A stretch of DNA of 64,000 bases from Convolutriloba macropyga (lineage: Eukaryota): positions 13,268,001-13,332,000 of the forward strand of contig NC_134475.1 in NCBI RefSeq assembly GCF_964194025.1, in the 5' to 3' direction. Shown here piece by piece: positions 1 to 64,000 of this stretch; positions within the stretch are counted from its first letter, which is position 1; every line of letters begins with the position of its first letter. Under the pieces are notes generated by a model. The model saw only the letters and a list, made by a program, of their open reading frames with translations, searched no databases and was not told the origin of the DNA. Both the position numbers and the translations under genes were made by a program.

Positions 1-372
1 CACTAATGACATTTTCTTACCCAGCTTGGAAGGATTTCTAGTCCAATTTACAACAGAGACAAAGGAAATAATTGAGAAGTTAGTAGTGTAGCTGTTATTT
101 GTGTGGAAATTTAGCTATTTAGATGTCTTGATGCGTTATTTTCATATAAGACTCAGTGCTGGCAGCAAAAAGATTTAAAAAATCTTCAAATTTTGTTAGT
201 GAATACTGAAAATTGCATGCAACAGTGATGCCCAGTGTATAGGTGTCGTATGTACATTTTCTTGGGATATTGCCGAATGAAAATCAATCTTATAAAAATA
301 TAATCAACTGAAAAATGATCAACTAGTCTGTTGCATGTGCAAACTGAAACTGAAACCCTCGACTGATTGATT

Positions 373-1300
373 AATAGCCGCACAGCGATATCTGGGGCTA
401 TTATTGGCCTTTTCTTGGTTTTTTTTACAATTCAAAGAATTTTTACAATTCAAAGAATTTGAATTGCATTGGGGCGCTGTCTTTTTTTTAAGATCTGTTC
501 ACACATTTTCATGATTTTTGAAGTCAAATTGGAGTAGTGATTTTGGTCACGCCGAAACAGGAAGTGGAGCGAAAAAGCGAGTGGTTTTGCGGCGTGAAAT
601 TTTTTCGCTCTAAATTTAAAGTAGAGTGAGAAAACAGTGTTTGAACAAAAATTCGCTTTCTCGCTAGAGGTTTTTTGTTCACATGCGGCTATTTCACTTT
701 GATTTTTACAGTTTGTTTCGATTTTTTGGATCGGATTTTTTTCTAAATGGTTTTTCCAATCCATTCATAGTCCGTTCTAGGTCTAGTTTTTTGTCTAGTC
801 AATGAAAATTGTTTGAACTGTACGTCAGGACTTGCCTGCAATGTTTTTTATTTCGTCGGTAAGATTTTTGTTTCGACCATATGTCACAACCACTTCAAAT
901 CTGCTTTTTGTTCATTCGTTCATGCAATTTCATTTGAAGTTCCTGCGTGATGTAATTTTTCGCTCTTGATGGAGCGAGTTTTTTGTTCATTCGCGTGATT
1001 TAATTTTTGGTCACACTTGACTTACCTCACTCTCAAAAATGACTTCCTCATTTTGAAATCAACTTTTATTTACTTTAATTCAGAGATGAGGTCAAATGGG
1101 TGTGTAGTACTCTAAATGAAGGTTATTTGAGAGCAGCTAATAGAGGCAGCAAAAACGTGTACAGATTTTTAATCAAAATAGAACATATCAGCCATCAATG
1201 AAAACACGAATTTTTTTGGTCTGTCTTTTTTACTGTTTTTTTGAGACTGCAGATCTACAAAGCTATTGCGGCTATTTTCTTGCAATCTGCCAGCTATGTT
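373..1300 (+). mobile_element. Helentron/DINE-like non-autonomous composite A[B]; B = ~426-845
   Basis: A 5' aatagccgc...gggctatt, A 3' gcggctatt + hairpin + ctatgtt; B 5' tacaattcaaa (partly duplicated), B 3' tttgaactgta-caggacttgcctg-caatgtt. Confidence 0.75.
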
Positions 1301-1306
1301 TTTTTG

Positions 1307-2400
1307 ATAGCCGCGTCAGCAATTCCAGGCGGCTATTATAGCTCTCCTAATTTTTTTACAATTCAAATTTGAATTGTATTGGTGCGCTGTCTTTTTTTAA
1401 GATCTCTTCACACAATTTCATGATTTTCATGATGAAATTGGAGTAAAGATTTTGGTCACGCCGAAACAGGAAATGCAGCGAAAAAGCGAGTTGTTTTGCG
1501 GCGTGAAATTTTGCTTTAATTTTAAAGTTGAGTGAGAAAACGGTGTTTGAACAAAAACTCGCTTTCTCGCTAGTGGTTTTTTTGTTCACATGCGGCAATT
1601 TCACTTTTATTTTTACTGTTTTTTTCGATTTTTTGGATCGGATTTTTTTTCTGAATAGTTTTCCCAATCCAATCTTAGTTCATTCTTGGTCTAGTTTTTT
1701 GTTTTAACCAAATTTCCATTTCTCGCTGGTGGTTTTTTGTTCACATACGGCATTTTGACTTTGATTTTTTTTTCAATTTTATTGATCTGATTTTTTTTAA
1801 ATGGTTTTCCCAGTTCACACATAGACCATTTTAGGTAAAATTTTTGCTGAGTCATTGAAAATTTTTTGAATTGTACGTCAGGACTTGTCCTGCTATGTTT
1901 TTTTACTTCGTCTAACAGATTTTTGTTTCGTCTTACCCTAACTTCTTGGAATTGACTTTTTCAATGACTTCAGTGACTTCTGCTTTGCAGTTAAAATTTG
2001 TATTCGTAACGTTATTGCTGCTTTTAGGTCAATTGCATGACTTACCTCACTCAAAAAATGACTTCTGAACTCACTTATGGAACTTTTTTTATGAACATTT
2101 ACTAATTAAAGGTCAATAGTGTGCATCTAAGTGCCAAACTTATATGCACTAATTGCTGAGTAAGAGTCTTGAGTTTTAATATCGAATATTAATTTTGAAA
2201 AAGCGCCATTAGGACTTTTTCCTTGTAAAGCAAATGTGTCTCATAAAAATGACAGTCTGAATCTTTCTGAAGCTGTCGATCTGTCAATCTTATTTTCAAA
2301 AGTGGTCGATCTGTCAATCTTATTTCTTTAGTTGTTTCAGTTCATGGTAGGCCACAAGCGTCTATCGTGGCTATTTTCCGGCAATCTGCCGGCTATGTTT
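1307..2400 (+). mobile_element. Composite A''[B]; B = ~1357-1899
   Basis: Same terminus architecture with a different A body (shared with 16648-17187); 3' ccggcaatctgccgg-ctatgtt. Confidence 0.72.
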
Positions 2401-2498
2401 CTTTCTTTTTGTAATCCACTTAAATTGAAATAATCAGAATTAATCAGAGTTCCAAGGGCGTCAACGTAACAAAAGTTTTGAGATGATTTGTACTATAG

Positions 2499-2709
2499 GG
2501 TTCTTTCACAAATTCCAAAGATGTTTGCCTCGAACCTGGAATCCGATCCTATTCTGGGTCCAGTAATGCAGGCAGGTCTGGACGCTCTCAAGTCTGATGG
2601 GAGAGCTGGAAAACTGTTTATATTCCATACAGCAATGCCAACTAGGGAGGCCCCTGGAAAATTAAAGCCCCGGGATCAACAGAGACTCCTGGGCACTGAC
2701 AAGGAAAAG
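2499..2709 (+). CDS. SEC24C: SEC24C/D COPII coat subunit, internal exon (trunk/vWA domain); gene starts upstream of window
   Basis: VLSQIPKMF...AGKLFIFHTAMPTREAPGKLKPRD...TDKEK matches the SEC24C/D trunk; tag acceptor ending 2498, gt donor 2710. Confidence 0.92.
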
Positions 2710-2943
2710 GTAGCACTTGATGACATCTTTAGCTGTGGTTATGATCAGAACTGGTTTCGTATCTTAATTTCAGAACAGGGAATTCGCAAATAAAAGCATT
2801 TCTTCATCTGCATTAATGTGTAATTTAGTAAGAGATAAAATTGATCAAGACAGTGCAATGAATAAAGCAATTTCAATTAATAAAATGTTAAAAATTACGC
2901 TTTGGCAATATGTTTTTATTTTTTTTTGATGTTTTCTGTTCAG

Positions 2944-3114
2944 ACCATTTTGAAGCCGCAGTCTGACTTCTACTCGAAACTGGGTGTGGAGTGTGTGAGG
3001 GCAGGCTGCTCTGTAGAACTGTTCATGTTCCCATTTGCCCATGTGGATGTAGCCACTCTAGGAGAGGTGCCTAAACTGACGGGAGGCCAACTTCATCTCT
3101 ACAACAATTTTCAA
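2944..3114 (+). CDS. SEC24C: SEC24C/D exon
   Basis: TILKPQ...ECVRAGCSVELFMFP...VDVATLG...LTGGQLHLYNNFQ; cag/gtcagt boundaries, phase 0. Confidence 0.93.
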
Positions 3115-3773
3115 GTCAGTTCCACCTTCAAGTGGTTGTAACTGCAACCGCTGCATGACATTTTACCAAATGCTAAATTACCCAATGTGCCAAAATAGCC
3201 AGTGCAATAATACACATTTGATCAATTAATTCCTTACAAATAAGCAGTTGGTGAAAAGAGTTACCAAGTCGATATTTGGTGATTTCAGCTGTGAATTCAA
3301 ACTACCTGAGTAGCTCTTGCGTTAGAAATGCTGTTGAAGTATTACCGGCCGGATAGCATAGAATGCTAATGAATATTATTTGTCAACATAGTGGAAGTGT
3401 TAACTTGATCTTTAAATCCCTTTCGCTGAAAAGCATACAAAAATGAATAAAATACCATGAATACGCAAGGTCCGAGGGTTAAAAATTAATTTGAAACATA
3501 GATTAATAGAATTTTTGACAGAGCAGCATCAGAAAGTTCCAGTGAACTGAAAAATGGACCATTTATGTCTTACTTTTACATATAAACCCCAAAAGCCTAA
3601 CTTGAATCCTTATATTTTTTCAAGTGATAATAAGTGATTTGAATGATATGAATTAACATGTAAATGTTTAACATTTGGTTAGTGTCGTGAAATTCACATG
3701 CTTGAATTGAAAAAAAATCTAGCAAATAGAATGGCATTTGAAAACTGTATCCAAATGTCTTAAATGTTTTCAG

Positions 3774-4016
3774 CCAAGCCTTGACGGTGACATGTTGATG
3801 TCGGATGTTGCGAGTTGTGTGCAGAAGGAGTATGGATTCGATGCTATGATCAGAGTCAGAACCAGTGCTGGACTTCGGCCCTGTGATTTCCATGGTAATT
3901 TCTACATGGAGACCGCACAGGACGTTGAGTTGGGAGCCATGGATCCAGACAAAACTATCCTGGTCGAGTTGAAGCATGACGACAAGTTGGACGAAAATGC
4001 CGGAGCACATGTTCAG
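3774..4016 (+). CDS. SEC24C: SEC24C/D exon (beta-sandwich)
   Basis: GFDAMIRVRTSAGLRPCDFHGNFYM...VELKHDDKL...HVQ; cag/gt boundaries. Confidence 0.93.
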
Positions 4017-4067
4017 GTAGAATGAATGCGATCAGATGTGTTTGATATTGCAAAGTTTTGTCTTATT

Positions 4068-5770
4068 AATAGCCGCACAGCGATAGCTGGGGCTATTATT
4101 GGCCTTCTCTTGGTTTTTTACAATTCAAAGAATTTGAATTGTATTGGGGCGCTGTCTTTTTTTTACGACTCGAAGAGGAGTATTGGAGAAGTCCTTTTTT
4201 TAATCAATTTTATTGGAGTGATTTTTGAAGCGGGAAATGAAACGCGTGAAAAAATTTGGAGTGATTTTGGGGCTGAACAAAAGTTAAGAGCGGAGCGAAA
4301 AGAGAGTGGTTTTTGTTCATACCGCTGTTTTTGCGAGAGCGAGAAATCGATGTGTGAAAAAATTTTCTCAGCGAGCGAAATTTTTTGTTCACGTGCGGCT
4401 TTTAAAAGCAGTTTTTTGCAACATTTGATGGTTATGAGGTTTGATTATAATATTGTATTAGTTTTACGCTTGTTTTGATAAAAATTGAAGGTTTCAAGTA
4501 GTTAATTCTGAGTTTAATGCTAATTTGGAGGGTTTTGATCAGTTTTGCTGATTTGTAGACGAAATTTAATGATTTTTTGCCTGTTTTTTCGTATTAATGC
4601 TTTAAATGGGATTTGAATAGAAGCTTGTTACTTAAGGAATATTCAGCTACCAAATGACTACAGTTTTATTGGTGTAAATCATTCTTTTCTTCGGAAAATT
4701 GACAGAAAAATCGAGAAATTTTAAACCATTTTTCTTATTTTTTTGCTGTTTTTCGTCTTAGTCTTAGACAAGTTTCTTAGCCTATATTGACTTGCCCATA
4801 TTGTTTGGCGAGCTTTTCATTGCCCTAATTGGAAAGGAATTTTACTCGGCTTTATCTTTCCTTGTACTATTAAAAAAACCTCATTAAGTTTTTCTAGTTT
4901 TTTATTCAATTTGTTTTTGAATGCCGTTTCTACTCTTCCTTAAATTTTTATGGCGTTTGTGGAGGTTCAGGGTTCACAATAGTTGTTCTAGGTGTGTAGT
5001 CAAAAGTATGGGCAATTTTCCTCTTCGAGTCGTTTCGGGATTTCTTCCGGCTATGTTTTTTTAAGATCTGTTCATACATTTTCATGATTTTTGAAGTCAA
5101 ATTGGAGTAGTGATTTTGGTCACGCCGAAACAGGAAGTGGAGCGAAAAAGCGAGTGGTTTTGTGGCGTGAAATTTTTTCGCTCTAAATTGAAAGTAGAGT
5201 GAGAAAACGGTGTTTGAACAAAAATTCGCTTTCTTGCTAGTGGTTTTTTGTTCATATGCGGCAATTTCACTTTGATTTTTACTGTTTTTCGAATTTTTGG
5301 ATCAGATTTTTTTTCTTAATGATTTTCCCAAGCCATTCATAATCCGTTCTAGGTCTAGTTTTCTGTTTAGTCAATGAAATTTCTTTGAATTGTACGTCAG
5401 GTCTTGTCCTGCTATGTTTTTTTTATTTCGTCGTCGCGATTTTTGTTACGACCATATGACGTCACAACCACTTCAAATCTGCTTTTTGTTCATTCGTTCA
5501 TGCAATTTCATCTGAAGTGCGTGCGTGACGTCATTTTTTGTTCTTAGTGGAGCGAGTTTTTCCGTTCATTCGCGTGATTAAATTTTTGGTCACACTTGAC
5601 TTACCTCACTCAAAAATGACTTCCTCACTTTGAAATTGACTTTTATTTACTTTATTTAATTCAAAGATTTGACCCTATATGGGTGTGTGTCACTCTAAAT
5701 GACGGTTATTAGAGATTAGCTAATAGAGGCAGCTATTGCGGCTATTTTCTGGCGATCTGCCAGCTATGTT
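4068..5770 (+). mobile_element. Composite A[B[C]]; B = ~4119-5418, C = ~4164-5057
   Basis: Three stacked 5' modules (aatagccgc / tacaattcaaa / tacgactcgaag), and three 3' modules in reverse order (cttcgagtcg / tttgaattgta / gcggctatt), each + hairpin + ctatgtt. Confidence 0.78.
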
Positions 5771-5985
5771 CATTTTTTTCCGTTTGCGATAGTGGTTTCC
5801 TTTCAAACGAAGCTTTTTCGGACTATTCATATTCTAAACAACAAAAGTAGTTTTTGCATTGCGTAACGCAAGATTCTTCAATTTCTTTGACGATGTCTGA
5901 TTTTTGAGCAACTATCTGCCTCAAAAATGTGTTTCTGTCTCTTTTAATGGCACAATAAAATAGCAGCAATACTTGTTTTGTTTAG

Positions 5986-6243
5986 GTTGCTCTACTGTAC
6001 ACAAATTTCAACGGAGAACGTCGACTGAGAATACACAATATGTCATTCAGTTGCTGTACTCAATTGAGTGACATGTACAAAGCTGTTGAGACAGATGTAC
6101 TTGTGAATTGGTTGGCAAAGGAGGCATCCAGGGCTCTGCTCAAAGACAATCCTAAGCAGGTCAAAGAGAGGATTGTGGACATGTGTGCGAACAGTCTGGC
6201 ATGTTATAGGAAGAATTGTGCTCAGCCTTCGTCACCTGGACAG
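5986..6243 (+). CDS. SEC24C: SEC24C/D exon
   Basis: VALLYTNFNGERRLRIHN...LACYRKNCAQPSSPGQ; tag/gt boundaries. Confidence 0.94.
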
Positions 6244-6642
6244 GTAGTTATTCACATATCTAACTTTACCCTTTCGGAGTACTGTCTCCTTTCCCATAAC
6301 AAATATTAAATCTGTTAAATGTCAAAATACTGTGATGTATGGAAAATAATTAAGCGGTCTCGGATTATTGGTGACGCTAAGATGATGATGGATGAGCGAT
6401 AATTGGCTGATAAGATGAATAGAAAATGAAAAATTGCTATATATGATAATCTGAAATTGACATTTGTTAAGCCTTATAATAGTAAATTTTCAATGCAATA
6501 GCTAGTGTCACCCCTTGAGCATACTGAAAAATGAGCCCTAGATTGTTAACAGGAGGGAAAATGAAACAGATCCGCTTTTTATCTTAAATGTTTTGGTTGA
6601 AGATCATCGATAATTTGCAGAAACAAGATACATCTGGCCCAG

Positions 6643-7059
6643 TTGACTTTCGTCCTCTAAAATGGGATAGAAGGTAACGCTCGGAGGACATAAAGTTCTT
6701 TTTTGGAGCCATAGGCCTTACTGGTCTCTAAGCAAGCGATTCGCCAAAACTGTTTTGAGGAGACAATTTCAAGGTGTCAGGGGGCGGTTCTTAGTCAGCG
6801 CCCTTGAGTTTGACCCCCCTCGGTCACCCCCGTCCACCCTCTTCCAAACTGTCGATTTGGACTCCCCTCTCGTCCAGCTCTCCCACAACCCCAACCCCCC
6901 TCTCCTGATCGCTGAAAACCCCCCCCCCCCAACTCTGCTCGGACTCTCTCTCCCCCCCCCCCCACTATGCTAGCACCCCTAAGCCCCTGCTGGCTACTAC
7001 CGAAGCAACCGCTCGCCGGTCGTTTGAGAGCAATTTGCCTTTCGTTAATCGGTTATGTT
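6643..7059 (+). mobile_element. Family E element (3' part) with C-rich tract
   Basis: ttgactttcgtcct...ggtaacgctcggagg...C-rich...gtttgagagcaatt...ttaatcggttatgtt; homologous to 41690-42450, 51950-52436 and 59658-60037. Confidence 0.6.
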
Positions 7060-7262
7060 CATTAGTATGCAAAAATACATATATCATTAGATTAGGCTCG
7101 TAAAGAAACATGTCTTCTGGTCACCGTGAGGTTATAATTCTGGAAATCCAGAAGTTACCAAATTTAAAAAAGCAGGCACACACCTAGAGCTAAGAGAAAC
7201 TTTTTATCTTTGAAATATTTGTGCTAATTGATGTCTACATGAAGAGTGTATTACCGTTTCAG

Positions 7263-7531
7263 CTTATTCTGCCCGAGTCAATGAAGCTCTTACCAGTGTA
7301 TGCAAATAACCTGCTCAAGAGCCAGGCGCTCTCGGGAGCCTCAGAGATAACAGTGGACAACAGAGCGCATCTGATGCACCTCCTGAACAGCATGACTGTC
7401 CCTGCATCATGTGCATACTTCTACCCCCGACTCATTCCCGTCCATAATTTGGATACATCTGCCAGTACCAATGCGTCGGCAGGAGATCAGAACTCTTCTG
7501 CTGAACAACAAAATATCCCAACTCCTGTCAG
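7263..7531 (+). CDS. SEC24C: SEC24C/D exon (helical domain)
   Basis: LILPESMKLLPVYANNLLKS...YFYPRLIPVH; phase-2 donor gttaga at 7532 matches the next exon. Confidence 0.93.
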
Positions 7532-8094
7532 GTTAGAACAAATTAAAATATACTGACGATGCTAAGCCTATATATTAAACGTGTGAGCTCTAAAGGGGGA
7601 CAAAATTTTTGCATGTTAAGGGGCCTCTCGAAGCGCATGTTTAAGAGCCGCATTGAGTAGCATGGTTATGCGAACATATCGAGAGAGGTCAATGACCTAA
7701 AAGGCTCAGAGTAGATGGATGAGAACTAAACATGGGACAAAAGACTGTTAGTCAGGTGCAGTTAACACGAGGCTATAAGGGCTTTAAAGTAAGCTCGCCC
7801 AGAAGGAGGATTAACTGTCATGGGTACTACGTGTTTTTTAATTGCTCCCGAATGAATTTTGAGGTATTTATTATAAACGTGTGTTTTTCTGCACAGTTTT
7901 ATCTTTACAGATTCTGCGCTATTCTAGAACACTCTTAGCTTACAACTAAGTTTTTCACGCTTTACTTTTTGATTTTTGTGTGATCTCAAATGCTCTTAAT
8001 CTGAATTTTGTTTATTGATAAGATAAAAGCGATTGTGAGAAACGGTGGTTTTTAGTTGTTATAGCGCAGTTGGTAAGATGGAGGACTGCTAATC

Positions 8095-11000
8095 TGAAGT
8101 TTGAAGTATTTTTCTATTACCATTATCCATAAAATTGCTATGAAACTAAGTTTTGAGCGAGAAGTGTTAGTCGTATTGTCTATTTTTCCGCTTTTATAGT
8201 AAATATCAGTCGAAATTGAGCACAATGATCAACCGCGCTCATGTCGTGACATGTTTTAGGGGTCCTTAATGCAACCTAGCATAAATGCGTTTTGAGAAGC
8301 GCTTTACCATCATATTTAAGCTTCTCATAAAAACCTTAACTACTTTTAAACCTTCTATTCGTGTAAATGATTTTCTTGTTAATAGGCGCCCTCATCGTCT
8401 CAGCCGGCTATTATAGCGCTCCTGTTTTTGTTTACTTCGTCGAACATTTTTTCGCTTTACCATTTTGCCGCTTTTTCGACATTTTGCGTGAAATCTTTTT
8501 GACTTCTCTAGGCTAGTTTCTCTCTTCTCTCATTCTTCTAAAAGTGAATTTGAACATCATTTGCTCAGCAAAGCAATTCAAAATGAACAGAGTCAGTATA
8601 AAAAATTGAAGTCAGAAATAGAAACGGGATAAACCCATAAAGCCCAATTTTAGATGCCCGCTATTTGAACGTCGTTCCTATAAGTCTTAGTTACCATTTC
8701 TTATGCTTATTAATAGCCGCCCTCATCTTCTCAGCCGGCTATTATAGCGCTCCTATTTTTTTACAATTCAAAGAATTTGAATTGTATTGGTGCGCTGTTT
8801 TTTTTTTTTAAGATGTTCACACGTTTTTCAATGACTTTGATCTTTCGAAACGGGATAAACAGGTAAAGCCCAGCGGGCATTAAGTTTCATTAGAGGCCCA
8901 AAGTGGGCTTTAGTAGTTCTTCAAGTGCGTATAGTGGTGCAGCTGCTGGGATGGCTTTAAATAAAGGTTAAAAGGTCATTTTTAGGAGTTTTTCGTCTCA
9001 AAATGGTGCAATTTTTCGTGTTTTTTGTGATTTTTTTTGAGATTTTTGTTTGATTAGTCTAAGGTTGAAGTTTTTAAAAGCTGATGAAGGCCTTTTGCGA
9101 GACAAAATTGCTTGTTATGACCATTTTATGGGCTATATGTCGTGGTACTACAAACACAAACACACAAAATGATACTCATTTTTGCAATTTTTTTCAGGTT
9201 TTTTGAAAATTTTTGTCATTTTTTGAGTTTTTAGCCCTAGGTGTCACGAAACCTCATCTAGGGTTTGATAAAGGGTTGGATGATAGGTTACTGCACAGTT
9301 TCTAGTGGTAATGGAACGGTTTTCAACTTTTTGACATCATGAATTTTAGCATTTTTTGACAAAAGTTGCAAATTTTTCATGTTTTTTGACATATTTATTG
9401 TCATCCTTCAAGTTGTTTGAGTCCCAGGGGCAAGAAACCCGTATTAGGGGTTGGATAATAAGTTACTGAAAAATTTTTAGTTGCCATGGAATAAGTTTCA
9501 ACTTTTGAATATCACAAGTTTTAGCAATTTTTTTAAACAAATTTGCATTTTTTTCAGGTTTTTGAAAATGTTCATCATTTTGTCAGTTTTTCGAGTTTCA
9601 GGGACCAGGCAATCTCCGTTGAGGTTTGTTAATAGGGAACTGCATAGTTTCTAGCAACAATTGAATGCTTGTTAACTTTTTAATATCTCGAATTTTAGCA
9701 TTTTTTTGATAAGATCTGCAATTTTTTTAATGTTTCCTAAAGTTTTTGTCAGTTTTTGATATTCGTCGATTCTCAAGTGCAAGAAAACCTATTCCGCGTT
9801 TTGATAAAAAAAGTTACTGCATGGTTTTTAGTTTCATTGGATTTGTTTTCAACAATTTAACCTTTCGTCTTTTAGAACTTGTTTGATAGAATTTGCAATT
9901 TTTTTTCAAGTTTTTTTGTTTTAAATATTTGTATTTTATTTATTTTTTCTTGCCTCAAATGCCAGGTAAACGCATCCAGGGTTTGAAAATATTTTATTAA
10001 ATAGTTGCTAGGGGCAATTGAATGGCTTGAATGAAGTTTGAAGTATTTTTCTATTACCATTATCCATAAAATTGCTATGAAACTAAGTTTTGAGCGAGAA
10101 GTGTTAGTCGTATTGTCTATTTTTCCGCTTTTATAGTAAATATCAGTCGAAATTGAGCACAATGATCAACCGCGCTCATGTCGTGACATGTTTTAGGGGT
10201 TCTTAATGCAACCTAGCATAAATGCGTTTTGAGAAGCGCTTTACCATCATATTTAAGCTTCTCATAAAAACCTTAACTACTTTTAAACCTTCTATTCGTG
10301 TAAATGATTTTCTTGTTAATAGCCGCCCTCATCGTCTCAGCCGGCTATTATAGCGCTCCTATTTTTGTTTACTTCGTCGAACATTTTTTCGCTTTACCAT
10401 TTTGCCGCTTTTTCGACATTTTGCGTGAAATCTTTTTGACTTCTCTAGGCTAGTTTCTCTCTTCTCTCATTCTTCTAAAAGTGAATTTGAACATCATTTG
10501 CTCAGCAAAGCAATTCAAAATGAACAGAGTCAGTATAAAAAATTGAAGTCAGAAATAGGAACGGGATAAACCCATAAAGCCCAATTTTAGATGCCCGCTA
10601 TTTGAACGTCGTTCCTATAAGTCTTAGTTACCATTTCTTATGCTTATTAATAGCCGCCCTCATCTTCTCAGCCGGCTATTATAGCGCTCCTATTTTTTTT
10701 ACAATTCAAAGAATTTGAATTGTATTGGTGCGCTGTTTTTTTTTTTTTTAAGATGTTCACACGTTTTTCAATGACTTTGATCTTTCGAAACGGGATAAAC
10801 AGGTAAAGCCCAGCGGGCATTAAGTTTCATTAGAGGCCCAAAGTGGGCTTTAGTAGTTCTTCAAGTGCGTATAGTGGTGCAGCTGCTGGGATGGCTTTAA
10901 ATAAAGGTTAAAAGGTCATTTTTAGGAGTTTTTCGTCTCAAAATGGTGCAATTTTTCGTGTTTTTTGTGATTTTTTTTGAGATTTTTGTTTGATTAGTCT

Positions 11001-11968
11001 AAGGTTGAAGTTTTTAAAAGCTGATGAAGGCCTTTTGCGAGACAAAATTGCTTGTTATGACCATTTTATGGGCTATATGTCGTGGTACTACAAACACAAA
11101 CACACAAAATGATACTCATTTTTGCAATTTTTTTCAGGTTTTTTGAAAATTTTTGTCATTTTTTGAGTTTTTAGCCCTAGGTGTCACGAAACCTCATCTA
11201 GGGTTTGATAAAGGGTTGGATGATAGGTTACTGCACAGTTTCTAGTGGTAATGGAACGGTTTTCAACTTTTTGACATCATGAATTTTAGCATTTTTTGAC
11301 AAAAGTTGCAAATTTTTCATGTTTTTTGACATATTTATTGTCATCCTTCAAGTTGTTTGAGTCCCAGGGGCAAGAAACCCGTATTAGGGGTTGGATAATA
11401 AGTTTCTGAAAAATTTTTAGTTGCCATGGAATAAGTTTCAACTTTTGAATATCACAAGTTTTAGCAATTTTTTTAAACAAATTTGCATTTTTTTCAGGTT
11501 TTTGAAAATGTTCATCATTTTGTCAGTTTTTCGAGTTTCAGGGACCAGGCAATCTCCGTTGAGGTTTGTTAATAGGGAACTGCATAGTTTCTAGCAACAA
11601 TTGAATGCTTGTTAACTTTTTAATATCTCGAATTTTAGCATTTTTTTGATAAGATCTGCAATTTTTTTAATGTTTCCTAAAGTTTTTGTCAGTTTTTGAT
11701 ATTCGTCGATTCTCAAGTGCAAGAAAACCTATTCCGCGTTTTGATTAAAAAAGTTACTGCATGGTTTTTAGTTTCATTGGATTTGTTTTCAACAATTTAA
11801 CCTTTCGTCTTTTAGAACTTGTTTGATAGAATTTGCAATTTTTTTTCAAGTTTTTTTGTTTTAAATATTTGTATTTTATTTATTTTTTCTCGCCTCAAAT
11901 GCCAGGTAAACGCATCCAGGGTTTGAAAATATTTTATTAAATAGTTGCTAGGGGCAATTGAATGGCTT
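8095..11968 (+). repeat. Near-perfect direct tandem duplication, ~1.94-kb unit (8095-10028 and 10032-11968)
   Basis: Both copies start tgaagtttgaagtatttttctattacc and end ggggcaattgaatggctt; only scattered substitutions and homopolymer-length differences. Confidence 0.92.
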
Positions 11969-13210
11969 TCAACATTTTAATAGAAGGAATTTCTATTTTG
12001 AAGTTTGAAATTCTTAAAATTTATTGCCTATCGATCTATGAGCCACTGATTTTTTAATTGTTCGAATTGGGTTACTGGATAGCCTCTAGAGACACAGAAA
12101 TGATTCTGAAGATATTTATATCACAATTTTCAGCAACATTTTCTTATAACTTGCAATTGATTTCTTTTTTTATCTTAAATTTTTTGGTCATTTTCAAGAT
12201 AATCGATCTTCAAGGGCCAATGAGTATTTTTCAGGTATTGCAGATATAATACTGGACTGATTTCAGAAACAAAAATTGGTTTTGAACATATTTTTGTAAT
12301 AGGTGTTTAAAGGGAAAAAGTTTTGCCCTAGGTTTAAAAGCTTCAAGAGTTTTAGCAATGAGTTTGTTTTTGTTTAGTTTTGATTCTTTTAGTTACTCAA
12401 TTCTTTTGTGATTTTTGTGTTCTGGCTGGCATTGTTCAATTGATCTGCTGATCAGGTAGAGTGCGTCCAAGTTTTTCATTCAATTCTTTGAATTGTATTT
12501 CAGGACTTGTCCTGCTATGTTTTTTACTTCGTCGAATAAAGAAATGTTTCGCTTTACCTCATTTTGCCGCCTTTTCAACATTTTGCGTGAAATATTTTTG
12601 ACTTCTCTAGGCTAGTTTCTCTCTTCTCTCATTCTGCTAAAAGTGAATTTGAACATCAGTTGCTCAGCAAATCAATTCAAAATGAAAAGAGTCAGTGTAA
12701 AAAATTGAAGTCAGAAATAGAAACGGGATAAACCCATAAAGCCCAATTTTAGATGACCGCTATTTGAACGTCGTTCCTATAAGTTTTATTTACCATCTCT
12801 AATGCTTATTGTTATTGATAGTAGCCCCTGTAGCCTCTCTATAAGAAACAGAAGTATGTTCAACTACGAAATGCCATCAAAATAAATCGGACTTAAATAA
12901 AATGTTTTTGTACAAAAATCTTTTTTTTTTCAATATCTTCTGTTATTTCAATCCCAATCATGCTTATTGGAATCAACGGCGGCTATTTTCCGGCAATCTG
13001 CCGGGTATGTTTGGTATTGATAGTAGCCACTGTAGCCTCTCTCTAAGAAACAGAAGTATGTTCAACTACGAAATGCCATCAAAATAAATCAGACTTAAAA
13101 ATGTTTTCGTACAAAAATGTTTTTTTTTTCAATATCTTCTATTCTTTCAATCACAATCATGCTTATTGGAATCAATGGCGGCTATTTTCCGGCAATCTGC
13201 CGGGTATGTT
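10318..13210 (+). mobile_element. A' element containing a second A'[B'] (10649-13011; B' = ~10700-12521)
   Basis: Two aatagccgccctcatc 5' ends and two ggcggctattttccggcaatctgccgggtatgtt 3' ends; the outer body resumes at 13012. Confidence 0.75.
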
Positions 13211-13556
13211 TATGGTTTTGCGGGCATGCTAGTTTTTCTTAATTCCCATAAGGGGATTGAAATTAAAAGGACCATTCGTCCAGATATGAAGTTCAACTTA
13301 CTCTTTGCAAGTTGAAACTGCAGAAATATTTGAAAGAAGTTTACAATGACCTTCAGAGAGTGGTGTAGAATCACGCACACGCGCACCCCCGAAGTGAAGT
13401 GCTTTTACTTAATTTAACTTTTAGTCAAGATTTAGAAGTACAGTACAACTTTGCTCCTGAGTTTACCATGTCTTTCATAACTAACTGTTTTGCACCATCT
13501 GATCCATCCACGGAGTGTGTTGGTTGGAGAAAATGTTGCCAATCATGTAATTTCAG

Positions 13557-13803
13557 GTGTTCTGCGGACAAATTGGAAGACCATGGCTGTTTCATCCTTG
13601 ACAACGGTCTTCTGATGGTGTTATGGCTGGGCCAGGCCACAAGTCCCAACTGGATGCAGCAGGTTTTCGGAGTGGACTCAGTCAATCAGCTGGACACGGA
13701 AGGTGCTGGAAGGCACACGATACCAGTGTCAGAAACACCTCTCAATGAGAAACTAAGAGGCATCATATCTTCAATCAGATCTCAGCGCAAAAAGTATCTC
13801 AAG
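13557..13803 (+). CDS. SEC24C: SEC24C/D exon (gelsolin-like domain)
   Basis: (R)CSADKLEDHGCFILDNGLLMVLWLG...IRSQRKKYLK; tttcag acceptor, phase consistent. Confidence 0.92.
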
Positions 13804-13969
13804 GTACGCAGTTCAATATGAACATAAAAATCGCCTCTTCCAAACTCTTTAATAGTTACAATTGTGAAAGCTGGGTTTCTTTCCGCTCGCTCTTCTTCTT
13901 TGGGGCCGTAACAATAGGTCATGCGCAACAAAGTGGGCTGGGTTTTTTAATCAAATTACTAAGATTTTT

Positions 13970-16504
13970 AATAGCCGCGTTAAAAATCTTTTAATAGCTG
14001 GGGCTATTATTGGCCTTCTCTTGGTTTTTTACAATTCAAAGAATTTGAATTGTATTGGGGCGCTGTCTTGTTTTACGACTCGAAGAGGAGTATTGGAGAA
14101 GTCCTTTTTTTTTAATCAATTTTATTGGAGTGATTTTTAAAGCGGGAAATGAAACGCGTGAAAAAATTTGGAGTGGTTTTTGTGCTGAACAAAATTGAAG
14201 AGTGGAGCGAAAAGAGAGTGGTTTTTGTTCATACCGCTGTTTTTGAGAAAGCGATAAATTGATGTGTGAAAAAATTTTCTCTAAGCGAGCGAAATTTTTT
14301 TGTTCACATGCGGCTTTTTAAAACCGTTTTTTTGTTATTTTTTTTTGGTTTAGAGGTGTGATTATGATATTGTGGGATGCTTAGGGTTGTTTTAATAGTG
14401 GTTCGCAAGTTTTTGGTCATTAATAAGATTTTTATACCATTTTGCTGGTTTTTCAGCTATTTTGCTGAGTTTTAGACGAATTTTAGCAATTTTTTGCGTT
14501 TTGTTTTGTTATAATGCTTTGTAATGGCTTTCAATAGACGCATGTTAGTAACTGAGTTTTTAGATACCAAGTGATTACATTCCCTTAGGTTGGAAACGAT
14601 TTTTTTGTTTAGAAAAATGACAATAAACTGAAAAATTTCGAATTATTTTTCTTAATTTTTTGCTGTTTTTCGTTTTTTTTTTAAACTTCGAAAAATTTTT
14701 CAGCCTATTCGACTTTCCTATTGTTTTCGAAGCCTTCCAGTACTAATTCGCTCCAATAAACGTTTTTTGGGTCTATGTGCTCCCGTGAGATTAAAAAAAA
14801 GCTCAATTTTTTCTATGATTTTTTTTCAATTTTTTTTAAATGCCCTTTGTGTTCTTCAATTTTTTATAGCATTTGGGGATGCCTATAGTCCAAATTAGTT
14901 GTCCTTGATGCGTGTTGATGATTTTGATTTTAGTTTTGAATCATTTTGTTAAAGATAATTGAGTAACTTTTATGAAGAGTTCCGCAAATTTTTTTTTGGA
15001 ATTTTTGCTGAGTTCTTCTGATTGTCTGCTTTTTGCTAGTTTCTAGTGGTCTAGCTTTCGATAGGAGCTTTTCTAGAGGTTTTGTTGAAATATATTTAGT
15101 GCACTTTTCAATGACAAATATCACTAACTTTTCTTAAACACTAACTTTTTTTCTATTTTTTTTCGTTCTTCGTTTTTACTCATATAAATAAACAATGATT
15201 TGGATTGGTGGACACTTGACCAGATGTAGTATTAAAAGTTTTTTGAAATAATGATTTGATTCCAGCATAATGGTATTTGATTCATTATTTGTGGCCAATT
15301 TTTTTGTTTTTTTTACAGAAAATAATTTGGTTTTGTTTTTCATTTCCTTTCTTTTACCTTCGTTTATTCTACTTGAAATTTGTGTTTGGTTTTTGTCTCA
15401 AATAGCAGTGATTCAACAAAATTAAACTAAACCTATTTCACGGGTTTTCGCCAAAAGTTGTTTTTAAACTTGCAACTCAATTTAAAATTTTTATCACGTG
15501 CTTTATCGTCTTTTCTGGTCAGTTATTTTTTCATAGTTTTTTCTTTTTTTTTGTTTTAAAGTGACAAGTGTTATTCAGTAGGATAAGCATTATGTTAGCT
15601 ATTGTGGTCAATGAGTAGAATAAGTTTTATGTTTGTTAGGGGCGTTCGTTTTTTCCTTCGAGTCGCTTCCGGAATTCTTCCGGCTATGTTTTTTTTTAAG
15701 ATCTGTTCACACATTTTCATGATTTTTGAAGTCAAATTGGAGTAGTGATTTTGGTCACGCCGAAACAGGAAGTGGAGCGAAAAAGCGAGTGGTTTTGCGG
15801 CGTGAAATTTTTTCGATCTAAATTTAAAGTAGAGTGAGAAAACGGGGTTTGAGCAAAAATTCGCTTTCTCGCTAGTGGTTTTTTGTTCACATGCGGCAAT
15901 TTCACTTTGATTTTTACGGTTTTTTCGATTTTTTGGATCGGATTTTTTTCTAAATGGTTTTCTCAATCTATTCATAGTCCGTTCTTGGTCTAGTTTTCTG
16001 TTTAGTCAATGAAAATTCTTTGAATTGCACGTCAGGACTTGTCCTGCTATGTTTTTTATTTCGTCATCATGATTTTTGTTACGACCATATGACGTCACAG
16101 CCACTTTTTGTTCATTCGTTCATGCAATTTCAACTGAATTGCATGTGTGACGTCATTTTTCGCTCTTAGTGGAGCGAGTTATTTGTTCATGCGCCTGATT
16201 AAATTTTTGGTCACACTTGACTTACCTCACTCTCAAAAGTGACTTCCTCAATTTGAAATTGACTTTTATTTACTTTAATTGAAAGTGATAAGGTCAAATG
16301 TGTGTGTGTGTCACTCTAAATGAAGGTTATTTGAGATCAGCTAATAAAGGCAGCAATAACATATACAGAGTTTTAATCAAAATATAACAGATCAGCCTTC
16401 AATGAAAAGACGAAATTTTTTTAGTCTGTCTTTTTTACTGTTTTTTTAGACTGTCGATCTACGAATCTATTGCGGCTATTTTCTGGCAATCTGCCAGCTA
16501 TGTT
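13970..16504 (+). mobile_element. Composite A[B[C]]; B = ~14030-16053, C = ~14074-15690
   Basis: Same nested terminus order as 4068-5770, longer C body. Confidence 0.78.
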
Positions 16505-16647
16505 CTGTTTTTGCTTTCGAACAATCCATCCCGTATTCGTCCCATTTCCAGCCAAACTGTTTGATCATATTTCCAAATTTTGACAATTTTTTTCAAACAT
16601 TGTGGAACATTTTTTATCAGTTGGGAAAATTTGAAGTACGTCTTTAT

Positions 16648-17187
16648 AATAGCCGCGAAGCGATAACGGCTATTATTGGGGACATCGTGTTTTTTTTTAA
16701 TTCGTCGTCTCCATCGATGATTCTTGCGACCGTTGAATTTATCAATTTCAGTGACTTCTACCTTTGCAGTTAAAGTTTGTGTACGTGACGTCATTTGTTC
16801 TGCTTTTAGGTCAATTGCGTGACTTACCTCACTAAAAAATGCCTTCTGAACGCACTTAATGAACTTCAAATTTTATGAACATTTACTAGTTAAAGATCAA
16901 TAGTAAGCATCTAAATAGTGCCAAACGTATATGCCCTAATTCTTGAGTATTAGAGTCTCCAGTTTTTGATTTTAGATTTTAATTCTGAAAAAGCTCTATT
17001 AGGGCTTTTTCCTTATAGAGCTTATGTGTCTCATAAAAATGACAGTCCGAATCTAACTCAAAAAGTCTGGTGGTCTATTAAAGGGCTGGTGGTCAATCTG
17101 TCTATCTTATTTCGTCATTTGGTTCAATTCCATGGAAGGCCATAAGCGTCTATCGCCGCTATTTTACGGAAATCTGCGGGCTATGTT
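16648..17187 (+). mobile_element. Solo A'' element
   Basis: aatagccgcg...cggctatt 5' module, body homologous to ~1900-2400, degenerate 3' hairpin + ctatgtt. Confidence 0.7.
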
Positions 17188-17959
17188 GAGAAAAAGGCAC
17201 ATAAAACCCGTTCAAATTAATAGGCAAAAATTGCATTTTTCGACGTTATCTACCTGTAATTAATTATTACTCTTTCCGATAGCTGAGTGGAGCTGTTGCT
17301 AATTTTCTCCTGGTCAATTGCTCTCAAACGCAGTTTGTAGCAATTATATTAATCCTGTGGTCTTTTTTATGCGATTTTTTGCTTGACGGATTTTTTGTCT
17401 GACCGAATTGAGTTATCGTCCTCAAAAACGGAAAAAACAGGTAACGCTCCGAGGGCGTTTAGTATATGTTGAAACAAAAACTTAGTCGCCCGAGGGACTT
17501 GTTGCGAACTACTACAATGGTCACTTAGCTTAGCTGTAAGCTATTTACAATACGATAAGGAAAGAAATACCATGATTCTTTAAAGGTTTCTCGGGTGATA
17601 TGAATTATGCAAACTATTTTAAATTCAAAAATTTTTTGAATTACTGTCACAAACTTAGCCATTGTTTTCTTGACCTCATGCAAGATTATTAAAGTATTGA
17701 AATCTATTTGTCACCGTCAGTTCTTTAAATGAACGGCATGATGTTTTAATCCACTTAGAATATTCGCCCAATTTAACAGTAAATGTAGTTATCAAAAATG
17801 GCATTATTGTTTCAGTATTATCATATCGTTATCGTATCAGTTGTATTTATCAGTAGTATATGTCACGCCCCTATTTCGTGCCTCATAGTTACGTGATGAT
17901 TTTCCTTTAAATATCCATAAATAGTGCTATAATTTAGTTCATATTCAGATAGATCTCAA

Positions 17960-18400
17960 GGCCATATATAGCCAGTATTTCCATCTAGGCCTGTAACCCC
18001 TAATTTGTTTTTGTTTACTAAAAACAACCGCAGATTGACAGTTTACTGATAAACATTTTAAGTACCTAAAAGCCTCAATATTTACCTTTTTGAGTTCCCT
18101 GACGATAAATTCACCTATTTGGTAAATAACTTCATGAGAAACTATGTACTTGGCGAAGTAATTATTCTGATAAAGTAGGTGTAATACGGAAGTTGTATAT
18201 GTACTTAACAAACATCAAGAGACGTACAAATTCGGAAATTTGCCAACTTATAGATCAGTAAATATTTTCGAAGGACCAATACAACTCAAGGTACAGCCCT
18301 GCGGAACACACAATAACCAGAACACCGGAGAACCAGCCTGACAATCAGTTGATCACAATCTCTCGAAAATATTAATAAAACTTGAAATTTTCTTATTGAT
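17960..18400 (-). mobile_element. possible highly degraded LINE reverse-transcriptase remnant
   Basis: Minus strand has gttccgcagggc (VPQG) then IGP; local composition is A-rich, unlike the flanking intron. Weak support. Confidence 0.3.
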
Positions 18401-19836
18401 ATTTGTTGATTAATTCTCATTAAAATAAAGATTGAACTGGAAAATCTTTATAAAATGCTACGTTAAAACAGGCTTTCTTAGAGCTTAATAATGACTGAGT
18501 AAATCTTTGAAATACAAGGCAATTAGTGGATATATCACGCATCTGAACCGCTCAATAAAAAGCTATTACTAGCTAACTTTATTCAAAATATATCTGCTAA
18601 AAATCGCACTGTGAAACATCTAAATAAGCCCTTGTACAATGACGATTATTCAAGTTAATTACTCCGAATATTAACCTCAATAACACCACGAGGAAGACTC
18701 TAAAAATCAGTGCGTAACAGTTTATGATCATATTCTAATAATAGGATGCCTCAATTCCTTTTAATTTTATTTTGCTCCTTTCAGAACTAATTTGTTGAGT
18801 GAGTGCTGTTTTAGCTTTTACTTTGATTTCCAATCATTTTGGTTTTGATTGGTTCATAATATGATATCTGTTGCTCTCATTCAGAGCTCTTATAAGAGCT
18901 GTTTGGGGCGCGCTTAATTGGCAGTACTTTAAGTCAACCTTCGATTGAATTAAAACCCAATTAAGTTTACACCTGCTGGATTTGACCTGCTGCAATCTTA
19001 TGAAGCAAATGTAGAGACGTACTCGGTTCTTGCAGAGCTATCGAGTCAACTTGAGTTGTCTTCATGGCAACCTGAACAAGTTTATTTGTGTTTAAATTAA
19101 CCGTCAGCTGCAAGCTTAATCTTCACAGTTACAAAGCGTTACAGAATTCAATCTAACGGCTGTTAATTTTGTCACTTTTCATTAAAATAGCAGCTATTAG
19201 CGAGCCGTAGTAGCAGTCAACCCTGTTCAAATGAGGCTCCTTAAGTTTCGGGTTAATAGCTGTCTAAGTTTAGTTCGTACAAAAGACGTGTTTTGTTTCT
19301 GCGTTACTATGTCTGTTTTTTATACTACTAACTCTTTTATAACTTATGTTTAATTAACGTCAGTGAAGTGATTCATTGATAATTTAGCTTATTGAGACCT
19401 TGTTGAATTATTACACAAGAGAAACAAGAATTGAATATATCTTAAGTTGAAAAAGGATTTGGTGATATTAATTGTGTAATAGTTATGCAGTTATGATCTC
19501 TGCATTGAAGTCTTTTCTTCCACCTGAATACAAGATTGCTATGCAACTGTTTTCATATGTTTGAAAATGTTATTTCTTTGCTTCGATCAGTTACGATTTT
19601 TGTTGTTGAGCTATTAAGGATGATTATGAGGGCGTAGGAGTTCTCTAGGTGATGCTTTAAAGCTTATTGTAATCAGAAGAAACTTGGAGGGGACAGGAAA
19701 GGGGTCCATTTAGACTTCAGGGTTCTTGTCTCATAAACCGCGAATAATCGTTTGCTAGTCTTTTGTAAAAAAAAATACAAATAGGCGATAGAGGATAATG
19801 AAGAGATCCGTAGAAGTTATTAGCTGTGTGTTTCAG

Positions 19837-19977
19837 TTGTACATCGTGAGGCAACGTGACAAGTTGGACATGTGGTTCAGGACAATGCTGCTGGAGGATA
19901 AAGGCATGGACAACTCACCCAGCTATGTGGACTTCCTATGCCACATGCACAAAGAGATCAGGAGCCTCCTCGCCTAA
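19837..19977 (+). CDS. SEC24C: SEC24C/D terminal exon (this frame is not in the ORF track)
   Basis: LYIVRQRDKLDMWFRTMLLEDKGMDNSPSYVDFLCHMHKEIRSLLA* is the SEC24C/D C-terminus; tttcag acceptor. Confidence 0.94.
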   Translation: MYIVRQRDKLDMWFRTMLLEDKGMDNSPSYVDFLCHMHKEIRSLLA

Positions 19978-21015
19978 TCAGTCACACCTACACAAACATA
20001 CATACATACACAAACAACCTCCAACTGATCATCAATTGTCTTCTCCATGTAATCGTGACACAAAAAATGAACCTAATCACGTGATATAAAACTCAATCAC
20101 GTGATTTTTTTTCTGTGTGAAACTTGTCGGTACTTGCTGGAGAGTATTGAGTAATGCGAAGGATATGTTTGTGATGAAAGTTGTGTGGTTGGATTGTTCA
20201 TAAGCGGAAGAATGTGACATTTTCTGATGTAGATTTGGATTTCACTTTTAGTATCTTATCGATTTGTTTTCGGCTAGTGTTTCTGAAAACTTTTTTGGAA
20301 TCTCTTAGATCCAACTAATAATTTTTTTAAAAATTCTAGAAAAAATTTTCATAAACTTGTTTTTTAATCATGGGTAAATTTGCTTTTACAATAGATTTGT
20401 GTAGTTTTCAGAGCGCTTCAATTTTGAGTTGGGAATATAAGAATGGTGTTATTTATTACTGCTGCATCTGTGATCAACAAGAATCGCTTGTTGTGTAAAA
20501 ATAGCAACCAAAATTGATATCGTATCGACTGATAGACAGTATAGATTAACTGGTCATTATCTCCCTCATTCTCATCATTCATTGGCTGATAGATTATGAT
20601 AAGTTTGTGGTTTTCACTTGTAAATTACCGTATTAGTGATAGGGTGTACAAAGCTCAAAATATATTCAAAATACTATTTGTTGTGCACTTTTTCGGATTT
20701 GGTGCTTTTGATGTCAATGTAATTGCTTCCGTGCTTATTGGTTTGGAAAAGAGTTATAAGCTGTTAATGGTTAATTTTATTCTCAAGTTAAATTGTGCAA
20801 AGTTGGGTGTTAATAATGTTATCATTTTGAGCAGGACAAACAAAATGTTAAAATTTATCGTATTAAAAGTAAAATGATGTGGTTAATTTTGAATTATTCC
20901 AATGTTGAACTATATAAAGCTCAAATTTAATTTCTTTATATCCTAACTATTTTATAGTCTCTCCTTAGCTAAATGTTTTAAAAAATAGTTCTAAACGAAG
21001 TTCACGGTATTACTG

Positions 21016-21021
21016 AATAAA
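21016..21021 (+). terminator. candidate polyadenylation signal for SEC24C
   Basis: AATAAA ~1 kb after the stop, followed by T/GT-rich sequence and then repeats. Confidence 0.4.
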
Positions 21022-21615
21022 ACTGTTAGTCATGTTTGTTCCGACCCACTATAGTGGGGGAGGAACTGTATAATCAAATGGGTTTTTTTTGTTCAGACAA
21101 TTTTGGCCGATCGATATAATCATCGTTGAGAGTTGTGAGTGGTATCATTAAAAAGCCCGTCGAGCGTATAATATGGAATTAAAAAGATTTTTTCAATTTT
21201 CACTTTTTATAGGGAGTTATCGAGGTTTAAATTTTTGAATATTAGACGTTTTTTTATCCGTTTTTATTCACTTTTTCGGTATTTTTGACCTAGTTTTCGT
21301 CCATTTTGCTAAAATTTGTTCAAATTGTTAAATGTAGTGTTATTAATTTTATCTCTAAAGATAGAGGAGGTTTGCTGGATCGTTCGGTCCGAGTTTGTTG
21401 GCCAGAATTTATGCTAAATTTTTCAAAATTCTAGTTTTTTTGGGGCCAAATTTGCTTTTTCAGCCGACTTGCTTTAAATTTGCTGGAAGTAAATACCTTA
21501 AAACTGCGGCCATATTCTTTTTAAGCTAACAATTGAGCTTTGAGCCCACTGGTTTTGAGAGTCTTCTGGAGTTATAATTTTGCCATTTTTTTGCAAATAT
21601 ACAAAATGCATTTTT

Positions 21616-22145
21616 ATAGCTGCGAAGCTGTAAGCTGAGCGTAGCTATATTGCGGTGCTCTTGTTTTTTTTTGTTTCGTCGTCTGACGCTCTTTTTTTTT
21701 GTTTTACATTTGTTCACACAGCAAAGCTGAAAAAGTCAAATTTTCTGAATGACTTCTTCTCACTAACGGCGTTTGCGCGTGACGTCATTTCTCACTCGCT
21801 TTAGCGAAATTTTTAGGTTATTTGCGTGATTAGATTTTGATCATACGTGACTTACCTCACTCAATAAAATGACTTTTGCACTTTAAAACTTAGGTTTAAT
21901 TTGAAGGTTTAAACCTTTGTTTAAGGTTAAAGGAACTCATATGTGCAGTAAAGGTCCCTAATAAGAGGCTTCTGTGGAATGATTTTTAACAAGCTTTATT
22001 GATTTATTGCTGAATGTTTTTTAGCCTAGTTTTTTGAGCGGCGTCGATTTTTTTTTCAATTTAGATCTGTATCTGTTTCTATCTCTATTATATGGCACGC
22101 AGGTCTATTCTTTCGCAGCTATTCCGGCAATCTGCCGGCTATGTT
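21616..22145 (+). mobile_element. Solo A-related element with variant subterminal IRs
   Basis: 5' atagctgcgaa pairs with 3' ttcgcagctat, followed by ccggcaatctgccgg-ctatgtt; carries the gacttacctcac core. Confidence 0.7.
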
Positions 22146-23286
22146 TATTTTTGGCAAGCTGAAAGATTTTGTTAAAAAAATTGATCTCTTTTGCAACATT
22201 TTGAACAAATGAGTATTTTGTTAGACGGAAAGCAACATCTGGGTTGATCATGATCCCGCCATGGATCCTTACGATAAAAAATTTTTTAGATTTTAATGGG
22301 GTGCGACCTTTTTCAAAATTTTTCCGCTATGTAAATGATTTTTATGTATACTTTTTTTTACTTACAAGAATTTCAAATCAGGTTTCAATTAATGAAAGAT
22401 ACTATTTAAAAAAAATGAGACGCAACGAGACAATATTACCGTTTCAGAGTCAAGCGCGTGGTTTCTATGGCTCTGACCAATTGTTTTCGTAAAAAAAATT
22501 ATGTTCTTCATCTGTTTGTTTTTTTGACTTTCAAATTCAAATGAAAAAAGATTTTTTTCCAATTGTATCATTTGCTTCCATTTTCGTAACCATGTGACTT
22601 AGTCTCTCTAATTAGAAGTATAAATTACTTTTCTCGATTGAAGCCTTTTTTATACGTTTCGCGCTTGGTTATACCTTGTGACTGATTGCTTCGACCACTA
22701 ATTTCATAAAAAATTGCTCGAGTTTTCTATTTTGTTTAATTTCTTGGTTTCTTTTTGTTGTCATGTCTACGTAATCCTTCTAGAAGGAAGACTCTTTGAT
22801 GTTAAAATGAGGTGAAATCGCCGATATACAGTTCTTGCAGGCAACATATTATAGTTATAGTGCCTTGAACAGTGTGATCTCTCAAAATTGTTTGAAGTTT
22901 TGGCTTCTTTATATATTTGTTTTTATTTTGAGGGGTCGTGACTTAGTCTCATTATAAACAGGCCCAATTGGCTTCCTGAGGTATTGCATTTTAATCTATC
23001 GATGTTTTAAAAATCTTTTTAAATTCTGTTATGACTTTTGAAAATATTTGTTTTCGAAAACATAGTTGGGTTTTTGAGCTTCGTCATTTTTAAGAAATAA
23101 TTTCGGTCGATTTGTAGCTCAGTCTCTGTAAGCACAGGTCACAACCCGTTTCCAGTGATCTATAGTTTAAACTCTATAACGGTTTTAGCTTCGAACATTT
23201 GCTTTTCGCTTTTGTTACTGCTGTTACTAAGAGATTTCATAAATTATTTGAGATTTTTTTAATTGTACATTTTTTAGGATTTTTTT

Positions 23287-23783
23287 AATAGCCGCACAGC
23301 GATAGCTGGGGCTATTATTGGCCTTCTCTTGGTTTTTTTCATTTCGTCGTCATGATTTTTGTTATGACCATATGACGTCACAACCACTTTTTGTTCATTC
23401 GTTCATGCAATTTCAACTGAATTGCATGTGTGACGTCATTTTTCGCTCTTAGTGGAGCGAGTTTTTTTGTTCATGCTTGTGACTAAATTTTTGGTCACAC
23501 TTGACTTACCTCACTCTCAAAAATGACTTCCTCACTTTGAAATTGACTTTTATTTACTTTAATTCAAAGAGATAAGGTCAAATGGGTGTGTCCTTCTAAA
23601 TGAAGGTTATTTGAGATCAGCTAATAGAGGCAGCAATAACTTGTACAGATTTTAATAAAAATATAACAGATCAGCCTTCAATGAAAAGACGAATTTTTTT
23701 GGTCGGTCTTTTTTACTGTTTTTTTAAGACTGCCGATCTACAAATCTATTGCGGCTATTTTCTGGCAATCTGCCAGCTATGTT
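23287..23783 (+). mobile_element. Solo A element (~500 bp, empty nesting site)
   Basis: A 5' module runs via a T-run directly into the A body (atttcgtcgtc...), complete 3' module. Confidence 0.8.
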
Positions 23784-25020
23784 TTAATTTATAACAATAA
23801 TCTTTGGTCCCATTGGCTTTGAAATTTTGCGCAATGAAACATTGGATAATGACTTGTTTCAATTGCTTCCTATGTAGATATAAATGAACATTTTAGGGAT
23901 TTCAGGTAAATTAATTCTTTTCAAAAATAGGAAGTTTTTTTGAACTTCGCACCTTTTTGCTGTTTTTTGTCGACCTATTAACCAGTCGCTTTGAGGACAG
24001 GTTCCATATTTTTTCTAATGATGTATAGGTTAAATTGTTTCGTTTAGAGTTCACCTGACGCGAGTTTGATTTTGTTATGATTTTCTTTTTATTATAGAAA
24101 TCGAGTTTTGGTCGTAAATAAAGTTTGTTGTTTTATATTTTTTATTGTCCTTTCTAGTAGTCATATTATCAACAACGTCAAGAATATGGATGAGTTGGGT
24201 CGGAACCTTATGTGCGTACGCACATTACCGAGCCTCCTTGTCAATATACTCAATCAAATCGGATTAAACTATCATTATGTTATTATAAAAGAAGGCTGGT
24301 TTTTGTTTTCCGCCCTGTCTTTCAATTCGATTTTGGTAAGACAAATTTTCTCAAGTTTATTTGATGAAGTCACCCAGAAAAGTCTTGGCATGGTTGCATT
24401 TATTAGCACCGTATCCGGACAAGACAATATCAAACGAAAAGTCCTTAAATAAATGCATAATTATCACAGACAAAACATTCTGGGAAAGCTTGGAAGATAA
24501 AATTTGAAGTGATCAACAGTAATCAACTTCGGTCGAATGGGCAAATAAACAATCACACTTGAAGAACTGATACTTGTACAAATCCTCCTGAAATTAACGA
24601 AACTTCCTAAATGCGCTACGTATTCGATTGCTAATTGAAATGGATTATTAGGTATTGATGAAAAGTTTAAGAATGTTTTTGCATACAATCGAAGCGATAA
24701 CTTGAAGATTTGAAGACCGCGGTCATTCAAACCTCTCTCCTCAATTTTTCCCACTGACGTATTGTTTCTTCAAAAACTCACGTGCAAGATTCAGATGCCA
24801 TCTTGGAATACCGGAATCTGTAATGCCAGATTTTCATATAAAGTTTCAGATTTTACAGCTTGCAATGTGCGTGTTTCAAGCAAGGTTACGACTGCGCAAG
24901 ACACTTGCAATTTCTGACACAATTCTCCAACCAATACGCGGTTCTCAACTGAAGCATGCCAGATTTTCTCGTTGAATTCATCAGAGTTACGTAACATTTA
25001 CATTAGCAGTAGTTAATGTG

Positions 25021-25032
25021 TTACATTTTCAG
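25021..25032 (+). promoter_or_regulatory. 3' splice acceptor 16 nt upstream of DCTN5 ATG (candidate trans-splice site)
   Basis: ttacattttcag|attttgatggtgtgagATG. Confidence 0.55.
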
Positions 25033-25048
25033 ATTTTGATGGTGTGAG

Positions 25049-25215
25049 ATGGAGCTGCCAGAGAGGACGTACATCTCACAAGAATACATAGAGACTGCAT
25101 CTGGCAACAAAGTGTGCAGGAATTCAGTCCTCTGTGGAAGTCAGAACATCATTCTCAATGGAAAGAGCATCATACATGAGAGCTGTATCATTAGGGGAGA
25201 CTTAGCTGGATGCAG
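25049..25215 (+). CDS. DCTN5: dynactin subunit 5 (p25) exon 1 (not in ORF track)
   Basis: [42 protein letters not shown]...CIIRGDLA is the DCTN5 N-terminus; phase-2 donor at 25216. Confidence 0.93.
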
Positions 25216-25373
25216 GTTAAAATCTTAGCCAGATTACCAGATTTATCTCCCATGATTGACATTGAATTGTATTCATACCTCAAGTCGCCTCTTGAAGCAG
25301 GTTATCAAAGAAAAGAGAAAAAACTGCTCCTTGTAAAAATGAAGAAAACTTAACAAAATTTCATGTTTAAAAG

Positions 25374-25500
25374 GCGCTGTCAGCCTCTAAACGGCTATTA
25401 TTTAGGCGCTCTCCTTTTTACAACTCAATGAACTTGAATTGTATTGGGGCGCTGTCTTTTTTTAAGATCTGTTCATACATTTTCATGATTTTTGAAGTCA
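25374..25500 (+). mobile_element. Truncated A'[B] 5' fragment in DCTN5 intron 1
   Basis: cggctattatt...T-run, tacaactcaatgaacttgaattgtattggggcgctgtc, then aagatctgttcatacattttcatg. Confidence 0.6.
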
Positions 25501-28039
25501 GATTAGCTGGATTTTTGAAGTCATATTGGTTGTTCGTAATATAAGAATTAATGCGAACTCTCAAGTACAAATGCTGAATTTGCTTTCTGTAATTGTGGTC
25601 CGTGGGACTTGATGTGAAGCCAAACGTAATATCGGGACCGGGCTAGGTAATAAAAAGTTTTTATCGATGTCAAATACCATACAAATACCACAGAAAAAAC
25701 ACGAAATTCAAGTACGTACTTGGAAGGGACAGGCAACGAAGCCACTCGGTTCGATTCACAGACTGTCTTTAGTTTTTAAGAATGAGTAATATAACAACAC
25801 GTCCCACGGGAGTCTGTATGTAGCACAAAATGTTCCAATATACCGGTCGCAAAAACAACTTTAAATTCTCCCAGAGAAAACGGAAGTATCCGACAGCTTC
25901 TTATTTGCATTGAAAATTACTTGTACTGTTTAAACCAAAAAAATATTACGTCTTTTTTCATAAGAACAATCAATAAAAGGATAAGTGTAGTACAATCTGA
26001 AGACATAGAAAAACCATGCAAACACGCAGCACACATTACACAAACAAATACCAACACAAACACAAGCTCAAAAAAAATTATCACTTCAATTGGTCTTTAC
26101 TTAAGGTTTGTCCATGTTGATGTAGGTCTTCTTTGTTTTTTTCTTAAAAAAATAGGTGTCAACTTTTTGAGTCAATTGTATCGGTAACTATATTTTCGAC
26201 ACTAAAATTTTGAAAAGTAATTTTTAGGAAAACTTTCAATTTTAATATTTCATGACCACAACGGGACAATTGATTTTTCAAAATCTCGCAGAAATGTCAG
26301 CAAAATTTAAGAAGAGCGTTTAGATATTGGACACATGTGAAACCGCAATTTGTAGGAAATATCGAGTTTTTTTTCCTTCGGACTGTTTCTGCACACTGCC
26401 TCTAGCTGTTTTTAACATGTAAAGGAACGTTGAAAGCTGTTCGTAATGTCCCTTATTTGGTAGCTTTGAGAAACACTAGTTATCAGCAAATTTCTGTTTT
26501 GGCAGTTTCCCCTTTTTTAAGTAAGCGTATTTTAAAGTTATTTAACGTTCTGGGAAGTGAAAAAAGAAAAATTCTTCCTTTTCTTTCAATTGAAATTTCG
26601 TTCTTCACATGAGGAGTTTCGCTGTCGACGAAGGATTTCGTTTTTTTTTTCAATTTACAGAAACTCCCGAAGACTGGAAAAGATCCATTGGAAGGGAAAT
26701 TTCAAAATGAAGAAGTGAAAATTTACCAATCTTCACAAAGAGGTGTGAACTTGTATTAAATTTTTCAGCTGACAATCCATAAACCCTCTAATTTTCAAGT
26801 TCATCTGTATTTACTTATACTAGAGAAGATAAGTTCGAACTATCTGCTCGGACGTTATCAAGAATGCATATAAAAATGATAAGATTACCTTTTTTCTATG
26901 ATGAATTTAGTGGATTTGATGTTCTTTTCATGATACTGTTTTTTTATGTTTCCATTGTCTTGAAAATACGCAATTGGTTAGTTTTGATTATATAAGAATT
27001 GGTTGCAACAACGACTCCAGAGTTTTCGCATTTGATTTTTGCTGTTTTGAGAGCTCTAAATTGTCCGAAATCTTCAATTTCCCTGAAAAATACAGAAAAG
27101 TATTTTTTCTGTATTCAGAAATAAGAGAGATGGGTAGAAATATTTTTGAGAAAAGCAATTTTTTGAGGAAAAAAAAACGAAATTATTTAATAATTTAATT
27201 TGTTATTTTTAGACTTGAAGCTAATGTATTATTCGTCGTTTGTTTCTATCTCAAATTTCAATGCGATCTGTAACGCCATTCATGCATCAACCAGGTTTTT
27301 ATCATTTGAACCAGATAGGATAAATCGATTTTTACTTTTTTTAAAACGAAAGATGACTTATTGTACAAAATTGAAAATCTCAAGATTGTCATTACCTCAA
27401 AGAACTAAGACATTTGCTGGTCCATATTTTTCTCGAAAAAGCTGTAGCATCTATGACGCGTAAATCTGATCGGCCCATGAACATCAATTAATGCTGTTTT
27501 GATTGATTTTCCGAGCCTGTGTTTGTTTTTCGATCAATTTTCCTCGTAACTATTTGTGCATAGGAATTTAATTGTATTTGTATGTGTTTTTCATAGTTGC
27601 AATTTTTGGTCAAGCGTGCTAATGAGTAGTGACAAAAAGTTATGATTTGTTAAATACTCTTGGAGGGAGAAATACTCTGACTTTTCATTTGTATTTAACC
27701 TTTTTGTAGAACCGTTTTCGCTCGCGTGACCGTTCTGACTTTTTGAGTGACTTTGAGGTCCTTGACTTCCTGTGTTGCGTGATCTAATTTGTGTTAACAA
27801 TTTTAAGCTGTTGAACTATAGGTTGCATTTTAATACTATAAGTGGAATGAAAAGTTTCAAATTTGGATTGATTTTTTTCACTCTAAATCTTACTAGGGAC
27901 CTGTAAAAGCTCTCATGACATCTTTTAATGCCAATTATTTCATTTATTTAGGCTGTGATTCCCCCTGCTGTAGCAGGGACAATTCAAGTGAGCCCATGAA
28001 TGCTATTTGTCGTCGGAGTTTTCCCTCAATAATCAAATA

Positions 28040-28330
28040 TGAACGGTATATGAATTGCACATATAAGAACTCTCTAAATTTGCCCTCAGGACAATAAACA
28101 ATCTACACTCTGAAAATTGCCTCGACGATCTGCTTTGTTTTAAAAATCCATCTCGTGTATCGGGATCCGAAAGTATGGAGCTCCTTAAATAGTCTTTCTT
28201 TAAAACAAAAATCAAAGGATACTCCTTGTCGTATAGAGCAACCCGACTGTACAACATCCTTAAACGTCAAGGCATTATTGCCGATGACTTAACCAGCGCA
28301 TCACAAGTTCTCTTCATTTTAAATTTTGGA
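28040..28330 (+). mobile_element. Degraded 3' end of a CR1/L2-type LINE ORF2
   Basis: Interrupted frame YELHI*ELSKFALRTINNLHSE...YSLSYRATRLYNIL resembles LINE ORF2 C-termini (pattern recall only). Confidence 0.4.
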
Positions 28331-28919
28331 TAATTATCTAGTGAATTTTAAATTTGAAAAATAATGTGATTCTGGTGGTGTAGGCCCCTCGGGGCCTACA
28401 CCACCTTTTTTTATACTTGGGTTTTTTCATGCAAAATAAGAGCGTCTGAAACCTTCTAGAATCCGAGATATTGACGTTTTTGGCCCATGATACCAAAATT
28501 TTTCCCGAATTTTTGATAAAAGTTTAATTCATTCGTTTATTTATTTGTGCCAGGGAAAACGCTTGAGAGCCAGAGTGGCTCCGTTGTTTTTCCTCTTCCT
28601 ATTGCCATATTCTCTGTGTAAAAATTTCAAATTTTTTCCTTGTTACTGTATGTGATTCTTTTTTTTTGCTTTATTTGGAGAAATGAATTCATCTATTTGA
28701 GAGCGATTTGTTTGGCGTCAGTAGCTAGTTCTTGTAGTAATCTTGGACTCAGGACACCAAAATTCTTAAAAATTATTTTTTCAACTACTGAAATGTAAGC
28801 TTGTGGAGTTTTCTTAGTCATCAGTCTTCTTTGATGCTAGATCTCAAGAAATATCTGGCAGGTATTTTGAAACAATGTTTTCTAGCACAAGTGTAAGCTT
28901 TTTAATTAATTTGCTTCAG

Positions 28920-29089
28920 ATTCGGTAGGAACTGTGTTATCAGTGAGAGATCAGTTATTCGACCACCATCTAAAAGGTCAGCCAACAAGATCTCCTTCAT
29001 CCCTGTACAGATTGGAGATTGTGTGTATGTTGAGGAAGATGTCATTCTACAGGCTACAAGTGTTGGCAGCTATGTTCACATCGGAAAAG
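28920..29089 (+). CDS. DCTN5: DCTN5 exon 2
   Basis: FGRNCVISERSVIRPP...IGDCVYVEEDVILQATSVGSYVHIGK, left-handed beta-helix repeats; ttcag acceptor, weak donor gtctct. Confidence 0.9.
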
Positions 29090-29594
29090 GTCTCTTTAAT
29101 TTTGAAACCTGGTTATTTATCCATAGGGTTATTATTAGATCAATTCTATTCGGTAATAATTAGATCAGTTTGCTAAACAATTCTGCTTCAAGAAAATTTC
29201 AAAGATTTTTTGCTGAGATATAAAGCAAAATATTTTGAAACACAAAAACAAAACAAAACCTGGTTTATGTTATGTCAATGATATAGATAAGTTTGATGTT
29301 AATTGTGAACGCTTTTAACCAATTATAAAAATAATCTTATTGTGGCTCATTTTTTTGTTGCTCCATCTTTAATTCGCAGATTGAAATTGCATATTGTTCA
29401 GTCAATGTTTATTTGCTTTTTAAGTCTAATCGGCTTTGCTAATGATATGTGGGAGACTAACCGAGACCTGATAGATTAGCAGATATTTTGATTCGACTGA
29501 CGAAAATAACTTCAAAACTCAATAAATTAGTTCCTTGAGAACAGAAATAACCATCTAAGGAAAAGAAGTAGTGAGTTATTTTGGACGTTGGTAG

Positions 29595-29809
29595 GTTCAG
29601 TGATTGGAAAACGAGCGAAACTTGGTGACTGCTCTGCAATTTTGCCCGGATCCTATGTACCCCCAGACACTGTTGTACCAACATTTGCAATATTCGGGGG
29701 ATCTCCTGCCAGATGGGTAGATGACCTTCCAGAAACCCAGCAGTACTTAATGAATGAGGCGTGCAGAGAATACTATTCCAATTTCAAACCAGTCTCAACT
29801 TCATCATAA
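29595..29809 (+). CDS. DCTN5: DCTN5 exon 3 (spliced CDS 552 nt, 183 aa)
   Basis: SVIGKRAKLGDCSAILPGSYVPPDTVVPTFAIFGGSPA...LPETQQYLM...YYSNFKP; phase 1 join. Confidence 0.92.
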
Positions 29810-29813
29810 TTTC

Positions 29814-29819
29814 AATAAA
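29814..29819 (+). terminator. candidate polyadenylation signal for DCTN5
   Basis: AATAAA 4 nt after the stop codon. Confidence 0.4.
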
Positions 29820-30321
29820 TGAGTATCAATTTTGTAGAATAGGCTTTCTTTGATTTATGCGATGGGATATTTAATTAAATTTTTGAATTCAATCATTCAG
29901 GTTTTAAATATAAACCGATAAAGCCCGGTCATTAATTCATTGAGTTTTAGGTTATCAACGTTCTTTAGAGCGTTTGCTAGCTGACATTGGTGTTAAGCCT
30001 ATTAACTTTCAGTTTAGAAGCTGAATTAAATATAATTCTAGAATCTAACTAAAACTGCTCGGCAAATTAGAACACTTTTTGATACTGAAAACTGAAAAAA
30101 AAAAACAGAAAAAAATCTGGTCAATTTATCTCCTTTTCGGTTTCAATACCGATGTGCTTCAAGCGCGTCGATAGCTGCTATTTTCTGGTGATCTGCCGGA
30201 TATGTTTTGATGATTAACGTTTAATGAAATAATTCCACATCTTTTTCAAAGAAGGGAAAAAGTTAACATCATCAATGGAAAAAAATCCTTGAAAACGTAT
30301 AAAAACGCCATTACATTTTAA

Positions 30322-31001
30322 AATTGCTCTCGAATGAGAGGCATTTATTGTAAACGTATGTCTTTTTTATGCAAAATTTTTGCTTGACCGTGTTTGCGCT
30401 TTTCTTCTAGATTAATCTCTGACGTCTCAAGTGATGTTGATAAAATTTGTTGTTCAAATAAAACCAAGGCCCTGATAGCAGAGGTTAATGCATCTGTTGA
30501 TGTAAAGGAATCGGACTCAGGGTGTTGGGGTTCGAACCCTACTATAGTTTGATGTTTTTGCACCCATAAAGAATTTACAATTCCGCCTGTCATTGGAGAG
30601 CAATTTTTCCGACGTTGTTCGGTTTATGTTTGATTACTTTCAGATGTTTCCAGCAACTATCTTTGCCCTGTTGGTCTTTTTAGTGCAATTTTTTGTAGTT
30701 CTTATTTCATTGGACTAGATTTTTTTATCTGTCTTGAGAAGCAGGATAAACTGGAGGTTATTAAGTCAGTGATCATATTTCAAGGAGATTTAGTAGTTTC
30801 TAAAGCAGCGAATGATCAACACTGCTGAGGAGACAAATTTGTGGTATCTACAATTCTCTACGTTTTTTACACAGAAATTCAAAGTGTAATAGGCTTTGAT
30901 ACCCCCTTGCCCAGTGGATGTGGGCTCCTTACGTTTTAAGCTAGCGACGCCCTTCATCAGCCGTTTGAGAGCAACTTGTCCGACGTCAGTCGTTTTATGT
31001 T
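30322..31001 (+). mobile_element. Two adjacent family E elements (30322-30630 and ~30640-31001)
   Basis: 5' aattgctctc, 3' gagagcaatt/gagagcaact + ccga..tcgg-type hairpin + ttatgtt; the first contains a tRNA B-box-like ggttcgaaccc. Confidence 0.55.
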
Positions 31002-31005
31002 TATT

Positions 31006-32024
31006 AACAGCAGCGATAGCTGAGAGGGTCGTATATTGGCATTCTCTTGGTTTTTATGACTCGATGATTAGTATTGGTATACTACAGGTTTTTTTAGTGA
31101 AGAGATATGCCATAACTTGATATTTATCTTCTTTTTTCGAATATTGAATGCTGTTCAAAGCTTTGACTTCTGTTTTCCGACATGGGACTTTAACAGTAGC
31201 TTAGTTTTCAATATATAGTAATTAGGAACTGCTGGCAATTTTCAATGTCGCAAGGTCATTTTCAGGTGTTTTCTTCCCGTAAGTCTTTCCTCCCTTTTCA
31301 AATTAGACATTCCATATACCTACCCCAACCGACCTATCCTCCGAATACCTATCCCTAACCCACTCCACTAACACCCCCACCCATCAGCACCCTCCACGAG
31401 CACCCGCCTACTAACATCCCTAAACTAAAATTAGGTCTCCATTTTCAAAAAAGCTTCGATATTTTTATTGGGCAATTGATAATGTCTTTTTAAATAATTT
31501 TTGATAAAGGAAAGGTCATTTTAAAGATTATATATTACATGACTCTTCGAGTTGTTTGCGGTATATTACCGGCTATGTTATTGTGTCGTCAAGATTTTTA
31601 TTGCGACCTGTGATTTTCACGCTCAATTCAAATCTGCCTTCTGTTCATTCGTTCATCCAATTTCAAAGAGTTGTGTGCGTGACGTGATTCCTCACTCCTA
31701 TGAGAGCTAGCGTTTTTATTCATCTGTGATAATGAACTTTGCTTGCACATGACTTCACGTCAACTAAAAAGGACTTCCTTGCATACTTTAATTGAAAGAG
31801 TGAAGGTCAACTGAGGATATATCACTGTAACTAAAGTTTAATTGAATTTATCTAATTGGAACAACAACTAAGCTATGCTATTTCTCGAAATGAAAATACA
31901 TCTCAGTAGTTGAAAAATTTTCTTTCGGTCTTGTTTCTTATTTTCTGACCACAGGTCCACAAAGCTATTGTAGATTATTTTCTGGCAATCTGCCAGCTAA
32001 TGTTTTTTTAGCTGAACGTAAACC
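31006..32024 (+). mobile_element. Old, diverged composite A[C]; C = ~31056-31579
   Basis: Degenerate A 5', tatgactcga C 5', cttcgagttg...ccggctatgtt C 3', A body, ctggcaatctgccag 3' hairpin. Confidence 0.65.
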
Positions 32025-32079
32025 ATTATGGTAAAAACAATGTTGGCCTTCTTAAGATACTCTAGTCAAGTGGTTCGAA

Positions 32080-32089
32080 TCGTTTTCAG
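32080..32089 (+). promoter_or_regulatory. 3' splice acceptor 6 nt upstream of PRCC ATG (candidate trans-splice site)
   Basis: tcgttttcag|atcaaaATG. Confidence 0.6.
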
Positions 32090-32095
32090 ATCAAA

Positions 32096-32684
32096 ATGTT
32101 GTCAATTGTGAGTTATGACGCTTCTGACAGTGAAACATCTGATTGTGATGAAAGTTGTACATCACAGGAACCTGTTGCTTTGTCGAGCGTCGAACATTCT
32201 CAAAAAACAAAGCAAATCGATTCCCCCGCAGAAGTTTCCAGACGCGAAAAGCGAGTTGCGAATGAAACTTTGAAAAGTACAATTGTTTCTAATCTTAGTA
32301 ATGGTGATGTCAATTCAGACTTTGAAGCTGATGATTCTATTACGACCTTTACGAGTTTAAACTTTTCAACTTCAGTGAGCGACATGCTCTCAGGCCTTCC
32401 GCCACCAAAAAAGAAAAAAGTTAAAGCTACGGAGTCGATGTTTAACGATATCGCGATTCCCAAGAAACTAACGACGCTTCTTGGCAAATCTCTGAACGAG
32501 AAAAGTGAAGCTAAATCAAAGTTAAATCTATCAATTTCTACCACTGATTCGGACGATTCTAACGATGAACAGGGAGCCTCGAAAGAGTCGAACAATAAAT
32601 GGAAGAAAGCTGGTTCTGAAAATGTAACGCTGCATAAAACTGGCGATGACCCCAAGGGCAAAGAGTTCAGTAACCCACTCTTAT
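32096..32684 (+). CDS. PRCC: PRCC (proline-rich mitotic checkpoint control factor) exon 1
   Basis: N-terminus MLSIVSYDASD resembles PRCC MSLVAYASSD; LPPPKK motif; gtaagt donor at 32685, phase 1. Confidence 0.8.
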
Positions 32685-32969
32685 GTAAGTTACTTTTGGT
32701 GGTTACATATAAAGATTATTGTTTGATATAAATTTGATATTAGTCCTTATTTTTTGGATAACATGCTTCGTATTCATTTTAACAGATGGCAGGAATCTTT
32801 AAAACCACAACTTTTTTGGTCAGATTATGAACTGTCAATGTGAATGTTAAATGTGATCGATAACTGCACCTCCTTTTACGCTACTCCAACCAGCATCAAT
32901 TAAAAAAAACTGCCCGATGCTTGGGTTGGTGGGAATAAACAGTTCAATTAACTGCATTAATATTTTCAG

Positions 32970-33733
32970 GTTCTCTTCCAAAAGCTAGAACGTCTTTTGA
33001 TCTGAAGAAAACGCAAATGATGGTGCCTGATTCGGTGAAAAACAAACAGAAGATGGCAGCTACTAAGTCTCGGAGTGTCGCGAATAATATCAAAATGACC
33101 TCTGCAAAACAGGATAGAAGTTGCGACAGTTTATCTTCAAATCAAAAAGAAGACGATGATATTGTGACATCGGATGCTGTATCGTACTTCAATCTATCAG
33201 GGAACCACTCGTCAGAAAGTAGCAGTATATCGAACAGTTTCTATTCATCCCCATATACAACAAGTACTTCCCAATTAGCTTACGATCAGACTGGACCCAA
33301 TTCTTACGACGACGAAGTTTATCCGGATGATGAAAGTGGATCATATGAACATCCATTTGGTAACTCTTTCCAGACCTCTAACATGGCAACTGCGACAACC
33401 AGCAGTAATCTTGATGCCGATGTCTTGCACAGACTACAAGGTCGCAGGAGAGAGAATATCGAGATTGTTGACGTCAACGCTCAAGATCAACTTGAAGATG
33501 TGAGCATCCAAGTGACCAAAGGCATCTCAGAAGAGCAAGAATTCCCAGGAGGTATTGGTCCAATGGGTGGGCGTCATCAGGACAAGGGTGATCCAGAGCA
33601 GAGAAGAGCAAAGAGTAAGCATCAGTTGAACTGGCTAGTGACCCAAGCAAAGGCCAGAGAGGTGCAGCTGAAGAACCAATGGGCAGATAACAGAATGAAC
33701 AGAAGAGCGACACAGATGAAATATGGATTCTAA
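32970..33733 (+). CDS. PRCC: PRCC exon 2 with the conserved C-terminal domain (spliced 450 aa)
   Basis: LQGRRRENIEIVDVNAQDQL...KHQLNWLVTQAKAREVQLKNQWADNRMNRRATQMKYGF* is the PRCC C-terminus; ttttcag acceptor in phase. Confidence 0.92.
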
Positions 33734-33976
33734 TTATTAGTTTAATTTGTGGCTATAATTTGACAAATTTATTTTTGCAGAACTATTTTAGCGAAAAGAG
33801 TCAGAGTATTTTTTATGTTTTGTGTATTGACTTTGAGAGGACTGCTGTAGACTGGTTCGTTCTAAAGTGAGTTCGTTTGTTACAATTTTGTGACACGTAG
33901 AAGAAATAGTTTAATGACTCCATTTAAGTCATTATTAATAAGAGTACTTTCTCTGACGTTCGGTCTCGACCATTGT

Positions 33977-33982
33977 AATAAA
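33977..33982 (+). terminator. candidate polyadenylation signal for PRCC
   Basis: AATAAA ~240 nt after the stop. Confidence 0.4.
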
Positions 33983-34187
33983 ATGAGTCTGATATCGAGG
34001 TAGGCCATTTGATATGAACTTGATATCACAAACGGCCCCTGTCATGAATTAATGGATCCGTCTGTTAATCTTGTTGCATTTATTGACTACTTCTTGAGGG
34101 CGTTGTTATAAGTTCTAAAGTTTGATGTTGACTTATAAGTTCTAAAGACATTGATTGAACGCTGAGGAGACAACAGACTTAGCAGTC

Positions 34188-35600
34188 GTTGTTGTTGTTG
34201 TAGCTGTCGCACAGAGCTGCAATTGGCTGGAAATTTCGGCGAAAAACCGGCGTTTATTGTCGTTTTTAACGGGTACCCTAGTTGCATTTGTATCATAACA
34301 AAAATAGATATATTCGTAGTAGTGTGTGACTGCCTATCCACAACTTGCTTGTAGTGCGGCGACTTTTCTGCATCTACGCCATGGTGAACGACATGCGGTC
34401 CCCGGGTTGGGCCCAGCAGGGGCATCGTCAACATCGGAGGAAAAGGGCTTGGAAGGCGGATTATTCCGTGCAGTGTAGGACTGATGGTTTTAAGTCCAGC
34501 CATTTGGCTACCTCTGCTGGTCTTTCCCACAGGTCCGTGGAACACCACTTTCAGGTCCGTGGTGTTCTTACTGCAGTTGAAAATGTGGTTTACGTCGCAT
34601 TTGGGACTGAGATTATAAACATTGTCACAGATCCTGCTCAAGTAAGAGTTTAGCAGGGGGCAGTATCCAGTTCTCAGTTGTGCTAATCGGATACGTGCAG
34701 TTCTAGGCAGCGTTTTTTCTGCTATCTTTGGTAGAGGTGTACTTAGTTGCTTGCTGTCTTTGTTCAACTGAGTATGGACCGTGAGTCGTTGGAATCTTTT
34801 GAGCGCATTTTTGTATTCTTTTCGATTTAATTGCTCCTTATTGTTTGTGTGTTGTTTCACGCGGTCCCTATAAGTATCAATTAGTGTCGGTCTAATTGGG
34901 ACGAAAACTGGTTGAAAAAGTTTTTTATGATCAGCACGATGGCTCTGATAACTGCCGGCTAGAAATTACTCTGCTAATATTTCTGTGAGCTTTAACAGGC
35001 AGAATTTCACACTCATTGTATAAGTCATTGATGTGAGACATTCTTACACAGCCAGTAATCGTGCGAAGAGCGATGTTTTTTTGCAAGTGTTTCCTGTTTG
35101 TATTGCTGATTGTTGAAGTCCAAATGGGAGCACCGTAGTTCAGAAAATTCCGACCGATAGCTTTGTAAGTCGTTGAGTCTTTTGTGCAGCCCCAGTCGCT
35201 ACCAGCAGTCTTTTTCAATATGTTATGCGGTTTTGTAATTTTTTTGGTGCTCCTTACATGTTGTCCAAAATTGAGCATACTCTCGAAGGTGACACCAAGT
35301 ACTTTGACGACTGGTATTTGTGAATTGTTGATAGTGAGGTGTGGGTCAAACTTGGCATCCTTGGCCCATGTTGTGATTACTGTTCTTCTTGATTTCTCAG
35401 CTGATTCTTGCCAGTCTTCTTAATTATAGCCAGTCGTGTAAAGTGTTTAGGTATGGAGTTATCATGTCACGTAATTTTTTAACCTGTGGGTGAGGTGTAG
35501 TTAAAGTTAAGAGATGCAGTTAAAGCGTAAAACGTGATGTTTATATCTTTCGGGGGTAGAGGCAGCTTGTTCATGTAGATGTTGAAGAGCATTGGCGATA
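34188..35600 (-). mobile_element. 5'-truncated, frameshifted non-LTR retrotransposon (I-group, Ingi/Vingi-like) with (CAA)n tail
   Basis: Minus-strand RT remnants SPMLFNIYMNKLP..., AGSDWG...TTYKAIGR..LNYGAPIW...NIALRTITGC, LAQLRTGYCPLLNSYL...HIFNC, TDLWERPAEVAKWLDL*; 3'UTR with AATAAA ending ctacaacaacaacaac. Clade assignment is from motif recall only. Confidence 0.85.
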
Positions 35601-35756
35601 ATAAATTAACAGTTGTTCAGGTCAATGAATCGCAGTGACTTTTGTAGTTGTACTTATGCTTCTATTGTTGCCATGAAGTCACTGGGTTCTCTCTGATATA
35701 ATTGATGTGGTTGTATTCTAATGCGTCTGCTATGATAACCAGTTTTTCAGATAGTA

Positions 35757-35772
35757 GTTGTGTTGTTGTTAG
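35757..35772 (+). promoter_or_regulatory. 3' splice acceptor 12 nt upstream of TRAPPC13 ATG (candidate trans-splice site)
   Basis: gttgtgttgttgttag|cctaagaatacaATG. Confidence 0.5.
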
Positions 35773-35784
35773 CCTAAGAATACA

Positions 35785-36013
35785 ATGATGCCTGGTGAAA
35801 CGGTGATGCCGTCTAACAGGGATCACTATTTGTCTGTCAAGATGCACAGACTGTCCAAGCCATCACTCGTTAGCTGTCGACCAATTCAGACTGATTACCG
35901 TGACGTCACAGGCATGGCACTTCAGGATATCAAGGACATCACCGAGTGTGAGAAACCTCTGGCCACATCTCAGATGATGATGTTGCCGACTGAATTGGGA
36001 AACGTGTATCTGG
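35785..36013 (+). CDS. TRAPPC13: TRAPPC13 exon 1
   Basis: HYLSVKMHRLSKPSL...MMLPTELGNVYLG matches the TRAPPC13 N-terminal LKVMRL.KP.L / FGNIFLGE motifs; donor gttagt at 36014. Confidence 0.88.
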
Positions 36014-36444
36014 GTTAGTCATTCATATGGTGTCCACGGGCGAAAAGGAGAGTGTATCGGTGTCAATGATTTCGGCTTTTGAATTGTTTCTAGCTCAGTT
36101 TGACCTTTTCTTTGACTTCGTAATTGATAATTTGCACCTTTGATGGTATACAATGCAAAAACACTCATTTGATTCAACCTAAATTTCCAATATCTTCTTT
36201 GATATTGACTCAGAATAATTGTAGAGCAGACACATTTTAACGAAAGATTAGCGGAACAAAAATTATTTTTGATTTCATCAGCGGGCAGAACAGAGCTAAT
36301 CGTCTGCTGTTAGATGTCAATTACAGCACCCTTCTGTAAATAGAGGAATTTAACACCCCCGCTATCATTGTCTAAAAAATTATTGCCTCCATGCCCCAAT
36401 ACCCAAATCTAATTTTGAATGGATTGCATGTTGCTGCTGTTTAG

Positions 36445-37421
36445 GCGAACCATATTCATTTTACGTTACTGTTACCAACGACAGTCATCAACAGGTGAAG
36501 GACGTTGCAATCAAAATCGATCTTCAGACGACCTCAGCCACTCACCTCCTCAACTCGGGTAACCCTCCTTTGGAATGCCTGGAAGCTGACACATCCATTG
36601 ACATAGTTCTGAACCACGAAATTAAAGATGTTGGAGCTCACAATATCATGGTACATGTTACGTATGTCACAGTGAACGGAGAAAAGAACAAGTTCAAAAA
36701 GAACCAAAAGTTTCAAGTTCTTAAACCCTTGGATGTTAAAACAACCTTTTTCAACCCCCTGACCAGCGACATATATTTACAAGCACAGATTCAGAATATA
36801 ACCAATGTTCCCATGGTTATGGAGAATGTATCTTTCGAGCCGTCTAGCCAGTATAAGGTGACAGATATGAACAGTGCGTCATATAGTTTCGACGGTATCT
36901 CTTATATGAACCCACGCGACACGAGGCAGTACATATACAAATTAACTCCTGAGAACCCCAATGCTATTCACAGATCAGTAGAAGGTCAGGTTGCAGGCAA
37001 ACTTGACATAACTTGGAGAACCCAAATGGGCGAGCGGGGAAGACTGCAAACTAGCAATCTACTCAGAAGGGTTCTGAACCCAGGCGAGATCCGAGTGACA
37101 GTCGAGAAGCTACCGAACGTCATCAAGTCGGAAATTCCATTTCCGGTTACGTTGAATATCATAAATTGTAGTGATCGACTGTTACAGCTTGAAGTGCAGT
37201 TACAGAATTTAGAGTCGAATCCGTTAAGATGGCTCGGAGTGTCGGGTAGAAGTTTGGGATCCCTTGATAACAAAACAGGGGCGTCAATCAAATTTGAAGC
37301 AATGCTGGTTTCCTCATATCCAGGCTTACATGCTCTTAATGGCTTTAAACTCTTTGACTCGTTTCTAAGGAAGACTTATGAATTTAATAATATTACTACG
37401 ATTTATGTAGTTTCGCAATGA
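36445..37421 (+). CDS. TRAPPC13: TRAPPC13 exon 2 (spliced 401 aa)
   Basis: GEPYSFYVTVTNDS...KFQVLKPLDVKTTFFN...YLQAQIQNIT...GKLDITWRTQMGERGRLQTSNL are TRAPPC13 signatures. Confidence 0.94.
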
Positions 37422-37810
37422 TTGTTAAATTGATTTGTTCTATTTAGATCAAAATGGTGCTCTATGGCAAATTTTCATTCATATTTAAGCTGTATATCTG
37501 AGTTCTGTTTTCCGCCGCTTTTTGCGTGTTCTAAATTTTGCATAGATTTGCTTGAGAAGAACTCGCGTCAATGAAATTCTTAAACGTTCCTTCCCTGTTG
37601 AAATTTTTTGTCTGCAAAAGTTTGTATGATTAAATTATTGCTAGACCGTACAATTGAGAAGGGGTTGGGTCTATGGCCTAATTAAATATGGCACCATCCA
37701 TTGCAGTTGAATCATGTCATCATATAGTTGTGCAAAAAAAACTAAGAGTTGATCGTGGCACCTTGTTAAAAGGCAGTTCTCAGTTTATTGCGTGTTGGTT
37801 GTTGACTTGA

Positions 37811-37823
37811 AAATTTTTTTCAG
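37811..37823 (+). promoter_or_regulatory. 3' splice acceptor 9 nt upstream of RACGAP1 ATG (candidate trans-splice site)
   Basis: aaatttttttcag|ttagcaaaaATG. Confidence 0.6.
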
Positions 37824-37832
37824 TTAGCAAAA

Positions 37833-38202
37833 ATGTCTTCAAAGACTAAACTCCAAATGGGAATGGAGAAGTTAGTGGAAATGAAGTCCCACCATCGGAC
37901 ATTGCAACATTCAACAGAATCGAGTATGGTCCGAATTCTTGAAATCCTTCAACATTATCAGGCGACCTTCATGAGTAATTCAGAAGAAGTGGATCGCTTG
38001 AAGAAAGAGAACCTGAGGCTAAAGAACGAAGTTCAACGTCTTGAGTTCTCTCTAAATGACGTGAGATTGGCTGCGAATTCAGAAGCGGAATTAAGGATTA
38101 AGTACGAGAAAGAATTGGATGATTACAGTAGGCTGATTGCCGTGCTGAAGGATTTGATAAATTCTGGCAGTTCTAACAGAGATGCTCATCTCAGCCGCCT
38201 AG
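37833..38202 (+). CDS. RACGAP1: RACGAP1/CYK-4 exon 1 (N-terminal coiled coil)
   Basis: Heptad-rich EEVDRLKKENLRLKNEVQRLEFSL...LIAVLKDLI; phase-1 donor gttggt at 38203 joins in frame to the downstream C1/GAP exons. Confidence 0.8.
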
Positions 38203-38337
38203 GTTGGTCAGTTGTTGCGCAGAAAATACTGCAACTGTTCATGCCAATGTATTCTGATTGAAATTGAAATTGATAGTTGCAGGCAATATTTTCTTGTCAA
38301 AAACCAAATATGTATCCATGTGCAGAAAGTTTTTTTG

Positions 38338-41117
38338 ATAGCCGCACAGCGATAGCTAGGGCTATTATTGACCTTCTCTTGGTTTTTCACGATTCAAAGA
38401 AATTGAATTGTTTTGGGGCGCTGTCTTTTTTTTACAACTCGAAGAGGAGTATTGGTTTTAAGGTTTTTTTTACCGGAAGTACTATTCGTTCAGACGCTGT
38501 TTTGACCTGAAAGCGAAAGTGAGAAAAATTGCTGTGTGAACTAGTTTTTCTGAGCGAGAGACGTTTTTGATCATGTGCAGCGTGTACTGAATGACTTTTT
38601 GACTTTGAAAAGTAGTTTTTGACTGAATGGCACATAAAGATAACGATAACTGTCTTTAGCCGTTTTTTCGTCCAAGTGGGCAATTTTTTGCTTGTAATTT
38701 GGTTTTTTGCAGAAATGTTTTTTATTCGATGCTATATTGAAATGTTAACCTCGGAGATTGATATCACAGTGTTTTGCAGAGCCTGAAAATGCGATTCAAG
38801 TTCAAAATTGGCACATATTTTTTTTTGGATCCTTCAGTCGTCTTTTTGTCAAAAATCAGTTAATATGGCAGCTTTCCTTTGATAATTCATATACTCAACG
38901 CCTCTTTATACATCGATGTATTTTTGTATAAATTTGTACATATGCTTATCCGATTTTTGTAGTTTTTTTCCAATTTTTCTGTGTTTCTTGTCTGTATTTT
39001 GGTTTTAATTACTAGGAAGTCTTCTTGTACAACATGAGAGACTTTAGTTTTGTTCATCATTTAATCATTTTTTAGCGTTAAGTTTTTCAAAAACAGTTAA
39101 TATTTTTTTCATAAATGAATTCCGTTTTTCATAAATTTTTTTGCAAAATGTTTTGATGTTTCGTATGTTTGAATTCTGATTTTTCTTTTTTTGTTCTGTT
39201 CAGGAGGATGAATTTTTGTCTGGGATAACTCGTTGTCTTTTCTTTGTATCAATTGCTGAACAATGAAACGTATTCGTTTTTCTCGATTTTTTCAATTTGA
39301 TTTTTAACTTTCAAAAATCAAGTTTTAGTGTCTGTTACGGTGTTCCTTTCCTTGTGTCCGTATTCGTAACATTCTATTTTGTAGCATTCTAGCTTTGTCC
39401 TGGTACCTACATTTATAATGGTTATGTTTATTTCAGTTATAAAAAAAGTTGAATGATTTCAGCTTTTTAGATTTTCGTCCTTTCTTTGTTTGCAGTTGAC
39501 GTCATTCAACATAAGGCAGTACTGAGAGTTTTCTAGATAGCCTTTTCCATTTTTTTATTACTGTTTGTTGTATTTTTCTTTCGGTCTTGGTTTTGTTTTT
39601 AAATGTTTTTTGCTTTTGAATATTATTCTGTTGCTTTTGTCTGTTCTATGATTATTTTAATTTTTGATTTAGTATGAAATCATGTTGTCTAGCAACAAGG
39701 AGGAAAGAAGTGTTGTTTTTGTTTTAATTGCAGTGATTAGTAACCTAATTGTAGTGGTTTTCTGATTCTTAAATTTGAGCATGATTTTTGGAAAAATTTA
39801 ACTTAGTTTTTAAGGTAATATTATTATCTGCCGTTTGCTTTCGCAATCATGAATTGTTTGAGAGCACTTGATAACCTTTTCAGCCTATCAGTTTTTTCTC
39901 CATCCTAATTACTGCGGATTTTTTAACGTTACCAAACGTTTTCAATAATTTTAAAATTTGGCTGCATTTTGTTTCTCTTGGTGACAGTGGTCTAAATTCC
40001 ACCAATTTTTAGATCAGAACTGAAGAGGTAATGAGTTAATGTTTTAATACAAAAAGGTAATGGCTTCAGCTGGAATTTTGGTTTTTTTGGTGAAGTTTCG
40101 ACGCTTCGAGTCGCTTCCGGAATTCTGCCGGCTGTGTTTTTGAGATCTCTTCACACATTTTCATGATTTTTGAAGTCAAACTGGAGTAGTGATTTTGGTC
40201 ACGCCGACAAGAGCGAAAAAGCGAAGGGATTCGCGGCGTAAAGTTTTTTGATCTAATTTTAAAGCAGAGTGAATAAATGGTGTTTGAACAAAAATTCGCT
40301 GTCTTGATAGTTGTTTTTTGTTCACATGCGGTAATTTCACTTCGATTTTTACTGTTCTTTTCTTTTTTTTTGGATCGGATTTTTTTCTAAATGCTTTTTC
40401 CAATCCATTCATAGTTCATTCCAGACCTAGTTTTTTTGTTTGAACCAAATTTTTATTTCTCGCTGTTTTTGTTCATAGTTGTTTTTGTTCACATGCGGCA
40501 TTTTGACATTGATTTTCTGTTTTTTTTCTATTTTTGATCGATTTTTCTTGGAAGTGGTTTTCCTAATTCACTCATAGTCCGTTCTAGGTCTAGTTTTTTG
40601 TTTAGTCAATGAAAATTGTTTGAACTGTACGTCAGGACTTGCCTGTAATGTTTTTTTTTCGTCGGTAAGATTTTTGTTTCGACCATATGTCACAACCACT
40701 TCAAATGTGCTTTTTGTTCATTCGTTCATGCTATTTCATTTGAAGTTCGTGCGTGATGTCATTTTTCGCTCTTAATGGAGCGAATTTTTTGTTCATTAGC
40801 GTGATTAAATTGTTGGTCACACGTGACTTACCTCGCTCTAAAAAATGACTTTCTCACTTTGAAATTGACTTTTATTTACTTTAATTCAAAGAGATAAGTT
40901 CAATTGAAAATTGAATGTGTGTCACTCGAAATAAAGGTTGTTTGAGAGCAGCTAGTAGAGGCAGCTATAGATTATACGGATTTCTATTCAAAATTTAACA
41001 TCTCAGCCTTCAATGAAAAGACTATTTTTTTGGTCCATCATTTTTTACTGTTTTTTTTTGAGACTGCAGATCTACAAATCTATTGTGGTTATTTTCGGGC
41101 AATCTGCCAGCTATGTT
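38338..41117 (+). mobile_element. Composite A[B[C]]; B = ~38388-40652, C = ~38433-40138
   Basis: Nested termini as above; C body differs from the 4164/14074 type. Confidence 0.75.
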
Positions 41118-41379
41118 TATTACAGCTTGTTCGCAAATGAAGACAAAGTTCTCAAACTATTTGGAACTACCGCCTTTTCCACATAATTTTTGTTCTAGAA
41201 TTTGCGGGCTAAAGCACTTTTAAAACTGCACTTGTTACCCAAAGCACTCACAATTACAATATTAAGATGCCGGTGATTTTTCCGGCAGGCTTTGAAATGG
41301 TTTTAATTCTGATTTCAAAAAGACCGCCACATAATAGCAATTGGAAAGTTTGATAGATACTCGTATGTTTTGTTTATAG

Positions 41380-41585
41380 CGGACAAAGATCGTGAGCTGT
41401 TGGACATGGCAACATTTCAGCACACTTTGAAGAAAGAGGAGGCCAAGAGGAAACCCCGCTTCTCTGACAAGTTCAACAAGACACCTGATTTTAACCTAGC
41501 CGGGAGGAGATCCTGGTGCAGTGATGGAGAGACCAGCACTAGTCAAGCAGACGCTCTCTCTTCCGAGGAGGAACTGCGCATCAAA
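41380..41585 (+). CDS. RACGAP1: RACGAP1 exon 2
   Basis: tag acceptor (phase 1), open frame, donor gttagt at 41586 (phase 0). Confidence 0.75.
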
Positions 41586-41689
41586 GTTAGTTTTTGCGCG
41601 ACCTTTTTTTAAAATTTGAATCGTACTCAATTGATGCAACACTGATTGTTTTCCCCTCAAATGTTGTGAATTAAATGCAAGGGCTCTGT

Positions 41690-42450
41690 AAACGTGCGTG
41701 TCTTTTTTATGCAATATTTTTGTTGACCATTTTGCACTTTTGCTCTTAAACATTCTTTGCTTTCAAGTGACTTTTTTAAGCTTGACTTTATTTCTATGTG
41801 GTCTCAATTGCTCTTGTTCAGAATTGAAGTTTGTTGCTAAAATATGATCGATTAAGTAGCAAAGCCGTCATATCTTAGTAGTTAAGATGGCAGGCTGCAG
41901 TTAGTTCTAGAGGTCGCGGGGAAACCCTATGAGGGCGGATTTTTTCCACCCAAAAAATTGTGGTCTTAATGCGATTTTTTGCTTAACCGATTTTTCGTCT
42001 CATTTATTTGACTTTTCGTCCTGAAAAGCAGGTAATGCTCGGAGGGCATTAAGTGGCCGTGCAGCTCTCTTAAGGCCTGGCGTCTTACTAGTCTCAGTAT
42101 GCTTTTCACCGAAACTGTTCTGAGGAGACCTTTTCAGTGTGTGATGGGGCAGTTCTTTGTCTTAAAAGTTAGACCCCCTCAGTCACCCCCTCCCGACACC
42201 CCCGTATACCCTCCCGAGACCTGGAAATTTGGATCCCCTTCTTGTCCAGCTCTCCCATAACCCTACTCACTTCTCATCGCATAACCCTCCACCTCACCGC
42301 TTAACCCTCCAACCCCCTACCGCTTAACCCCCACTTCGCTTACCACCCCCCACCAGCTAATGCTAGCATCCCTAAGCCCCAGCTGCCTACTATTGAAGCC
42401 AGCCAGCTGCTCGCGGGTTGTTTGAGAGCAGTTTGCTAATCGGTTATGTT
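41690..42450 (+). mobile_element. Family E element with tRNA-like segment and C-rich tract
   Basis: Homology to other E copies; ends gtttgagagcagtt...aatcggttatgtt. Confidence 0.6.
41864..41938 (+). pseudogene. Degenerate tRNA-like sequence inside family E (related fragments at ~8056-8100 and ~30468-30545)
   Basis: gccgtca...tgagggc acceptor-like pairing, D-arm-like tcttagtagttaaga, broken T-loop; the 8056 fragment has A-box-like tagcgcagttggtaa and ggactgctaatc. Confidence 0.4.
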
Positions 42451-42454
42451 ATTG

Positions 42455-42970
42455 GTAGCGGCCCTCACCTACTCAATCAAATATTGTAGCAGGCCTATTT
42501 TTTTTACTTTGTCGAATAAAAATTTGTTTTACTTTACCTTAATTCACAGCTTGTTCAACTTTTACTTATTGCTTTCTCAAAATATTTTCACTCTTTTCTA
42601 ATTCTGCTCAAAGCGCTTTTAAACAGCAGTTGATCAGCCGAGCAATTTAAAATGAAAAGACTCAATACGGAACAACGAAATCAAAAATAGAAGAGCGATA
42701 AACCCAAAGTCCAATTTTAGACGCACGCTACGTAACTTGTTTAGTTTGCTTTTTTTAAGTTTTATAAGGTTTTGTATTAATACTAGTCACTGTACTACCC
42801 CTGTATCCATTCATTATGAAACAGGTGTATGTCTAACTACAAAATGAAAAAAATTTTCGCTTTTTTAATTTTTGGACAAGCTATCTTTTCCTTTTTTTTC
42901 TGTTATTTCAATCCCAATCGGGGTTATGGCAGTCAATAGCTGCTCTTTTCTGGCAATCTGCCTGTAATAT
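42455..42970 (+). mobile_element. Diverged solo A' element
   Basis: Body homologous to 12522-13011; degenerate termini. Confidence 0.55.
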
Positions 42971-43608
42971 TTATTTGTTTTCAAAGTATATATCTTTTTT
43001 AGTCCTGTTGGTCTTTGTTATGCAATTTTAGTTCGATCGTTTTTGTCTGACCAACAAATTTCGTGACTTTTTGTCTTGAGAAACGGGATAAAGTGGTAGA
43101 GTCCCAGGGCATTAAGTCACTGACCTGCTCGCTACGATCCTGACTTTTTTCTCTATATGTGCGACTCATGGAAACTGTTAGAGACAAATTCATTGTGTGA
43201 AGTGGAATTCTTTCGGTTTTGGACCCCACGATTATGAATTATGTCGTTAAATTCACGAAGGGAGCTTAATTGAGTGGCTGAGAATCTACGAGATATCAAA
43301 TTTCAACAGTCACTCTTTGAATTCATTGCCTTGATTTTTGCGATACTCATTTGTCAAACGTGCAACTTCAATGCATCCGGATAGCTCTTTCAAATGCTTT
43401 TGTTTGAGGGAAAGAATATTTAGAAAGCATGTTATGAACTGAGTAGCTTTGACTTGAACCTAAGTTCAAATTTGTTCCTGTCAACAGCACACAAACACTT
43501 GCTGCGCAAGCTCATTGGTCGATCAGTTAGAAAAAAAGATTAATTATTATTTGGTACAATTGAATCAAAACATCGTAAAAATTGCGTGGGGTTTTGTCCT
43601 TTTTGTTC

Positions 43609-46507
43609 AATAGCCGCACAGCGATAGCTGGGTCTATTATTGGCCTTCTCTTGGTTTTTTTACGACTCGTTTTGACCTAAAAGCGAACGAGTAAAATTGT
43701 CATGTGAACTAATTTCTTCTGAGCAAGAGGTTTTTGATCATGCGCTTCAATCAGTGAATGACTTTTCGTCTTTGAAAAGTGTTTTTGAGAGAATGGTGCT
43801 TATAGATAACTCCTTTTTGACGGTTTTTTCATCCATTTGATTCAATTTCTTTCCTTGCATATTTTTGTATTAATAGTTTTTGACCAATGCTGCATTAATA
43901 TCTAGCTCGCTGAAATTGATACCACAAAGTTTTTGAACGCCTAATGCGTTTTAAGTGCAAAATAGGCACATATCTTTTTTATTTTATTAATAGCCGCACA
44001 GCGATGGCTGGGGCTATTATTGGCCTTCTCTTGGTTTTTTATTTCGTCGTCGCGATTTTTGTTACGACCATATGACGTCACAACCACTTCAAATCTGCTT
44101 TTTGTTCATTCGTTTATGCAATTTCAACTGAAGTGCCTGTGTGACGTTGTTTTTTGCTCTTAGTGGAGCGAGTTTTTTTGTTCATTCGCGTGATTAAATT
44201 TTTGGTCACACTTGACTTACCTCACTATCAAAAATGACTTCCTCGCTTTGAAATTGACTGTTGTTTACTTTAATTCAAAGAGATAATGTCAAATGGGTGT
44301 GTGTGTCACTCTAAATGAAGTTTATTTGAGAGCAGCTAATAGAGGCAGCAAAAACTTATACAGATTTTTAATCGAAATATAACATATCAGTCTTCATTGA
44401 AAAGACGAATTTTTTTGTCTGTCCTTTTTACTGTTTTTTGAGACTGCAGATCTACGAAGCTACTATTTTCTGGCAATCTGCCAGCTATGTTTTTTTTCAT
44501 TTTTTCTTTATTTTTGTATCTTTGAAAGGACATTTTTCTAGAGAACAAGTGTATCTGGCAACGACCTTTTGACAGCTTAATCATTAGCCACTTAGCTATA
44601 GCTTACCTCATTTTTGTTTTGTAGGATTTTAAATATACTAATCCGATTTTTGTCCACTTTTTTGTTTTCAGTTAGTATAAAGTCTTTTTGTGCACAGCGG
44701 GGAATTTTTATTTTGTGTTTTGAATAATTAGTATGGTTCTTGGCTTTATCTTAGTAACTCATTGAGAAATTGTTTTCAGAAACGCAGTTTTAACGATATA
44801 TTTTTTTTACAAAATTTACGAAAAATTTATACAACTATTTTTGCAAAATTGTTTAGTGTTCTAATTATTGAAACTGTTGCAACTTGTTTCGAATAGACAA
44901 TAAGTTGGGCATGTAATCTTCCGAGCCATGAATGCTGTATAAAATTGTCTGTTTTTCTACTTAATTTTTCTATCTGATTTTTCGAAGTAGTCTTTTTGTT
45001 TCTTTTTTCTTTTTTGGCATTGTTTTTGTATTATATAAACTCTAGCCCGTATCATTCTAGCTTTCACCTAGAATGTTTTTTCTCAATAATTTGCCTTTCG
45101 TTGAAAAGTTTTGTTTTCACATTTGATAGATTTCTCAAAATTTTCTTGGTTTGCAATAGTTTTCATATATAATGTACTTCTTAGGCTTTGCTAGGTTTAG
45201 TTTCAGAAACTGTTACTGATACCTAGTTTTTGTGAATTTTTTGGGGCCAGATTTCTAATAAACTATTTTTCTTTATATTTGAGTGTTACTCTGTTCCTTT
45301 TGTTTTCAAGATTCTTTTTATTTGGCAGTATTTTGATTTCATTTTCTCTGCTATCTCCAACAAGAAAAAAAATCTATCTTAATCTTCTTTTCTAATTTTT
45401 AAGTGCTCTGAAGTCCTCTTAAAAATGTTTAGTGTGTTCTTAAGTCCTCTTAATTTCAGTTGAGGTAAGCAACTTTTGTGGAAAGCAATTTTCGATGAAG
45501 GCAATTTTATTTCTAAGACTGAAATATGCTTACCGACTGTCTTTTAGGTCGCAGAGTGAATTGTGTAGCGCCGATTTTTTTTGAATAATATGTTTAATTC
45601 TTTCGTGAGTTTTTAGCCGGTCCGTTTTTTTAGCTTATCAATTTTTTTGCCGTCTGAGAATTTTGGCCAATTTTCAACACCACCAGATATTTTTAGTAAA
45701 TTGAAAGTTTGCGTTATGAAGATATCTCAGTGAATGCTTCTGTCAACCTTATGTCTTTAGATTTAAATATTTGATTCTTTTCTTATGATATCGAATGATT
45801 GACTTGTTTTGGTGTTAGCTAGTTTCAATGATGTCAATCGTCAAATCTTTATCGTTATGAGGTATAACATTTTTACCGATTTTTTTTTCATCGAAGCTGA
45901 TGAGGTAAGGAATAACCGTTTTAAGACAAATAATGATAATGGTAATTTAAATTTTAAGATAATTAATGGTTTCGTCTTTAGTTATGGTTTTGCTGGTGAA
46001 GTTGCGACGCTTCGAGTCGCTTCCGGAAGTCTTCCTTTTTTATTTCGGAATTCTTCCGGCTATGTTTTTTATTTCGTCTTCAAGAGGTTTTTACGACCAG
46101 AAACTGCTTTTTGCTCATTTGTTCATGCAATTTCAATTGAATTGCGTGCGTGACGTCATTTTTCACTCTTTGTGGAGCAAGATTTTTTTTCTTTCGCGTG
46201 ATGAAGTTTTTGGTCACACGTGACTTACCTACCTCACTCTCAAAAATGACTTCCTGACTCTAAAGTTGACTGTTCTTTTCTTTAATTCAAAGAGATAAGG
46301 TCAAGTGCGTGTGTGTGTGTGTGTGTGTGTGTGCCACTCGAAGGTTATTTGAGAGCATCTATTAGAAGCATCAATAAGTTTGACAGATTCCTAATCAAAA
46401 TGTAACATCTGAGGATTTAATAAACTTTTTGTGTCTGTTATTATATTTTTGAGAGTGCAGATCTACGAAGCTATTCGGCTATTTTCTGGCAGTCTGCTTG
46501 CTATGTT
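43609..46507 (+). mobile_element. Composite A[C]; C = ~43661-46066, itself interrupted by a solo A (43989-44491); (GT)n at ~46309-46333
   Basis: A 5' module followed directly by tacgactcg; C 3' cttcgagtcgcttccggaa...ccggctatgtt; A body and 3' module. Confidence 0.75.
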
Positions 46508-46696
46508 TTCTTTCTTGTTGATCTCCCAAGTCTTTTGTGCTGCGGCGGGAGTTGTAATGTCAAGGTCATTGGTTACAACACTGATTAAAAAACTGAAAAA
46601 AGAACAGAAAACAAATGAGGATTCTGAACAATAACAATACTGAATAGCCTAAGTTCTGGATGTCTTTTTACCAACAGCTTTTGTTTGAATTATTAG

Positions 46697-46918
46697 GAAA
46701 TACAGAGAAAGAGTAAACGGCGGTCAAGTGTACATCTTCCGGAGGAGACGCCCAAGCAGAAGCACGTTAGATACGACAACCATAATCACCAGCAGCCCCT
46801 ACATGCAAAGTGGCCAATGAGTGCGCATGTAGGAGGCAGCAGTGCAGTTGCTGTACATGCGCTAGCCAGTACTGGTTCATCATCTGCGAGCTTGGAGAGT
46901 GTTGGAAACCAAGCAAAG
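46697..46918 (+). CDS. RACGAP1: RACGAP1 exon 3 (basic, Ser-rich linker; not in ORF track)
   Basis: EIQRKSKRRSSVHLPEETPK...VGNQAK, 222 nt open frame, tag/gtgaga boundaries. Confidence 0.78.
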
Positions 46919-47345
46919 GTGAGATATGGTGATTAATGAACATTGTCGTATCTGGTTTTTCAGAGCGTAACCTGTTGCCAGCACTGAATGAAGCAAGCTA
47001 AAATCTGTGAAAAGTTACGTCCAATAAATGATCTGACGCCATTAGTTAGACATAATTCTGACTGCCGCATTTGCCAATAAGTTTTGACAAAAGAGTTAGT
47101 GATTTTGACTATTTTAAACTGTTTCATTCGATGACAAGACAAATGAGCTAAATAATTACCAAGTTTTTTTATTCATCTCAAGCTGCGTTTCTGATTTCAT
47201 GCAATTTTATTTTGCCATGCTCACCTGTTTATCGACAACAGCTGTTATAAACAAGTCGAGACTGACTTACCCTGTTGAGCACACAATTGTGTTGGATTTA
47301 AAAGATTTACTTGCACATTCCTATCAATTTTGTTGTTGTTTTTAG

Positions 47346-47656
47346 CATTGTTTCACAAAGAAGACAATACTACGTACTGAAGACTGTACTGTGTGCGGAA
47401 AGAAACTAAAGTTCAGCAACGAAGCACATAAATGCAAGAATTGTAAGTTTGTTTGTCACTCCGCATGCAAGATGGAGGCTTTGCTCAGACCCTGTCCCAA
47501 GAATGTAGTCAGTGGAATCAAATCGATCGGAAAACTTGCTCAGTTCTGCCCAACTCAGCCACCCTATGTGCCCAAAGTTCTGGCCACTATTGTGAAGGAG
47601 ATCGAAGCCAGAGGACGAACAGAATCTGGACTCTACCGGATTCCAGGGACGCACAA
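47346..47656 (+). CDS. RACGAP1: RACGAP1 exon 4 (C1 domain + start of RhoGAP with Arg finger)
   Basis: HCFTKKTIL..DCTVCGKKLKF...KCKNCKFVCHSAC...PC; EIEARGRTESGLYRIPG. Confidence 0.93.
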
Positions 47657-48211
47657 GTAAACAACTCTTCTTTTTGTATTGTGCTCCAATACTGTTTTAT
47701 AAGGTTTGTTTCAAATTTACTTAGACTGGTAATGTACACAATGTCGAGATAACAGTAGTTTCATAGTTAGGTCTTAAGTAGTTAGAAGTGTTTGCACATC
47801 CAAGCAAATAATTTTCTATGTGTGAAAGCTGCAAAATGGTATTTTACATAACTCAATTTAAGGGTGACGCTGTCGACAAAAAAATTGGTCATAATTAAAA
47901 TTTCTGGATAATAAAGGAGATGTTAATGCCCAGTATTAACTTCTTCATTGAATCAATGTAAGTCGCCATATTTGGCGATTGATTTGTGTAAAGCGCCATG
48001 TTTGTAATGATTGCTAACAAAAAGATGAAAGAAAACTCATGTAAAACGGAAGTGATGTTTTTGATATAATCTGAAAAACATGGGAAACCAACAAATAAAC
48101 ATGAAAACAAGAAAAAAAGACTGAATACGGCCAAGGATAGGCCACCGTCGAGTTCAGGAGTGCTGTTTTGTGTGATATAATACGTTGAATAAGATAAGGG
48201 TGTTGGCTTAG

Positions 48212-48397
48212 GATTGTTGGTGACATTATGGACCAGATTTCGAGAAGCAAGACACCCTACTTGAGTGGCCACGACATACACACAGTGTGCAGTGTGATGA
48301 AAGACTTCATCAGGAGAATGGAGGAGCCAATTGTCTCTTACAGACTACACAAACAGTTCATGAACACTGCAGACATGGACAGCTCAGATGCAGCCGC
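48212..48397 (+). CDS. RACGAP1: RACGAP1 exon 5 (RhoGAP)
   Basis: DIHTVCSVMKDFIRRMEEPIVSYRLHKQFM; phase 2 at both ends; gtaagt donor. Confidence 0.92.
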
Positions 48398-48665
48398 GTA
48401 AGTGCAAATCACTTCTTCTATCTTTCCTTTATCAACTCCAGCAACCACTTTTGTATTCAATAGGCAGCACTGCCGGTTTACATATAGGGTGAGTAGTAAG
48501 AAATGGGGATTAATCAGCATTCATTTTTCTATATTTTGAAACGTCCGCCATTTTCACAAGCGCCTTCCCTCGCACTATGTTACCCTGACAAAAGCATAAT
48601 AGGGGCTATAATGCGAAAGACGCCAATATTATTACCGGAGGAGACTAAAAATTTCTGTGTTACAG

Positions 48666-48849
48666 AGTGCTGGTTTCTCTGATCTCTGAGCTTCCAGTTG
48701 TGAACCGGGATACACTCTCCTTCATCATGCTGCATCTGAAGAGGGTGGCCCAGTGGAAGCACTGCTCGATGGGAAGTGACAACCTTAGCAAGATATTTGG
48801 ACCCACTCTCATCAGACACTCGGCTGAGTGTGTAAACACTGAAAACAAC
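48666..48849 (+). CDS. RACGAP1: RACGAP1 exon 6 (RhoGAP)
   Basis: ISELPVVNRDTLSFIMLHLKRVAQ...MGSDNLSKIFGPTLI; donor gttagt at 48850 chosen by phase match. Confidence 0.9.
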
Positions 48850-49250
48850 GTTAGTAGATAAGCTGTCAACACAAAGGTTTTTCTTAACCGAGTAAGTGGT
48901 GTGTTTTGTGGAAGATTACTTATCCATGTTTCATCCTTGAATTTTATGAAAAGCAGCTATCACATACTATGATTGTATGGCACTTCAATAGTACTTTTCA
49001 TCATATCCCTGCATGGTAATTTCTGTTTTTTTTGCATCCGGCAGAAGTTAGTGACTGTTTTGTGTTCTTGCTATCCTAGTTTTCTTGAACAGTTTTGATC
49101 GAACACCATATCATTCAGTAAGGTGATCCTACAAGTATATAAACTGTGATTGCTTTTATTTTTTGCTCGTATATTGTGAAACTATATTTCTCTGTTTTCC
49201 TTGAATTTTTAGTTGGTCGGCTTGTCAGGTGATTTTTTCTTTCAATTTTT

Positions 49251-50996
49251 AATAGCCGCCCTCATCTTCTCAGCCGGCTATTATAGCGCTCCTAAATTTT
49301 TTTTACAATCCAAGAATTGGATTGTATTGGTGCTCTGTCTTTTCTTTTATTTTTGTAAGATGTTTTCACACTTTTCATGACTTTGAGCTTTCAGAACAAG
49401 ATAAACAGGTAAAGCTCAGCGGTCATCAACGTTCATTAGAGGCCCTTAGACGCGCTTAATAGTCTTTCAATTGCTTAGAGTGGCGAAGCTACTGGAAAGG
49501 CCGTAATTCAAGGTTAAAAGGTCATTTTTAGGAGTTTTCGAGCCCAAAATGTTCCAATTTTTTTGTGTTTGTTCGCCATTTTTCGAATTTTTTGTTGGAC
49601 CAGTCTAAAATTGAGGTTTGTAAACGTTGATAAAGGTCTTTTTCAAGGCATAATTATTTTCTATGATCGTTTTAGGAGCTATATGTTTTGGTACTCCAAA
49701 TATAAACACGCAATTTTATACTAATTTTTACAATTTAAAAAGTTTTAATAAGTTTTTTTTGTCATTTTTTGAGCTTTTTCAGACCTAGGTTTCAAGAAAC
49801 CTGCTTCAGTGTTTGATAATAGGTTACTGCATAGTTTCTAGTGTTAATGGAATGGCTTTTGAACATTTTAACATCACGAGTTTTTGCAATTTTTTTGGAA
49901 GTTTTTGTCATTTTTTAGGTTTCTCAATCATCAAAGGCCACGGAATTTCCTCTACGGTTCAATACTAGGTTACTGCATATTTTCTAGTGGCAATGAATAA
50001 GTAACTGCACATTTCTTTAGAGGTAATGTGTTGGTTATCAATTTTTTAATAACATGAGTTTTTCTAATATTTTGTAATTGTTTTTTCTAAATTTTTTTGC
50101 CATTTCTGAGTTTAACTATCTCTGCTGGCCCACAAAACTTTTTCGGTCTTGCAGTTGGGTTATATGGCAGAACACCACGGACCAAAAATGGTTATGAACA
50201 TTTTATTGCCGCAAAATTTAGAAACTTTCTTTAAATTTTGCACTTGTCAGTTTTTACGTTCGTCAAATTTCTCGAGTTTGTCTACCTTTAGTGGAGTCTC
50301 TTTCATGTCTTGTGCGTGAGTAAATGAGTATATTGAATTGTATCATATTTGGCCTTCATGATAAAAGCTTCAAGAGTTATCCGTGATTATTTTCTTATTT
50401 ATTTTGTTTGATTATTTTAATTTCTCAACTTTGAGATTGTCTTTTTGCTGGGATTGTTCAATTGATCTGCTGGTCAGGTTCTTTTTAGTTCTCAGTATTT
50501 CATTCAATTCTTTGGATTGTATTTCAGGACTTTTCCTGCTATGTCTTTTTACTTTGTTGAACTTTTTTTCTCTTTTCCCATTTTGCCGCTTTTTCGACAT
50601 TTTGCGTGAAATCTTTCGACTATTCTAAGCTAGTTTCACTCTTTTGTCTTTCTGCTAAAAGTTATTTTGAACATCAGTTGCTCAGCAAAGCAATTCAAAA
50701 TGAACAGAGTCAGTATAAAAAATTGTCAGAAATAGAAACGGGATAAAGCCCATTTTTAGATGCCCGATACTTGAACTTTGTTCTCATAAGTTTTAGTTAC
50801 TATCTATAATGCTTATTGGTATTGATACTAGACCATGTAGCCTCTCACTGTTAAATTACGAAATGGCATCAAAATAAATTGCACTTAAAAATGTTTTTAT
50901 ACAAAAATCAATTTTTGTTGAATTTTTCTTTTCTTTCAATCCCAATAGAGTTATGGGAATCAACGGCGGCTATTTCCCGGCAATCTTTTGGGTATT
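49251..50996 (+). mobile_element. Composite A'[B']; B' = ~49304-50544
   Basis: Homologous to 10649-13011; B termini carry the covarying tacaatccaa/ttggattgta variant. Confidence 0.75.
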
Positions 50997-51029
50997 TTTT
51001 TTATCTTTTTTACAAAAAATTTTTTTAAT

Positions 51030-51397
51030 TTAATTTCAGGACTTGTCATGACTGCGTGACATCATTTCTCACTCTTAGTGGAGCGATTTTTTTTGTTCAT
51101 TCGCGTGATTATGTATTTGGTCACACGTGACTTACCTCAACCTCAAAAATGGCTTCCTCACTCTTAAATTGATTTTTCATTACTTTAATTCAAAGAGAGA
51201 AGGTCAAGTGGATGTGTGTTACTCTAAATGAAAGTTATTTGAGAGCAGCTAATAGAGGCAGCTATAACTTAAGCAGATTCCTAATGAAATTGTAATATCT
51301 CGTCCTTTAATGAAAACTATTTTTCGTCTGTCTTTTTCACTGTTTTTGCGACTTCAGATCGATGAAGCTATTGCGGCTAGTTTCTGGCAAATATGTT
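51030..51397 (+). mobile_element. 3' fragment of an A[B] composite
   Basis: caggacttgtc remnant, A body with gacttacctc, gcggctag-ttctggcaa-atatgtt. Confidence 0.6.
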
Positions 51398-51949
51398 TTT
51401 GACTAAGATATTTAATTTTAGAATGACGTCAATTGATAAATGACTAAGATCTGACAATTTTTTCAGTTCGAGCAATGTTCTTTCGATTTTTGTTTTATTT
51501 TGATATCAGCAGACCGCTGCTCAAAAGTTTTTTGAAGGTTTAAAATAGATGATCGGTACTATTGAAGAGAAATTTGAAACTGAAAAAACAACCTGCAAAA
51601 AATTTTGAATTTAGGATGTGTTCGAAAGAGGTTAATTATTTTGACATGACACTGATAGAGCAAAGTCTCTTTCCACTTATATGAAGGAATGAATATAAAT
51701 GAAGTCACAAGTAATTCAGTGCTAACAGGTTACAGAAAATACTGAACAGGTTTGCCTTTTTAATTTAATTAGAACATCAAAACTGCAAAACTCTTCCAAA
51801 TATTTTTTATCGTTTTTAGAAAGAAGTGAATTGACCAAATGTTTACGATCTGGTTACAATTTGCAGTTGAGGTGATTTTTTGTCAGCAACGTTTCATTAA
51901 TACCAGAAGTGACGCTCATTTTTTTTAATTCCTCAAACGAAGTTTAGCT

Positions 51950-52436
51950 TTTATATTAGTCCTGTCGGTCTGTTTTTAATGCAATTTTTTGTCCGAGCCA
52001 TTTGATTTTTCGTGCTCAAAAACAGGATGAACAGGCAGCGCCCTGCGGGCATTAAGTTCTCTTAAGGGTCCTTCAGCTCACTATCATCCAAACATGTGGT
52101 ACACAGAAACTGTTTTCTAGACTTATTTACACTTATGGTGTGAAGAATGGTTCCTAGAGGTTGAACCCCCCCCCCCCCCGCTGATCACCACCACTCGCTT
52201 CACCACCAATCCCCACCCTTGCGTTCAGGCCGTACGGGCCACTTGATTCTAAAGAGCCCATCTCACTCCCCCCTCACTGTTGTCTCCACCACCGTCAGCC
52301 CAGCCCCCTCAGTGCTCGCCCCGCTGCGTTCACATCACGCCCCTTCAATTAACCTAAAGCTAGCATCACAAAACTGTGGCTAGCTACTGACGAAGTCAAA
52401 CGCTCGCCGGTCGTCCGACGTTAATCGGTTGTGTTT
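51950..52436 (+). mobile_element. Family E element with C-rich tract
   Basis: Homologous to other E copies; ends ccgacgttaatcgg-ttgtgtt. Confidence 0.6.
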
Positions 52437-54436
52437 ATAGTTTCTAGAAATCAGGGAGACCGTTGCTTTTATTTGAGAATTAGAACTGGGGTTTCAAGAG
52501 TTTTGAGACAAAGAAAATTTTGTGAATTTTGCAGAGGAATAGTTTCAAGCCTGCATAACCTTTGCCTTTTGAGATGTTTTCGGAAGTGATTGATAAATTT
52601 GATATCGGAATGTGCCTCAAATGTTGCGTTAGAGGCTGGAGAGTTCAAATCGAAATTAAAGAAATATTTTCTCGCAAACAGAATTTTTTTCACTCTGGGT
52701 GAATACTTCAAGTAGTGCTTTTATTTGCCATCAAAGGCCAGAGCAACTCAATTTTCTGTTGAAATTGTAAGGATAGACTCGCGTTGCTTTTTTTGTCACA
52801 ACAATGTAATGCGGTGTCAAAATTCTTTGATGGTAATCAGCGTATTTATGCGTATATCTCCATGACAATACGATGATCGCCATTTTTTGTGCTGAAAGTT
52901 TTTTTGAGATTTGACCCTTGCAATTGCATAGAAGTTAAAAAACATTTCAGAAGCTGAGTCATCGCTCGCAAAGTAATTTGCACTCCTCCTAAAGCAGCAT
53001 CCCTTATTCGTTCAGTATTAACCAATTGATGACATGAAATTAATCAAAAGAACACTTGTTGATTCAAAAATCAACCTAGTCTAGAGAATCATTACTGATT
53101 GTCAATAAGAACACAGTTCCTATAATGCATCTGAACATTTAAATTAAAATTTGAACCTGCTGCCATTAAAGCGAATTTATTGGAATATGAATGCCCATCT
53201 GAGATAATTTTTTTAGTTATATATTTTTATATTAATTTCATTAATTCCCGGAAACATAATTCTAGTTAACAAAGATCAGACCCAACGTTCAAATCTTTGA
53301 ATAACATTTGATCAAAACAGAAACGAATCGGAAAAAAAAACGAAAAAGGTCTTACAGATATAACGTGGCAATTGTTATCACATTAACATATGTTATAACA
53401 TATCACAAAATGTATAAAACTGAAATTCAAATCAGTTAAAGATAGGAAACACTAAAACTTTGCACTTGCATCGATGTTTTTCAATGTTTCATGTCAATCA
53501 ATGATTTTCTAATCCCTCCTCTAAAACACATTCGAAAACTTCTTCATATTGTGAGCTCTTTTCTGGAGCTTTGACAGCGTCATTGACGTCATTTTCCTCA
53601 CTTATCTGATATCAATGACACTGAAAAGTTCTCCGAACCACGGCTGACACCTTTCTTCGCAATAACAACCGGCTTTACAACCGTTTACTTGATTGTTGAT
53701 CTCTGCAATTCCTGTCATGAACTGGTTTTGTTAACTGCACTAACATGATCCTTCAAATGAATACAAACTTTGACAAACTTAAATTCTCTTCACTGCGCTT
53801 GAAGCTTCCGCTGTGCATTACATTTTAAAATATGCCCTTTTTGCCAAATTTAGCGCTAACTTAAGTACCCTTCGAAGCTGAAGTCGGACATGCCTCTGAA
53901 CTCTGGGTATTGTTCACCGTCCCATCTTACTCAGGTTTCTTATTGTCGTCGTTTTTGAGAAAGTCTCATCTTTCCCTGTAGGAACTGTCGCCTCATTCTC
54001 TTCGTTCTTTTTGTACCTCTTCCTTGGTTGCAGGAACACGGCCAGTTGCGTAACAGCTAATCGACCCCACTTCTTGTAAATTGGGGTTGAGCGGATCAAT
54101 GTTTAAGCCAATTAAAGAAGAGCTGACGAATTAAATTTCACAGGCTGATTTTTAACTTCGGTAAATGATTCACCGCATTTTTCTCCGCAAATCAGAATAT
54201 TGGGATGCACTTATATTATTTTCCAGTTCCCTTTCAATATGCGTAATAGAAAGTTCAACATCCTTCTCCGCACTTCCAAATGTTTTAAAATTGCTCTTAA
54301 GTGATGAGGGGCGTGGTGCACTGTGTTGTTGAGGTGGTGGTGGGAAACGTTAGGGGGATCTGGTATAGAGGGGGGGGGGGGGGGGTGTGAAGCTTGAACG
54401 TAGAGCCCCTCCAACCTGGCGCTGTTTTGATGAGGA

Positions 54437-54473
<37 letters not shown>

Positions 54474-54485
54474 GGGGGGGGGGGG
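54437..54485. repeat. (GT)n microsatellite followed by poly-G
   Basis: Directly visible. Confidence 0.9.
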
Positions 54486-55746
54486 TTAAATATTTAGATT
54501 TATATATAGGACAAATTCCCCGTTCAAGCCCTCCACCTCGGCGCAGTCTCTAGGTTAGGATGTTGAGATAATGGCTTAAGCATTTTGCCGTTTTTTGTCC
54601 ACGCTGAATTAATATATAGATATTATTTGTCAATTTTGCTCGCTTTTTTGTAAAATCTTGAACAACAAAGATTTTGGAAATTTTTGTAGCTATTTGACTA
54701 TCAGGGGGAATTGAACTTTTTTCATGACTTGCACTTGAGGTATTAGGTGGGTTTTGCAGCACAAAATTGATTTTGAAGCTATTTACTTCAGAAAAGTTTT
54801 GTTAATTTTTAACCTCTTTTTGTCGCTTTTTGCTTTTCTTTGTCTATTAGATATCCACCTGGTTTTACTCAACATTGCAGGTTATTTTTTGTTGGGCTCA
54901 TGAATGAATTAGTTTGATCTGAAGTCGTCTTCGCAAATGTTTGACAAATTAGCAATGATTCCACATTTTTCAGTTTTATGTGGTCAGGAAAACTTCCTTT
55001 GATCAAGAAGCTGCTCTTGCGTTATTTTTACAATAGGTTTTTTCGTTAGTTTTTAAGCATGACATCTGAGTTTAGGAAGACCAAAAATCTTCAGCGTATC
55101 TTCAGTTTCTTGTTGATTTTCTTACATTATTTGATGTTTTTAACTGCATCTGATTGCGTCTTATTTAATCTTCAGCTCCCTCCGAATTGAATCCGCTAAT
55201 TTAATTAGCGGCGGTGTATTAAAAAATATATAAAGGAGATGTACCATAAAAACAGCTTGTTTTTATTTAGTTCTCGTTGTGTAATTTTTTAACATAAATT
55301 TTGTTCACTGAAATTTAACGTTATAAACTCAAGATATATGCGAAAATTAAGGTTTGAAATATTTAATGGCTATTTAATTGTAATATTCGAAACAGTTCAA
55401 AAACGTAACTACGTAATAAACTACTTAAACGCTTGTTTACTAATGAAACCACTAAGGCACAAATCAATTAAACACAACCTCAAAATATAAAAATTAACAT
55501 CAAGTAGTCTGTGTAATTTGCGTTTGCATATAATGTTCCAACGCTGCTCATCCACATTTTGGCTAATTTTCTATCAAATAAAGAAGAGTTAGAAAACTAT
55601 CAAAAATTCAAATATTGTTCAAATTGTTGGTGTCTGAAAAAAATGCTCTCAACTCAAATCACAAAGTAAAGTAAATATTACCTCAGAGGGTTGATATGAC
55701 TTGCCATTAATAATATTCTGGGACAACACAAACAACAAAATTAAAT

Positions 55747-55813
55747 AACATCAATGAATATCATTTACATCCAAAACTCAATGTTTTGGATGTAAATGAT
55801 ATTCATTGATGTT
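55747..55813. repeat. Perfect inverted repeat, 31-bp arms, 5-nt loop
   Basis: aacatcaatgaatatcatttacatccaaaac-tcaat-gttttggatgtaaatgatattcattgatgtt. Confidence 0.95.
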
Positions 55814-57192
55814 CATTGATATTCATTGAAAAAGATACTGAACGAAGTCAAAGCAGAGCCAACAAAACCTATTTTAGACAAAATTAATGATTTTAAATTA
55901 ATTCTGTTTCACTAGAAAAAATTCGTGAAAAGTCTTAGTGATATTTGGCAAAATTCTGACAAAAAAGAACAAAAACGGCAGAGTTAAGAATATGTTTATA
56001 TTTTTTGAGAATAAATAATTTTTGAATACTGAAAACCATTAGATGTCAACTGAAATCTTAAATAGGTGTTTGTTCCATAGGAAGACATTGAGACCTGTCA
56101 TTATCCAGAACATGTTGTACGTCTACAAAATCAAACGACAAATACAGAAAACAAAAATTCAATTAAACTTTGCGAGAAAACGGCGTCGAAGCCATTACAA
56201 CCATAATCTGTTCCGTAAAGATTAAGATATAATCAATTGTTTGAACAAGAATAATGTGATATGCCACCTGTATTTATTGAGACACGGTAACCAGTAAAAA
56301 ACTTTAGCTGTCAGCTCAAATCAGTAAATAGGCTCCTTTATTCATCCATAGGATGCCGCTAAGACCTGTAATTGACCAGAGTTTTTTATACGGCTACAAA
56401 AACAACGGCAAATAAAGACGAAAATTTCCAATAAGTTCTACAAGATAAGGAGTGACAATCTGAATTAGTTTTGGACTGTAGAATGCAACGGTTTGATCAA
56501 AACTATCCTTGCTGTTGCTGGTCGTCCATTGGGAGTACCTAATGGTTCCAAATTTTATGGATATAGATAATTTGGCAAAAAAGTCAATAAATCAAAAATA
56601 AATTATTCATTTTGGAAAGTTAGAGATAAATTAGCAAAAAAAATGGCAACATTTTAGTTCAAGAACACTCTCAAAGGAAGCGGAAGTGAAACTATTACTC
56701 TTTGGAGTTAATGGAGAATGTTTGAGAAGTTTTTTAGGAGTATTGATTCGGCAAATTTGTCTAGAGAAGTTTATTTCGTCTTTTTTTGAAAGGCTGGATT
56801 TTTAAAACAATTAGCCAAAAAGTTGCATCAGACAGTTCAACAATCTTCTAATCTTTAGAGGTAAAAGCAACAGCACTATCGTTAGCAGGTTTGACACGTG
56901 TTAGTAAAATTGGCAAAAAAATTGCGTTAAAGTACTGAAAATGTGATAAAACAACGAAAATCAGTCAAATATTCACGGGGAAAAAACGAAATTCAAAAAT
57001 TTTTGTCATTTATTTTACGACAGACTTTCTAATGATACCACTCATAGACCTCTATGATGACTATAGCGATGGGCCAAAATTCTCTTTTGAGTAAATAGTT
57101 CCTCCCCTCTAAAGTGGGGTCTGAACGCTAATTTCCGATTTCTATTACATGTAATATTTTAGTATTTTAATTCAATTTATGTCTGCTTACAG

Positions 57193-57293
57193 GCGATGGC
57201 ATTGGAGGAGGCCAGACAACACCCGCTGGTTATGCAGAGACTGTTTGACATCCCAGAGCACTTTTGGAGCCAGTTCCTCACCCCATCGTCCAG
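57193..57293 (+). CDS. RACGAP1: RACGAP1 exon 7 (end of RhoGAP)
   Basis: AMALEEARQHPLVMQRLFDIPEHFWSQFL resembles RACGAP1 [21 protein letters not shown]. Confidence 0.9.
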
Positions 57294-57860
57294 GTAAAGT
57301 GCTGTTACGTGTTTAAGCGTTCTAGTTGTCATTAGAACTAAATTAAGTCTTCTGAACATTTAACAGAAAACCTTCAAGTACTCTGAGGAGATACTTTTCG
57401 AGGCTCAGAATGTTAGTCACTCGTCAAAATTTCGGTTCTCTCATCTTTATGTTCACCTGTTGCTACTATATTGACCCTATCAATTTTAAGTTATAGTTGG
57501 TTCTAAGCTCTACATAACTGAATCAGATTCGCTACCAGGACAAAAATGGCCAATGTTTCAAAATATTTACGCAATATTTGAACCTATGGTTGAAATGATG
57601 AAAAAGAGACTATTCAACATAATTGTAGCTGTGCGAGGTAATTTATATATTTAAAATTTATAATCCCGAGATTATTCATTCCTAAAGTGTGAAAATTTAT
57701 ATTGGGGATATATTCAACGATGTTGTTACGTAGTAAAGCGCGCCTGTCCGACGTTTTTGAATCCGATTGAATCAGAAACGGAAAAACTTGCCTGATGTAA
57801 GAATCAGTTCGAAAGCGTTTATTGTGACTTGATATTCATTATTTGTGTGTAATTTGTAAG

Positions 57861-58003
57861 CGGTGGAGCACAACACGATACGGATGCGACTTCATCTGAA
57901 TCGGACGTGCCTCCTGTCACTCCAGCAGGATGTCCACGAACACCTGGCACTGTGCTCAGAACAATCAGTGAAGACCGTCTGTTGGATAGTGCAGGGGGTA
58001 CAG
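57861..58003 (+). CDS. RACGAP1: RACGAP1 exon 8 (S/T-P-rich tail)
   Basis: GGAQHDTD...PPVTPAGCPRTPGT...; only the AAG acceptor at 57858-60 keeps frame among nearby AGs checked; gtgagt donor at 58004. Confidence 0.72.
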
Positions 58004-58320
58004 GTGAGTGCTGTTTCCTCCACTGACTTGAAGTTCTTTCAAATGCTTTGCTTAATTTATTGTGTATCTACAGGTAGCGTCTAAGTACTCTACTCCCCCA
58101 ATAGTTATTTAGTCTACGAGACATTCGGCGGATCATGAATGGCTCCCCGGTGAGCTATAGCTCAAAAACGGGTGGGTGTCTTACAGTTTATCTTGGGACT
58201 AATTGGAATTAAATCCTCCGGTTATGTTTATGGTAATGGAGTGGACTATATCATGCCCATTAAACGTGGGGGGGGGGGGGGGGGCTATAATGGAAAAGCG
58301 GAACTTAGAGTTGTTAACAG

Positions 58321-58439
58321 GTACTGATTCGGATACTCCGGTGATGTACGGACCTAGCAGTGCTGTGGCTCACAGGACAAGGTACAAGAACATCGGCATC
58401 AACAAGGGATCTCGATACTTCACGTCTCCTCTAAGATAG
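58321..58439 (+). CDS. RACGAP1: RACGAP1 terminal exon (spliced 613 aa)
   Basis: ...GSRYFTSPLR* resembles the RACGAP1 C-terminal FFASPMLK; phase-1 cag acceptor. Confidence 0.82.
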
Positions 58440-58780
58440 ACAGAGTTCCTTCTGATAACAACGCCGAGGTGCTTAAGCAAGCGTAGTTGATCATGCATTA
58501 TTAGATGTTAAAGTCCGACCCGAATAGTTGGGCTTGTTATGAGTTTTATGTATGCTAAAATCTGTCTGCTATCTAAACGGCTGTACGAGATACAATCCTT
58601 CATTCGTACAATTATTCTCCTCTAAGTTGCACTAAAACACTCGTAGTCCCTAAAGGGTGAAAATATTAATAACGAAATATATCAAAGCAGCTTCAATCTA
58701 TCATTAATTCTCATGTGTGTAAGTTCGATTGAATATATTTGTTTTTGGTCTTGACTGAATACTTACTCTATTGTCCTCGC

Positions 58781-58786
58781 AATAAA
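58781..58786 (+). terminator. candidate polyadenylation signal for RACGAP1 (second AATAAA at 58945)
   Basis: AATAAA followed by T/GT-rich sequence. Confidence 0.4.
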
Positions 58787-59657
58787 ATTGTGATTACAGA
58801 ATCTAAATGTGAGTCTTGAAGCAATTTAACTCTTAGTTTTACCAAAGTAATTTTAGTTTGTGGTTGAGTTTTGTCATTTTAAGATCTTGGATGTGTTTTA
58901 AGTACTCTTTAAAACTGAACTGTGCAGTTGAACCTTGTTTGCAAAATAAATTGTGTTCGTTTGACTTTTTATTGAGTGTTCAGTCAATGTGGTGAGCTTC
59001 TAGAATTTTGAGGCGACAGGACAAAATACCAAATGACACATTACTGTCACAATGGTTTTTCCTCCGTAATGAGAAAAATGTTTAGACTAATCATTGCTAG
59101 GCGGGATACTTTATTGCGATGAGCATGACTCTCTCTTTGGACTAAATGGGACTTAATATGAAATTTTACAATCAAACAAGAGATAGGTTGTTAGAGTAAG
59201 GATGCTGAATTTAGTAAAGCTCGCTTGTAATTCCAACTATCTACCATTTTGCAACCGGACTATTGAACACGAAGATCGAGAGGAATCGCTTACCATTTCA
59301 TTAGGTATTATGGTTTTGGCTAAAATGTAAGCGCGCGGTGAATAGCCAGTCAACGTTAATTCATGATCATTCCCTCTGATAGAAGACTCCTCCATCTCAG
59401 TTTGAAGAAGAGACTTGTAATGAACTTTATCATCATTGCATAAAATTATTTTTGAGCATTTCGCGTACGTATCATCGTATTCCCTTTTGTTCTGAACTAA
59501 TCTCGAAGTCACTTTAATACCGGATTGTTTTTTGTTAATCTGAATTAATAGCGCTATAACAAAGTTCATTGCATTTTTAGATCAGTTTGTTCTTCGAACT
59601 AATTAATGCCCTCTAACAAAGTTAGCTGGAATTACTTGGTCCTATAGTCTGCTTTTT

Positions 59658-60037
59658 AATTGCTCTCAAACAAAGTTTGTAGCAACTATATTAGTCCTGT
59701 CGGTCTTTTTTACGCGATTTTTCGCTTGACTGATTTTTCGTCTGACGCTTTTGACTTTTCGTCCTCAAAAAAGGTAATCAGGTAGCGGCCGGCGAGCATT
59801 AAGTGCTCTTAGAGCCTTTCAGCTCTGTTTAAGCTCAAACTGTTTTGGAGACTTATACTTATGGTGTGAAGGGTGGTTCTTAGAGGTTAAAGACACCCTC
59901 ACTGTTGACCCCCCCTCTATTGACCCCACCCCCCCCCGCGCTGTTCCCCCCCCCCAACACCCCACTGTTGCCCCCACCTCATCAGCTCTCGGTGCATCCC
60001 CACTCCCTTTCTAGCTACTGACGAACAACCGCTCGCT
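59658..60037 (+). mobile_element. Family E element, 3'-truncated
   Basis: 5' aattgctctcaaac, conserved E core, C-rich tract, stops at aaccgctcgc. Confidence 0.6.
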
Positions 60038-60039
60038 AT

Positions 60040-61330
60040 AAACACGCAAATTTATACTAATTTGGACAATTTTTTTCTAGCTTTATGAAAACGTTTGACA
60101 TTTTCTATTTTTTTAGCCCTATGTGCCAAGGAACGTCCTCTGGGCTATTATAATAGGTGACTGCATTGTTTCTAGTGGTAATGGAATGGTTTCAACTTTT
60201 TAACATCGCGAATTTTTGCATGTTTTGACTAATTGTGCAATTTTTTTTTTACAAATTTGACTTTTTTTCCTTATTTAGGTCATTCAAGACTCAGGGACCA
60301 GAAACCTTCTAAGGGGTTTGATAATAAGTTACTTTCAAATTTTTATTGGCCATGGAATAATTTTTAAACTTGTTAATTTTAAACTTTATGTCACAAATTT
60401 TAGCAATTTTTTGACAAAACTTTTTTCCAATTTTTTTTTGAAAAATTTGGTCGTTATTTAGATTTTTTTCAGCCTCAAGAGCCAAGAAAATTCCTCTAGG
60501 GTTTGAAAATAGGTTACAGTGTAATTTTTAGATGTAATGGATTGGCCTGCAAGATTTTAACGTCAGGAGTTTTATCTTTTTTTGACAACTTTTGCCGTTT
60601 TTCCTCTTTTTAACATTTGTAGTCATTCAGGTTTTTTGGGACTCAAGGGTCACAAAACCTCCATTAGGGTTTGATTATAGTTTGCGGGAATTTTTTGGTC
60701 TTGGAATGATTTTCAATCTTTTATTATCACAAGATTTAGCAAATTTTTTAATGAAACTTGCAATTTTTTAAGTTTTTCGAATTTTTTTTTGTCATTTTTT
60801 AGGTTTTTCTAGCCTCAAGAGCCACGGAATTTCCTCTAGGTTTGATAATATATTACTGCAGAGTTTATAGATGTAATGGAATATTTGTCAAGATGTCAAT
60901 ATCACGAATTTAAGCACTTTTTTAAAATATTCGTGATTTTTTTATGTTTTTGAATTTTTCCGGCACCAGGGTCCCTGGGACCTTCTCCAAGATTTGATAA
61001 TAAGCTTCTGGATACTTTTTAGAGTTATTGGAATGGTGTTCATTGTTTTTTATGACTCCAGTTCTGGTAATTTTTGGATGAAATTTTCAAGTTTTCGGAT
61101 AATTTTTATTTTGTTCCAAATGTATGGATCTTATGAGCCAGTGAAACTATTTCAGGCTTGAAACTGGATATATTCTCGAGACATAGAAGGGGTTCTAAAG
61201 ATATTAATATCATGAATTTTTGCCAGAGTTTTACGACCATTTCTGGCCAACGAAACTTTTTAAGTCGTGGCTATGGGTTCCTTTCGAGACAAAAAATGAT
61301 TTTGAACTTTTTTTTTAAATTTCGCCTGTT
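60040..61330 (+). repeat. Diverged ~155-180-bp tandem array (B' internal satellite)
   Basis: Units recur near 60115, 60290, 60472, 60642, 60812, 60965 and 61130 (…agggtttgataataggttactgca…atggaat…); same unit at ~9230-10028, ~11170-12250 and ~49780-50250. Confidence 0.75.
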
Positions 61331-62040
61331 TCAGCTTTTTTTCTATGTGATTCATTTAATAACGAGGCTAGACAACAAGAAGTTGCAGAGTCATCATGAA
61401 AAATATTTCGATCTCTTTCTCTGTGTCGGTTGGGGTTTCTTTACTTCTCTTTACCGTTCACATTTTATCTCTCTATCTCTCTCTCTTTTTGTTGATGCCG
61501 CTCTTCAGCTGCTGTTATGTGGCGTAATGTCATCATCTCTGATTCTCATTAACTATGAGTTATAGTAAAAAAAACTTGTATAAACGTTTTTATAAATGAC
61601 TGAACAGGCACTTTTTTGGAAATTTTTGTTAATTGCTCGCAAAAGCAGTTTGCAGCAAATATATTAATATTAATACGCTTCGTATACCTCTGACTCCGAT
61701 GTTACTCTTTATAGCCACCATTATAATTGAGGTTTATCTGTGTTTTATAGAGTCGGTTAGTCTGAGAGAATTAGGAAAGCCTACTTCGCGCGCAGAAATA
61801 AATAGCCGTAACTCTTCATACCTTGAGGCTGTAAAAAGAGCCCACCTTGGGTCTGCCTTACAATAATAGACTACTACAATATTAGGCTACAATAATGCTT
61901 ATTGTAGCCTAATATGGAATGAAACTATTCGTAACAATTAATATATACCACTATAAAGATGATAACATTCGATCAGATTGATTTCTTTTATATCTGATTA
62001 TATTTGTACTAGACTCGTCGGCAGCTACCGTAATGTTTTT

Positions 62041-62538
62041 AATAGCCGCACAGCGATAGCTGGTGCTATTATTGGCCTTCTCTTGGTTTTTTTTTATTTC
62101 GTCGTTATGATTTTTTTTACGACCATATGACGTTACAGCCACTTTTTGTTCATTCGTTCATGCAATTTCAACTGAATTGCATGTGTGACGTCATTTTTCG
62201 CTCTTAGTGGAGCGAGTTTTTTTGTTCATGCACGTGATTAAATTTTTGGTCACACTTGACTTACCTCACTCTCAAAAATGATTTCCTCAGTTTGAAATTG
62301 ACTTTTATTTACTTTAATTCAAAGAGATAAGGTCAAATGGGTGTGTGTTACTCTAAATGAAGGATATTTGAGATCAGCTAATAGAGGCAGCAATAACTTA
62401 TACAGGTTTTTGATCAAAATATAACAGATCAGCCTTCAATGAAAGGACGAATTTTTTGGTCTGTCTTTTTACTGTTTTTTTAGACTGCCGATCTACGAAT
62501 CTATTGCGGCTATTTTCTGGCAATCTGCCAGGTATGTT
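62041..62538 (+). mobile_element. Solo A element
   Basis: Highly similar to 23287-23783, both termini intact. Confidence 0.8.
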
Positions 62539-64000
62539 TCTCATTTGTTCACAGTCTTCAGATTTAATTATTGAACTTGAGGTGGTACTTCATAAAATTA
62601 AAATGGCAATAAGGGTGCAAGTTCTGTCGACAGCAATTGTCAAAACTTTGCAAGCGACATCAATTAGAAGTACTCGAGCCATTAATTTGCTCTGAGATAT
62701 TCGAAGGTGCTCTTTTGTGTTGACTTTATTTGAAATACAATGAATTTTAATTTTTGATTGCCCTTAACCCTTAACGAAGTTCGAAGCAATTATTGCAGTC
62801 GTGTCTTTTTAATGCCAAAATTGTGCATCATGAAAGCATTGGTTTTTTAACCTTTGTTTGCTTGACTTCTTTTTCGGTGGTCCTATTTAGTCTATCATTC
62901 AGAGCTTAAGCAGCTGAATTCAACTGCCGAAAAATTATTGCTTTAAATAAAATCAAGAACGCGTCAAAAGTTTGTTTCTCTAAATTTCAACGAGCTGTTG
63001 CACAAGGATCAAGCGTTGGCCGTCTCTATTTTTAGAGCAATTTGTCAAACACTTTTTTTTACTGTGTGTTGTAGTTTGAACGGTTTACGGTTCTCGTCCT
63101 ATGATTTTTTGTTTTTGATCATGGAAACTCTAGTTTTCGATCTATTCAATTTTTGGTAACAGTGTTTGGTGCAAAGTTACGTTATTTGTTGTTCTAGTGA
63201 TTCTATTTTTCGTTGACGGGTTGCTTTTCAGGTTTTTTTTTATTCAATTTGTTTGGTTATTTTTGATAACTTTGAGATTTGGAAGAGATCTGATTGCTTT
63301 TAGTCTTTTTTGTCCTGTTTTATAATTTTTATCATAATTCCACGTCTGACTATACCAGTTTTCAAATATTTTTACGAACGATTATGCAATTGCTGAGAGT
63401 TCATAAATGATTTTTAAAAATTGACAATTTTCCTGAGAGTTAATGTAGCTATACACGTTTCATACCCTGCGTGGTGCGCCTATTTACTTTACAAACTGAC
63501 GTAACAAATGGACACTTAACGTAGCGATACTAATTTGATTACTCATTTGGAGAGTAAGTAGACCAGTTTGAGTAGTCTGCTAGCTTCCTCTGAAGTTTTT
63601 AATCACCGATATCTGATGGGGTTATTGGTCTCATAGAGGTTTTCATTACAATCTGTATGCAGAATAACATAACGATTCTGTTCAAGCAAGTTACAAAAAA
63701 AATAAAGTTTGCTGTCTTGTCCTGCACTAAATTGGTGAAATGACATTTTAACCAATGACAATTTACCCAGTGACCTTTAATCTCATCTTTCAATAAATCG
63801 ATTACAGTTTATCCATTGCTATTATAAGGATGTTTTAAGATATGGACAGTATAATTCAATATTCGGTTGTGATAGTTTCATATCAAGTCCCACGCGCCGC
63901 CGAGATATGGCCATTCTGCTAAAATTCGCGCTGCTAATTTTAAGATAGGGTAAAACAAAGTTGCTATTGGGTAAAATGGCAGATTGGGTATAATGGCATT

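Follow-up and report, generated by a model that had tools for sequence, protein, structure and literature searches.

In this genome, the T-run in the head (the 5′ module) of a resident transposon is a strongly preferred landing site for the guest families B and C. Their landings in heads were numerous and independent, involve at least seven host families and invariably follow the orientation of the host. The most probable overall explanation, in our judgment, is that A, B and C are HINE families whose B and C members repeatedly land in the head T-runs of their hosts. In the 64,000-nucleotide window, the whole stretch of DNA that was analysed, some 25 elements without coding capacity have the Helentron/HINE layout, all of them on the + strand. 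A generic scan for heads made of a hairpin plus a T-run gave 34 on the + strand and one on the - strand, and every motif that had been quoted in an earlier sequence-only reading of this DNA was found at its given place, on the + strand only.

The elements share the design of head and tail. In the head, the 5′ sub-terminal repeat forms the first arm of a hairpin, after which come ATTGG or a variant of it, a spacer of 8–11 nt and a T-run; the tail begins with the sub-terminal repeat complementary to that of the head, continues with a GC hairpin and closes with CTATGTT. The 5′ and complementary 3′ repeats are AATAGCCGC and GCGGCTATT for A, ACAATTCAAA and TTTGAATTGT for B, and ACGACTCGAAG and CTTCGAGTCG(T) for C, and these pairs match the ends of each nest. 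Just past the 3′ repeat stand stem-loops with stems of 5–6 bp (CTGGCAatcTGCCAG, CAGGActtgTCCTG and CCGGAAttcTTCCGG), each then followed by CTATGTT. As single-stranded DNA, the hairpins of both head and tail fold; the head hairpin, a short inverted repeat of the DINE-1 and Cg_HINE type, is present in A1 to A4 and in B, and is weak in C (4 bp, z = 0).

The nests in the window were read base by base and are listed here, with the guest in square brackets.

373–1300, + strand: A1[B] composite; A1 head 373–425 (hairpin AATAGCCGC..GGCTATT, ATTGG, spacer, T-run); B 426 to about 846, with doubled head (426, 444) and decayed tail; A1 body 847–1300, ending in GCGGCTATT, hairpin, CTATGTT
1306–2399, + strand: A3-like[B2] composite; head 1306–1356 (GATAGCCGC..GGCTATT ATAGCTCTCCTA T-run); B2 1357–1899; host body 1900–2399
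4068–5770, + strand: A1[B[C]] three-level nest; A1 head 4068–4118; B 4119–5418; C 4165–5057; A1 body 5419–5770
8712–13210 (end approximate), + strand: cluster of A3-type elements; A3[B] with A3 head 8712 and B head 8762; solo A3 with head 10318; A3[B] with A3 head 10649, B head 10700 and B tail 12515–12521; A-type 3′ sub-terminal repeats at 12979 and 13178
13970–16504, + strand: A1[B[C]] three-level nest; B 14030–16053; C 14075–15690; A1 body 16054–16504
16646–17187, + strand: solo A2; head AATAGCCGCGAAGCGATAACGGCTATT ATTGG GGACATCGTG T-run
21616–22145, + strand: solo A4; head ATAGCTGCG..AGCTAT ATTGCGGTGCTCTTG T-run; tail GCAGCTATT, hairpin, CTATGTT
23287–23783, + strand: solo A1
25380–25460, + strand: A5-like head remnant (..GGCTATTATTTAGGCGCTCTCC T-run) followed by the head of a B variant (ACAACTCAATGAACTTGAATTGT ATTGG)
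31006–32003 (end approximate), + strand: old, decayed A*[C*]; C-like head 31056; C-like tail 31573–31579; A-type hairpin 31982
38338–41117, + strand: older A1[B[C]]; B head 38388; C head 38434; C tail 40132–40138 (CTGTGTT); A tail 41111–41117
43609–46507, + strand: A1[C[A1]]; A1 head 43609; truncated C head; solo A1 within the C body 43989–44491; C tail 46060–46066; A1 body; decayed A tail 46501–46507
49251–50990 (end approximate), + strand: A3[B3] composite; B3 head at 49305 (ACAATCCAAGAATTGGATTGT ATTGG); A-type 3′ repeat 50966
62041–62544, + strand: solo A1

The A[B[C]] nests at a head site that had been described before are complete at 4068–5770, 13970–16504 and 38338–41117, and the first of them is intronic, with exons at 3774–4014 and 5984–6100 on either side. 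The earlier list of elements is extended here by two solo elements (A3 at 10318, A4 at 21616), by the A3[B] at 8712 and by the A5-like head with the B variant at 25380. The terminus motif proposed for A was found as well; the elements carrying it do not form a single family, however, but at least five (A1 to A5), which share the AATAGCCGC arm or its TATAGCTGC variant.

All features of the HINE terminal layout that had been claimed are present, i.e., the repeats, the 3′ stem-loop, the head hairpin and insertion at TT without duplication. Two or more T stand on the 5′ flank in 77 of 80 A1 copies, and at least one in 78. The solo A1 at 23287–23783 (497 bp) served as the reference "empty" host, and its site TTGG-T7-CATTTCGTCG at 23330 was compared with the filled sites 4113/5419 and 14024/16054. 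Each guest ends with its own tail and the host body then resumes exactly where the solo copy continues. Apart from the guest and about 5 T, filled and empty sites are alike, with no target duplication; the T-run measures 8.4 T in solo A1, vs. 6.9 T before and 6.8 T after a guest. A, B and C are probably non-autonomous rolling-circle transposons of the Helitron2/Helentron group (HINEs), and the results support B and C as mobile units with ends of their own. HINEs and DINE-1 are the non-autonomous partners of Helentron/Helitron2 (HLE2) elements (Thomas et al., 2014, PMC4067079; Cg_HINE, PMC7492417; HELIANO, PMC11417382). In common with them, the families described here have a 5′ sub-terminal repeat with an inverted-repeat hairpin, a complementary 3′ repeat followed by a stem-loop, and insertion at TT or T-rich sites, where a few T at the ends come from the element and the target is not duplicated; they are likewise non-coding, reach high copy numbers, comprise several unrelated families in one genome and give rise to tandem arrays. 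The 5′ inverted repeat is followed by a microsatellite in DINE-1 and Cg_HINE, and by a T-run in A, B and C.

The preference for heads was quantified over the whole genome by pattern searches, in all of which the reversed-pattern controls gave no matches. There are 7670 B heads and 4374 C heads. In unbiased samples of 100 heads each, about 85–90% of the B heads (85–88 in the sample) and about 93–95% of the C heads sit in the T-run after the head of another element, the hosts being A1, A2, A3, A4, A5, B, C variants and a family F. The upstream context of B and C heads, once tabulated, consists mostly of host heads and not of random T-runs, and the placement in the T-run of a host 5′ module, in the orientation of the host, holds genome-wide and across many host families. 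The sequence-only reading had assigned this position to every B or C found; genome-wide, this is correct for about 85–95% of the copies, and the remainder lie directly after 3′ ends (about four in 100 B heads) or in ordinary T-runs, and free-standing copies make up 5–10% of thousands. A3[B] junctions alone number 1593, and nests reach four levels.

The A1 host provides its own internal comparison, carrying eight other T-runs of five or more besides that of the head. B follows the head T-run of A1 1521 times and the T7 run of the body 12 times (127:1), and about one in 90 sampled B or C heads lies in a host body. These figures contradict the explanation that A came first, then B, then C, each with an ordinary preference for T-runs and no special site, as such layering gives no fixed site. 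In its favour are the high T-richness of the elements on one strand (in the window, the + strand has 727 runs of at least five T and the - strand 220), the spread of A1 copies over many positions within bodies of B, C and A, and the fact that B[C] is far more frequent than C[B]. Nonetheless, young A1 copies (1–2% from the consensus) hold B of more diverged lineages, and we consider this order of events very improbable. A1 itself, used as a control family, was in a head in five to six of 80 copies (about 7%) and after a tail in about eight to nine, and its other copies occupy ordinary T-runs, including the positions inside B, C and A bodies just mentioned. To a lesser degree than by B and C, the head T-run is preferred by all these elements. 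Published HINEs have a T-rich preference only, whereas here two families occupy one defined head T-run with 85–95% of their copies, across families.

With a guest in the head, the two ends of the host remain undamaged, and composites can therefore probably still be moved by those ends. This raises the alternative that insertion into T-runs is random and that a few chance head composites were amplified by the host ends. Such composites are very abundant, with about 60 of 100 A1 heads occupied in a genome-wide context sample; six of seven short-B composites have an identical 6-T junction, as would be expected had an A1[B-short] composite been amplified to some extent; composites also occur as tandem and segmental duplicates; and the free-standing B and C copies could exceed a few dozen founding head events in number. 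A guest in a body T-run would travel equally well, yet the 1521 to 12 ratio is found, and in every one of more than 20 host-guest combinations the guest is in the head.

The histories of hosts and guests were compared as well. The search for A1 gave over 1900 genomic candidate copies, the best-scoring 40 being 94–96% identical. On the tree of A1 bodies, occupancy requires 21 changes vs. 21.5 in shuffled data, i.e., it is unclustered, with the reservation that the tree is star-like (three of 60 inner branches strongly supported) and has limited power to reveal a lineage of composites. Supported sister copies nevertheless differ in state, as in a solo copy (L024) paired with a B-bearing one (L026; support 93) and a B[C]-bearing copy (L012) paired with a solo one (L062; support 95). 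In a set of 13 young A1[B] copies, the guests show greater diversity than the young hosts carrying them (mean pairwise distance 0.070 in B vs. 0.040 in A). Distances between hosts do not correlate with those between guests (Mantel r 0.03, p 0.42), and B copies that pair as sisters are carried by hosts that do not pair on the A tree. Short and long B forms both occur in A1 and in A3 (384 and 240 A3 copies, respectively). Host and guest trees are thus incongruent, with host occupancy scattered, and since the two histories are uncoupled, one amplified composite does not explain the pattern, in agreement with the earlier suggestion. Public sequencing runs, as a source for guest presence or absence at orthologous hosts, consist of short contigs broken at repeat edges. 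Amplification of chance composites as the sole cause appears unlikely, while hitch-hiking of composites on host ends probably adds to their numbers. Uncoupled trees and scattered occupancy would likewise be produced if one A[B] insert had been copied into dispersed A elements by ectopic gene conversion or recombination, without transposition. The 5′ homology available is merely about 50 nt, however, the same guests are found in hosts with unrelated heads and bodies (A1, A3, A4, B, C, F), and guests have complete transposon ends and occur also free-standing and directly after 3′ ends; copying of this kind is, in our opinion, highly unlikely.

Under the favoured reading, repeated landing in host heads, A, B and C insert into T-runs without target duplication, and B and C do so in head T-runs repeatedly and independently, resulting in stacked nests; the host ends stay intact and the composite is probably movable by them. 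The head hairpin carries, in its second arm, the sequence of the 3′ sub-terminal repeat, and the T-run lies about 16 nt later, as compared with about 22 nt past the 3′ repeat at the true 3′ end, suggesting that a resident head could be bound by the transposase and its T-run treated as a cleavage/joining site. From this sequence likeness we tentatively propose, at somewhat less than even chances, that the transposase may read the head T-run as a pseudo-terminus, the true 3′ end being a second and weaker hot spot. The guest's own hairpin does not set the preference, since that of the C head is weak. In a rather doubtful variant, guests would join the head while it is single-stranded during the rolling-circle transposition of the host. 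It is a little less doubtful, but still speculative, that the 5′ module acts as a transposase landing pad and that B and C are obligate "parasites of parasites" which travel with the host, joining perhaps when the head is single-stranded. If so, eukaryotic rolling-circle transposases would have their first defined target set by sequence and structure, and DNA transposons a natural multi-level hyperparasite system. The hyperparasite or safe-harbour role suggested by the sequence-only reading is likewise a functional gloss and speculative.

Other transposons are known whose target is like a sequence or structure recognised by the transposase at their own ends. IS608 and IS91 reportedly use target sites resembling their own end. 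HUH and hairpin-seeking transposons are alike in this respect and in that the target strand sets the orientation; the likeness is one of analogy, with no homology or shared family claimed, and the recognition step in A, B and C would be presumptive. Paramecium Helitrons insert into telomeric repeats (PMC13085455). Little is understood of target choice by Helitron-like transposases apart from "AT" or "TT in T-rich DNA". Here, thousands of natural integrations lie at one defined site, beside a hairpin presumably bound by the transposase, and the same hosts hold matched controls in the form of other T-runs used about 100 times less, so that target choice becomes directly testable. The arrangement also bears on the origin of composite and satellite-like arrays from HINEs, on whether non-autonomous elements can specialise for life inside other non-autonomous elements, and on annotation, as stacked heads and nests mislead Helitron finders.

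A candidate autonomous partner is also encoded in the genome. Helitron_like_N is matched 90 times, in part within open frames about 2500 aa long, and one coding copy has DUF6570, an HLE2 marker (PMC11417382), together with Helitron_like_N, corresponding to an HLE2-type Rep gene. The coding copies were sampled as internal pieces of 3.4 kb (L081–L086) without ends, and A, B and C are placed in the Helitron2/Helentron group by their terminal layout, their status as Helentrons in the strict sense being putative.

The A>B>C order of nesting, which had been described before, is a strong tendency and not a rule, as B[B], C[C], C[B], A1[A1], A3[A1], A4[A1] and B[A1] exist. The nearest precedent that we found for stacked heads is FoHeli1, a Helitron2-like element of Fusarium oxysporum with "multiple 5′ termini", in which 5′ ends are stacked in one orientation within the first 31–85 nt, explained by a copy having inserted close to another copy's 5′ end (Chellapan et al., 2016, PMC5148889; PMC13342296). 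FoHeli1 involves self-insertion of one autonomous family, a handful of copies and usually a single 3′ end, whereas the nests described here are mostly cross-family, comprise thousands of non-coding copies, keep all 3′ ends in reverse order and use one defined T-run as their site; cross-family head targeting at genome scale was not found in the literature. Repeated 5′ termini of the FoHeli type form a minority class here, the main nests having their own 3′ end at every level. The B head at 426–466 is doubled, with the repeat starting after its first 18 nt or so, five further sampled heads or about 5% of the 100-head context sample are doubled B heads, and a doubled C head is present in sampled copy L053; these resemble the FoHeli1 product of transposition from an outer 5′ end to an inner 3′ end.

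The terminal motifs quoted in the sequence-only reading, which had proposed an ordered nesting of three families (A, B and C) of Helentron-like elements, were all found by motif search of the window at their positions, exclusively on the + strand, and base-level reading of the window sequence bore out the nests as true ones. Each element opens with a head (a 5′ hairpin module, a spacer and a T-run) and closes with a tail (a 3′ sub-terminal repeat, a GC hairpin and CTATGTT). In the three-level nest at 4068, here denoted A1[B[C]] with the guest in brackets within its host, the heads follow one another and the bodies close in the reverse order.

Components of the nest at 4068
First head, + strand: A1, AATAGCCGC..GGCTATT hairpin, ATTGG, CCTTCTCTTGG, T-run
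Second head, + strand: B, ACAATTCAAAgaaTTTGAATTGT, ATTGG, GGCGCTGTC, T-run
Third head, + strand: C, ACGACTCGAAGAGGAGT, ATTGG, AGAAGTCC, T-run
To 5057: C body and tail
To 5418: B body and tail
To 5770: A1 body and tail

The empty site is displayed in the window by a solo A1 at 23287-23783. The single family A of the earlier reading resolved into several, A1 to A5, which have the terminal arm in common and differ in loop, spacer and body.

A generic scan of the window for TT, a hairpin and a T-run within 6-24 nt returned 34 sites on the + strand versus one on the - strand. All of the approximately 25 heads in the window have the orientation of the + strand genes (Sec24-like exons, PRCC, TRAPPC13), T-runs of at least 5 number 727 on the + and 220 on the - strand, and the strands of 100 A1 copies on contig C1 are clustered (39 runs versus 51 expected, z = -2.4); the co-orientation may reflect transcription, replication direction or self-reinforcement by imported T-runs. 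The window belongs to contig C8 of an invertebrate assembly, and the best identity of its TRAPPC13 to any named relative is 45%. A spliced contig of run X1 places the nest 4068-5770 in an intron; in the four public runs aligned on window 200-6100 all contigs end at repeat edges and the many 'joints' represent other genomic copies, so that these runs speak neither for nor against polymorphism. The sole sizeable minus-strand feature seen in the window is a pair of open frames of 257 and 115 aa at 34087-35278, possibly a decayed retroelement; the 257-aa frame had no Pfam match, and no Rfam RNA family matched in the window.

The element type is already known. According to published descriptions, non-autonomous elements associated with Helentron/Helitron2 have a 5′ repeat that complements their 3′ sub-terminal repeat, a head hairpin formed with an inverted repeat beside the 5′ repeat, and a stem-loop after the 3′ repeat, and they insert in T-runs without duplication (PMC4067079, PMC7492417, PMC11417382). 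All four features were confirmed in the elements described here and, judged by sequence, the ends of A, B and C fit this layout. The Helitron Rep domain has 90 matches in the genome, some within open frames of ~2500 aa, and in one genomic copy it is adjoined by DUF6570, according to PMC11417382 the marker of the HLE2 clade. Rep matches in very long open frames (1322-2515 aa) lie at C10:43249862-43643187, where five cluster within 0.4 Mb, C4:51229020-51244671, C2:35749492 and C807:6497, and these copies are candidate intact autonomous elements. The sequence pieces around Rep matches (L081-L086) contained no element ends.

In order to follow the heads beyond the window, the whole assembly (1.18 Gb) was searched with exact patterns, which gave complete counts.

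Heads and junctions in the whole assembly
B head (28-mer): 7670
C head (22-mer): 4374
A3[B] junctions: 1593

The upstream context was read in the first 100 copies on contig C1, using a weak anchor 71 nt upstream and accepting any context. About 85-88 of 100 B heads were preceded by the head T-run of A1, A2, A3, A4, A5 or B, ~4 came directly after a 3′ end (hairpin-CTATGTTTT|B) and ~8 lay in other T-runs. For C, about 93-95 of 100 heads followed a head T-run, the hosts being B (about 40%), A1 to A4, C variants and family F, whose head is a AATTGCTCTC..AGCAATT hairpin and which hosts both C and A1. The rule that guests sit in the host head thus extends past the window to most B and C heads of the genome, as judged from the C1 samples. 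The finding of ATTGG 6-40 nt upstream in only 31% of B heads had first suggested that B is mostly free-standing; this reading was dropped because in the 71-nt context sample ATTGG proved to be absent from A3, A4 and A5, which are common hosts.

Seen from the host side, B is the guest in about 46 of 100 A1 heads, C in 13 and A in 1, with about 38 heads empty, and stacks reach four heads (e.g., C1:19511423-19511546). The proposed order A>B>C holds as a tendency, B[C] being tens of times commoner than C[B], but it is not strict: nests of other composition were also seen (B[B], C[C], C[B], A1[A1], A3[A1], A4[A1] and B[A1]).

The A1 body holds eight further T-runs of at least 5. Genome-wide, B follows the A1 head run (TCTCTTGG and T-run) 1521 times and an A1 body run of like length (GGAGCGAG and T-run) 12 times, four of these in one tandem array; in the sample formed by the window and 80 loci, about 1 of 90 B or C heads lies inside a host body. 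As a control we took A1 heads from C1 by position only, the first 80, and inspected the sequence preceding each. Head T-runs accounted for 5-6 of the 80 copies, and in about 8-9 the tail of another element, in most cases one of family F (GAGAGCAAT..CCGACGTTAGTCGG TTATGTTT), lies immediately upstream, examples being L003, L024, L030, L040, L041 and L080, whose A1 heads are at about 127; the T-run after a 3′ end is therefore a second hot spot. The other copies occupy ordinary TT or T-run sites, some of them at different points within B, C and A bodies. Taken together, the upstream contexts of A1, B and C indicate that B and C lie almost exclusively at heads and tails, which for A1 are no more than mild hot spots.

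The nests could derive from a single composite, amplified as a unit, or from many insertions. Copies labelled as solo, B-short, B-long, B[C] or C showed no clustering at all in a maximum-likelihood tree built from 64 A1 bodies, the solo state required 21 changes versus 21.5 when shuffled, and supported sister copies differed in occupancy state. In 13 young A1[B] composites the mean distance was 0.070 for guests versus 0.040 for hosts, the two distance matrices were uncorrelated (Mantel r 0.03, p 0.42), and sister pairs on the B tree were not sisters on the A tree. The histories of host and guest, for which separate trees had been proposed with the sequence-only reading, are uncoupled. B itself occurs in a short form of about 400 bp and a long form of about 560 bp, in which body positions about 150-306 are duplicated internally (diagnostic sequence CACAGCTCATTCT), compared at L006, L011, L016, L030, L066, L072 and L075 versus L002, L033 and L035. 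Each form makes up its own clade on the B tree, and both are present in A1 and in A3 (384 and 240 copies in A3). The few sampled B copies that have an A2 or A3 host or adjoin a tail are placed among those from A1, in a tree with just five B copies from outside A1 heads. These sequence comparisons argue for repeated insertion of B from a shared pool of B elements.

Host and guest trees are star-like, the B sample is dominated by A1 hosts and the short-B composites mostly share one 6-T junction, so hitch-hiking of composites probably contributes to copy number. Hitch-hiking alone cannot give the position bias of 127:1, since a host would transport a guest in its body with equal ease. Host-guest class counts were set aside as proof of targeting against hitch-hiking in favor of the within-host position, tree and Mantel tests, since free-standing copies genome-wide may outnumber founding events. 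Nor was the divergence of A and B parts from consensus taken as a measure of age, given the several source lineages of B; its Pearson correlation was driven by one old copy and the Spearman correlation was not significant.

Guest insertion into the head T-run is precise and host-oriented, and the guest brings ~5 T. The second arm of the head hairpin is identical in sequence to the 3′ sub-terminal repeat, with a T-run at about 16 nt after this arm and at about 22 nt after the repeat at the true 3′ end. From this identity and the T-run positions we propose that the transposase would treat the head T-run as a pseudo-terminus, at which the incoming circle would be joined; the true 3′ end would then serve as a second and weaker hot spot, taking about 4% of B copies and 10% of A1 copies. 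Alternatively, the head might be hit while single-stranded during the host's own transposition, which would also account for the 60% occupancy of A1. Both the pseudo-terminus proposal and this alternative leave the lack of head specificity of A1 itself unexplained; different transposase lineages for A-type versus B/C-type ends are one possibility.

Doubled heads occur at window 426-466, at L053 180-229 and in the C1 sample of B contexts; in them a complete head is preceded by a T-run and, ahead of this, by the opening stretch of its own family (~18 nt for B, about 20 nt for C), and there is only one tail. Such heads are the expected outcome if the transposed segment at times begins at an outer 5′ end and finishes at an inner 3′ end, the route put forward for Fusarium FoHeli1 (PMC5148889), whose 'multiple 5′ termini' they match. 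One fungal Helitron2-like family is known to have stacked 5′ ends, through self-insertion (PMC5148889, PMC13342296), and site-specific Helitrons are known, e.g., at Paramecium telomeres (PMC13085455); full-text searches of the literature turned up no description of targeting across families, at genome scale, to the 5′ module of other elements. The nesting itself is confirmed and its earlier interpretation largely right, except for the strict order, and an unusually sharp target preference in a known kind of element is well supported; B and C may act as the 'hyperparasites' suggested by that reading. A tandem array occupies about 960-3399 of L029 (C1:8799242-8802640) and repeats every ~463 bp. 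Each unit joins an A-variant head to a B head and the initial 193 nt of the B body; a composite has here been built up into a satellite-like array of the kind described for oyster HINEs.

What the first reader, a model, noticed from the sequence alone, without database searches (positions are those of the whole stretch)
2499..58439. Candidate spliced-leader trans-spliced operon: SEC24C-DCTN5-PRCC-TRAPPC13-RACGAP1
Seen: five unrelated housekeeping genes on one strand. All four complete genes have a T-rich tract + AG acceptor just before the ATG (AG ends at 25032, 32089, 35772 and 37823; 16, 6, 12 and 9 nt from ATG). Stop-to-start spacers are 5071, 2286, 2051 and 411 nt, and the middle two are mostly transposon. 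Established: unpaired acceptors close to the ATG in co-oriented, closely spaced genes mark SL trans-splicing and operons in nematodes, tunicates and flatworms. Inference: this is a polycistron in a lineage with kb-scale repeat-filled introns, i.e. an operon inflated by transposons to more than 55 kb. Membership of SEC24C is the least certain.
Basis: partly seen in the sequence, partly recalled or inferred. Interest (0 to 1): 0.85.

Follow-up and report, generated by a model that had tools for sequence, protein, structure and literature searches.

The report
Probable trans-spliced gene cluster in an acoel
Five same-strand housekeeping genes of the acoel worm Convolutriloba macropyga each carry a real splice acceptor just before the start codon and keep their order in related acoels where they lie only 150-500 bases apart, so this is probably a spliced-leader operon swollen by transposons, but no transcript data could be reached to prove it.

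Summary
The window is from the acoel Convolutriloba macropyga. SEC24C-like (its 5' end lies outside the window), DCTN5, PRCC, TRAPPC13 and RACGAP1 lie on the + strand with exactly the reported spacers. TTTTCAG occurs 28 times on that strand. Four copies end 16, 6, 34 and 9 nt before the four start codons, about 1e-7 by chance.

An acceptor 5-34 nt before the ATG is present at all 13 orthologous gene starts examined, in five acoel species. The gene order is kept. In compact relatives the spacers are 154-215 nt (DCTN5 to PRCC) and 345-529 nt (the others).

[quoted passage not shown] I found no paper reporting operons in acoels.

The operon reading is plausible for DCTN5 through RACGAP1 but unproven, because no cDNA was reachable. 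SEC24 probably stands apart: the only conserved non-coding block lies between it and DCTN5. In one relative an 18-kb Polinton sits between TRAPPC13 and RACGAP1, which weakens that link.

Repeat-inflated operon spacers were already proposed for the flatworm Macrostomum. Other first-stage notes flag similar clusters elsewhere in this genome; none of them is verified.

The parts
2499..19977 (+). SEC24C-like gene, 3' part only. The window starts inside the trunk domain and the 5' end lies upstream of the window.
   Evidence: Pfam Sec23_helical and Gelsolin. Best solved relative is Sec24C. The last exon aligns to S. roscoffensis and sp4. Mid-gene start read.
20856..20960 (+). The only conserved non-coding block found in any of the four spacers. 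It holds a CCAAT-like and a TATA-like motif (CCAATGTTGAACTATATAAAG). It is a candidate promoter of the DCTN5 unit, or the SEC24 3'UTR end.
   Evidence: 80% identity over 91 nt to L001 802-891, E 1e-12, and partly to L006. No Rfam match and no stable fold. The function is inferred.
25026..25032 (+). TTTTCAG acceptor 16 nt before the DCTN5 ATG.
   Evidence: Orthologous acceptors: S. roscoffensis AATTCCAG and sp4 CCTTTCAG.
25049..29809 (+). DCTN5 CDS. Exons 25049-25215, 28920-29089 and 29595-29809 give 183 aa.
   Evidence: Pfam DCTN5. Length matches the 183-aa gene model. Splice sites read.
31541..32042 (+). Copy of the window's commonest interspersed repeat, with a Helitron-like hairpin (CTGGCA-ATC-TGCCAG). 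It ends 41 nt before the PRCC acceptor.
   Evidence: Depth 11 in the sensitive self-comparison. Sequence read.
32083..32089 (+). TTTTCAG acceptor 6 nt before the PRCC ATG.
   Evidence: Orthologues: S. roscoffensis TGTTTAAG, sp3 TATTTTCAG, sp4 GGTTTAAG.
32096..33733 (+). PRCC CDS. Exons 32096-32684 and 32970-33733 give 450 aa.
   Evidence: Pfam PRCC. Identical to P0051, XP_075251471.1. Intron.
34090..35630 (-). Decayed, 5'-truncated LINE fragment, antisense to the genes. It holds an RT motif (LSPMLFNIYM), the post-RT region and a C-terminal zinc knuckle, with frameshifts.
   Evidence: Minus-strand translations. Weak atlas hits to zf-RVT and RNase_H. No Pfam hit. The motif assignment rests on my knowledge of LINE ORF2.
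35744..35772 (+).
   Evidence: Orthologues: S. roscoffensis ATTTTTAG, sp3 TTATTCAAG, sp3b CGTTTTCAG.
35785..37421 (+). TRAPPC13 CDS. Exons 35785-36013 and 36445-37421 give 401 aa. The gene has no intron in S. roscoffensis or sp3.
   Evidence: Pfam TRAPPC13 N, M and C domains. P0038 is XP_075251472.1 of Convolutriloba macropyga..
37817..37823 (+). TTTTCAG acceptor 9 nt before the RACGAP1 ATG.
   Evidence: Orthologues: S. roscoffensis GTGTTGCAG, sp3b TCTTTACAG, sp3 GGTAATTTAG.
37833..58439 (+). RACGAP1 (MgcRacGAP/CYK-4-like) CDS range, 613 aa. It has an N-terminal coiled coil, a C1 domain and a RhoGAP domain, and introns of up to 8.3 kb.
   Evidence: RACGAP1 is by far the best solved relative: E 3e-20 against 2.5e-5 for chimaerin.

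Best explanation
The window is a conserved acoel gene cluster, SEC24C-like > DCTN5 > PRCC > TRAPPC13 > RACGAP1, in Convolutriloba macropyga.

Each of the four complete genes begins with a functional 3' splice site a few bases before its ATG. This site most likely receives the acoel spliced leader by trans-splicing.

The cluster most likely descends from, and may still be, a spliced-leader-resolved operon that starts at a promoter between SEC24 and DCTN5. In that model the RNA upstream of the DCTN5 acceptor is discarded as an outron. PRCC, TRAPPC13 and RACGAP1 are cut out of the polycistronic precursor by 3' end formation of the upstream gene plus trans-splicing at their own acceptors.

In C. 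macropyga the spacers were enlarged by insertions: an antisense LINE and Helitron-like repeats. After subtracting these, the spacers resemble those of compact relatives.

Shown: the genes, the acceptors, their conservation, the compact orthologous spacers and the transposon content. Inferred: SL use at these sites, co-transcription and the promoter position.
For: 1. Acceptors. Four of the 28 TTTTCAG copies on the + strand lie 6-34 nt before the four ATGs, about 1e-7 by chance.

2. Conservation. An acceptor 5-34 nt before the ATG is present at all 13 orthologous starts, in five species, although the flanking non-coding DNA cannot be aligned.

3. Organism and leader. The window is C. macropyga. 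Its relative S. roscoffensis has a published 32-nt SL, and 30.2% of its genes are trans-spliced (PMC9911081).

4. Compact orthologous spacers.
- DCTN5 to PRCC: 215 nt in S. roscoffensis and 154 nt in sp4.
- PRCC to TRAPPC13: 529 nt in S. roscoffensis and 355 nt in sp3b.
- TRAPPC13 to RACGAP1: 345 nt in S. roscoffensis and 411 nt in this window.

The 154-nt spacer of sp4 has no usable donor at least 40 nt before the acceptor (read).

5. Synteny. Every adjacency recurs in at least three species.

6. Conserved blocks. No conserved block exists in the three internal spacers. One exists upstream of DCTN5.

7. Repeat-adjusted spacers. PRCC to TRAPPC13 shrinks to about 510 nt. The repeat that ends 41 nt before the PRCC acceptor leaves no room for a conserved proximal promoter.

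8. No other gene model lies in the spacers.
Against: - No transcript evidence could be obtained. SL use at these sites and a polycistronic precursor are both inferred.
- Three of the four spacers in this genome (5071, 2286 and 2051 nt) exceed usual operon spacing.
- In sp3 an 18-kb Polinton lies 195 nt after the TRAPPC13 stop and about 2.1 kb before RACGAP1. This essential gene therefore tolerates a spacer of about 20 kb, which is easier to explain if it has its own promoter.
- In sp3 and sp3b a paladin-like gene, not DCTN5, precedes PRCC, so the cluster is not inviolable.
- The S. roscoffensis acceptors are weaker (AATTCCAG, TGTTTAAG).
- SL trans-splicing in C. macropyga itself is known to me only from unverified scan notes. 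No SL copy is in the window.
Confidence: 0.55

Rival explanations
1. The genes are separate, SL trans-spliced, monocistronic genes. Each has its own promoter in the spacer upstream, possibly inside or beyond the inserted repeats, and an outron that is removed by trans-splicing. Co-orientation and synteny would then be inherited linkage, or the remnant of a former operon, and not current co-transcription.
For: [quoted passage not shown] The spacers here are 2-5 kb. The 18-kb Polinton between TRAPPC13 and RACGAP1 in sp3 is tolerated. PRCC has a different upstream neighbour in sp3 and sp3b.
Against: The 154-nt and 215-nt DCTN5 to PRCC spacers in sp4 and S. roscoffensis must also hold the DCTN5 3'UTR. 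The internal spacers have no conserved element. In this window a repeat ends 41 nt before the PRCC acceptor, and the LINE about 110 nt before the TRAPPC13 acceptor.
Confidence: 0.25
2. The introns are ordinary cis-spliced 5'UTR introns. Each gene has a non-coding first exon in the spacer, and its donor pairs with the acceptor before the ATG. No spliced leader is involved.
For: An acceptor alone cannot tell cis from trans splicing. In S. roscoffensis the region between the conserved block and the DCTN5 acceptor contains donor-like GTTAAT about 127 nt upstream of the acceptor, so DCTN5 could be conventional. 70% of S. roscoffensis genes are not trans-spliced.
Against: The compact DCTN5 to PRCC spacers leave no room for a 3'UTR, a promoter, an exon and an intron. 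All 13 acceptors sit 5-34 nt from the ATG, as trans-splice sites typically do (this last point is my knowledge). Conserved housekeeping genes are the class enriched for SL trans-splicing in M. lignano.
Confidence: 0.12
3. The T-rich CAG motif is a core-promoter initiator, with transcription starting at or near TCAG(A/T)T, and not a splice acceptor. That would give very short leaders.
For: TTTTCAGAT recurs at DCTN5, PRCC and TRAPPC13 here and at TRAPPC13 of sp3b. TCAGTT at RACGAP1 resembles an arthropod-type initiator (the resemblance is from my knowledge).
Against: What stays invariant across orthologues is a pyrimidine tract plus AG (TTTAAG, TTCAAG, TTTTAG, TTGCAG), not an initiator consensus. 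No TATA-like element lies about 30 nt upstream. Cis-intron acceptors in the same genes look the same.
Confidence: 0.03

Closest known systems
[quoted passage not shown] 2022, PMC9911081)
   Same: It is the same family of worms. The orthologous cluster is present in that genome (L001, L004). A 32-nt SL is published and 30.2% of genes are trans-spliced.
   Different: The paper never mentions operons. It does not list which genes are trans-spliced. The window is from another genus, where SL use is not published as far as I could find.
Repeat-inflated operons of the flatworm Macrostomum lignano (Ustyantsev and Berezikov 2021, PMC8629364)
   Same: Genes are co-oriented and SL trans-spliced. Intergenic distances become short, with a mode near 100 bp and a threshold of 1 kb, only after repeats are subtracted. 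The trans-splice acceptor motif is [T/C]TNCAG. Conserved housekeeping genes are enriched. By that criterion PRCC, TRAPPC13 and RACGAP1 would qualify if they are trans-spliced.
   Different: It is a different phylum. There the SL reads were mapped; here none were. DCTN5 to PRCC is at most about 1.25 kb after subtracting only the repeats visible within the window.
Nematode (C. elegans) and chaetognath (Paraspadella gotoi, PMC12460157) operons
   Same: Same-strand housekeeping genes, downstream genes headed by a strong acceptor, and order conserved between species. The chaetognath operons were called with spacing under 250 bp plus SL reads.
   Different: Spacers here are 0.4-5 kb. There is no evidence for an operon-specific leader such as SL2. 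Introns are kb-sized and filled with repeats.

Membership tests
SL-resolved operon | Adjacent genes on one strand with no intervening gene | tested here: met
   All five genes are on the + strand, and no gene model lies in the spacers.
SL-resolved operon | Short intercistronic distance, typically 100-500 nt. M. lignano used under 1 kb after repeat subtraction; chaetognaths used under 250 bp. | tested here: inconclusive
   In the window the spacers are 5071, 2286, 2051 and 411 nt. Only the last passes as it stands. PRCC to TRAPPC13 is about 510 nt after subtracting the LINE. DCTN5 to PRCC is at most about 1250 nt. The orthologues give 154-215, 355-529 and 345 nt.
SL-resolved operon | Downstream genes begin with a 3' splice acceptor that has no cis donor upstream | tested here: met
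   The acceptors are present, enriched and conserved. The lack of a usable donor was read only in the 154-nt sp4 spacer. It was not proven elsewhere.
SL-resolved operon | Mature mRNAs of the downstream genes carry the spliced leader | not testable with these tools
   No acoel transcript contigs were found for TRAPPC13 or PRCC. The metatranscriptome proteins start at Met with no leader translation.
SL-resolved operon | One promoter and a polycistronic precursor RNA | not testable with these tools
   The evidence is indirect only. A conserved block lies upstream of DCTN5 and none lies in the internal spacers. The Polinton in sp3 argues against dependence of RACGAP1 on an upstream promoter.
SL-resolved operon | The organism has an SL RNA and SL trans-splicing | tested here: inconclusive
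   This is published for S. roscoffensis. For C. macropyga I have only unverified scan notes. No SL copy is in the window, and none was expected there.
SL-resolved operon | Gene order conserved between species | tested here: met
   SEC24-DCTN5-PRCC occurs in 3 species. PRCC-TRAPPC13 occurs in 4. TRAPPC13-RACGAP1 occurs in 4, one of them with a Polinton between the genes. No background rate of synteny was measured.

The most novel reading that the evidence does not exclude
DCTN5-PRCC-TRAPPC13-RACGAP1 is a true polycistronic unit, which would be the first operon documented in Xenacoelomorpha and would be conserved across acoel genera. Its intercistronic regions behave like introns: RNA polymerase reads through kilobases of inserted LINE and Helitron-like DNA, and in one relative perhaps through an 18-kb Polinton, before trans-splicing rescues the downstream gene.
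Probability: 0.3. Interest if true: 0.65.

Novelty: new member of a known kind. Interest (0 to 1): 0.45.

Why it matters
Spliced-leader trans-splicing and operons are scattered patchily among animal phyla, and their origin is debated. Acoels sit at or near the base of Bilateria.

SL trans-splicing is published for one acoel. I found no paper reporting operons in acoels or in Xenacoelomorpha.

This cluster is a concrete locus on which public RNA-seq could show whether acoels have operons. It is conserved in five species, with spacers from 154 nt to about 20 kb. The same locus could show how far an operon spacer can be stretched by mobile elements before co-transcription fails.

It also matters for annotation of these genomes, because such gene starts and boundaries are easily mis-called.

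Tried and rejected
- Transcript evidence. Homologue searches for TRAPPC13 and PRCC, and cluster listings, found only genomic (ENA, NCBI) and Tara metatranscriptome proteins. There were no Logan cDNA contigs of acoels.
- Published SL. The S. roscoffensis SL and its halves, allowing mismatches, were absent from the window and from all loci.
- Rfam. No hit at the gathering threshold over the whole window, and none at E<=1 in the SEC24 to DCTN5 spacer. No tRNAs were found.
- Pfam on spacer ORFs gave nothing. The LINE was recognised only from translated motifs and weak atlas hits.
- A position weight matrix built from 8 cis acceptors overfitted, with negative leave-one-out scores, and I dropped it in favour of heptamer counts.
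- A second C. macropyga contig, fetched in the hope of another haplotype, was identical over 20.7 kb and gave no information.
- Inverted-repeat search in the two middle spacers gave only a 23-nt pair at 30320/30585, a possible small foldback element.
- The conserved block does not fold better than shuffled sequence, z 0.37.
- I considered using the common orientation of all repeats as a test of spacer transcription. I did not pursue it, because no control region with genes on the minus strand was available.
Full report
WHAT IS THERE

The window has about 35% G+C, and T exceeds A on the + strand throughout. It carries five genes on the + strand.
- SEC24: Pfam finds Sec23/24 helical and gelsolin domains at 7221-7553 and 13399-13818. 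Sec24C is the best solved relative.
- DCTN5: Pfam hits at 28906-29091 and 29594-29806.
- PRCC: Pfam hit at 33017-33730.
- TRAPPC13: all three TRAPPC13 domains at 35785-36015 and 36495-37418.
- RACGAP1: C1 and RhoGAP domains at 47391-47657 and 48661-48852. RACGAP1 scores E 3e-20 against 2.5e-5 for chimaerin.

The window's TRAPPC13 and PRCC pieces cluster with XP_075251472.1 and XP_075251471.1 of Convolutriloba macropyga. Locus L003 of assembly GCA_964194025.3 is identical to window 25785-47421. The organism is therefore this acoel.

The gene models give DCTN5 183 aa, PRCC 450 aa, TRAPPC13 401 aa and the RhoGAP protein 613 aa. I could reproduce the lengths of DCTN5, PRCC and TRAPPC13 with canonical GT-AG introns. 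SEC24 enters the window in mid-gene.

THE OBSERVATION

To test against chance I counted the textbook acceptor heptamer TTTTCAG. It occurs 28 times on the + strand and 27 times on the other strand. Four of the 28 copies end 16, 6, 34 and 9 nt before the ATGs of DCTN5, PRCC, TRAPPC13 and RACGAP1. Only 1.75% of all + strand ATGs have one within 40 nt, which gives roughly 1e-7 for four out of four.

The motif was chosen after looking. Looser patterns (TTTYAG, or five pyrimidines plus AG) still give 6e-5 to 1.5e-4.

For TRAPPC13 the consensus site ends at 35750. Either could be used.

Only one of eight cis-intron acceptors that I defined is TTTTCAG. The pre-ATG sites are therefore at least as strong as ordinary acceptors.

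RELATIVES

I fetched the orthologous regions of four further acoel-like genomes.
- Symsagittifera roscoffensis (L001, L004), named through XP_063716879.1.
- Two unnamed species, sp3 (L002, L007, L008) and sp3b (L005). They are 84% identical to each other in TRAPPC13 DNA, and their non-coding DNA cannot be aligned.
- A 4-kb metagenome scaffold, sp4 (L006).

Gene order:
- S. roscoffensis: SEC24-DCTN5-PRCC-TRAPPC13-RACGAP1.
- sp4: SEC24-DCTN5-PRCC, after which the scaffold ends.
- sp3b: paladin-like-PRCC-TRAPPC13-RACGAP1.
- sp3: paladin-like-PRCC-TRAPPC13-[Polinton]-RACGAP1.
These orders rest.

Stop-to-ATG spacers:
- SEC24 to DCTN5: 5071 nt (window), 1007 nt (S. roscoffensis), 1090 nt (sp4).
- DCTN5 to PRCC: 2286 nt (window), 215 nt (S. 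roscoffensis), 154 nt (sp4).
- PRCC to TRAPPC13: 2051 nt (window), 529 nt (S. roscoffensis), 853 nt (sp3), 355 nt (sp3b).
- TRAPPC13 to RACGAP1: 411 nt (window), 345 nt (S. roscoffensis), 826 nt (sp3b), about 20.4 kb (sp3).

At every one of the 13 gene starts, a pyrimidine-rich tract ending in AG lies 5-34 nt before the ATG. The surrounding spacer DNA shows no detectable similarity between species. These are selected 3' splice sites.

CIS OR TRANS, OPERON OR NOT

The S. roscoffensis genome paper reports the leader GCCTAATTGTTGTGATAAACTTATTAAATAGA and 10,433 trans-spliced genes, 30.2% of the total. It does not contain the word operon (PMC9911081 and its preprint). Searches for operons in acoels, Xenacoelomorpha, Hofstenia or Symsagittifera found nothing relevant. 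The C. macropyga genome note has no annotation or splicing analysis.

The strongest argument for co-transcription is the DCTN5 to PRCC junction. In sp4, 154 nt separate the DCTN5 stop from the PRCC ATG. The introns in that species are about 55-60 nt, and I see no donor-like GT far enough upstream of the acceptor. In S. roscoffensis the spacer is 215 nt. These stretches must already hold the DCTN5 3'UTR. A promoter, a leader exon and an intron do not plausibly fit as well.

In the window itself, a copy of the commonest repeat ends 41 nt before the PRCC acceptor, and the LINE fragment ends about 110 nt before the TRAPPC13 TTTTCAG. Whatever RNA reaches these acceptors must therefore have been transcribed through, or from within, inserted DNA.

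Only one non-coding block is conserved in any spacer. It is window 20856-20960, matching L001 802-891 at 80% over 91 nt (E 1e-12), and it is partly conserved in sp4. It lies between SEC24 and DCTN5 and reads CCAATGTTGAACTATATAAAG. It has no Rfam match and no fold. It could be the promoter of a unit that begins with DCTN5. It could equally be the end of the SEC24 3'UTR. This is inference.

EVIDENCE THAT CUTS THE OTHER WAY

In sp3 a Polinton of 18,116 bp lies 195 nt after the TRAPPC13 stop, and RACGAP1 follows about 2.1 kb beyond it on the same strand. The element has terminal inverted repeats of roughly 1-1.5 kb at 94-96% identity. It carries genes for a B-family polymerase, an integrase, a double-jelly-roll capsid protein and an A32-like ATPase.

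RACGAP1 in other animals is an essential cytokinesis gene (my knowledge). A gene of this kind that tolerates such a spacer more easily has its own promoter, unless the allele is rare or the polymerase reads through the element. PRCC has exchanged its upstream neighbour in sp3 and sp3b. Three of the four spacers in the window are long.

TRANSPOSONS

The PRCC to TRAPPC13 spacer is about 75% a decayed, antisense, 5'-truncated LINE. Its minus-strand translations show an RT motif, the post-RT region and the C-terminal zinc knuckle, broken by frameshifts. Without it the spacer would be about 510 nt, like the 355-529 nt of the relatives.

The DCTN5 to PRCC spacer is at least 45% repeats, and SEC24 to DCTN5 at least 35%. 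These are lower bounds, because I could compare only within the window.

Repeat-inflated operon spacers are not a new idea. [quoted passage not shown]

VERDICT

My estimates:
- The four sites are real leader-addition acceptors: about 0.9.
- They take the SL: about 0.7.
- At least DCTN5 and PRCC are, or recently were, co-transcribed: about 0.6.
- The whole DCTN5-RACGAP1 unit is one polycistron in C. macropyga: about 0.35.
- SEC24 belongs to it: about 0.1.

This is a likely new phylum-level instance of a known kind of system, testable at once with public reads. Other first-stage notes in this scan flag similar operon-like clusters and SL-tagged LINEs elsewhere in the same genome. I did not verify those.

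Noticed in passing
window 1-64000: Almost all interspersed repeats in the window lie in the same orientation relative to each other: 362 plus/plus HSPs (74 kb aligned) against 4 plus/minus HSPs (252 nt). This includes copies in the spacers and downstream of RACGAP1. It could reflect selection linked to transcription, or orientation-coupled nesting of Helitron-like elements.
   Followed up: partly
window 8095-10028 and 10032-11968: A tandem duplication of a 1.94-kb unit at 99.5% identity lies inside the SEC24 gene, in an intronic region.
   Followed up: no
window 36014-36444, 29090-29594; L001 11768-12006: Introns have turned over between C. macropyga and S. roscoffensis. The TRAPPC13 intron and DCTN5 intron 2 exist only in C. 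macropyga. An intron in the first RACGAP1 coding exon exists only in S. roscoffensis. All the introns I inspected are canonical GT-AG.
   Followed up: partly
L007 1140-19255 (same as L002 about 11390 onward): An apparently intact 18.1-kb Polinton/Maverick lies in sp3, 195 nt downstream of TRAPPC13. It has long terminal inverted repeats that contain internal tandem repeats.
   Followed up: partly
L001 9795-9870: A tRNA-like segment (…GGTTCGAATCC…) lies in the S. roscoffensis PRCC to TRAPPC13 spacer. ARAGORN does not call it a tRNA, so it may be a tRNA-derived SINE head.
   Followed up: no
window 25038-25046; L001 8009-8017: A minimal upstream ORF, ATG-NTG-TGA, lies between the acceptor and the main ATG of C. 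macropyga DCTN5 (ATGGTGTGA) and of S. roscoffensis PRCC (ATGCTGTGA).
   Followed up: no
L005 14811-18682: A Copia-type LTR retrotransposon (RVT_2, rve) lies on the minus strand inside or after the first intron of RACGAP1 in sp3b.
   Followed up: no
window 30320-30607: A 288-bp unit is bounded by 23-nt inverted repeats at 91% identity and encloses an 82-codon minus-strand ORF with no Pfam hit. It may be a small foldback element.
   Followed up: no
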